A model generated the notes under the pieces. The model was given only the letters and a program-made list of their open reading frames with translations, was not told the DNA's origin and did not search any database. 32,433 bases of DNA, taken from a virus (Duplodnaviria > Caudoviricetes). The stretch lies in the IMG/VR virus record IMGVR_UViG_3300009164_004823, positions 1-32,433 of that record. One strand, written 5' to 3'. Numbering within the stretch: the stretch's first letter is position 1; each line of letters starts with the position of its first letter. The translations under genes were made by a program, and so were the position numbers. Below, in pieces: positions 1 through 32,433 of this stretch.

Positions 1-888
1 CCAAGCAATCCAACTGAGTATCAAAGGATTATCAGCAATGCTTGTAACTTGAATGGTCGTAGTGATACACCGAGACATAGTAATCTTTGGCAGGCCGAGC
101 ACAAGGAACTATTCGGGACCAATGGTTACACAATGATTCATAATCAAAGTGGAGACAAAAACGGCCTGCTGTGGAAGAATCGCAAAGAATGGATGGATAC
201 AGTAGAGCGTTTAGAAATTGTTGGCGGCGAACCATTTTACATTCAACAGTGGAACGATATCTGGCAAGAACTAGTTGCCAGCGGCCGCAGTCAAGACATT
301 GATATTTCTATGAGCTCCAATGCTACAATCTTTGCAGGCGAACGTGTTAAATTCCTAAACGATAATTTTAAGAGTGTTGGCCTTGGTTTAAGCATTGACG
401 GTATGGGTAGTATGTATAACTACTTGCGTCATCCTGGTAAGTGGGACGAAGTAAAAGAAAACATACTGGCCTACAGCAAGATGAAACAAGAAGGACTGCT
501 AGATAACACAAATATTTCAGTTAGCCACACAATTGGCTGGCTGAATGCTTGGTACATTCCAGAGTTTACAGCTTGGATTAAAGAAAATACACACGAGTTC
601 CAAATTTGGTACAACCTGATTCATAGTCCAGAACACATGACTATGTGGGCCATACCAGACCGTATTAAAGACATGATTGAAGACAAACTAAAGTCCAGCA
701 GTTTCGGATCTGAAAATCCAGATGTAGTAACGGGCCTGGTAAATCATATGAATAGTGCATTACCTAATACAAAAGATCTAACAAGATTATATACAAAGTT
801 CAGACAACATGACGAAGTACGTGGCGAAGACATACTAGACATATTACCACTTGAGTTTACTGAATGGATGGAACCATTGTTCAAATGA
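1..888 (+). CDS. Radical SAM family protein, 5'-truncated by the window edge; Fe-S motif appears degenerate
   Basis: Frame 1 is open from base 1 (PSNPTEYQRIISNACNLNGRSDTPRHS...). It contains VGGEPF, SSNAT, SIDG and YLRHPGKW, like the neighbouring radical SAM genes. The CxxxCxxC position reads C-N-L-N-G-R-S-D. Confidence 0.8.
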   Translation, partial: PSNPTEYQRIISNACNLNGRSDTPRHSNLWQAEHKELFGTNGYTMIHNQSGDKNGLLWKNRKEWMDTVERLEIVGGEPFYIQQWNDIWQELVASGRSQDIDISMSSNATIFAGERVKFLNDNFKSVGLGLSIDGMGSMYNYLRHPGKWDEVKENILAYSKMKQEGLLDNTNISVSHTIGWLNAWYIPEFTAWIKENTHEFQIWYNLIHSPEHMTMWAIPDRIKDMIEDKLKSSSFGSENPDVVTGLVNHMNSALPNTKDLTRLYTKFRQHDEVRGEDILDILPLEFTEWMEPLFK

Positions 889-964
889 CAAAGAAAATTT
901 TTACAGATGAAGAATGGAATGCAATAAAGAACAACGGAACGTTCTGTCCTGCCCCTTTCTTTTC
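883..964 (+). repeat. 82-nt near-identical direct repeat, copy 1 (copy 2 at 2172..2253)
   Basis: aaatgacaaagaaaatttttacagatg...cccctttcttttc matches the second copy with one synonymous C/T difference. Confidence 0.9.
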
Positions 965-2177
965 CTACTTTGTTGATCCAACTAATAATCTAGGTGCATG
1001 TTGTCAGCATGACACTTCCAGTAAAATAACTACCTTAGAAGAAACATACAATAGTCACAGTTTCAAAGAACTAAGACAGGATTTAGTCAATGGTGTAAAA
1101 AATAAACAATGTAATTCGTGCTGGAAACTGGAGGATATTGGAATAGAATCATATCGTCAAACAATGTTAAGCTGGATGAATGACTGGGAACATTCAGAAG
1201 AGCAGGTCAGAAGTGTAATCGACGATGACGGTAGCATTGATGATCCTGTAATATATTTTATGGATATAAGATTTGATAACACTTGTAATTTGCGCTGTCG
1301 CTCATGCGGCATTAAATTTAGCAGTACTTGGTATCCTGAGGAAAAACTGTATGTGGAACAAACCAACGGGCATGTAATGGCGCATGAGCAATTTATAAAG
1401 GCAAACGTTGCAATTGACGATTTAAAAAAACATCTGACTACTGTAAAAAGAATATACTTTGCTGGCGGCGAGCCATTGATCAATCAACAGCATTATGAAA
1501 TACTAGACTACTTAATTGAAATTGGAAGAACAGACGTAACCTTGTATTACACTACAAATTTCAGTAAGCTAACACATTCTGTTTATGATGTCATTGACTA
1601 TTGGAAAAAATTTAAGGTTGTTTGTGTAGTAGCAAGTTTAGATGGTAGTTATGAACGAGGCGAATATATTCGAAAAAACATCAGTTGGACAAAGGTTGTT
1701 GCTAACAGAGAACGTATGATTGTTGAAGTACCACATGTGAAATTTTTATTAGGTCCAACAATAAGTCTATTGAATGCTTACAATCTGATAGATTTGCACC
1801 GAGAGTGGGTGGAAAAGAAATATATAGGTCCTTACGATCTTAGTATTAACATTCTAACTTTTCCTCTGCAATATCATATTAAAAATTTACCCAGCCACCA
1901 CAAGAAAAAGTTAGAAGAAATATATACAGAACACATTGCGTGGATTAACTCTTTCGACCGTGACTTAAATGACACATCTAGCAATTTTAAATTTTGTATA
2001 AACGGATTTGAAAATGCTATAAAACTATTACAGCAAGACAGTGATTCAAATTGGGCTAAACATTGGGAAAAAAATCAATGGCTAGATCAGCATAGGGATG
2101 AGGACTTCTCTAAAATATTTCCCGAATACATTGATTTGATAGTAAACACACCTAACAATAAAAGTATAAGAAAATGA
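885..2177 (+). CDS. Radical SAM protein with N-terminal twitch/SPASM-like Cys cluster
   Basis: CNLRCRSC, FAGGEP and SLDG motifs; N-terminal FCPAPF..ACC..CNSCW. The ATG at 885 overlaps the upstream stop (ATGA) and matches the paralog start. Confidence 0.9.
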   Translation: MTKKIFTDEEWNAIKNNGTFCPAPFFSYFVDPTNNLGACCQHDTSSKITTLEETYNSHSFKELRQDLVNGVKNKQCNSCWKLEDIGIESYRQTMLSWMNDWEHSEEQVRSVIDDDGSIDDPVIYFMDIRFDNTCNLRCRSCGIKFSSTWYPEEKLYVEQTNGHVMAHEQFIKANVAIDDLKKHLTTVKRIYFAGGEPLINQQHYEILDYLIEIGRTDVTLYYTTNFSKLTHSVYDVIDYWKKFKVVCVVASLDGSYERGEYIRKNISWTKVVANRERMIVEVPHVKFLLGPTISLLNAYNLIDLHREWVEKKYIGPYDLSINILTFPLQYHIKNLPSHHKKKLEEIYTEHIAWINSFDRDLNDTSSNFKFCINGFENAIKLLQQDSDSNWAKHWEKNQWLDQHRDEDFSKIFPEYIDLIVNTPNNKSIRK

Positions 2178-2253
2178 CAAAGAAAATTTTTACAGATGAA
2201 GAATGGAATGCAATAAAGAACAACGGAACGTTTTGTCCTGCCCCTTTCTTTTC
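2172..2253 (+). repeat. 82-nt near-identical direct repeat, copy 2
   Basis: Same sequence as 883..964 with one mismatch. Confidence 0.9.
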
Positions 2254-3529
2254 TTATTACATTGATACAAACAATAAGCTAAGTGCTTGCTGTATACAAA
2301 ATGCTGGCAACAATAAATTTGCCCCAGATATCGTTGCCGGCGTACCACTCAAAGAAACTTACAATCATCAAAACTTTGTAGAAATGCGTCGAGATTTAAG
2401 TGCAGGCGTAAAAAACAAACAATGCGAACGTTGTTGGATGAATGAAGAAATTGATACTCGAAGTATGCGACATGGTATGCTAGAGTGGATGCACGAATGG
2501 AGTGGTGCAGAAGAATACGTTCGTAATGCAATAACAGAAGAACATACAGTTGAAGAGCCAGTTATACATTACATTGATATTAGATTTGATAACACTTGCA
2601 ATTTACGTTGCCGCACATGCTTTTCTCACTATAGTACCAGTTGGTATCCTGAAGAAAAAGAGTATATAACTCAATTTCCAGAAAAGAAATATAAGCTAGC
2701 GCAACCAATACAATTTACCAGTGCTAATGTAACAGTAGATGAACTAAAAGGAAACTTAACAACAGTAAAGCGTATCTATTTTGCCGGCGGCGAACCGCTG
2801 ATTACTCCACAGCATTATGAGATATTGCAATTTCTAATAGACACCGGGCGTACTGATGTTGACCTATACTACAACACAAATTTTAGTAAACTGACACACT
2901 CAAAATTTGATGTTATTGAATACTGGAAGCAATTTAAGAATGTTAGCATTGGTGCCAGCCTAGACGGAAGTCATGAAAAGGGCGAGTACATTAGAAAGAA
3001 CATTAGTTGGGCCAAAGTAGTCGAAAATAGACAGCGTATGATCGATGAAGTGCCACACATACGTTTCTTGTTAAGTCCTACGGTTAGTATTATGAATGTG
3101 TATAACGTATTGGACTTTCATCGCGAATGGGTTGAAAAGAAATATATTGGACCATATGACTTAAATGTAAACTTGTTGTTTGGGCCGCCCGCTTACAATG
3201 TTAAAAGTTTACCAGAGCATCATAAAGAAAAATTGCGAGTGTTATACACTGACCACATTAACTGGGTAAAGAGTTTTAAACCAACATTCGAAAACCGTAA
3301 AAATAAACATTGGTACTATGATGAATTTAGTAGTGTACTCGACCCAGTCTTTTGTATTAATGGATTTGAAAGTGTGCTAAACTTGCTTAACCAAGAACCA
3401 GACCCAGAGTGGAAATTATATTGGGATAAGAACCAATGGTTAGATATGAAACGTGGCGAAGACTTTTACCAGGTATTTCCCGAATTTGAAGACCTGCGAA
3501 ACATTATAGTTGATCATGGACACAATTAA
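2174..3529 (+). CDS. Radical SAM protein with N-terminal twitch-like region; paralog of 885..2177
   Basis: CNLRCRTC, FAGGEP, FCPAPF..ACC..CERCW; ATGA overlap with the upstream stop. Confidence 0.9.
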   Translation: MTKKIFTDEEWNAIKNNGTFCPAPFFSYYIDTNNKLSACCIQNAGNNKFAPDIVAGVPLKETYNHQNFVEMRRDLSAGVKNKQCERCWMNEEIDTRSMRHGMLEWMHEWSGAEEYVRNAITEEHTVEEPVIHYIDIRFDNTCNLRCRTCFSHYSTSWYPEEKEYITQFPEKKYKLAQPIQFTSANVTVDELKGNLTTVKRIYFAGGEPLITPQHYEILQFLIDTGRTDVDLYYNTNFSKLTHSKFDVIEYWKQFKNVSIGASLDGSHEKGEYIRKNISWAKVVENRQRMIDEVPHIRFLLSPTVSIMNVYNVLDFHREWVEKKYIGPYDLNVNLLFGPPAYNVKSLPEHHKEKLRVLYTDHINWVKSFKPTFENRKNKHWYYDEFSSVLDPVFCINGFESVLNLLNQEPDPEWKLYWDKNQWLDMKRGEDFYQVFPEFEDLRNIIVDHGHN

Positions 3530-4763
3530 ACTGCACCAATTGATTAAAGAAACTAGCCCTACGTTTTGTATGGCCAAGTTTCACGAAGCTACCATTTGGT
3601 TATACAATGGTAAGATTGCCAGTTGCCACCATAATCCATTTCATGATGTTGGTAATACAGTTGAGACTTTTTATAACACACCTGTCAAGAGAGAACAGCA
3701 AAGTCGTATGCTCAATGGTGAAAAGCCGGATGCGTGTGGCTATTGCTGGAAACTAGAAGAACAAGGGCTAACAAGCGACCGACACATTAAGAGTGGCAAC
3801 TACCCTGATCATTTAGATGCAGTAGAATATTTTTACCCTGCAACAAACTTTAAACCACGTGTGTTAGAACTTGCGTTTCAAAAGACTTGCAATTTGGGAT
3901 GCTCCTATTGTAATGCTGACTTTAGTAGTCAGTGGTTAAATGATATACGAGTCAACGGAACATACAGCAACATCTTCACAGATACTCGCAAACATTATCA
4001 ACGTCCTGCTGATGAATACAAAGAGTCCCCAGTTGACTTAACATTGTTTTGGTCTTGGCTAGACAGTGTAATTGATAACATAGACATTATTCGCGTTACT
4101 GGCGGAGAGCCGTTGTTGCATGAAGAAACATTTACATTGTTAGATCATGTGCGCTCTAAGAATCCTCTAGTTAAGATTGCTATCAACAGTAACATGTGCC
4201 AAAAACCAACTGTATTAGAACGATTCGTTGAGAAAGTAAAAGGTATTAAAAATGTGTCTATCTATACCAGCAACGAAAGTGCAGGACATGTTGCAGAGAT
4301 ACTACGTGATGGCATGGATTATCAGCAATGGCTTGACAATGTGTTTACGTTAGATCAAGCTGGCCTGGATCACATTTTTATTATGACAACCATCAATGCA
4401 GTAAGCTTACAAAACTTTGATCAGTTCTTACTAGACATGGGCAAACTAAGAACACAAATGCGTACACCTATTACTGTAGATTTTAACTTCTTATCTTATC
4501 CAGAGTTCCAAAATTTTGCTTGCCTGAGTCAGGAAGCACTAGATCATTATTCTGCAAAATATTCAGCATTTATACAAGGTACAGATCACAAACTAAATAT
4601 CACAGAAGTTGCTAATTATCAACGCTTGTTGACCAGATTAAATCAGCCTGTTGCTGAGAACCAAGATAAACTTGCCAAAGACTGCTACAGTTTTTACCAA
4701 CAGTTTGGCCAACGGCGCGGCAAGGATATTAGTAAGCTTGAGTTATTTGAATTTATAGGTTAA
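3516..4763 (+). CDS. Radical SAM protein, N-terminal Cys/His cluster variant
   Basis: CNLGCSYC and TGGEPLL; N-terminal FCMAKF..SCHH..CGYCW. Confidence 0.9.
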   Translation: MDTIKLHQLIKETSPTFCMAKFHEATIWLYNGKIASCHHNPFHDVGNTVETFYNTPVKREQQSRMLNGEKPDACGYCWKLEEQGLTSDRHIKSGNYPDHLDAVEYFYPATNFKPRVLELAFQKTCNLGCSYCNADFSSQWLNDIRVNGTYSNIFTDTRKHYQRPADEYKESPVDLTLFWSWLDSVIDNIDIIRVTGGEPLLHEETFTLLDHVRSKNPLVKIAINSNMCQKPTVLERFVEKVKGIKNVSIYTSNESAGHVAEILRDGMDYQQWLDNVFTLDQAGLDHIFIMTTINAVSLQNFDQFLLDMGKLRTQMRTPITVDFNFLSYPEFQNFACLSQEALDHYSAKYSAFIQGTDHKLNITEVANYQRLLTRLNQPVAENQDKLAKDCYSFYQQFGQRRGKDISKLELFEFIG

Positions 4764-4766
4764 GTT

Positions 4767-5714
4767 ATGGGAATGTTAAACAAGTTTTATGAAATAGACT
4801 TCACAGATGGCACACGTATTGAAACGTTGCGCTACCAAATTGTCGACACCCCAGTTGCAGAGCTATGGTTAGATCGTGTGCGCTGGCATCTTGCATTGCC
4901 TGATTGCCACATTTTTGCTAATCAATGGATAGTTACATTGCCCACATTGGAAAAAGTACAGTCAATGTGGCGCAACATGAAAAAGCTGGTTGATGAAGCA
5001 AACTCTGGACAATACATACAAGTTTCCTATATTGATATGGAGCCTGAGTTTAATCCAAAAGCAGACAACAGAAAAATTTTAAATTATCTACATTTACAAT
5101 TCCATCAATTTGAAGAAGAGCTACGCGGAAAAATTGTTGGATATGATCCACTACAAGAATTAAATGTTGAAATACATCGCATAGAGGCAATGTTGGACAG
5201 GGCACTTGATAACTCTGGACTGATTGCTGGTGATGTCAGTTGTGGATTTTTCTTACATGGTTCCGCTCACACAGCACCAATTAGCGGAACACATACTGTA
5301 CCAATTGACGATATGAGTTTGTATCAGTACTGGCAACACAATACTACCTTTGGCGATCTTTTATTAGGTTATCACACCGTTGGCAAGAACTTAGAACATT
5401 GCTGGCGCGACGGAGATATTGATTTAGTTAAAACAGGTATGTTACGACCTCAACAAACAGTAAGCAACGAAGTAGTATTAGCATTCCGTGGCAACGACGT
5501 GCCCAGTGGAGCCCGGGAGTGGAAAAAAGAAGTTGACGCAATTCAGCAATGGGTCAAGGATAACGACCTAGCGCAGTATGTCGATATGTCACAGCCCTAT
5601 CATAATATATCAGGTAGACCGTTGCTTGGTAGAATAGTAGGCGACTATACCATAGAAGAAATTAATGAAATTTTTGAACTTGGCCGAATTAAAACCGTTA
5701 GACTAATAGAGTGA
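4767..5714 (+). CDS. Hypothetical protein (His-rich motifs LNYLHLQFH, EIHRIE, GYHTVGK)
   Basis: 315-aa ORF tightly coupled within the radical SAM operon; no family recognised. Confidence 0.75.
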   Translation: MGMLNKFYEIDFTDGTRIETLRYQIVDTPVAELWLDRVRWHLALPDCHIFANQWIVTLPTLEKVQSMWRNMKKLVDEANSGQYIQVSYIDMEPEFNPKADNRKILNYLHLQFHQFEEELRGKIVGYDPLQELNVEIHRIEAMLDRALDNSGLIAGDVSCGFFLHGSAHTAPISGTHTVPIDDMSLYQYWQHNTTFGDLLLGYHTVGKNLEHCWRDGDIDLVKTGMLRPQQTVSNEVVLAFRGNDVPSGAREWKKEVDAIQQWVKDNDLAQYVDMSQPYHNISGRPLLGRIVGDYTIEEINEIFELGRIKTVRLIE

Positions 5715-5716
5715 AT

Positions 5717-7108
5717 ATGAAAACAATAGAATTTGGATTATACAATCAGATCAACAATAGATCAGAATCATACCAAGAACACATACGAGGTATTACTAAC
5801 TTTGCAGTCAATTTACAGATTGTTAGTTATAATTGGACAAACAACAAAAATGCCAGTCTTATTGTAGACACAAACGTAGACAGCATACTTGCTAAGGCAG
5901 ACCTAAATAAACCTGATTACGTTTATGTAGTGGCTTATGGTTATCGTAGTTATAACGAACGTCTTGTTACAATGATGATTGATCATGCTGAAGCAAATGG
6001 CTATAGTGTATTGGCGCACATATTAGAAGACAATCCCAAGGACCCATCAAATGGATTTTATTCATTACATAATCAATGTTTTTTAATTAATATGGAACAT
6101 TGGCGTGCCGCAGGAAGTCCAAAATTTGGCGGATATGAAACTACAACAGCAGAACTGCCCTTGGTAGTAAGAAGCAGTAGCAACTTTCACGATGACTACA
6201 CACCATACGAAATCAAGCCAACAGGACAAACACGACAGTACACAGGGCAGTTGCGCGATGGTTGGAATTTAGCTAGCACTATGATTAAACATGGATATTC
6301 AATTGGTAATTTCCCAGACGAGATTCGTAACTTAAAACAACACATATATCCCGAAGTAGGTAACGAGTTAGAACAAGTGTTAGCCGGTGATACATCTGTG
6401 CAAGTAGTTGAGTATAATCAAAAGCGTTACATTGACCTAATGGACTTTAGTGGATTCCAAGGTAGTGTGTATGTGTTTAACACTGATTCAATGCGCCCGG
6501 ACAATATCCCTTATAATAAGAATACCAAATTAGACAGTATCTATTGCGTAGCCGCAGGCTTTAAGCCAATTCAATTAATGAATCAATGTGACTGGGACAG
6601 TAATACACAAATGGTTTATTTTGATTACAGTGATTCCGCATTGGCATTTAAACAATGGCTATTCGAAACATGGGATGGGCGGGATTATCTTGCCGCAGTA
6701 AACAAATACCAAACAGAAATTGATACTGGCTTTAGACCAATTTGGTTTGTAGGCCGTGATTATACACCCGAGTGGAACAAGACTATGGAATACTTTGGTG
6801 GCGAACAAGCTTGGTTAGAACTGTGGGACAAGTATCGTAAATTGCCACATAAGTTTTTAAAAACAAACTTGTACAGTAACTACCAAGACTTGGTTAATGA
6901 TATGAAACAGCATCCGGGAAACAACTTAATTTGGTTTAGCAATAGTTTCTACACTGAAGCAAGTTTAAGACATTTCCGTCCAAGCGAATTAAAAGATTTG
7001 TACGAAAAATTCATTAATGATTTAAAAGCAAATAATAATAGTTTACAAATATGTGGTACTACAGATACAGGAAGTAGTGCTTGGCAACACGTAGGACAAA
7101 TAAAATGA
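5717..7108 (+). CDS. Hypothetical two-domain protein; C-terminal half possibly a Rossmann/SAM-binding-like fold
   Basis: Long ORF (GTG at 5711 is an alternative start). CVAAGFK followed by VYFDYS resembles methyltransferase motif I/II spacing (weak). Confidence 0.7.
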   Translation: MKTIEFGLYNQINNRSESYQEHIRGITNFAVNLQIVSYNWTNNKNASLIVDTNVDSILAKADLNKPDYVYVVAYGYRSYNERLVTMMIDHAEANGYSVLAHILEDNPKDPSNGFYSLHNQCFLINMEHWRAAGSPKFGGYETTTAELPLVVRSSSNFHDDYTPYEIKPTGQTRQYTGQLRDGWNLASTMIKHGYSIGNFPDEIRNLKQHIYPEVGNELEQVLAGDTSVQVVEYNQKRYIDLMDFSGFQGSVYVFNTDSMRPDNIPYNKNTKLDSIYCVAAGFKPIQLMNQCDWDSNTQMVYFDYSDSALAFKQWLFETWDGRDYLAAVNKYQTEIDTGFRPIWFVGRDYTPEWNKTMEYFGGEQAWLELWDKYRKLPHKFLKTNLYSNYQDLVNDMKQHPGNNLIWFSNSFYTEASLRHFRPSELKDLYEKFINDLKANNNSLQICGTTDTGSSAWQHVGQIK

Positions 7109-7848
7109 TTCCACGAGTAATACAAGAGTTCTTTAACGATATTGATAATCCATGGACCATGGATTTTAAAACGCAAGAAATTCCTACATTTGAACACGAA
7201 GGACAATTAGTTGACTGGATTATTAGCCAATCCGGTTGGCCATACTTGCCGCTGATATTGCCCGGTGCGCCATTTGAAACAATGTTAAAAGAAGCATTTG
7301 GCTTGGAAGACTTGTTTGTAATGCATCGTACTACTCCAGGCGAAAATCCCGAGTATGCAAACCTTGGCTGGAAGAGCATTTGCTTACACGGCGAAGCATG
7401 GGACAAGACAGGACACTGGGAAGCATACTCTGATAACGCAGGTAAAACACAAGCAGACATTGTGTACAAGTGGTGCGATGAAATTACAGAACGTTGTCCA
7501 GAAACCACACGTTACTTTCGTGATGTATTTCCTAATCACAATTATCAACGATTGCGTTACATGTGGCTAGACCCACAAGGTTACATACAGCCACATCAAG
7601 ACAGACAAGAACATTTTCTTGGACCTATCAACGTAGCACTAAACAATCCCAAAGGATGTGAGTTTAAAATGGATGGTAAGGGATATGTTCCTTTTAAAGA
7701 AACAGGCAATGCTTGCTTGGTTGACATTGGCAACCATCACTCCGTTTGGAACAACAGTGATACTCCACGAATACACATTATTTCGCATGGTGGTAGCAGA
7801 GGCGATTTCAACCGCATAGTTGTTGACAGCCTCAAGGCATTGCTGTAA
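7105..7848 (+). CDS. Fe(II)/2OG oxygenase, aspartyl/asparaginyl beta-hydroxylase-like
   Basis: IQPHQD (HxD), then HSVWN and PRIHII (distal His and the 2OG-binding Arg); ATGA overlap. Confidence 0.85.
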   Translation: MIPRVIQEFFNDIDNPWTMDFKTQEIPTFEHEGQLVDWIISQSGWPYLPLILPGAPFETMLKEAFGLEDLFVMHRTTPGENPEYANLGWKSICLHGEAWDKTGHWEAYSDNAGKTQADIVYKWCDEITERCPETTRYFRDVFPNHNYQRLRYMWLDPQGYIQPHQDRQEHFLGPINVALNNPKGCEFKMDGKGYVPFKETGNACLVDIGNHHSVWNNSDTPRIHIISHGGSRGDFNRIVVDSLKALL

Positions 7849-7861
7849 TACCTGTATATTA

Positions 7862-7881
7862 ATAAGTATTGTTTTAAAGGA
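7862..7881 (+). repeat. 20-bp direct repeat, copy 1: TAAGTA box plus Shine-Dalgarno
   Basis: ataagtattgttttaaagga, identical at 9464..9483. Confidence 0.9.
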
Positions 7882-7889
7882 GATATCCA

Positions 7890-8003
7890 ATGTTTAAAAA
7901 AATACTAGACTTTATTCTTGGACCATATCGTAGATACCAAGACAAGCGTCGATTAAAAAAGCGCATTGCTGAGCTACGCAAGCGAGATCCATTTATCTAC
8001 TAA
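7890..8003 (+). CDS. 37-aa basic peptide MFKKILDFILGPYRRYQDKRRLKKRIAELRKRDPFIY (not in the ORF track)
   Basis: Strong SD (aaggag) 8 nt upstream. The ORF fills the gap exactly and ends 3 nt before the carbamoyltransferase start. Confidence 0.8.
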   Translation: MFKKILDFILGPYRRYQDKRRLKKRIAELRKRDPFIY

Positions 8004-8006
8004 CAT

Positions 8007-9464
8007 ATGATACTTGGTATTACAGCACAAAATCATGATGCCAGTCTGGCATTAATTGATGGAGATCGGATTGTGTGGGCCGCACATGCAGAACGCTACA
8101 GTAGAGTTAAGAACGATAATCTGCTAAATGCAGACATGTTGGCAGACATGCGGCAGTATGGTGAACCAACCGAACTGGTATGGTTTGAACGGCCCGTACA
8201 AAAAGACCTACGTAGATTGATTTCTGGTCAACGGCCATGGCGGATTGTTCCTGGTGACCAACTACGTGCAGTGGGATTAGATCACTTGCCCGTTAACTAT
8301 GTTGGCCATCATCATAGTCATGCTTCAGCCGGCTATTACACCAGTCCATATGAAGATGCTAGTATCTTAGTCGTAGATGCGATTGGTGAATGGGACACAG
8401 TCAGTATCTGGGAAGCACGTAAAGATAAGATGGTCAATCGTTGGCGTAAGCGTTACCCCAACAGCTTTGGATTATTCTACACAGCAATGACACAATGGCT
8501 TGGCCTAAAGCCCAACGAAGAAGAATATATTCTCATGGGCATGGCCGCTCATGGCACACCTCGGTACGTTGAAGAATTAAGAGAAACATTCTTTAGGAAA
8601 TGGGCACCACCTGATTTTAAACTGCGACATAATTTACATCGTGGTTGTTCTTGGTGGGAGCCATGTGATAGTCCTGCCTCAAAATTTGATATTGCCGCAA
8701 GTGTACAAAAACTTGCAGAAGAATACCTATTAGAAACTGTATTAGTAATCAAAGCAAATACCACAAGTGACAATTTAATTTTCATGGGCGGTGTTGCTCT
8801 CAATTGTGTAGCAAACTCTGTTATTGCAAGAAGCGGCATCTTTAAAAATATTTGGATTATGCCCAACCCCGGCGATTCTGGTAGTGCCATTGGTGCTGTT
8901 GCCGCATACACACAACGCCATTTAAAATGGTCAGGACCTTACTTGGGCACAGATATTAAACAAGATGTAGACATCAAATCACTTGTAGATGACTTAGAAG
9001 CAGGCAAAGTTGTTGCACTGGCAAACGGACGTACAGAGTTTGGCCCAAGAGCTTTAGGCAATAGAAGTTTACTTTGCGACCCTAGAGGTGTAGATGCCAA
9101 GCTGAGAATGAACACTGTCAAGAAGCGCGAACAGTTTAGACCATTTGCGCCAGCAGTATTAGCAGAACATGCCGACACATACTTTGACATGCCGGTCAAG
9201 GACAGTCCTTACATGCAGTTCGTGGCACGTTGCAGGACTCCTGACTTGCTACCAGGTGTTTGCCATGTAGACAATACCAGCAGAGTACAAACAGTAACTG
9301 AACGAGATAATCCTTTGTTTAGAAGTATTCTAGAAGAATGGAACGCTCGCACAGGTTGCCCCATCTTGATGAATACAAGTTTGAATATCAAAGGTGAACC
9401 CCTGGTCAACACTTGGGCAGATGCACTAAGATTTCAAAGCCTACATAATATACCCGTTTATTGA
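8007..9464 (+). CDS. Carbamoyltransferase, NodU/CmcH/TobZ family
   Basis: HDAS, ERYSRVKND, HHHSHA, DAIGE, MGMAAHG, GGVALNC, EFGPRALGNRS, FRPFAP, HVDNTSRVQTV, NTSLN..GEP. Confidence 0.95.
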   Translation: MILGITAQNHDASLALIDGDRIVWAAHAERYSRVKNDNLLNADMLADMRQYGEPTELVWFERPVQKDLRRLISGQRPWRIVPGDQLRAVGLDHLPVNYVGHHHSHASAGYYTSPYEDASILVVDAIGEWDTVSIWEARKDKMVNRWRKRYPNSFGLFYTAMTQWLGLKPNEEEYILMGMAAHGTPRYVEELRETFFRKWAPPDFKLRHNLHRGCSWWEPCDSPASKFDIAASVQKLAEEYLLETVLVIKANTTSDNLIFMGGVALNCVANSVIARSGIFKNIWIMPNPGDSGSAIGAVAAYTQRHLKWSGPYLGTDIKQDVDIKSLVDDLEAGKVVALANGRTEFGPRALGNRSLLCDPRGVDAKLRMNTVKKREQFRPFAPAVLAEHADTYFDMPVKDSPYMQFVARCRTPDLLPGVCHVDNTSRVQTVTERDNPLFRSILEEWNARTGCPILMNTSLNIKGEPLVNTWADALRFQSLHNIPVY

Positions 9465-9483
9465 TAAGTATTGTTTTAAAGGA
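9464..9483 (+). repeat. 20-bp direct repeat, copy 2
   Basis: ataagtattgttttaaagga, identical to 7862..7881. Confidence 0.9.
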
Positions 9484-9491
9484 ATTTTCTA

Positions 9492-10307
9492 ATGAAACAG
9501 ATTTTGGTATTAGTATTAGCAGTTTTTGCTAATCTATCATATGCATGGGAACAACGGCCGCCATTGCCCTTGGCTGCATGTAAAGTACACGCACCTTATG
9601 GTTTTGCTGAAACAAAACGTGATGCAAAACCAATTTGCCGCGAAGCATATCTAGTTGCGTATGATGCTCCTGCAAAAATTCCAGCTTATGTAAGTTATAC
9701 ATTAACTCCACCAAATGCAATTGGATGCTGGCCACGAACAAATGCGTTTGTTGCTGACAAGAGTGTAGTTGGTGGTGCAAAGCCCGACGACTATGCTGGC
9801 ACAGGATATGACAAAGGGCATGCCGCTCCGGATGGTGATTTATCATGGAGTGAGATTGTAGAATACGAAAGTTTTTTAATGACAAACATGTATCCTCAGC
9901 ACGGCTCTTTAAACAGGGGAATCTGGAAGTTGCTAGAGACGTCTATAAGAGGTTGGACAGTCCAACACAACCAGGCTTTTACCATATACGTTGGCGCATT
10001 TTATGGCGCTGGTGATCCTACCATTGGCGCCGGTGTAATTGTTCCGCATGGTTACTATAAAATTGTAATTAATAATGCTACAAAAGAAATTGCCGGATGG
10101 ACATTTCCACACACAAAACCATATGTTAACTTGGGCAATGACTTAACCAAGTTCCGTGTTAAGATTGCACAGATTCAAAAGGAAGCTGGTGTTAGTTATG
10201 AGTATCCAGCAGGTGCCAAAGAAGTAGCAGTGGGCGAAGAATGGAAAGTAGACTTTGGTGCATTGACCAATGCCAAACGTGCCAAATGTGGCAAAAATGC
10301 TGAATAA
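9492..10307 (+). CDS. DNA/RNA non-specific endonuclease (NucA/EndoG type) with signal peptide
   Basis: GYDKGH, FLMTNMYPQ and LNRGIWKLLE motifs; hydrophobic N-terminus ending in SYA. Confidence 0.92.
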   Translation: MKQILVLVLAVFANLSYAWEQRPPLPLAACKVHAPYGFAETKRDAKPICREAYLVAYDAPAKIPAYVSYTLTPPNAIGCWPRTNAFVADKSVVGGAKPDDYAGTGYDKGHAAPDGDLSWSEIVEYESFLMTNMYPQHGSLNRGIWKLLETSIRGWTVQHNQAFTIYVGAFYGAGDPTIGAGVIVPHGYYKIVINNATKEIAGWTFPHTKPYVNLGNDLTKFRVKIAQIQKEAGVSYEYPAGAKEVAVGEEWKVDFGALTNAKRAKCGKNAE

Positions 10308-10370
10308 CATTAGTGTTAATGACGTAAATAAATTGTGAAAACTTAAAACCGCATCATACGGTATCACTAG

Positions 10371-10399
10371 ACAGGGCACATTGGTTGCCCTGTTTTCTT
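10371..10399 (+). terminator. Intrinsic terminator
   Basis: acagggca-cattggt-tgccctgt stem-loop followed by tttctt. Confidence 0.7.
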
Positions 10400-10426
10400 G
10401 ACTTATTATAAGTATTTTGCTACAAT
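10398..10426 (+). promoter_or_regulatory. Sigma70-type promoter
   Basis: TTGACT-17-TACAAT; ATGs at 10430 and 10433 follow directly with no SD. Confidence 0.7.
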
Positions 10427-10429
10427 AAC

Positions 10430-10951
10430 ATGATGAAAGTAATTAATGTCATTGCAGGCCCAGGGGCGGGTAAAAGCACCCTAGCGTCAGGCTTATATCA
10501 TGAAGCAAAACGCCGAGGGTGGAATGTAGAGTTAGTAACGGAAGTTGCTAAGGACCTAGTTTGGGAAGGCAGGCATTGTGCGCTGGAAAATCAAGCATAC
10601 GTATTTGGAAGACAAGTTCAAAGAATACATAGGCTTGCGGGACAAGTTGATTTTGTTATCACAGATAGTCCTGTGTTATTGAGTGCTATCTATGCCCCTG
10701 CAGATTATCCTGCAGGGTGGGAACAGGTAGTAGTAGAACTCTGGAAGCGTTACGATAACTACGTGGCATTTCTAGGGCGCGGCCCGTGGTTCGATGATCG
10801 CGGCCGTGTGCATAACCTTGATGCTAGCATTGAGGTCGATCAGAGGATTGCGGCGTTACTGGCGAAGCATAATATAACCTACACCCAGGTTGATTATGGA
10901 TACAGTAACCCAGGTGAAGTCTTAGATAATATTTTATTGTCAAAGGCCTGA
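10430..10951 (+). CDS. P-loop ATPase/kinase, AAA_28 (NadR-like) family
   Basis: GPGAGKST Walker A, VTEVAK, VITDSP, GRVH. Confidence 0.85.
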   Translation: MMKVINVIAGPGAGKSTLASGLYHEAKRRGWNVELVTEVAKDLVWEGRHCALENQAYVFGRQVQRIHRLAGQVDFVITDSPVLLSAIYAPADYPAGWEQVVVELWKRYDNYVAFLGRGPWFDDRGRVHNLDASIEVDQRIAALLAKHNITYTQVDYGYSNPGEVLDNILLSKA

Positions 10952-10983
10952 CTGGAGGTAGTCCTAATGAAAGGAGGTGTAAC

Positions 10984-11601
10984 ATGCACATGACCCCAAA
11001 GAATTTCTCGGGCATGTCACAGCAAGCGGTCACACGTTTGCTATCTAAAGTCATCATATTGGCTTTATCATTATTATTGGTTTCTTCAGCCGTGTCTGGA
11101 ACAGCCAATCAAACTCATGTGAATGACAAAGAAACATGGGAACAGCGAATGCGTAAACTGATGCATATCAATTTGGAAGAAATTGGTGGTGCAAAAAAAG
11201 CCTTGGCCGACAAGCAGGTAAAATGTTTAGCTGAAAACATTTACTACGAAAGCCGTGGTGAAAGTTTAAAAGGACAGGTGGCTGTTGCAAACGTAACTCT
11301 CAACAGATTGGATGAAGGCTACGCCAATACCATATGTGGCGTAGTAAAGCAAGGTTGCCAATTTAGTTGGACCTGCCTTCCTGGTGTTGGGTTCCCTTCG
11401 GGACAGTTATGGCATCAGGCTATAGGTGTGGCCTTAATTACGTTAAATAACAAAGAGGAAGTTGAAGATCCGACCAATGGGGCGACTCACTTTCATGCTA
11501 CATATATTAATTGGAAACCAACTTGGCGAAGAGTCAAAGACTCTGTTAACCGAATTGGCAATCATGTTTTTTATAGAGTAAAACCAAAAGAGGAAAAATG
11601 A
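10984..11601 (+). CDS. Cell wall hydrolase, SleB/Hydrolase_2 family
   Basis: CLAENIYYESRGE..GQVAVANVTLNR, CQFSW, DPTNGATHFHA, IGNHVFY; N-terminal hydrophobic segment; SD aaggaggt. Confidence 0.92.
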   Translation: MHMTPKNFSGMSQQAVTRLLSKVIILALSLLLVSSAVSGTANQTHVNDKETWEQRMRKLMHINLEEIGGAKKALADKQVKCLAENIYYESRGESLKGQVAVANVTLNRLDEGYANTICGVVKQGCQFSWTCLPGVGFPSGQLWHQAIGVALITLNNKEEVEDPTNGATHFHATYINWKPTWRRVKDSVNRIGNHVFYRVKPKEEK

Positions 11602-11942
11602 GAAGATTATATCCAGCAAGATTGCTAGAAGTACGCGGCACTGACATGCTAGACGTAGAACTAGATCTTGGCTTTAATGTTTATACACGTCAAAAGATTA
11701 GACTGTTTGGAGTTGCATCATGCGGCAAAGACTCAGATGTGCGAATTGTCTTAACTGAGTTATGTAAAGATGGACTCATCGTGGAACCTATTATCACCAA
11801 ACGTGCCAAGTTAGGTCGTGTGCTTGGTTGGGCGTATATTCCTAACGAAGCCGGTGAGCCCACATTAAATATCAATCAAGCCATGGTAGACCAAGGACTA
11901 GCAACCAGCTTCCAGGTCACCGAAGAGGAGGATGATGAATAA
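11598..11942 (+). CDS. Thermonuclease (SNase)-like protein, degenerate active site
   Basis: LDLGF, IRLFGV, KLGRVLG and INQAMVDQGLA match the phage SNase-like pattern, but DGDT and DTPE are altered. Confidence 0.65.
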   Translation: MRRLYPARLLEVRGTDMLDVELDLGFNVYTRQKIRLFGVASCGKDSDVRIVLTELCKDGLIVEPIITKRAKLGRVLGWAYIPNEAGEPTLNINQAMVDQGLATSFQVTEEEDDE

Positions 11943-12676
11943 TGTATGAAGAAGGTTTAACAGCTAGAAAAATTGCTGAGTTTGATAACTCAATATTTGA
12001 CGACTATCGAAAGTGGGAAGCCGAATGGGACTGGGATCCTGTTGAACAACCACACCGATATGTAAGAACAGACTTAACTCATTTGATATACCTGCCTGTA
12101 AACGAAGCCAGACAGAAAGCATTTATTGAAGTCTCAAGAGGATACCCTCCGGGCATACAGGACATGTGGGACAACATACTAAAGTCAAAATGCGAATACC
12201 TAGCCAGCCTGACTGGAATTGCAGATCCTGTAGTTGTACAAGCGGATATAGCAAGAATGCGTCCACGTGAAGGTGATACAGTATTTCACACTGACACTAG
12301 ATTTAATCAACGCTATGCTCGCCGGTACAATATTGCAATTAGTACTAATGCTGAATGCTGGTTGTATCACTACAGTTATGATTTAAATAATGGTGGAATG
12401 CGAGACCACATCAATGAAGGTGAGGTATGGGAATTGAATAACAAAATTATTCACACCGCAGTAAACTATGGGGAGACTTGGAGAACACATTTGATCATTG
12501 ACGTCATGCCACAAAATTATTACGATCGTATGTGTGAACTTTATGATCCTTATGGTAAAGTGCCAAACCCACAAAGCAAGAATCGAACTTATGATTATGA
12601 CATGGACGGTAAAAGAATAGAAGCACCGTTGTTCACTGACCTGCCACATTGCTTCCCGGCAAAGACACATGTTTGA
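11942..12676 (+). CDS. Fe(II)/2OG oxygenase (AspH-like)
   Basis: FHTD; GEVWELNNKIIHTAVN..RTHLIIDV. Confidence 0.85.
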   Translation: MYEEGLTARKIAEFDNSIFDDYRKWEAEWDWDPVEQPHRYVRTDLTHLIYLPVNEARQKAFIEVSRGYPPGIQDMWDNILKSKCEYLASLTGIADPVVVQADIARMRPREGDTVFHTDTRFNQRYARRYNIAISTNAECWLYHYSYDLNNGGMRDHINEGEVWELNNKIIHTAVNYGETWRTHLIIDVMPQNYYDRMCELYDPYGKVPNPQSKNRTYDYDMDGKRIEAPLFTDLPHCFPAKTHV

Positions 12677-12685
12677 GGTGATACA

Positions 12686-13408
12686 ATGCATGAACCAGGA
12701 CTAACCGCCCGCAAGATAGCTGTATATAATCCTAAATTATTTAATATAGCAGTTGAATTACTTAACGCATACAAATGGAACGCAAAGAACAAGCGTAAAG
12801 GCGATAACACACAGTTATTGCATTTGCCAAATAGCCCAGAACGTATCGCAGGCTTCTACGATATCACTGGTCCTATTACAAAAGACATGGTTGACATAAT
12901 GTGTGCATTTCGCCAACCCATTAATTACATAATGAAATTAACCGGCATTGCTGACCCTGTACTGGTACAAGCAGACATTGCTCGTATGCATCCGGGTGGC
13001 GATACATTAATGCATATTGATACGAGATTTTCGCATCGATACAGCAGACGCTATAACATAGCACTAGAAACAAATCCAGATTGTTACTTATATCATATAA
13101 GTTACGATTTGGAAAATGGAGGGGTTCGTGACCACATTGAACCCGGAGAGGTATGGGAACTTAACAATAAGATTGAACATACCGCAGTAAACCATGGCGA
13201 AACATCAAGAACTCATTTGATCATTGATGTTATGCCTAGAGAATACTATGAAAAAATGTGGATAAAATTTCCCAACGCATTTGGCAAGGTACCAAACGTT
13301 CAAGGAAAGAATAACACATATGACTTAGACAAGGATAGTAACATGTTAGATTACTGGACTTTGTTTGATGATCTACCACACTGCTTTCCAGCAAGGACAC
13401 ACATTTAA
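12686..13408 (+). CDS. Fe(II)/2OG oxygenase (AspH-like), tandem paralog of 11942..12676
   Basis: MHID; GEVWELNNKIEHTAVN..RTHLIIDV; shares GLTARKIA and DLPHCFPA with the paralog. Confidence 0.85.
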   Translation: MHEPGLTARKIAVYNPKLFNIAVELLNAYKWNAKNKRKGDNTQLLHLPNSPERIAGFYDITGPITKDMVDIMCAFRQPINYIMKLTGIADPVLVQADIARMHPGGDTLMHIDTRFSHRYSRRYNIALETNPDCYLYHISYDLENGGVRDHIEPGEVWELNNKIEHTAVNHGETSRTHLIIDVMPREYYEKMWIKFPNAFGKVPNVQGKNNTYDLDKDSNMLDYWTLFDDLPHCFPARTHI

Positions 13409-13409
13409 A

Positions 13410-14600
13410 ATGAAAATCACACGCACAGACAAGTTAGTTGCCTACTTGGCACTACTAAGCGGATTAACTATATCCGTTGTTGCAATTTGGTACAGCGTAG
13501 CAGGCCTGGTATCAATATTTGCGGCCGCAGTTGTTCCTATTATTGTTATGGGGGTAGCACTAGAAGTTAGCAAGCTTATTGCAACTGTATGGCTAAAACA
13601 AAACTGGAAACGGGCGCCAGTCTATATTAAAGCATACATGTCACTGGCAGTGGCCATCTTAATGATCATTACCTCAATGGGTATCTTTGGCTTCCTGAGT
13701 AAAGCACACAGTGACCAGAGCCTAGTTAGTGGTGATGTTCAAAGTAGGATTGCTGTATATGATGAAAAAATTAAAACTTCACAGGATACCATAGATGTTA
13801 ATCGCAAAGCACTTAAACAACTCGATGAGGCAGTGGACCAAGTTATGGGCCGCTCGACTTCAGAAACGGGTGCGGATAAAGCCGTCGCTATACGTAAATC
13901 TCAAGCGAGAGAAAGAACTAGAATGCTTGCTGAAATTGCAGCCGAGCAGAAAGCAATTACTAAATTTAGAGAAGAACGAGCCCCTATTGCTGCCGAGGTA
14001 CGCAAGGTTGAAGCAGAAGTAGGTCCCGTCAAGTACATTGCGGCATTTGTTTATGGTGACAACCCAGATGCTAATGTGTTAGAAAAAGCTGTAACATGGG
14101 TAATTATTATTATTGTTAGTGTATTTGATCCGTTGGCAGTTATCTTATTGTTGGCAAGTCAATACAGCTTCCAATGGTTCCGTCAACAACAAGATGAAGA
14201 AGCGGAGGGTGACAGCCCAGTAAGGATTCAGGAAACTGAACCACCAATTGACACAACACCTACCCCTACCCCTGTGTACGAAGAACCTGAAACACACAGT
14301 GAAAGCATTGCCAGTAACTTAGATCCAGTGTATCCTGCTACAGAAACAGAGGTAGAGGAACTTGCTGAGGCCAAGGCTGATGCCAAGGAAGAAGTCATTG
14401 GCGAGCTATATGTTAGTGATTTAATCACAGCACCTCCAGGTACGCCCGGAGAAGCATGGGATGCTCCTGTTCAATCCGAGCAACAACAACCTTTAAAAGA
14501 AGATAAAATATATGTAGCAAGCAAAGAAGATATTGCTAAACGAAAGCGCAGTAGAGGATGGTTCAATGTTACCTATCCAAGCCGCGATGATGTTAATTAA
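13410..14600 (+). CDS. Membrane protein with coiled coil and an acidic/Pro-rich tail
   Basis: Three N-terminal hydrophobic helices, a heptad-rich middle, a fourth TM segment (IIIIVSVFDPLAV) and a low-complexity C-terminus. Confidence 0.8.
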   Translation: MKITRTDKLVAYLALLSGLTISVVAIWYSVAGLVSIFAAAVVPIIVMGVALEVSKLIATVWLKQNWKRAPVYIKAYMSLAVAILMIITSMGIFGFLSKAHSDQSLVSGDVQSRIAVYDEKIKTSQDTIDVNRKALKQLDEAVDQVMGRSTSETGADKAVAIRKSQARERTRMLAEIAAEQKAITKFREERAPIAAEVRKVEAEVGPVKYIAAFVYGDNPDANVLEKAVTWVIIIIVSVFDPLAVILLLASQYSFQWFRQQQDEEAEGDSPVRIQETEPPIDTTPTPTPVYEEPETHSESIASNLDPVYPATETEVEELAEAKADAKEEVIGELYVSDLITAPPGTPGEAWDAPVQSEQQQPLKEDKIYVASKEDIAKRKRSRGWFNVTYPSRDDVN

Positions 14601-14613
14601 CTAAAGGTCTATT

Positions 14614-15036
14614 TTGAGTGATTCAAGTGTTTATGTTGTAAGTCCACCAACTCTCTATATGCCAAGTGGTGGCCTTGCATTTTGTTTGGTTAGTAATGAC
14701 AAAGTATGGCAAGATACTATAATTAACCTATTAGAAAAAGGCATACAGAATCAGCTTACATTTTATGCCAATGAAACAGCGGCAAAGGATCCCAAGGCTT
14801 GGGTTTGGTATTGGCATGTGGTTGACAACTGTGGTATGGTTTTCGTTGATACAGCAAGTTGTACAGAACATGAAGTACGTATGGCCTTGGCAATGTCTAA
14901 AGTAGACCAGCCAGTTATTTTCCATGTCAAGCAAGGCAACGACGAACTGGTTGCACTTCTTAACGCTGTTGATATTCCACACTTTGAAGATTTTGAACAC
15001 CTCCTTGCTATAATGGAGGTCACTCTTGGTAGATAA
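14614..15036 (+). CDS. Hypothetical protein
   Basis: 140-aa ORF with TTG start and SD-like aaagg; overlaps the clpX start. Confidence 0.7.
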   Translation: MSDSSVYVVSPPTLYMPSGGLAFCLVSNDKVWQDTIINLLEKGIQNQLTFYANETAAKDPKAWVWYWHVVDNCGMVFVDTASCTEHEVRMALAMSKVDQPVIFHVKQGNDELVALLNAVDIPHFEDFEHLLAIMEVTLGR

Positions 15037-16255
15037 AGTTCAAAAATTAACATGTAGTTTTTGTAGTAAAAGCAGAGATGAAGTCAAAGCATTGATTGCT
15101 GGAGAAAACGCATACATTTGTGACGAGTGTATTAATCTTTGTGTAGATGCTATAGCATCCGACGTGAAAGATAAGCCCAGCGAATTTATTAATTCAACAA
15201 CGCCAAGTGAGATCAAAGCATACTTAGATAGATTCATTATTGGTCAAGACTTGGCCAAACGAAGTTTAAGTGTAGCTGTTCGCAATCACTACAAACGATT
15301 GAGTCAGGGTAGTACGGATCTTATTAAGAAATCAAATGTATTACTAATTGGCCCCACTGGCTCAGGTAAAACACTTTTAGCAAAAAAACTTGCTGAAAAA
15401 ATCAATGTACCTTTTGCAATTGCAGATGCTACTACACTAACTGAATCAGGTTATGTAGGCGATGATGTAGAAAGTGTTATTCATAGATTGGTGCAAGCAG
15501 CCGATGGCGATATTAAAAAGGCTGAGACAGGTATCATCTACATTGACGAGATTGATAAAAAAGGTCGTAAGAGTGAAAGTTCTAGTATCACTAGAGATGT
15601 GTCAGGTGAGGGTGTACAACAGGCCTTGCTCAAGTTAATTGAAGGCACTGAATGTCGTGTGCCACAAAATGGTGGTCGTAAACATCCAGGCAGTGATACA
15701 AATATAGTAAACACAAAAAATATCTTGTTTATCTTAGGTGGTGCATTTGTTGGCCTAGATGAACAAGTTAAAAAACGTATAAGTGGTGGTGCCAAAATTG
15801 GATTTGGAGCAGAAGTAGATCGTGCTGATGTTAAAACAGATGTATGGCTAGCAGAAGTGGAGCCAGAAGATTTTGTCAAGTTTGGTATGATTCCAGAGTT
15901 TATGGGACGTATCCCTGTTGTTGCCGCACTGGATACATTAACTGCTGATGACTTAGTACATATCATGACTGATCCAGAAGACAGCATTGAAAAAGAGTAT
16001 AAAGCAATATTTGCACTAGATCGAGTTGAACTTGAATTTACGCCAGAATCACGTATGGCTATTGCTACGTTGAGCATTGCTAAAAAAACAGGTGCACGTG
16101 GTATTAGAAGCATAATTGAAAAGGTATTGTTGGATATTCAGTTCAATTTGCCTGAATTAGTCCAAGAAGGATTAAGTAAAGTTATAATTACTGAGCAATC
16201 TGTGGAAGACCATAGTACAGTCAAAATTTATAAAAACTTAGAAATAGTAGCATAA
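15026..16255 (+). CDS. clpX: ATP-dependent Clp protease ATP-binding subunit ClpX
   Basis: C4 zinc finger CSFC..CDEC, GPTGSGKT, GYVG pore loop, IDEIDK, RDVSGEGVQQALLK, GRKHP, IGF loop, TGARG; SD ggaggt before TTG. Confidence 0.97.
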   Translation: MVDKVQKLTCSFCSKSRDEVKALIAGENAYICDECINLCVDAIASDVKDKPSEFINSTTPSEIKAYLDRFIIGQDLAKRSLSVAVRNHYKRLSQGSTDLIKKSNVLLIGPTGSGKTLLAKKLAEKINVPFAIADATTLTESGYVGDDVESVIHRLVQAADGDIKKAETGIIYIDEIDKKGRKSESSSITRDVSGEGVQQALLKLIEGTECRVPQNGGRKHPGSDTNIVNTKNILFILGGAFVGLDEQVKKRISGGAKIGFGAEVDRADVKTDVWLAEVEPEDFVKFGMIPEFMGRIPVVAALDTLTADDLVHIMTDPEDSIEKEYKAIFALDRVELEFTPESRMAIATLSIAKKTGARGIRSIIEKVLLDIQFNLPELVQEGLSKVIITEQSVEDHSTVKIYKNLEIVA

Positions 16256-16257
16256 TA

Positions 16258-16530
16258 ATGAGCAGAGACAATCAACGCCCTAAAATTAGGGGCACAAGTG
16301 TATTGGTCAAAGATGACCAAGTTGAAAAAGCACTTAGAAAATTTAAAAACAAGATACAAGATAGTGGCAAAATGGACGAAGTTCGCGATCGCGGAGAATA
16401 TGTCAAACCAACTACTGAACGTAGAGTTGCGGCAAATAAAGCAAGACGTCGTCATTTAAAACAAGTAGAAACAGATGAACTAAACGGAAAACGTGTGCCA
16501 CGCGATGGCATAAAACGCCGGATGTATTGA
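16258..16530 (+). CDS. rpsU: Ribosomal protein bS21 (phage-encoded)
   Basis: VEKALRKFKNK..EVRDRGEYVKPTTERR matches the bS21 pattern; basic protein. Confidence 0.85.
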   Translation: MSRDNQRPKIRGTSVLVKDDQVEKALRKFKNKIQDSGKMDEVRDRGEYVKPTTERRVAANKARRRHLKQVETDELNGKRVPRDGIKRRMY

Positions 16531-16533
16531 TAC

Positions 16534-16562
16534 TTGACTTCTTGCTGAGAAATAAATATAAT
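16534..16562 (+). promoter_or_regulatory. Sigma70-type promoter with overlapping TAAATA box for hsp20
   Basis: TTGACT-17-TATAAT; TAAATA at 16553..16558. Confidence 0.75.
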
Positions 16563-16659
16563 AGTGATATACTAGTGCCATGAGGGCTAGTGATTCACTT
16601 GATAATGCCCATGAAGGGGTTATCAAACAAACTCGCTTTACAAAGGAGATTAAATTATG
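16563..16659 (+). promoter_or_regulatory. ROSE-like RNA thermometer in the hsp20 5' UTR
   Basis: Two hairpins, then CTCGCTT able to pair with the SD AAGGAG leaving a bulged G (ROSE U(U/C)GCU signature). Confidence 0.65.
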
Positions 16660-17079
16660 TCAAAGCAATTACCTTATTCACAATTTGGTATCGGATTCGA
16701 TCGCATGTTTGAAGAGTTGGACCGCTTGATCAGCAATGGTACAACAACAAACGGCGGATACCCACCATTCAACGTAGAGAGACTAGAAGACAACAAACAT
16801 CGTATCACGATGGCTGTGGCTGGTTTCAACGAATCTGAAATTGATATTACACACCAGGATAATACCTTGGTTGTGAAAGGTGAAAAGTCCAATGATGAAC
16901 CTACAGCAAACTACATCTATCGTGGTATTGCAAAACGCAACTTCCGTAGGGAGTTTGTGCTTGCAGATCATGTAGAAGTACGAACTGCAAGCCTTAGGGA
17001 TGGCATGTTGGTAATCGATTTCGAAACTCTTGTACCTGAAGAATACAAGCCTAAGAAGATTCCTCTAATCAAGGAATAA
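16657..17079 (+). CDS. Small heat shock protein, Hsp20 (IbpA-like)
   Basis: IGFDRMF, YPPFNVE, MAVAGF, YRGIAKRNFRREF, LRDGML, C-terminal PKKIPL. Confidence 0.95.
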   Translation: MSKQLPYSQFGIGFDRMFEELDRLISNGTTTNGGYPPFNVERLEDNKHRITMAVAGFNESEIDITHQDNTLVVKGEKSNDEPTANYIYRGIAKRNFRREFVLADHVEVRTASLRDGMLVIDFETLVPEEYKPKKIPLIKE

Positions 17080-17093
17080 TCAACTTTTCACAT

Positions 17094-17120
17094 GGGTGGG
17101 AATTAAAAATCCCACCCTTT
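17094..17120 (+). terminator. Stem-loop terminator after hsp20
   Basis: gggtggga...tcccaccc 8-bp stem followed by ttt. Confidence 0.6.
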
Positions 17121-17156
17121 AGATAAATATTAGACAAGAACACGGGTATATAACAA

Positions 17157-17468
17157 ATGTCAGAAACAGCAATTCAAACAGTTAAGAAAACAGATAATAC
17201 AACTGGCATAAAAGAACCAGAAAAATTCCGAGTGGTAATTTTAAACGACAATGCCACACCAATGGAATTTGTCATTGAGTTGCTTAAAGTAATTTTTCAC
17301 CACAATCAAGAAGCCGCACTACAAATTATGATGCAGGTACATCAAAATGGTAAAGGTACTGCTGGAATTTACACATACGAAGTGGCTGAACAAAAAGCCA
17401 TGGAGTCAACACAAATTGCTCGTACCAATGGTCACCCGCTTGGAGTAAGTGTTGAGCTTGCCGGCTGA
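17157..17468 (+). CDS. clpS: ATP-dependent Clp protease adaptor ClpS
   Basis: VVILNDNATPMEFV, IMMQVHQNGKG, YEVAEQK, HPL. Confidence 0.93.
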   Translation: MSETAIQTVKKTDNTTGIKEPEKFRVVILNDNATPMEFVIELLKVIFHHNQEAALQIMMQVHQNGKGTAGIYTYEVAEQKAMESTQIARTNGHPLGVSVELAG

Positions 17469-18054
17469 TGATTACAAAAACAAGTTAATCATTGACTTAG
17501 ATGATACTTGCATAGATACAATAACTGCTTTTGTAAAATGGTTAGCACAACACGACAGATTAAAAAATGTCAACGGCAATACAATAACCAGCAGAGAACA
17601 CTTGGGTGACTGGCTAAATGTTCCAGATGAGCTAGCTGATTTGTGGATGAGCGAATTTTGCGAACATTCGTGGCAATGGGGTGCAATGTGGCCCTGTCTC
17701 GGAGCAGAAAAAATACTAACTGAATTTACCAAGGCTGGTTGGTATATTGTAGGTTATACCAAGGCGTCTAAAGATATGCATCGTGCAACATTACGAAGAG
17801 CAAACTTAGAATTATTGTTTCCAAATGTATTCAATGAGCTTTATGTTGTAAACAGGCAGGCAAATTTATATCCAATGCTCAAAGAACATGAACCAGCATT
17901 TTGTGTTACGTCGACAGAATCAACAGCAAGAGCAAGTGCCCAAGCTGGCCATGCCACCTATCTGTTAACGCAACCTTGGAATTATAGTTTTGCTGATATT
18001 TCAGTTCGTCGCTTTAATCATTGGGCAGATATTCAGTCAGTGCTATTGAAATAA
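17452..18054 (+). CDS. HAD-superfamily 5'(3')-deoxyribonucleotidase-like protein (start uncertain, 17449 or 17452)
   Basis: IIDLDDT motif I and C-terminal QPWN..RFNHWADI typical of NT5C-like proteins; the motif IV acidic pair is missing. Confidence 0.65.
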   Translation: MSLPADDYKNKLIIDLDDTCIDTITAFVKWLAQHDRLKNVNGNTITSREHLGDWLNVPDELADLWMSEFCEHSWQWGAMWPCLGAEKILTEFTKAGWYIVGYTKASKDMHRATLRRANLELLFPNVFNELYVVNRQANLYPMLKEHEPAFCVTSTESTARASAQAGHATYLLTQPWNYSFADISVRRFNHWADIQSVLLK

Positions 18055-18084
18055 CACAGCAAGTTTGCAATCATAATTACTATT

Positions 18085-19071
18085 ATGAATCCCATTATCC
18101 CACCAAAAGTGACAATAGTGGCCCATGTAAATTGGCGCACTAATCGTCTAACAGGACGCACACTAACATTACCAGCAGGGGAATCCTTGCCAGCTGATCA
18201 GCACCCCGGGGAATGGGTTGTGCTTGACATACATTCAGCAATACAATTAATGAACGGTCGCAGTCCATGGCATGAGTGGATTAGGCTAGGTGCTAAAGTG
18301 GTACACATGCCCAACACCAACGTTGACTTTTTAAGTCGCATTAGTCCTGCGGCTTGGCCCGAGATTGCCCTGGTTGATGAGAAATGGACTCCTATTCCGT
18401 GGGTGCCATTAGATGTGCCCAAGATTGAGCCAGATGACTGGGACCTGTTCTGGAAGCTATGGAATGAAAAGCAAGCTGACATCACACGTGGTTTAAACGA
18501 AACACAATTCTGGAAAGGCCTATGTTGCTTCTTGCACCCAGAAGTAGATCATACTAAGTTTAACTACAAGAACACAGTGGTAGATGACTGGACTGGACAC
18601 TTCCCTCGAATGTTCGAACAAATTTTTAGTTGTTTGCCTTTTCACAGCGTTGAAAAAGTTGTGCTATGGTCAAATATCAATGAAGTAACACCACACATAG
18701 ATCCAGACGCAGTTATCTATCCTTGGCCTGATAGCCTACGTATCATGCTCTGGGACACAAACGATGGGCCTACGTTTTGGATGAGTAAGTGGCCCGAGCG
18801 TACGGCTGATTATGACCCTAAACCTATTACTGTAAGAACAGGTGCGGCCTATGGTGTTAGTGCAGAGCGAGTTCCTAGAAACAAGAGAACCTATGTTGAG
18901 CTACCACCAGACACAAATACATTTGTATTCAATAACGGAGCATTCATGCACGGTGCAGATTTAGCTAAGCCTAAGATTATCATGGCAGTCAAGGGTAGGC
19001 CAAAGATTACAGAATGGCTCAAAGCTCTTGAGCCAAGTTATGAAAAGTACAAGGATTGGATTACAAAATGA
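18085..19071 (+). CDS. Hypothetical protein with probable C-terminal Fe(II)/2OG oxygenase-like fold
   Basis: PHID followed by FVFNNGAFMHGAD..KII. Confidence 0.6.
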   Translation: MNPIIPPKVTIVAHVNWRTNRLTGRTLTLPAGESLPADQHPGEWVVLDIHSAIQLMNGRSPWHEWIRLGAKVVHMPNTNVDFLSRISPAAWPEIALVDEKWTPIPWVPLDVPKIEPDDWDLFWKLWNEKQADITRGLNETQFWKGLCCFLHPEVDHTKFNYKNTVVDDWTGHFPRMFEQIFSCLPFHSVEKVVLWSNINEVTPHIDPDAVIYPWPDSLRIMLWDTNDGPTFWMSKWPERTADYDPKPITVRTGAAYGVSAERVPRNKRTYVELPPDTNTFVFNNGAFMHGADLAKPKIIMAVKGRPKITEWLKALEPSYEKYKDWITK

Positions 19072-19982
19072 TACTCGTTAGAGATACTGATACAGCACCG
19101 TTAACTGAAACTAGAGCAAACTATTTTGACTCATTGACACCGTTTAAAATAAACAAGCATGATTTAAATGTAACACCTGCAAGAGAATATCCACCCTTGT
19201 TGAAATTTCAACTGCCAGAGTCTGTAAATTTTCAAGAATTAGTAGATGATACATACGAAGCGTTATTAACTTTTGGTCAATGGAATTATAGATTGTCTGG
19301 CGAAGGTCAGATGGATTTAAGTTACGGTGGAATGGGACTTACTTACAATCCAGATCATGTTGATGGCAACAGCGGTGATGTACATCAACAGGTACAAGGT
19401 AATCACAATCCTGGTACAAATGGAGTGCCTAATCCCTATTCTACTTTTTCAAAAGAGAATATGCCAGACATAAAAAGAAACACGCATTACGATACGTTTG
19501 GATTTGCTACAAGAACACCTGCTAGTCGATTTAAGTCATTGGGTACATTTTTAGACTTGTTTAAATGCACTATGGTCAGAACTGCAATTCGCATTATATA
19601 TGCAGAACAAGAAGGTCCAGTTGGCAATGACAAGTATGCCGGAGTCACCTGGCACAAAGACGAACCAATGACAACAAATTTACGAATTAATATTCCATTG
19701 GTAACACATCCTGATTATGTGCTAGAGCAGGAAGGATTTAATCCTAGACATTTAAAAGCTGGGCTTGCATATTCATGGGACACAAATACCATGCACCGTG
19801 CGTATGCTCAAACTCGAACTGCTCCTCCACGTATACACCTGATGATGGGAATTAGTCCCTGGTGGCACTATAATGAAAACTTTAAAGTTTGGAGCACTAC
19901 TAAGTTTGCCGGTGTTAAGCATCCAATGGACATGTTGGTAGACGGTGACATCATTGAAGGTCTTAAACTAATCACTGATTAA
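19068..19982 (+). CDS. Fe(II)/2OG oxygenase-like protein
   Basis: WHKDE, RINIPL, YSWDTNTMHRA..PRIHLM. Confidence 0.8.
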   Translation: MILVRDTDTAPLTETRANYFDSLTPFKINKHDLNVTPAREYPPLLKFQLPESVNFQELVDDTYEALLTFGQWNYRLSGEGQMDLSYGGMGLTYNPDHVDGNSGDVHQQVQGNHNPGTNGVPNPYSTFSKENMPDIKRNTHYDTFGFATRTPASRFKSLGTFLDLFKCTMVRTAIRIIYAEQEGPVGNDKYAGVTWHKDEPMTTNLRINIPLVTHPDYVLEQEGFNPRHLKAGLAYSWDTNTMHRAYAQTRTAPPRIHLMMGISPWWHYNENFKVWSTTKFAGVKHPMDMLVDGDIIEGLKLITD

Positions 19983-20079
19983 GTAAGTAGTTATTGCGTA
20001 AGCAAGTAGTGGTTAAACTAAGTTAGTATGTCAATAAATATAGTACTCGCTGAGAGTAATAACATGGGGCTTTTATCCA

Positions 20080-20529
20080 ATGAGTAAGAAGGATATCACT
20101 AGAACTAAATTATTTAAGATGGTTCAAAGCTTTGATGAACATGACGCAAAGTTTAGGCCTACCATTGCTGACTGTAGGGAAGTATTTAGAAACATCAATC
20201 GCAATGTTTTTAACAACGAACTTAAAATGCCCAGTTTTAGATTAGTATATACCAAGGCATTTTGGGGCGAGTGTCAAGGAGTACTTGACGATCAAACCAA
20301 GGTTAAGATGAAAATTAACAAAAGCTTCTTGAGCAAGCGATTATTCATCAACACCATGGCCCATGAAATGGTTCATCAGTGGGAATGGTTGACTAACGAT
20401 AATATGACACATGGGCCACAGTTCTTTTTATGGCGACAGCAGTTGGCAAACTACAACATCACACTCAGCAGATGCTATAGAATGAAACACTATAGACTAG
20501 ATAAAGTACAAGCTAGAAAAATTCCTTAA
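20080..20529 (+). CDS. SprT-like zinc metalloprotease
   Basis: INRNVFNNEL, TMAHEMVHQW (HExxH), HGPQF. Confidence 0.85.
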   Translation: MSKKDITRTKLFKMVQSFDEHDAKFRPTIADCREVFRNINRNVFNNELKMPSFRLVYTKAFWGECQGVLDDQTKVKMKINKSFLSKRLFINTMAHEMVHQWEWLTNDNMTHGPQFFLWRQQLANYNITLSRCYRMKHYRLDKVQARKIP

Positions 20530-20578
20530 CAGCGCAGTTAGACGATGCAAGGTTATCTAACTAGTGATAACTATTTGT

Positions 20579-21325
20579 ATGACAAACTTATTCAATCAAA
20601 ATAATCCAAACGCAGTTGTTGGTGACGGAGTTAGTGGAAGCCGACAAGGCATGGGCATTATGCGTCCAGAATTAGTGGCCGCAGAACTGGCATTGTTGCA
20701 ACTGGGGGACTTTGAGCCGTTAGATTGGCACCTGGATGCACACAGCATTGACAAGGTAATTACAGAAAAATACAGCACAGATTGGGTAGATTACCTTCCA
20801 AGAACAGACCGTCCAAATAATCGTCGGTCAATGACACTTACAACAATTCCTGGTTGGGACCATCGCAGTCCTCCAAGTATTCCAGAAGCAACAAACAAAT
20901 TGGGACGAGTGCCATTTGAGCATGAGTTTTGTGTTCCTACACAATTGTACCAAGACTGTGACCAAGCACATCTCGGACTTGATAGTTTGAAAGATTTCTT
21001 AGATGAGTGGAATCCATTGGGCAGAACATTTATTGTCAACTCGGGCATTGGCGGTTATTTTGTGCCACACAGAGACCATCCAGGCCTGCCAAGGCCATGC
21101 TTTCGTCTTGTTGCATTCTTAAAGAACTGCGGCCCGCTGGAATACGATTGGTGGATGGATGATAAAAAAGTAAACATTGAACTAGGCCGAGTGTATTATG
21201 TAAACACTCGAAAAACACACAGAACAATTTCATGGGCTGACAATAGTTGGCACTTAATTCTTAATGTACCGTTTACACCAGCAAATGTAGACAAGGTACT
21301 AAAACACTTACAACATAGACACTAA
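20579..21325 (+). CDS. Fe(II)/2OG oxygenase-like protein
   Basis: GGYFVPHRD; GRVYYVNTRKTH..HLILNV. Confidence 0.8.
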   Translation: MTNLFNQNNPNAVVGDGVSGSRQGMGIMRPELVAAELALLQLGDFEPLDWHLDAHSIDKVITEKYSTDWVDYLPRTDRPNNRRSMTLTTIPGWDHRSPPSIPEATNKLGRVPFEHEFCVPTQLYQDCDQAHLGLDSLKDFLDEWNPLGRTFIVNSGIGGYFVPHRDHPGLPRPCFRLVAFLKNCGPLEYDWWMDDKKVNIELGRVYYVNTRKTHRTISWADNSWHLILNVPFTPANVDKVLKHLQHRH

Positions 21326-21326
21326 C

Positions 21327-21974
21327 ATGAGAATCACAGTAGGCAAAGACAATTTTATCAAACAGGTAGATATTAAACTACCTGAAGGCAAGCAACGAAT
21401 TGGAGTAATGTTAAGCGGTGGCGCAGATTCTGCGGCGCTGTTATATCTACTATGCTTAGAGCGTAGGATGGATAAGAGCTCACAAGAGATAGTTCCGTTT
21501 ACTGTTGCTCGTCCTGATGGAGCATGGGACTATGTTAAACCCATTGTTGAATGGGTTAGAAACAAGCTTGAACTTACAATCGAACAACTGCCAGACCCCA
21601 TCAAGGTTGGTGACCCAACGGTGCATCATAGTCAACAAGGCCGCACAGGCGAATATGAAGCTAGGTCTAAACACAGTATTGAACATATCTTTTATGGAAG
21701 CCAAGCACACCCTGATCGTGTGCTAATCGAGTTGCCTGGAGAATACCCAAGTCGACCTGCCAGTGTAGAATTGCCAGGCACCACTTGTCCATTTGCCTTA
21801 GTAGATAAACGCCATACACTAAGTTTGTATGACATATTTGATGTATGGCCTTTGATTGAGCTTACACATAGTTGCACAGCACTAACCGAAGGGCGTTGTG
21901 GAGAATGTTATAACTGCAAGGAACGTGAGTGGGCACTAAGTCAGTTAGAGTTTACTGACCCGGGCGTGAAGTAA
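21327..21974 (+). CDS. PP-loop adenine nucleotide alpha-hydrolase, QueC-like
   Basis: MLSGGADS PP-loop; THSC..CGECYNCKER zinc site. Confidence 0.8.
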   Translation: MRITVGKDNFIKQVDIKLPEGKQRIGVMLSGGADSAALLYLLCLERRMDKSSQEIVPFTVARPDGAWDYVKPIVEWVRNKLELTIEQLPDPIKVGDPTVHHSQQGRTGEYEARSKHSIEHIFYGSQAHPDRVLIELPGEYPSRPASVELPGTTCPFALVDKRHTLSLYDIFDVWPLIELTHSCTALTEGRCGECYNCKEREWALSQLEFTDPGVK

Positions 21975-22620
21975 AAATACTTAAACCTAGTTTGCGTTTA
22001 ATGCCGTTGCGCGGGAACGCACTACTGACATGTAAACGATTGCGAGGGAATGTCATTGGTACTCCTGGAATCCATTGCCAGTGTTTATCTACTGTAAGTC
22101 CTGCAAAGTTTCTAATGTCCAAATGAGGACAATGGTCCAGTAGTATACCATCCATGGTCTCCATATCATCTAAGTTTCCAACATCTTTATAATCTGTGAT
22201 GACCTGATTATATTCGTTGGGCTCTACAGTTTCACCACGCAAGAAGAATGCCGCATCACCTGTCCATGTTTGATTCAGGACTAGAAATCTATTGCGTTCC
22301 AGTCTGACAGGAACATCGTCTCGAAATTCCTGACGTAGCGGAAACACAAATGTCTGTAACACCTTGCCGGGACCTTCTTTGCCTGTGTCTGCATGTACAC
22401 GATATCCTGTTTCAGTCTCAAAGAAATTGCCGCCAGCAACTTCCCATGTACCTGCTCCTAGCACACCATCAATGATGGGTCTGACTATTTCTAATGCTGG
22501 CTCTAGGTCAAGAGCAAATTTACGTTGAGGTAGAATTTTTATTTGACTATTGTTTTCAAAACAAGAAATAAGTGACAGACGTTGTTCGTCTGTCAGAGGA
22601 TCAAGTACACTGGGGTTCAT
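21952..22620 (-). CDS. Probable Fe(II)/2OG oxygenase-like protein
   Basis: RVHAD, FPRNRLHVS, RKLGLSIF. Start placed at ATG 22620 because the upstream extension overlaps promoter elements. Confidence 0.65.
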   Translation of the reverse strand: MNPSVLDPLTDEQRLSLISCFENNSQIKILPQRKFALDLEPALEIVRPIIDGVLGAGTWEVAGGNFFETETGYRVHADTGKEGPGKVLQTFVFPLRQEFRDDVPVRLERNRFLVLNQTWTGDAAFFLRGETVEPNEYNQVITDYKDVGNLDDMETMDGILLDHCPHLDIRNFAGLTVDKHWQWIPGVPMTFPRNRLHVSSAFPRNGIKRKLGLSIFTSRPGQ

Positions 22621-22634
22621 AGTGAGATATTTAG

Positions 22635-22652
22635 TGTTGTAAAAATGCAACA
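22635..22652. promoter_or_regulatory. Palindromic operator-like site TGTTG-N8-CAACA, copy 1
   Basis: tgttgtaaaaatgcaaca, 7 nt upstream of a -35 box. Confidence 0.7.
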
Positions 22653-22659
22653 GCGTATC

Positions 22660-22688
22660 TTGACAGGTGAGCCAGTTTGTGTTATACT
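22660..22688 (+). promoter_or_regulatory. Sigma70-type promoter
   Basis: TTGACA-17-TATACT. Confidence 0.85.
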
Positions 22689-22708
22689 GTTTAATTAAAG
22701 GAGAAAGT

Positions 22709-22993
22709 ATGCAAGCTAAAAACTTTATAAGCAAATATACAAGCGCCAATAATCGTAAAGCATATGGGAGTTTTTATAATATAAAAGCTACGGAAAAATG
22801 GGTGGAGTATATGCTAGACATTACAGATATGAACCGAGTATTAATGTCTTTACCGTTTAACGATAAAATGCGTATGCTAGATGCCCTAGAGGCGGCAGAG
22901 CGCAAGCGAGATTATATGTACAGACACCCAAATTTTAACTATAAACAAGCTACCCGGTGGTACGAGATGGCAAAAGATTTGCCTAAAAAGTAA
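22709..22993 (+). CDS. Hypothetical protein (94 aa)
   Basis: SD aaggag before ATG 22709; lies downstream of the promoter. Confidence 0.75.
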   Translation: MQAKNFISKYTSANNRKAYGSFYNIKATEKWVEYMLDITDMNRVLMSLPFNDKMRMLDALEAAERKRDYMYRHPNFNYKQATRWYEMAKDLPKK

Positions 22994-22998
22994 GTAGC

Positions 22999-23020
22999 GT
23001 TGTTGTAAAAATACAACAAC
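22999..23020. promoter_or_regulatory. Palindromic operator-like site, copy 2
   Basis: gttgttgta-aaaa-tacaacaac, a perfect 9-bp inverted repeat. Confidence 0.75.
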
Positions 23021-23027
23021 AAAATGG

Positions 23028-23056
23028 TTGACAAGTGGCCCTAAAAGTACTATAAT
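23028..23056 (+). promoter_or_regulatory. Perfect consensus sigma70 promoter
   Basis: TTGACA-17-TATAAT. Confidence 0.9.
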
Positions 23057-23077
23057 AGATACATAGCAAGAAATAAA

Positions 23078-23260
23078 AGGGTTACCAGATCCGTTAGGCG
23101 GACCGTAAGAGAGGAGCACCAAGGCGTTTGGCGCAATCTTACAACGCATGAAGACTGAGGACTAGCAATAGATCCAAATGGTTGACGGAAGTATCTGGCA
23201 GTAATGACCGTGGTGACTGGGCTTCGCAAACCCAGCAGAATGAGATCCACATGGTTCCCT
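23078..23260 (+). ncRNA. Putative structured RNA of unknown class
   Basis: GC-richer non-coding stretch after the promoter with nested helices: aggg/ccct, ccagat/atctgg, ccgtta/tgacgg, gtaaga/tcttac, ccaa/ttgg, ctggg/cccag, gtgg/ccac. Confidence 0.6.
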
Positions 23261-23285
23261 CCTATTATAAATGAAAGGAATAAAA

Positions 23286-23675
23286 ATGACTTACGAAAAA
23301 ACATTGAACATGACAGTTGGATTGAAAGACATGATTGGCAAAGTCTTTACCAGTGTCACTGGTGAAGTAGGCTCACGTGAAATTGTCTTTGCAACCGACA
23401 AAGAAACTTTTACATTTATGCACTTCCAAGATTGTTGCGAATCTGTAGAAGTAAACGACATCGTTGGCGACTTGCAAGACTTGGTAGGCACTCCTATCTT
23501 GGTAGCAGAAGAAGCAGTTGGTGGCGAAGTGGATGGCTTCGAAGGCAATGAGTCATACACTTGGACCTTTTACAAATTTGCAACCTTCAAAGGTTGGGTC
23601 GACATTCGCTGGTTAGGTGAGTCAAACGGCTACTACTCAGAGGGTGTTAGTTTGGAATATGAAAAGTTAGCATAG
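23286..23675 (+). CDS. Hypothetical phage protein (HFQDCCESV motif)
   Basis: SD gaaagga; motifs QDCCESV, TWTFYK and RWLGESNGYYSE. Confidence 0.8.
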   Translation: MTYEKTLNMTVGLKDMIGKVFTSVTGEVGSREIVFATDKETFTFMHFQDCCESVEVNDIVGDLQDLVGTPILVAEEAVGGEVDGFEGNESYTWTFYKFATFKGWVDIRWLGESNGYYSEGVSLEYEKLA

Positions 23676-23684
23676 GAGGTCATT

Positions 23685-23879
23685 ATGACTGTTACTGTGG
23701 CAAGAATGAAAGATAGGTTAGTCGAAGTCGTTCGTGTTGCTGACACAGTTGCGTTCTCTACAGAGCGTGGTTGGGTAATGGTTTGCATGGACTTTGAAAA
23801 GCCTGAACGTAAGAAAGAACAATTCAAGTGGGTGCCCGCCAGTACTCACTTTGATTGGGTTAGAACCTTTGCCTTCTGA
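23685..23879 (+). CDS. Hypothetical protein (64 aa)
   Basis: Strong SD aggaggt. Confidence 0.75.
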   Translation: MTVTVARMKDRLVEVVRVADTVAFSTERGWVMVCMDFEKPERKKEQFKWVPASTHFDWVRTFAF

Positions 23880-23886
23880 GGACACC

Positions 23887-24585
23887 ATGGACCAAGCACA
23901 AAAAAAGCGTTTTCTCAAAGAACAGAAATTACCTATTGCGGATGCATGGGCCTTGGTGGCCTTTGCTGACCGCATCAACGAAGGAAAGTATATCAAGTTT
24001 CCTGAGATGGATCAAGATACTGGCAATGTTAAACTGCATCCCAATCGCGAGTTGATCAAGACACAAGTTGCACTGAGCTTTCCTAATGTTACTGACGCCG
24101 ACAGAGAACTGGGTGCTAAGATGGCAGAGCATTTTCAAGGGCTTGCATTTAGTATGCTGGGTGGTAAAACGAATGACTTTGATCAAAAGATTATGAATTT
24201 TATCACGCAAGAAGATATTGACGCTAACATGGGCCTGGCATACATGGCATGTCTTGGTGCTCGCTACCATAAAGAAGTTGTAAAAGAACAGCGGCAAGAA
24301 ACTCTAAATAAAGTTATTGCAACCAGTATTCACCAAGGTGCTGTGGGCCAACACCTACGCCTTGATGTTACTGTAATCAATAAATTTGCAGGCAAGGTAT
24401 TTGCCGGTAGTGTAGTTCGTGCTACAGACGGAACTAACTTGTACTTTTGGACCAGTAGCAAGACTGTTGACATGTGGCCCGATACTCCTGAACAGTTTCC
24501 CATAGTTGGAGTTGTTAAGGCACATGGAAAAGACAGAGATGGTGCTCAAGAAACCAGACTGACCAGAGTCAAGATTGCAATTTAA
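23887..24585 (+). CDS. Hypothetical protein, possible C-terminal OB-fold
   Basis: SD gagga. The beta-rich C-terminus (GVVKAH..ETRLTRVK) suggests an OB-like domain (weak). Confidence 0.7.
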   Translation: MDQAQKKRFLKEQKLPIADAWALVAFADRINEGKYIKFPEMDQDTGNVKLHPNRELIKTQVALSFPNVTDADRELGAKMAEHFQGLAFSMLGGKTNDFDQKIMNFITQEDIDANMGLAYMACLGARYHKEVVKEQRQETLNKVIATSIHQGAVGQHLRLDVTVINKFAGKVFAGSVVRATDGTNLYFWTSSKTVDMWPDTPEQFPIVGVVKAHGKDRDGAQETRLTRVKIAI

Positions 24586-24589
24586 AATA

Positions 24590-24611
24590 CCCGCTCGGGC
24601 GGGCTTTTTTT
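24590..24611 (+). terminator. Intrinsic terminator
   Basis: cccgc-tcgg-gcggg followed by c and T7. Confidence 0.8.
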
Positions 24612-24649
24612 GACTAAACACAGCAGGTGACAAATGTATAATTATATAC

Positions 24650-25201
24650 ATGTATATTCCATCTCATATTATTGCCAGCGTAAAAAATGCAATACCGGTT
24701 TATAAAGATTGGCCCAAGCCTGGCATCTCATACAAAAATACAGTAGAACTGGCCCAACAACCAATGGCATTTGCACATGCCATAGACTGGTTTTCTTTAG
24801 TGGCCAGGCAAGCTACTGCAAAAGAAATATTTGCTCCAGATGCTCGTGGTTTTATATTTGGTTCAGCATTGTCAATCAAGTCACACTTGCCAATGACGGT
24901 TGTGCGTAAACCCGGAAAGCTACCCGGAGATGTGTGGAGTCAAAGTTATGAGTTGGAGTATGGCACAGACACACTGGAGATACAGCAAAATATACAAGCA
25001 GGTGACAGACCTGTTCTCATTGTTGATGATGTGTTGGCCACTGGCGGAACAGCACAAGCAATTTGCAAACTATTACACAATAACTTGGGTATTGCATATT
25101 CATCAATGACAGTTGCTGTCCTGATTAATCTTTCCTTCTTAGGTGGTAAAACACTTTTAACCGAGCAAGGTGTTGCTGTACATGGGCTACTAAATGAATG
25201 A
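24650..25201 (+). CDS. apt: Adenine phosphoribosyltransferase
   Basis: DWPKPGI, DARGF, RKPGKLPG, YELEYG, VLIVDDVLATGGT (PRPP motif). Confidence 0.93.
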   Translation: MYIPSHIIASVKNAIPVYKDWPKPGISYKNTVELAQQPMAFAHAIDWFSLVARQATAKEIFAPDARGFIFGSALSIKSHLPMTVVRKPGKLPGDVWSQSYELEYGTDTLEIQQNIQAGDRPVLIVDDVLATGGTAQAICKLLHNNLGIAYSSMTVAVLINLSFLGGKTLLTEQGVAVHGLLNE

Positions 25202-25751
25202 TCTAATTGTGTTTGCTTTAGAAGATGAAGCACCAGGTCTTTTTAAAGAATACTCTAATGTGCATTGCATTGGAGTAGGCAAGGTCAATGCCGCAATAAA
25301 TCTAATGCGGCTATGTCACATATACCATCCCAGGCGCATTATCAACATGGGTACAGCAGGCGGCATTAGATTGGGGCATGGCGTACATCGTATCAATACT
25401 GTATGGCAACATGACGTAAACTTGATGGCACTTGGCATGCAACCGGGTATTCACTTCAATGATCCTGTAAGTATGATTATCATGCCCGGTATAGGTAAGA
25501 CTTGTGCGTCAGGTGATATCTTTATTACTGAACCCAACAAGCTTCGAGTAGAATGTGATGTAGTCGACATGGAGGCATACAGCGTGGCCAAGGTAGCAAA
25601 TACACTTGGACTTGATATCGAAATATGGAAGTACATCAGTGACCCTGCAGATGTGGGCGCCGGTACAACTTGGAAAGAACAAGTGTCATCTGGAGAACCA
25701 CTTTACAGACAAGTGTTAGAAGAATTAAAAATTAAATTGGAACCTAAATGA
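25194..25751 (+). CDS. MTA/SAH nucleosidase-like protein (PNP_UDP family)
   Basis: ALEDE, GVGKVNAA, INMGTAGG, SGDIF, VDMEA, KYISD.AD. Confidence 0.85.
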   Translation: MNDLIVFALEDEAPGLFKEYSNVHCIGVGKVNAAINLMRLCHIYHPRRIINMGTAGGIRLGHGVHRINTVWQHDVNLMALGMQPGIHFNDPVSMIIMPGIGKTCASGDIFITEPNKLRVECDVVDMEAYSVAKVANTLGLDIEIWKYISDPADVGAGTTWKEQVSSGEPLYRQVLEELKIKLEPK

Positions 25752-26332
25752 AAATAGCAAGCGGCTATGCCGAAATGTTTGAGTGGGATGATGGTAACCC
25801 AAACAACGAGGATCGAACCGGACTAACAGTTGCACTTTATAGCGGTGATAAAATTAGAGTTGCCAGCGCCAATGATGTGCCCATTGGAGTTGTTGGCGGG
25901 GACAATACCAGTGTAGCGGCTATTAGCAATGCTAGTCCACAGGAATGGCACGGAAAACATTTAAGAGATGTTGCTGGTAGATTACTTTGGGAAGGCCAAG
26001 TAATGGTTGAATGGATTGACAAAGGATTTCGTCACTGGTATGAAACCGATCGTTTACCAGAAGGTATTACTATACCGGAGAATGCAACATATTACTACGA
26101 ACTAAATGGACATAAACTACAAAGAGAAATATTATCAGAAGAATTTAAACAAAAAAATGGGATGGTACCGCAGTACTTGCCACGTTGGGAAAGACAAGAG
26201 TGGGGTATAGTAGTGTTATTGGGTAGAGCAGTTGTCAGAGAAGGTAGCGTATGCAATCCATTGTGGAAAAGATTAAAACTTCAGGACGGAGAATTATACG
26301 GGCAATCTGTGGCCGAGTGGTTAATAAGATAA
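25748..26332 (+). CDS. Stand-alone Peptidase_G2-like intramolecular-chaperone domain
   Basis: YAEMFEW.DGNP..EDR.G..V and YLPRWERQEW..V.LLG pattern, normally C-terminal on tailspikes. Confidence 0.7.
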   Translation: MKIASGYAEMFEWDDGNPNNEDRTGLTVALYSGDKIRVASANDVPIGVVGGDNTSVAAISNASPQEWHGKHLRDVAGRLLWEGQVMVEWIDKGFRHWYETDRLPEGITIPENATYYYELNGHKLQREILSEEFKQKNGMVPQYLPRWERQEWGIVVLLGRAVVREGSVCNPLWKRLKLQDGELYGQSVAEWLIR

Positions 26333-26343
26333 TAGAGCATAAA

Positions 26344-26583
26344 ATGACAAACCTAAACGACCAAGCCACTATCATATTAATGGGCTCATTAAAAGAGTTG
26401 CTATCTAATCGTAAATACGTCTACGTAAGTAACACAAATTATTCGTACTCCCGTTTGGAAGAGCCAGGTAAAGAGATGATCATTAACTTGGTACAATCTA
26501 TTTTGCCATTACTAGCAGAAGCTCGCGATTTACAAATAAAAGAAGAAGCAGAACGACTCATGATTGACAAACTGAGTAAATAA
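26344..26583 (+). CDS. Hypothetical protein (79 aa)
   Basis: The ORF fills the gap; ATG 26344 chosen to avoid overlap. Confidence 0.65.
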   Translation: MTNLNDQATIILMGSLKELLSNRKYVYVSNTNYSYSRLEEPGKEMIINLVQSILPLLAEARDLQIKEEAERLMIDKLSK

Positions 26584-26601
26584 ACTATTGTAAATACAAT
26601 T

Positions 26602-27462
26602 ATGCAAACAAAAAACATCTTTCCAGACTGGGGCACAGAGATCACAGACATGAGTGATATCTTTGAGCAAGATACTCGTGAATTGAGAAAGCTACTGTAT
26701 GATCGTAAAATGATAGTATTACATGCTCCTGAATGGGACAAGCTAACTTATTGGAAGTTTTGTGCGCTATGGGGACAACCGTGGACAGGAAAGAACTATC
26801 ATGATAGTACAGAAAAATGGGAAGTTGTACTTGACCCAGAATCCCCAGGCGAACCAAAATTTATCACAGCAATCAGTAACAAAATTAGTGCTCGTTTGGG
26901 TGACAAAGAAATGCCTTGGCATGCTGACATTGCCAATCGCGTAGATGGCGGCATTCAGTTTCCGCATCGTATTATCTACATGAAGACTGTGCCTAATCCA
27001 AAAGCAGGTTTAACTGTTTGGTTAGATATGGAAAAAGCTTATCCTGAAGTACATTCAAGACTTAGAGCACGTTGGGAAGCACGTACTATTGTTCAGCAAA
27101 ATTGGCACCATCTTGGCAATGACATTATTGAATGGCCTTCAATGAAACAGCAACCAATTACTGGCCGCTGGAGCCCGAGATGTAACTTTCACGGAGTCAC
27201 TGATGCATGGATCATTGATACCAAGTTAAATGGTAAAAGCATGGGAACTGGTATTGTTGAAGAACTCATGGAAGCAATGGCTGCTGTTCCAGAATGTGTA
27301 TACACGCACACATGGACTCCAAATGACATGGTCCTATATGACAACTGGCCATTTGTACATAGCAGAACATTCTTAGATTTAAAAGCTGAAGACGAACGCT
27401 TAATGTGGCGTTGTAACATTGAACACGATGAAAGCTTAAAAGAAACCCTGTATGGAAAGTAA
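26602..27462 (+). CDS. TauD/TfdA family Fe(II)/2OG dioxygenase
   Basis: WHAD, TVWLDM, HTWTPNDMVLYDNWPFVHSR, RLMWR. Confidence 0.9.
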   Translation: MQTKNIFPDWGTEITDMSDIFEQDTRELRKLLYDRKMIVLHAPEWDKLTYWKFCALWGQPWTGKNYHDSTEKWEVVLDPESPGEPKFITAISNKISARLGDKEMPWHADIANRVDGGIQFPHRIIYMKTVPNPKAGLTVWLDMEKAYPEVHSRLRARWEARTIVQQNWHHLGNDIIEWPSMKQQPITGRWSPRCNFHGVTDAWIIDTKLNGKSMGTGIVEELMEAMAAVPECVYTHTWTPNDMVLYDNWPFVHSRTFLDLKAEDERLMWRCNIEHDESLKETLYGK

Positions 27463-28159
27463 CTACATATACTTTAACTCTTGTAAATTACTAGATCCTT
27501 TAACCGACAATTGGACCACAATTCGTGATGAGTTTATTAAAAACTCAATGCGAGAATCGTATAAGGCACGTGTAACAAATGAAGAAGAAAAAGGCATCAA
27601 AGCAAACTATATCACTGACCTAACAGGTGAAGAATTGTATGTTGGTGATTTCAAAGCCATGCCTGTTATGCTAAGAGAAGATTTTGTTGACCATCACGAA
27701 GCAAAGTCAATGGACTGGAAGAATTGGAAGCAACCAGGTGGTGAGAAAATATCATTCAATGATGCAAGGCTACATCGTATGCCATTTATACAACAGTGGA
27801 TGTATAGGAACATTGAGGTACTTGGTGCAGTCACTTTTAATATTTCATTACCTGGAAGCAAATTGAATCACCACTGGGGCTTGGTAAATGAATATATTCG
27901 TTTTCACTTGGTGTTAAAGCAAGCAACAGGTTGTGTATTTGATATTGAAAACGAAAGACATGAATGGGTAGATGGTGAGTTATTTGGTTTTGATGACTGC
28001 AATGTATTTCACGGTACCAAGCATACTGGCACAGAGCCTAGAATAATCATGTTGATTGATATTCTAAAAAGTGCAGTCCAACCTTATGCTAAAACTTGGC
28101 CTGTAAGAGAAAATATACCTCGGAACAAGAGAACTATCCCAACTATACTGGATTGGTAA
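27452..28159 (+). CDS. Aspartyl/asparaginyl beta-hydroxylase family protein
   Basis: PGSKLNHHWG, IRFHLVL, W.DGELFGFDD..FH..PRIIMLID. Confidence 0.88.
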   Translation: MESNYIYFNSCKLLDPLTDNWTTIRDEFIKNSMRESYKARVTNEEEKGIKANYITDLTGEELYVGDFKAMPVMLREDFVDHHEAKSMDWKNWKQPGGEKISFNDARLHRMPFIQQWMYRNIEVLGAVTFNISLPGSKLNHHWGLVNEYIRFHLVLKQATGCVFDIENERHEWVDGELFGFDDCNVFHGTKHTGTEPRIIMLIDILKSAVQPYAKTWPVRENIPRNKRTIPTILDW

Positions 28160-28160
28160 T

Positions 28161-28757
28161 ATGCTATTTGAATTAAATCATCGTGTGGTAGACGCTATTG
28201 ATACCAGTCTAGTAGACCCTATCATTGAAGCTTGTAAAAAAGCCAACTGGGGCAATGGTACATATGATAGATTTGAAAAAGTTCTGTCTGATGGCAAATT
28301 GGTAGAATATCCGTTTCCTATCAGCAAGCCTAATAAAACTTACACACCAGAGCAAACAGAAATTCTACGAGCAAGCAAGCCCCTGCTAGATTGGATCTTG
28401 ACCTTGCCTAGGTTTGCAGGATACAAATGGATTCGTGGTGAAGTTGCTACGCTACTTCCAGGAGTAACACTAGGTTGGCACAAAGATCCACAGTGGTTCC
28501 ATGATAATTGTGTGCGTTTACATGTACCAATTTATACCAACGACCAGTGTGTACAACTTTGGAAAACCGAAGAGTACCATATGGAAATGGGTTATCTATA
28601 CGAATTGAATAATCGTGTGACTCATAGTGCAACCAACAGAGGCACAGAGTTTAGAACCCACTTAATCTTAGATATCATGCCAGAGACTAAGTGGCAAGAG
28701 TCAAGGCAATCAGGAATTAACCCAATTGGCCTTGTTGATGCTCCTGGCGAGTATTAA
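28161..28757 (+). CDS. Fe(II)/2OG oxygenase (AspH-like)
   Basis: WHKD, RLHVPI.TN, YELNNRVTHSATN..RTHLILD. Confidence 0.88.
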   Translation: MLFELNHRVVDAIDTSLVDPIIEACKKANWGNGTYDRFEKVLSDGKLVEYPFPISKPNKTYTPEQTEILRASKPLLDWILTLPRFAGYKWIRGEVATLLPGVTLGWHKDPQWFHDNCVRLHVPIYTNDQCVQLWKTEEYHMEMGYLYELNNRVTHSATNRGTEFRTHLILDIMPETKWQESRQSGINPIGLVDAPGEY

Positions 28758-29311
28758 GCATCTAACTCAATATCCCAATACAGGTAGTCTCTCCATGTTT
28801 CATGGAGATTGCTTTGCGGCCTACGTTTACCACGTGCATACAGGTCCCATGCACTAGGAGGCACTGGCTTTGTTAATGGGAACATTTTAGCCTCCTGCGG
28901 TAACTTTGCACCTTTGCGATGATTACATGGACTACAGGCCGCAACAACGTTTTGCCACGAACTGATACCGCCATGTGCTCTTGGGATAACGTGATCAAAT
29001 GTCAAGTGCCTGGCTTCGAATTCGCCACCACAATATTGGCAAGTGAACTGGTCTCTAAGATAAACATTGTAACGACTGAATGTAGGAGTTTGGTCTCGCT
29101 TGACATAGTCTTTTAGGGCCACTACACTGGGCAGTCTCCAGCTTCGAGTAGCACTATGGACCTCTACATCGTATTCAGCTACAACATTTACACGGTCTGT
29201 GAAGACAGACTTAATTGCATCTTGCCAGGATATTGTACTCAATGGATGCATGTGGACCGGTTGAAAGTCAGCATTTAGTAGTAAAGCTGGATATTGTGAA
29301 TCGTGGATCAT
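28754..29311 (-). CDS. HNH endonuclease (McrA-like)
   Basis: LLLNADF, RDQFTCQYCG, TFDHVIPR..GG..W.NVVAACSPCN.RKG. Confidence 0.93.
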   Translation of the reverse strand: MIHDSQYPALLLNADFQPVHMHPLSTISWQDAIKSVFTDRVNVVAEYDVEVHSATRSWRLPSVVALKDYVKRDQTPTFSRYNVYLRDQFTCQYCGGEFEARHLTFDHVIPRAHGGISSWQNVVAACSPCNHRKGAKLPQEAKMFPLTKPVPPSAWDLYARGKRRPQSNLHETWRDYLYWDIELDA

Positions 29312-29349
29312 AAAAGTGGTTCAGGATAAAACTATACTTACCAAGAAAT

Positions 29350-29378
29350 TTGACAAGTACTTAATTATACGCTATAAT
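29350..29378 (+). promoter_or_regulatory. Perfect consensus sigma70 promoter
   Basis: TTGACA-17-TATAAT. Confidence 0.88.
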
Positions 29379-29407
29379 AACACAATGAGCAACTTTGAAA
29401 GGCTAAT

Positions 29408-29803
29408 ATGTCGATGCATATGGAAGGTCCGTGGCTTAGTACCACAGGCAAGAAAAAAGGTAAAATTAAATTTGCCTCATCAGAAGCTAAACGAAAGGCA
29501 GAAGAATTGGAAGAATCTTGGAATGAAATACTAAAGCGTCAAGGCGTGGAACAAGAAGAACGTAAACGCCGACGTGCAATGAGTGCTGAGCCGCTGGTGT
29601 ACAATCTCAGCGCACCACCTGGTAGAACAAGCGCACGTCTCCCATCTCTTAACACAGGTGAAGCAGGAGCCGGAACATATCGAGCATCACCGCAGTACAC
29701 AGGTACCAAGGTCAAAGGCATTGGCACTATGCATAAATCAAATGCAGTTCCAATTTTTAGTAATGAAGAGGCACATGATATTGCCACAATGAGGAGAGGT
29801 TAA
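29408..29803 (+). CDS. Hypothetical basic protein
   Basis: SD gaaagg; C-terminal YTG..GIGTMHKSNAVPIF..IATMRR; TAATG coupling to the next gene. Confidence 0.8.
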   Translation: MSMHMEGPWLSTTGKKKGKIKFASSEAKRKAEELEESWNEILKRQGVEQEERKRRRAMSAEPLVYNLSAPPGRTSARLPSLNTGEAGAGTYRASPQYTGTKVKGIGTMHKSNAVPIFSNEEAHDIATMRRG

Positions 29804-30066
29804 TGACACATTTTGTTCACCCAGCATCATTTAATAACTTGGTGCATGAAACTTTCATCGATTTGAACAAACGAGTGCAGGCTCACAAATGGTGTGAGAA
29901 AAACTTTGGTCGGGCCTGGGAGCCGTTTGACTATCGTGAAGGCCGCTGGAACATGACCTGGGGTGGACATGACAGCAATCTAAGAGACATGACCAACTTT
30001 GACAAGTACAAGGTTTGTTTTGAGGATGAACAAGACATGCTTATGTTTAAATCAGTTAGCCTATAA
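29803..30066 (+). CDS. Hypothetical protein (87 aa)
   Basis: SD aggagagg; WCEKNFG..W..FEDEQD.LMF pattern. Confidence 0.7.
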   Translation: MTHFVHPASFNNLVHETFIDLNKRVQAHKWCEKNFGRAWEPFDYREGRWNMTWGGHDSNLRDMTNFDKYKVCFEDEQDMLMFKSVSL

Positions 30067-30085
30067 ATACCTAAAGGAGTTTAAC

Positions 30086-30376
30086 ATGAAAAAACTTTTA
30101 ATCGCAATCGTAGCAACTATGGCCCTGACGGGTTGTGCAAGTAGAACAGGTACTGCTGTACTTGCTGGTACCACTGGCCTTATCATTGGCAATGCAATGG
30201 CACAGCCACAGCACAGAGTGGTAACACACGAGCAAGTGATCATTGTAAACAGCACCTGTGCTCAATATCAACTTCACAGTGACAGAGCCGCTTGTGAACG
30301 TGGCGCACGTCAACGTTGGCAAGAAGAACAGCGCAAGAGAGAACAAGAAGCATATCGTCAAGGCTATGGACGATAA
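30086..30376 (+). CDS. Putative lipoprotein
   Basis: MKK plus hydrophobic stretch plus LTGC lipobox; glycine-zipper-like segment; TATAAATA (30062..30069) and SD aaggag upstream. Confidence 0.8.
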   Translation: MKKLLIAIVATMALTGCASRTGTAVLAGTTGLIIGNAMAQPQHRVVTHEQVIIVNSTCAQYQLHSDRAACERGARQRWQEEQRKREQEAYRQGYGR

Positions 30377-31872
30377 TGAGTTATAATGTAATACTGATTG
30401 GTGGTATCACATTTGATCGAATAGGCAGAGCAATTGGTCCTTTTAGATTAAGAACAGCATTTGAAAATGCAGGATATTCACTAAAGGCCATTGACTACGC
30501 CTGGGCACTTGATCAGGATCAAATGATTGAATTGTTGTCAACACTTATTACACCAGAAACAAAAATATTAGGTATCAGTGCTGCCTGGTATGATTTTCCA
30601 GCCAATAAGTGGGCACAGGATCTTACTTTTTTCAGGAGATTTAGGAGTCTCTTTCCGGACATAACAATTGTTGTTGGAGGCACCAGTACCACTCCACCGT
30701 CATTGTTATATAACTATTCTGACTGGTTTGTTAGTGGGTTCAGTGATATTGCATTTGTCAAGCTTGTTGATTATCTCTATGGAAAAACGTCAGATTTGAT
30801 TTATACAACAGATGCACACGGCATTCCTGGTCCGGGTCCTGGCAAAATTAAAATAGTATCAGCTGACAGAGATTATCAAATAATAAATGTGGATGAAATT
30901 GAAACAGTCTTTAAGGAAGAGGATGGATTCTTATCTCATCAACCCTTACCTATTGAAATAAGCAGGGGCTGTATTTTTAAATGTGCATTTTGCACACATC
31001 CTTTCCTGGGTAAAAAGTCATACGATTATATACGAACAGCAGAAAGCATCGGTAGCGAACTTAAAAGAAATTATGAGTTGTTTGGTACCTACCGATACAT
31101 GATATCTGATGATACATTTAACGACAGCTACGAAAAACTAGATATAGTTAAACGAGCAATTGAAATTGCTAAGTTATCAAAATTTGAATTTGTGAGTTAT
31201 ATTAGGCCTGAACTAATTATCACCAAACCCAATATGCTTTCTATGCTACTTGACTTGGGTATCAAGGGTGGGTTTATTGGCCTCGAGTCTATGCGAAAAG
31301 AATCTAGACAGGTAGTTGGAAAAGGCATTGCAGTTGACCGGGTACTTGAAATTGCACAAACTCTCAATGAGAGTGGTGTTAAAATGCATGCCAGTTTAAT
31401 TGCTGGTCTACCAGGTGACTCTGAAGAAGAAATTCATAAATGGAATGATTACCTAATTGAGAACAAGAGTCGTCTATTTAGAAGTTGGAATTTCAATGCA
31501 CTTGGAATGCACCGAACAGCAAAGGGTGATGTGCCATACAGCTTGTTTGAAAAAAAACCAAAATCTTATGGGTATACCACTAAAGAATTGGCGCACAACA
31601 TACGGTCATTGGACTGGGTACATACATCTGGAATGACTGCGGCCAAGGCACAAGAAATTTCTAACAAATGTAATGCTTCTGCTAGACAACATATAAAAAT
31701 TGGCGGCTGGGAAGTTGCAGGTGCTTGGTTCCATGACATACCAGAATCTATTGTGGAAAATATGCCATTTAATCAGACCAATCTCAATGAGAAATCCTAT
31801 GAAAACTCAATGGCACGAGCCAGTTATAATTATAATTTGACCACGGGCAAACATTTGAACAATGCACAATGA
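30376..31872 (+). CDS. B12-binding-type radical SAM protein
   Basis: N-terminal ILGISA..IVVGG domain, EISRGCIFKCAFC, DDTFND, IGLES, LIAGLPGD. Confidence 0.9.
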   Translation: MSYNVILIGGITFDRIGRAIGPFRLRTAFENAGYSLKAIDYAWALDQDQMIELLSTLITPETKILGISAAWYDFPANKWAQDLTFFRRFRSLFPDITIVVGGTSTTPPSLLYNYSDWFVSGFSDIAFVKLVDYLYGKTSDLIYTTDAHGIPGPGPGKIKIVSADRDYQIINVDEIETVFKEEDGFLSHQPLPIEISRGCIFKCAFCTHPFLGKKSYDYIRTAESIGSELKRNYELFGTYRYMISDDTFNDSYEKLDIVKRAIEIAKLSKFEFVSYIRPELIITKPNMLSMLLDLGIKGGFIGLESMRKESRQVVGKGIAVDRVLEIAQTLNESGVKMHASLIAGLPGDSEEEIHKWNDYLIENKSRLFRSWNFNALGMHRTAKGDVPYSLFEKKPKSYGYTTKELAHNIRSLDWVHTSGMTAAKAQEISNKCNASARQHIKIGGWEVAGAWFHDIPESIVENMPFNQTNLNEKSYENSMARASYNYNLTTGKHLNNAQ

Positions 31873-31914
31873 AATTACATAGAGAAGGTGTAATGGAAGA
31901 TTATTTTCCCGATA

Positions 31915-32106
31915 ATGGCTGATATAAATTTTTCTGGATTATGGCGGGTTAATCTAGTAGAATATACAAATCAAACTAGTAACATAATCGATGAAGTATA
32001 TTTTGAGTTTTGCGGCGAAGCATTACTATTCATGAAAATCTATAATGATTCTGAGCCCGAATCTGGTAATTATACCGTATATACAGGTCCATATAAAGTA
32101 CCATAA
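31915..32106 (+). CDS. Hypothetical protein (63 aa)
   Basis: ORF presence only. Confidence 0.5.
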   Translation: MADINFSGLWRVNLVEYTNQTSNIIDEVYFEFCGEALLFMKIYNDSEPESGNYTVYTGPYKVP

Positions 32107-32169
32107 TCAATAATATTATAGTGGATAATAGAATATATAATCCAGCTTAATCCAGTGTATATTCCAGTT

Positions 32170-32187
32170 TGTTGCTAAAATACAACA
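32170..32187. promoter_or_regulatory. Palindromic operator-like site, copy 3
   Basis: tgttgctaaaatacaaca. Confidence 0.7.
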
Positions 32188-32218
32188 AAAATAGAGTCAA
32201 AAAAAGCCCTAAAAACGG

Positions 32219-32247
32219 TTGACGTCTGGCTCTAAATGCGTTATAAT
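32219..32247 (+). promoter_or_regulatory. Sigma70-type promoter
   Basis: TTGACG-17-TATAAT; ATG 6 nt downstream. Confidence 0.8.
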
Positions 32248-32253
32248 AAACAC

Positions 32254-32433
32254 ATGAACAGCAAAACAGTATCCCGCAAAAGACGTACAGACCGTAACCA
32301 CGCAATTTACGAATTGTTTTGTGAAGTTACAGGCGACAGCTACATTGGCATTACCGTTGTAGATGGCTCTGCTTTGAGCTCTGTGCGTGGACGTTTTAAC
32401 CGTCACTTGAGCCGTGCTAATACAGAAAGCAAG
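32254..32433 (+). CDS. GIY-YIG nuclease family protein, 3'-truncated by the window edge
   Basis: MNSKTVSRKRRTDRNHAIYELFCEVTGDSYIGITVV..RFNRH contains the AIY..YIG and R..H motifs. Confidence 0.8.
   Translation, partial: MNSKTVSRKRRTDRNHAIYELFCEVTGDSYIGITVVDGSALSSVRGRFNRHLSRANTESK

Follow-up and report, generated by a model that had tools for sequence, protein, structure and literature searches.

Virions of mycobacteriophages, which are small siphoviruses, are reportedly glycosylated by a few glycosyltransferases (Freeman et al. in 2023), and to our knowledge no radical or oxidative tailoring has been described in mycobacteriophage virion glycosylation. Phage-encoded glycosyltransferases of mycobacteriophages act on capsid and tail tube proteins (as relayed in an excerpt of PMC12619734). 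In the chlorovirus PBCV-1, the A064R protein combines a GT-A glycosyltransferase and a class I methyltransferase in one chain, while in the mimivirus L230/R699 system a hydroxylase is coupled to a glycosyltransferase; neither a radical SAM array nor a carbamoyltransferase is mentioned for these systems in the excerpt of PMC9614988 that describes them. The jumbo cyanophage S-SSM6a carries a 10-gene carbamoyltransferase/2OG-Fe/methylase cluster, for which polysaccharide decoration or metabolite synthesis was proposed (Iyer et al. 2021, excerpt of PMC7824862); the main text of that paper uses neither 'radical' nor 'rSAM'. In Vibrio phages K566/K567 the island VPK566_0302-0314, labelled a putative anti-defence island, is exchanged en bloc among closely related phages (Bernard et al. 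2025, excerpt of PMC12028318). Enzyme superfamilies of the locus described here also occur in the T4 glc-hmC, 5hmdU and 7-deazaguanine pathways of DNA modification.

Probable origin from a T4-like jumbo phage

The window, i.e. the whole 32,433-nucleotide stretch analysed here, is an IMG/VR virus record (coordinates below refer to its plus strand unless stated otherwise). Its relatives suggest that it derives, as a fragment, from a freshwater jumbo phage of T4-like type. CheckV completeness values of an overlapping, 99.8% identical record (G001, 41.3 kb, 12%) and of a relative (G002, 86.5 kb, 26%) would correspond to a genome of ~340 kb, and a homologue of the window protein w5 sits on a 332,645-bp GenBank phage. 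The Gp23 capsid, portal, T4-type terminase and sheath are not encoded within the window itself; all of them (with Gp20 as the portal) are present in relative G006 (244 kb), which is syntenic with the window over 8-29 kb at 38-69% identity. The viral origin, for which the preliminary description had proposed a capsid or terminase check, is thereby supported. A clade-conserved core block recognized by family profiles, comprising ClpX, ribosomal protein S21, Hsp20 and ClpS, occupies 15026..17468. The window does not contain a single 32-kb system: an exchangeable operon with a radical SAM array, the genes w5-w6-w7, a microprotein and a carbamoyltransferase ends within it, covering bases 1-9464, and nine further oxygenases, a QueC-like gene and a B12 radical SAM are inherited separately.

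The N-terminal-twitch radical SAM array

The window opens with four N-terminal-twitch radical SAM genes of the NF033640 family, found at 1..888 (5'-truncated, 179 bits), 885..2177 (335 bits), 2174..3529 (motifs intact, 332 bits) and 3516..4763 (a separate paralogue class, 269 bits), all exceeding the curated cut-off of 170 bits. The array extends upstream of the window start, as G001 has seven copies; there the counterpart of the truncated gene is the fourth of seven and encodes 404 aa. The gene at 885-2177 is a recent duplicate of that at 2174-3529 (60% aa). An alignment shows the Cys-rich N-terminal twitch region, the CxxxCxxC motif and GGEP to be intact in the window proteins; CxxxCxxC together with the N-terminal twitch cysteines is found in 7/7 G001 copies, and CxxxCxxC is kept in all 47 paralogues of a quick tree set. 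In this tree the seven copies of G001 split into six clades common to other genomes. NF033640 thus appears in these phage islands as tandem arrays of paralogues that, judging from their sequences, are slot-specific. Such arrays are present in 26 of the 36 long relatives, and no match over the cut-off was found in 14 control genomes. The family is, as far as we know, catalogued without a function, and a literature search found no functional study of such arrays. Among PDB sequences, the radical SAM profile matches 8vpo best (E 8e-9), which we take to be TigE, a peptide-modifying enzyme; sugar/nucleoside enzymes, among them cytosylglucuronate decarboxylase and BtrN, rank lower, and this counts against a glycan substrate. 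The first seven genes of the window are separated by -4, -4, -14, +3, +2 and -4 nt, indicating a translationally coupled operon.

The w5-w6-w7 module

The main clue to the substrate comes from two genes at 4767-7108. The first, w5 (4767..5714, 315 aa), is predicted by an AF2 model (pLDDT 92.9) to contain a cyclophilin-like barrel into which a helical bundle is inserted. Its similarity to about 20 cyclophilin-fold chains is weak (VIA Z 6.5-7.8, below the guide value of Z 8), and the model has no Foldseek match at E<=0.001. Residues H109, H113, H137, E140, H203 and C212 are invariant in 42/42 sequences, and the His-rich inserted bundle carries invariant His and Glu residues; w5 is a candidate metalloprotein.

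The second gene, w6 (5717..7108, 463 aa; AF2 model, pLDDT 94.3), is predicted to encode a GT-A domain (~1-240) followed by a class I SAM-dependent transferase domain (~244-461), with VIA Z-scores up to 11.1 and 11.4, respectively, and Foldseek E-values down to 2e-5. The model of the N-terminal domain adopts a predicted GT-A fold that matches many GT-A chains at VIA Z 9-11, the best match being mimivirus R699 (Z 11.1, with an rmsd of 2.7 across 146 residues); others include a glycosyltransferase oligomer (11.0), the LH3/ColGalT1 complex (10.7), Mnn9 (10.7), STIV A197 (10.0) and the PBCV-1 capsid glycosyltransferase (9.2), such that virion glycosylation enzymes of both PBCV-1 and mimivirus are among its structural neighbours. 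By its fold the domain is a candidate glycosyltransferase that would transfer a sugar from a nucleotide-sugar. It lacks a DxD motif: as located by sequence and predicted secondary structure, the position following the relevant strand holds Ala-Tyr-Gly, with an invariant Gly75. As the top Foldseek matches of w6 are nucleotidyltransferases, the domain could also be a binding or nucleotidyl-transfer domain. The C-terminal domain has a Rossmann fold, with an uncharacterised Leptospira protein as best VIA match (Z 11.4; CheR, 9.5) and an invariant G281 (Gly motif I) and D303 (acidic residue after strand 2) in 46/46 sequences, and is predicted to be a class I SAM-dependent methyltransferase.

The third gene, w7 (7105..7848), encodes an AspH-like Fe(II)/2OG hydroxylase (PF05118, 45 bits); PF05118 rings were absent from 14 control genomes, and an Atlas cluster of 119 fused proteins (score 0.83) serves as a lead only. 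In relatives w5 is fused to w6 (P0018), w6 to w7 (P0036) and a w5-like domain to a radical SAM (G017), suggesting that these proteins form one functional unit. The predicted architecture of w6 recalls A064R and the w6-w7 fusion recalls L230/R699, but identities are 5-17%, the DxD is missing and the host is bacterial. Matches to w6 occur in 11 of 37 records, and not in the other 26, including the complete G011 and G012, nor in GenBank phages, which also sets this island apart from that of K566/K567.

Carbamoyltransferase, microprotein and promoter-like motif

The downstream border of the island is fixed across relatives by a NodU/CmcH-family carbamoyltransferase (8007..9464; PF02543 157 bits and PF16861 184 bits, both over cut-off), which scores below the NodU equivalog (141 vs 1000). 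Its partner gene encodes a basic microprotein of 37 aa ending in DPFIY (7890..8003), found upstream of the carbamoyltransferase in 37 of the 53 loci examined. The microprotein is retained at loci without a radical SAM within 10 kb (L006-L010, L012-L015), and changes in the array leave its C-terminus near-invariant; it therefore appears to track the carbamoyltransferase and not the array. A T4-late-type promoter-like motif (7862..7868) precedes both genes. The motif scan, which recovers 8/10 T4 late genes, gives ~1 motif per kb upstream of genes versus 0.03 per kb in coding sequence. The motif lies before the first radical SAM in G002, G003, G004 and G017, and a one-letter variant does so in G001, whereas in G006 a sigma70-type match takes its place. 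The motif does not single out structural genes (in G006, 11/50 structural, 6/34 replication and 9/44 small genes), and hints only weakly at late expression of the island.

The downstream accessory set

Nine oxygenases, a QueC-like gene and a B12 radical SAM downstream of the island are a separately inherited accessory set. The oxygenases comprise AspH-like proteins at 11942..12676 (Asp_Arg_Hydrox Pfam, exactly at cut-off) and 12686..13408 (same Pfam), which are tandem duplicates; an AspH/LpxO-like protein at 27452..28159 (same Pfam; LpxO 45 bits versus a cut-off of 500); another AspH-like protein at 28161..28757 (same Pfam), to whose family those at 19068..19982 and 20579..21325 are linked by profile-profile comparison (95.6% and 75.7%); a TauD-family dioxygenase by Pfam (26602..27462); and oxygenase-like proteins recognized by a conserved HxD...H alone at 18085..19071 (hhalign E 0.005, no Pfam match) and on the minus strand at 21952..22749 (hhalign E 0.011). 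A contig of run X9 skips 12626-13359. The QueC-like PP-loop ATP pyrophosphatase (21327..21974; PF06508 25 bits, cut-off 22) has the PP-loop and a C-terminal four-Cys site; it falls far short of the equivalog for QueC (7-cyano-7-deazaguanine synthase), scoring 19.6 against 150.3. Family profiles further identify an adenine phosphoribosyltransferase with an MTA/SAH-nucleosidase-like gene (24650..25751), possibly for salvage of SAM by-products and patchy among relatives, and the B12-binding-type radical SAM (30376..31872).

The gene inventory of the preliminary description held, every named gene being present at the start given: its five radical SAM genes are the four NF033640 members and the B12-binding type, and its carbamoyltransferase and PP-loop enzyme were recovered. 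Its ten oxygenase-like genes all exist, six being Pfam-positive, two supported by profile-profile comparison and two by HxD...H alone. As it had stated, NRPS, PKS and terpene families have no match among 45 scanned proteins, and no precursor repeats or arrays were found in the window. The upstream array, the microprotein, the phosphoribosyltransferase-nucleosidase pair and the content of w5 and w6 had escaped it.

Gene neighbourhoods in relatives

The claim that all enzymes act together is not supported. G017 has a 10-copy radical SAM array with the three-gene w5-w6-w7 module, but the nine downstream oxygenases, the QueC-like gene and the B12 radical SAM are all missing from its continuous syntenic interval; conversely, G002 keeps most downstream accessory genes at 80-96% identity, yet its island differs, with DUF6071, DUF6492 and a B12 radical SAM brought in. 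The enzymes are hence not one system. The predicted co-occurrence in relatives was borne out within the island, all 11 w6-positive records also having NF033640 matches. Glycan genes neighbour the island in relatives and in the cultured Vibrio phage K566. Islands of G008 contain two NDP-sugar epimerases, a DegT aminotransferase, a sugar C-methyltransferase and a weak GT2, and in G017 a chitin-synthase/GT2-like gene (below cut-off) directly follows w7. In K566 two GT8 and a weak GT4 are interspersed among radical SAMs that are related to those of the window (23% identity, E 4e-12). In RsoM2USA an epimerase follows the tail sheath gene.

Weighing the possible substrates

Fold, neighbourhood and restriction-site evidence together favour a glycan over DNA, narrowing a substrate first described as unreadable from the sequence. 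Our preferred reading, held tentatively at somewhat under an even chance, is that the island builds and edits an unusual glycan, probably on virion proteins. Against this count the missing DxD and patchy occurrence of w6, and the position of the island, which in this lineage adjoins DNA ligase and the ClpX block and is separated from the genes for collagen-like fibres by ~50-60 kb. Alternatively, though this seems unlikely, the island might make or edit a host-envelope glycan (LPS, lipid A or capsule) during infection, masking receptors from rival phages or grazers. This would fit the same glycan-gene neighbourhoods, a PagP-like annotated gene in the K566 island (described in part of PMC12028318 as bringing glycosyltransferase and lipid A genes), the capsule decoration suggested for the cyanophage cluster (Iyer et al., excerpt of PMC7824862), the weak LpxO match at 27452 and the porin and TRAP transporter genes of G006; but the window island gave no match to flippase, polymerase or membrane GT families, and the late-type motif, itself weak evidence, suits assembly better than early host remodelling. 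We regard as quite unlikely the synthesis of a small molecule (a modified nucleoside, sugar or amino acid) for anti-defence or competition. Solved twitch radical SAM relatives act on nucleoside/aminocyclitol antibiotic precursors, the carbamoyltransferase, TauD and B12 radical SAM represent typical tailoring families, and MetK is found in 6/37 records (among them the two complete genomes rich in radical SAMs), while 14/37 have a nucleosidase; yet no scaffold-forming gene is conserved across islands, phages with core genes ~90% identical carry reshuffled island contents, and the recurring neighbours are glycosyltransferases and not exporters. The anti-defence label of the K566 region (excerpt of PMC12028318) and the secondary-metabolite option of Iyer et al. 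(excerpt of PMC7824862) would agree with a small molecule. The S-SSM6a cluster is likewise a jumbo-phage tailoring cluster without a scaffold synthase, from a different host group; the window has no halogenase.

Hypermodification of the phage DNA, or of a subset of its bases, against restriction is very unlikely, even though such a role is described for phage glycosyltransferases, 2OG dioxygenases and radical SAMs in other systems (excerpts of PMC8989533; 10.1101/2023.12.21.572611) and FolE is present in 3/3 complete relatives, accompanied by an adjacent QueE in G008 and by QueD in G002. Restriction sites with all four bases are purged in G001 and its relatives, unlike in T4 (depleted 6-mer palindromes: T4 0/39, RB49 14/50, G001 3/40, G002 6/55, G008 11/55); the relief from site avoidance expected of hypermodified DNA was not seen by this indirect measure with T4 and RB49 as controls, which argues against global hypermodification. 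As a 25-kb K566 stretch also under-uses palindromes, and a Schizotequatrovirus with 15% of dG modified is on record (in an excerpted source), the purge is compatible with partial modification. In contrast to the T4 glc-hmC/5hmdU systems, no hydroxymethylase-type second thymidylate synthase exceeds the cut-off (each genome has at most one canonical enzyme, and G013 has in addition a weak match below the cut-off), and TGT has no match in 5/5 genomes; TET and HMUDK_hel searches were run without a positive control, and the DpdA model failed on its positive control, K566. It is highly improbable that the enzymes act directly on peptides or on the side chains of proteins, by RiPP-like crosslinking or beta-hydroxylation, and that the microprotein or small ORFs provide the substrate. 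AspH-family enzymes act on proteins, 8vpo is presumably a RiPP enzyme and a conserved microprotein lies within the island, but the behaviour of that microprotein, which follows the carbamoyltransferase with its near-invariant C-terminus, and the lack of precursor arrays in the window speak against it. It is hardly credible that w5-w6-w7 form a collagen-processing module (cyclophilin-like protein, hydroxylysine-type glycosyltransferase and hydroxylase) for phage Gly-X-Y fibres. Collagen hydroxylysine glycosyltransferases are the top GT-A matches of w6, w5 resembles cyclophilins, the clade encodes collagen-like fibres and mimivirus L230 offers a precedent (excerpt of PMC9614988); however, the top Z-scores are within 1 of Mnn9 and glucan synthases, the cyclophilin match stays under Z 8, and w6 is not associated with collagen (5/18 collagen-positive vs 6/19 collagen-negative records; complete G008 has w6 without collagen, complete G011 and G012 the reverse).

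The candidate undescribed tailoring role proposed earlier is thus supported, with a virion glycan as the preferred substrate. In such a pathway each twitch radical SAM paralogue might be responsible for a single step (redox, epimerisation or C-C) acting on a nucleotide-sugar or a glycan, w7 would hydroxylate the acceptor, the GT-A domain of w6 would transfer or bind the sugar, its SAM domain would methylate it and the carbamoyltransferase would cap a sugar hydroxyl. Swapping of the island would then change the surface chemistry.

Phage origin and genomic setting

The window, a complete IMG/VR virus record of 32,433 bp, is of phage origin, as the structural genes of its relatives demonstrate. 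The viral assignment made in the preliminary description is borne out by G006, a 244-kb related virus record syntenic with the window at 8-29 kb, in which a scan of 127 of the 134 larger proteins recovered Gp23, Gp20, terminase, sheath and prohead protease; these genes, together with the IMG/VR virus record itself, rule out a cellular origin. A search of genome contigs with one radical SAM enzyme of the window, sensitive to close relatives only, found no relative. Close relatives also encode collagen-like tail fibres, a clamp loader, a ligase, PhoH and a GroES-like protein. The 41.3-kb record G001 overlaps the window at 99.8% identity (19.5 kb compared) and extends beyond both of its ends, and the CheckV completeness of G001 and of a relative, G002, suggests a genome of ~340 kb. 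The two best-matching sequencing runs, containing 0.96 and 0.88 of the window's words, are freshwater metagenomes, the best being possibly the source sample itself; no RNA data set was listed as containing them. Neither tRNA genes nor a repeat array were found in the window.

Several other features of the window and its clade deserve mention. A block encoding ClpX, ribosomal protein S21, Hsp20 and ClpS (15026-17468) is kept clade-wide, and relatives of the window additionally encode ClpA/B, ClpP, DnaJ and GroES-like proteins. Upstream of ClpX lies a clade-conserved protein of no assigned family (13410-14600), which combines multiple membrane segments and a coiled coil with an acidic tail that varies. 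A Peptidase_G2 autoproteolytic chaperone domain, of the kind that usually terminates fibre or appendage proteins, stands alone at 25748-26332. G006 carries three DctP genes, one DctM, TctC and a porin (L168:13759-19438 and L169:9781-19189), comprising a phage-borne TRAP/tricarboxylate transporter set, of which TctC presumably hints at a betaproteobacterial host. The same genome has a block of about nine genes for 230-430-aa proteins beside large tail genes (L163:5112-14230); the block, in which Pfam recognized no family, adjoins both a weak AspH-like gene and one for a fatty acid desaturase.

An exchangeable island and separately inherited accessory genes

Family searches recovered all of the five radical SAM enzymes, the carbamoyltransferase and the PP-loop enzyme that had been proposed for the window. 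The ten oxygenase-like genes are likewise all present, although at differing levels of support: six are Pfam-positive, two emerge through profile comparison and two are recognized by motif only. The proposal that all these enzymes form one 32-kb system fails, as gene presence and absence across relatives rules out a single pathway. This reading relies on G002, G003, G004, G006, G017 and G008, which are covered in full or nearly so, most other columns of the presence/absence table reaching no further than 10 kb from ClpX in each direction. In G002 the core genes are mostly 85-99% identical to those of the window and the majority of the downstream oxygenases are retained, but the stretch from the first radical SAM to the carbamoyltransferase is occupied by other genes, among them DUF6071, DUF6492 and a B12 radical SAM. 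G017 has ten copies of the radical SAM family NF033640 and the three-gene module w5-w6-w7, and its continuous syntenic interval contains none of the nine downstream oxygenases, no QueC-like gene and no B12 radical SAM (30376-31872 in the window). The swapped island of G002 and the missing accessory genes of G017 thus split the supposed single system into a swappable island (1-9464) and an accessory set. Within the island, bases 1-7848 are translationally coupled; downstream of them come a promoter-like motif, the gene for a 37-aa microprotein and that for the carbamoyltransferase.

Two local differences were observed downstream. The tandem oxygenase duplicate at 11942-13408 is represented by one copy only in relatives, and a contig of sequencing run X9 skips 12626-13359. 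In G003 the B12 radical SAM region is replaced by three opposite-strand genes (459, 317 and 200 aa; L066:13309-16241) without a family.

The radical SAM array

Four radical SAM enzymes of the window belong to NF033640, a family that is already catalogued and whose arrays are common in large aquatic phages; none of 14 control genomes had a match over the cut-off. The G001 array contains seven tandem copies. Among 36 long relatives chosen out of the carbamoyltransferase and ClpX scans, 26 have matches, with 17 in one partial genome and 11, 16 and 3 in the three complete genomes. In GenBank phages matches were confined to four records, namely RsoM2USA, the Vibrio phages K566 and K567, and a single-cell fragment. 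When 47 copies drawn from seven records were placed in a quick tree, the proteins grouped by array slot rather than by genome: the seven G001 copies fall into six clades common to other genomes, and a recent duplication is seen only for the 885/2174 pair. The CxxxCxxC motif is kept in all 47. This slot-wise grouping, together with the intact motif, fits a multi-step pathway in which each paralogue may have a dedicated role. An 818-aa open frame holding two NF033640 domains, found in G019 (C1:79399-81825) and G020 (C1:46981-49407), represents fused paralogues. A functional study of such arrays was not found in searches of open-access text; the accessible parts of PMC12619734, PMC13573597 and PMC6802176 do not discuss radical SAM arrays, and their supplements may list such genes.

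The w5-w6-w7 module

No Pfam family was detected for w6 (5717-7108) among 46 homologues, nor any sequence match in the PDB. Its model (pLDDT 94.3) has two parts, an N-terminal GT-A domain and a C-terminal class I SAM-transferase domain. Tied within one Z unit, the best GT-A matches include mimivirus R699, the LH3/ColGalT1 complex, Mnn9 and glucan synthases; glycosyltransferases of viruses that act on virion proteins score just under these. As the DxD motif is absent, w6 is classified as having a GT-A fold and not as a proven glycosyltransferase. For w5 (4767-5714; model pLDDT 92.9) there was no Foldseek match and no usable named Atlas match; in VIA its model shows a weak but repeated match to a cyclophilin-like barrel, into which a helical bundle with invariant His and Glu residues is inserted. 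In natural fusion proteins w5 is joined to w6 and w6 to the hydroxylase w7 (7105-7848); a radical SAM fused to a w5-like domain also occurs. The w6 gene occurs in 11 of 37 records, all 11 of which also have the array. According to the accessible part of PMC9614988, chlorovirus A064R combines a glycosyltransferase and a methyltransferase in one chain, the same layout as predicted for w6, and mimivirus L230 combines a hydroxylase and a glycosyltransferase, as predicted for w6 and w7.

Expression and SAM supply

A T4-late-type motif, which finds 8 of 10 T4 late genes, is ~30-fold enriched upstream of genes and, in four relatives, lies ahead of the first radical SAM. The evidence for late timing is weak, because in G006 the motif is not specific to structural genes and the match for the first radical SAM is sigma70-type. 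Palindromic TGTTGT...ACAACA elements (22635-22652, 23001-23056 and 32170-32187) precede sigma70-type promoters of small genes and are candidate early-promoter or regulator sites. MetK is present in 6 of 37 records and a nucleosidase in 14, which suggests SAM provisioning in some lineages, although neither gene is required. Obligatory by-product salvage by the nucleosidase with APRT is ruled out by this 14/37 distribution and by absence of the nucleosidase from the complete G011, even though it adjoins a radical SAM in G008, G009 and G039.

Candidate substrates of the island

The island is a real, clade-wide and functionally undescribed tailoring system, which most likely works like virus-encoded glycan building and editing. 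We scanned 56 proteins encoded in the islands of G017, G008, K566 and RsoM2USA. No family was found for 26; the rest are predominantly either additional radical SAMs or glycan-related, the latter comprising NDP-sugar epimerases, DegT, a sugar C-methyltransferase and GT8 along with weak matches to GT2 and GT4. The cultured Vibrio phages K566/K567 and 6E351A differ by such an island, and the portion of Bernard et al. (PMC12028318) available describes this part of K566 as an island that is exchanged as a unit and brings a glycosyltransferase and lipid A genes. The cyanophage cluster of Iyer et al. (PMC7824862, as far as accessible) is similar in character but free of radical SAMs. That the glycan work is directed at the virion, as predicted from genes and models, has a little less than an even chance. 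Counting against it are the distance of the island from fibre genes in the window's lineage, the absence of w6 from most records, and the closest solved sequence relative of the radical SAMs, which we take to be a peptide-modifying enzyme. The present data do not distinguish a host-envelope glycan, which we consider unlikely as the target, from a virion glycan. A small-molecule product appears distinctly unlikely, and a peptide target, despite that solved relative, even more so. A collagen-specific role of w5-w6-w7 is the least probable of all, and was rejected on the co-occurrence test, in which w6 and collagen showed no association among the records.

Hypermodification of phage DNA, intermediate in probability between the small-molecule and peptide readings, is likewise improbable. 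In 50-kb controls depleted 6-mer palindromes number 0/39 in T4 and 14/50 in RB49; G001 (3/40) and the relatives (G002 6/55, G006 4/56, G008 11/55) show depletion, in contrast to T4, against at most 10 of ~3,900 non-palindromes. This, and the presence of at most one canonical thymidylate synthase per complete relative, argue indirectly against modified DNA; partial modification is possibly compatible with the data, and FolE and QueE do occur in the clade. Searches for TET/JBP, HMUDK_hel and DpdA were blank but, having no working positive control, carry no evidential value. In G008, FolE, QueE and MetK are consecutive (L185:13523-16368), with no DpdA recognized nearby; the gene following FolE-QueE, suspected to be DpdA2, proved to be MetK.

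Returning to the virion-glycan reading, we tentatively propose, with less confidence than in the virion target itself, that aquatic jumbo phages run a radical-chemistry glycan factory, in which up to 17 slot-specific radical SAMs and a three-part module (a putative His-rich cyclophilin-like metalloprotein, a putative DxD-less GT-A/methyltransferase and a putative AspH-type hydroxylase) might generate strain-specific, heavily edited virion sugars. The window offers concrete handles in the fused three-gene module with its confident models and in the island-differing cultured pair. If the proposal is true, it would give phages an equivalent of O-antigen variation and reveal a large, still untapped reservoir of radical enzymes that edit sugars; with an edited virion glycan, phage surfaces would be chemically diversified much like bacterial ones, and many new sugar-radical reactions would become accessible.

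Follow-up and report, generated by a model that had tools for sequence, protein, structure and literature searches.

GOLLD (RF02032) and ROOL are described as orphan structured phage RNAs that often occur near phage tRNA islands and possess covarying, intermolecular kissing loops (10.1101/2024.12.08.627333). The small stable RNAs rnaC and rnaD (species 1 and 2 RNAs) are annotated inside the tRNA cluster of a T4-type phage. Theta (HDV-like) ribozymes are likewise structured RNAs associated with phage tRNA genes, and one criterion for them is cleavage no more than 5 nt from the 3' end of a tRNA (PMC10879173). In MoMLV and related retroviruses, hairpins with GACG tetraloops promote RNA-RNA linkage and contribute to RNA dimerisation (PMC516450). 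Using covariation, Fremin et al. (2023; PMC10690425) mined intergenic regions of IMG/VR for viral structured RNA candidates.

The locus considered here lies in a window of 32,433 nt, i.e., the whole stretch of DNA that was analysed, which stems from a 32-kb virus record (IMGVR_UViG_3300009164_004823) with a completeness estimate of 10%. An earlier note, made from this sequence without database searches, had flagged one intergenic gap as containing a multibranched RNA behind a perfect promoter. Judged from its homologues, this gap is one copy of a conserved structured phage RNA gene of ~180 bases. As claimed in the note, the gap is the longest between plausible listed genes of the window; a minus-strand ORF at 21952-22749 is conserved at 62-65% in relatives, so that its position does not count as a longer gap. 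The reported GC enrichment was recovered as well, with 51% in 23078-23260 compared to 31% upstream, 20% downstream and 40% in the window. The promoter is indeed perfect (TTGACA-17-TATAAT), being the sole 12/12 match among 21 promoter-like sites in 21000-25500. The features of the locus are:

22709..22993, + strand: upstream gene, 94 aa, no known family; different cassettes follow it in relatives
23028..23056, + strand: sigma-70-type promoter, part of a promoter/leader module that related phages also have ahead of genes, tRNAs or other RNAs
23057..23285: structured-RNA gap between the 94-aa gene and the DUF7448 gene
23057..23077, + strand: A-rich 5' leader, which in relatives forms a long closing stem together with the 3' flank
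23078..23260, + strand: structured RNA, closed by P1 (23078-81 with 23257-60)
23080..23098, + strand: 5' core strand with invariant GGUU and invariant UAGG
23082-84/23202-04, 23085-90/23193-98 and 23091-95/23184-88, + strand: P2, P3 and P4
23098..23147, + strand: long arm P5, ending in loop L5, which reads GGCG in this copy (23123-26) and GACG in the majority of homologues
23148..23152, + strand: near-invariant AYGAA strand of the upper three-way junction
23153..23183, + strand: P6, a variable hairpin with a GCAA loop in this copy; its closing apposition is G.U, A.C or G-C
23202..23206, + strand: invariant UAAUG of the lower three-way junction
23206..23256, + strand: 3' arm P7/P8 with loop L8 (23222-30)
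23274..23675, + strand: ribosome-binding site and DUF7448 gene, likely start at 23286

All eight pairings named in the earlier note are present, and the eight strands to which it assigned positions were confirmed there. The ccgtta/tgacgg helix holds in part: the helix exists, but its sixth pair (A-U) is formed in just 7 of 44 aligned homologues. Beyond these pairings, the fold includes a short invariant putative helix (UUA/UAA), the bases of the two arms and a predicted loop-loop contact. The note had proposed to judge its reading by folding energy together with covariation. The energy of the window copy is no better than that of shuffled sequences (z of -0.17 and -0.27), whereas covariation is strong; consequently, the case rests on homologues. 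The median folding z of the family is just -1.35 (32 representatives). A conserved small ORF, which the note had named as a competing explanation, does not account for the region, as no reading frame is conserved across members.

Among relatives, the slot behind the upstream gene is exchangeable and contains the same RNA, a different RNA (locus L004), no insert (locus L010) or other genes. A scan with the promoter-leader module led to a diverged copy of the RNA with compensatory changes. A first shared-motif pattern yielded 22 distinct matches, 16 of which were real by eye, and wider patterns gave at least 119 viral loci, at least 120 metagenome loci and 16 GTDB loci. The P3/P4 pairing had been left out of the search pattern and was found, among the matches listed, in 92 of 97 distinct viral and 86 of 93 distinct metagenome sequences, as well as in 1 of 16 GTDB loci. 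The bin of this lone GTDB match also has T4-type capsid genes, indicating that the match is probably a phage contig. Exact 15-mer scans returned chance matches for the most part. In total, the family comprises at least 189 distinct complete copies from viral and metagenome contigs, condensed into 94 representatives, with lengths of 140-240 nt (170-199 nt in 67/94). The tree of the 94 cores is poorly resolved. Among the matches listed, the closest variant of the window copy is found at locus L455 and differs from it by several compensatory double changes.

The carriers are uncultured T4-like phages of 164-525 kb, and a T4-type gp23 capsid gene was found in five of five long carrier records examined for it. 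In one record (G048:C1:164773-165768), a short gap splits the capsid gene match in two, which may reflect a frameshift or an assembly error. The family model matches 18 of 50 records, seven of the eight near-complete carriers having been chosen for the motif; among near-complete records chosen on other grounds, the RNA is present in one of four and absent from three. Two complete related jumbo phage records lack the RNA. This absence from complete and near-complete relatives marks the RNA as accessory and dispensable. Two records carry two copies each. When the window copy and three further members were compared by blastn with 50,697 annotated phage records, no match was obtained. Run without a positive control, the family model likewise gave none in nine cultured phages, namely T4 and relatives selected for a similar capsid or nuclease. 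A betaproteobacterial permuted tmRNA is located in a phage tRNA array (L338:1729-2148), ~400 nt from a family member, and hints at a betaproteobacterial host group.

Covariation was analysed in a sequence-only alignment of 44 members with 26 named pairs. Pairing was observed in 91.3% of 1120 cells, compared to 73.2% in shuffled and 31-46% in slid controls, and 232 double-sided changes were counted against 81.6 in shuffles, with relatedness being incompletely removed by both types of control. The four pairs with the highest mutual information all belong to helices, and covariation extends over P1, P3, P4, P5, P7 and P8. P2 exhibits no double-sided change; it may not be a helix. The best reading frame is open in 17 of 82 members, and core lengths are spread evenly over all three phases. 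G.U exceeds A.C at pairs by 106 to 8, a count that is biased in part by the placement of P3.

Nearly invariant bases, about 15 in number, are concentrated at two three-way junctions. In the lower junction, GGUU meets UAAUG and the 3' arm above the closing helix P1; the first pair of the 3' arm is G.U or G-C in 92 of 94 representatives and the next two pairs covary. P3 and P4 are set apart by short 3' bulges. The upper junction is formed by UAGG, AYGAA and the apposition closing P6, which is A.C in 51, G.U in 16 and G-C in 10 of 82 members. As the search patterns partly contained these invariants, they were tested separately: a pattern restricted to the 3' part gave 38 distinct matches, all 38 of which have the 5' core, ten differing at one base with the pair kept each time. 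Members obtained with the first pattern or the model retain GGUU and UAAUG, and one has AGGAA instead of AYGAA.

The two arms are of nearly fixed length and end in loops for which a kiss is predicted, as at least three lineages show concerted changes in both. Where the loops were called, the distance from the beginning of the arm is 22-25 nt for L5 in 65 of 78 cases and 20-22 nt for L8 in 66 of 69. The usual loops are GACG (L5) and GACGN (L8); an L5 of GACG or GCCG facing an L8 with GACG, which allows a CG-to-CG fit, is found in 66 of the 88 representatives with both loops called. Complementarity between L5 and L8 spans at least two bases in 82/88 and a single base in 6/88. Variant lineages combine an L5 of UAGC with UAGCU or AGCC, GGCA with AGAUGCG, and GCUG with AGACAGA; each of these L5 variants has three complementary bases with its own partner and one with the standard partner. 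In the weakly resolved tree, different branches carry the three discriminating types. In the 17 members with a variant L5, cognate complementary runs sum to 39 compared to 28.1 for random partners, and the cognate sum was reached in none of 20,000 draws under a null that ignores ancestry. A further combination, GGCG with YUCGC, is that of the window copy, where L8 CGC (23225-27) is complementary to L5 GCG (23124-26) and L5 fits the standard L8 as well. With a caller that assumed a fixed loop size, only the standard cases, 57 of the 94, were recovered, and variants were either miscalled or overlooked. Short members lacking the 3' arm also lack the GNCG loop and the brace.

In retroviral GACG kisses, two C-G pairs are formed. 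The likeness to these hairpins is confined to the motif; in the phage RNA, a tetraloop would face a pentaloop within one small molecule. The covarying GACG-type kiss would represent a natural case of a very short loop-loop contact under selection. Three other uses of these sequences were considered and rejected. A switch in which CCGUUA would pair with one or the other of two GACGG segments does not hold, as P4 becomes CCAC/GUGG while the loop stays GACGG; for a kink-turn at AUGA/UGAC, the bases in question covary within P4; and the GGA of a CsrA-type sponge is, by inspection, not retained in the loops.

The genomic context was examined at the fetched loci of 93 distinct members among the matches listed. 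Same-strand tRNAs occur in 62 of these loci, opposite-strand tRNAs in none, and 31 loci contain no tRNA. A tRNA is located within 150 nt in 54 cases, the nearest upstream tRNA end always being at least 14 nt away, and a promoter-like site is situated directly upstream in 27. Some copies are isolated between two promoters and others are wedged between tRNAs; the window copy itself has no nearby tRNA. A flanking duplex of at least 12 bp was found in 86 of the 93, a count made without a shuffled control. In the window copy, this closing stem is reduced to 8 bp and its 3' partner is mostly lost. The ribosome-binding region of the DUF7448 gene replaces the 3' half of the long stem there, suggesting that this copy is probably read through into the gene; DUF7448 is probably an incidental neighbour reached by this read-through. 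Downstream genes are unrelated among themselves, and 16 of 16 tested had no Pfam match. The promoter modules at 22634-22688 and 22994-23056 are alike, each with a short inverted repeat that precedes the -35 box; they recur several times in related phages, marking exchangeable gene cassettes.

Among RNA-library runs, 21 have words in common with the stretch, the overlap exceeding half in three of these. Contigs cover the RNA in all four RNA-library runs examined, which were picked for holding the stretch and may be DNA-derived; such contigs carry no strand, end or level information and do not bear on the abundance that the earlier note had proposed. As the runs were selected with this stretch, missing contig cover outside ~22600-23640 is no evidence. 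The C variant of AYGAA is present in two of the runs, and one contig spans the RNA into the DUF7448 gene.

None of the Rfam 15 covariance models matched the motif at the gathering cut-off, and only neighbouring tRNA, tmRNA and GOLLD RNAs were detected. ARAGORN also gave no match, in agreement with the statement in the earlier note that the RNA is not a tRNA and that its class is unrecognised. The family resembles GOLLD and ROOL, at most, in its predicted kissing loops and in its siting near tRNA islands, which the window copy does not share; it differs from them in size (140-240 nt compared to several hundred nt) and core, and is not matched by their models. A GOLLD RNA with an internal tRNA is located ~400 nt from a family member (L283:2101-2565) and is a separate element. 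Membership of T4 rnaC and rnaD was rejected for lack of sequence or structure homology: even with filters off, the family model reaches no more than 5 bits on the T4 cluster, and the core motifs are absent from the rnaC/rnaD sequence. In RNase P RNA, CR-I and CR-V form the P4 pseudoknot; these regions occur in 0 of 94 representatives, no Rfam match was obtained and RF00010 was found in 0 of 14 long records. A tmRNA assignment was dismissed, as the RNA shows neither a tRNA-like domain nor a tag frame and the permuted tmRNA at L338 is separate from the member. Instead of the rod with a central bubble typical of 6S RNA (RF00013), the RNA is multibranched, and it has no Rfam match. Retron or DRT ncRNAs were discarded on the grounds that no reverse transcriptase is adjacent and the neighbours tested have no Pfam match. 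The candidates of Fremin et al. in DNA viruses measure 29-151 nt and are shorter than most members; a fragment of the family may be catalogued among them (PMC10690425). A literature search covering freely accessible papers found no description of the RNA. Covariation, genomic context and the lack of an Rfam match thus uphold the earlier assignment as a phage ncRNA of unrecognised class, and comparative sequence analysis gives good support to a real family of orphan phage ncRNAs that is new and for which a loop-loop brace is predicted.

In the reading we favour, with a probability of roughly 55%, the RNA would be a free-standing ncRNA of large T4-like phages that is transcribed early, excised, braced by the kiss and active in trans on a host factor; a decoy or scaffold binding such a factor appears to be the most likely function. 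Transcription would be carried out by the host sigma-70 polymerase, presumably early in infection. Host RNases acting on the flanking stem and on neighbouring tRNAs would then release the RNA from longer transcripts, and a physical, probably intramolecular, loop-loop contact would hold the compact fold. The partner could be a host protein or RNA-protein machine, which the RNA would bind as a decoy or scaffold and which would probably be tied to translation or anti-phage defence. The RNA moves among tRNA arrays and promoter cassettes with no fixed neighbour, its junction core is invariant and it lacks a long conserved single strand; these traits point to a free RNA that binds its partner by shape. 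A host-encoded partner is the simplest guess, given that no reverse transcriptase, bS21 link or phage partner was found: none of 14 long records, which include 10 carriers, contains reverse transcriptase (PF00078); bS21 is encoded in both complete non-carriers and missing from three near-complete carriers; and a comparison of three carriers with two non-carriers, a sample too small to exclude one, left no phage RNA-binding partner among six carrier-linked proteins (a phosphoesterase, a glycosyltransferase, a carboxypeptidase, a nucleotidase and two unknowns). The family adds a compact, well-defined member to the unexplained RNAs kept by large phages among tRNA genes. With ~180 nt, a mapped core and natural compensatory loop swaps, it should be far easier to probe, crystallise and image than GOLLD or ROOL, and the role of orphan RNAs in tRNA islands becomes directly testable through it.

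Several other explanations were weighed, which we rank after the host-factor decoy or scaffold in the order oligomer, small-molecule sponge, ribozyme, antiterminator and cis leader. That the kiss joins separate molecules into dimers or rings, a small analogue of GOLLD/ROOL cages, is a minority possibility, which is also compatible with the favoured reading. Covariation does not distinguish pairing within from pairing between molecules, and precedents exist in the GOLLD/ROOL kissing loops (10.1101/2024.12.08.627333) and in GACG-mediated retroviral dimerisation (PMC516450). However, variant L5 loops complement L8 rather than another L5, the fixed arm lengths of ~21-23 nt each would by rough geometry fit a closed triangle in one molecule, and the RNA is a quarter of the size of GOLLD. 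It is doubtful that the RNA represents a new class of free phage aptamer or ribozyme, in which a brace-held junction pocket would bind or destroy either a tRNA-targeting factor or a signal of host defence or stress; if true, this would constitute an RNA-only counter-defence element. In its pure aptamer form, with the junction pocket sequestering a small molecule, for instance a nucleotide that signals stress or anti-phage defence in the host, we regard the idea as unlikely. Purine and TPP aptamers exhibit the same combination of junction-clustered invariant bases and a distal brace, and the RNA is found behind host-type promoters without an expression platform; yet the neighbours offer no clue to a ligand, no Rfam riboswitch matched the motif at E values up to 5-10, and we know of no natural precedent for a free small-molecule sponge. 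A ribozyme cutting itself or neighbouring tRNA precursors, for which the conserved junction core, the proximity to tRNAs in 54 of the 93 listed matches and the theta ribozymes (PMC10879173) could be invoked, is improbable to the same degree: with its minimum distance of 14 nt, the RNA never comes within 5 nt of an upstream tRNA 3' end, 31 of the 93 loci are devoid of tRNAs, it is much larger than theta ribozymes, the top covarying pairs form nested helices instead of a nested double pseudoknot, and RNase P conserved regions are lacking.

Direct promoter-proximal placement in 27 of the 93 listed members and the common orientation with nearby tRNAs would also suit a put-like cis antitermination element that would remain on the host polymerase and aid read-through of tRNA arrays and early cassettes. 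We consider this quite improbable, as many copies are situated between tRNAs, others lie at once before a new promoter, and a long stem clamps both ends as in an excised product. The cis-regulatory leader, which the earlier note had offered as its second option, fared worse and, as a riboswitch or leader of the DUF7448 gene, retains very little probability. Although the RNA ends 25 nt before the start codon, a weak hairpin can cover the ribosome-binding site and one RNA-library contig bridges into the gene, the closest listed variant, L455, precedes a different gene, DUF7448 occurs without the RNA at L010, and an unrelated RNA fills the slot at L004. The downstream neighbours across the family are tRNAs, promoters and unrelated genes, which largely refutes this role at the family level; a riboswitch or leader class was also rejected for lacking a consistent position 5' of a gene class and an expression platform. 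Folding by chance, a gene for a small protein and an element acting at the DNA level can all practically be dismissed. The folding z of about -0.2 and ORFs of 53-87 aa overlapping the region would fit, but the strong covariation, the rarely open best frame and the spread of lengths over all phases refute this explanation, and the partly biased preference for G.U over A.C also speaks against it.

Further observations concern the surroundings of the family and the window. A second structured RNA (L004:2875-3060) occupies the same promoter slot before DUF7448. Its 3' module was found as five distinct variants in 15 copies among the loci examined, located in tRNA arrays and often just behind a promoter; loci with a module of this type are L199:373, L238:806, L293 and L334. 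In L004, L199, L238 and L293, no Rfam family matched it at the gathering cut-off. In the window, bS21, Hsp20 and ClpS are encoded consecutively at 16258-17468. The window also carries radical-SAM genes, and clusters at 864-9464, 24650-28757 and 30316-31872 combine radical-SAM, carbamoyltransferase, phosphoribosyltransferase, nucleoside phosphorylase, TauD and beta-hydroxylase genes, a content that suggests modification pathways for nucleotides or protein. A third structured unit of ~100 nt adjoins short family members on either side (downstream in L356, upstream in L316). Finally, the AU-rich closing stem of the family, often with one internal mismatch, was also observed around several unrelated inserts in these tRNA arrays (L199:640-1000, L356:1330-1480 and L316 upstream of 1200) and resembles a shared processing carrier.
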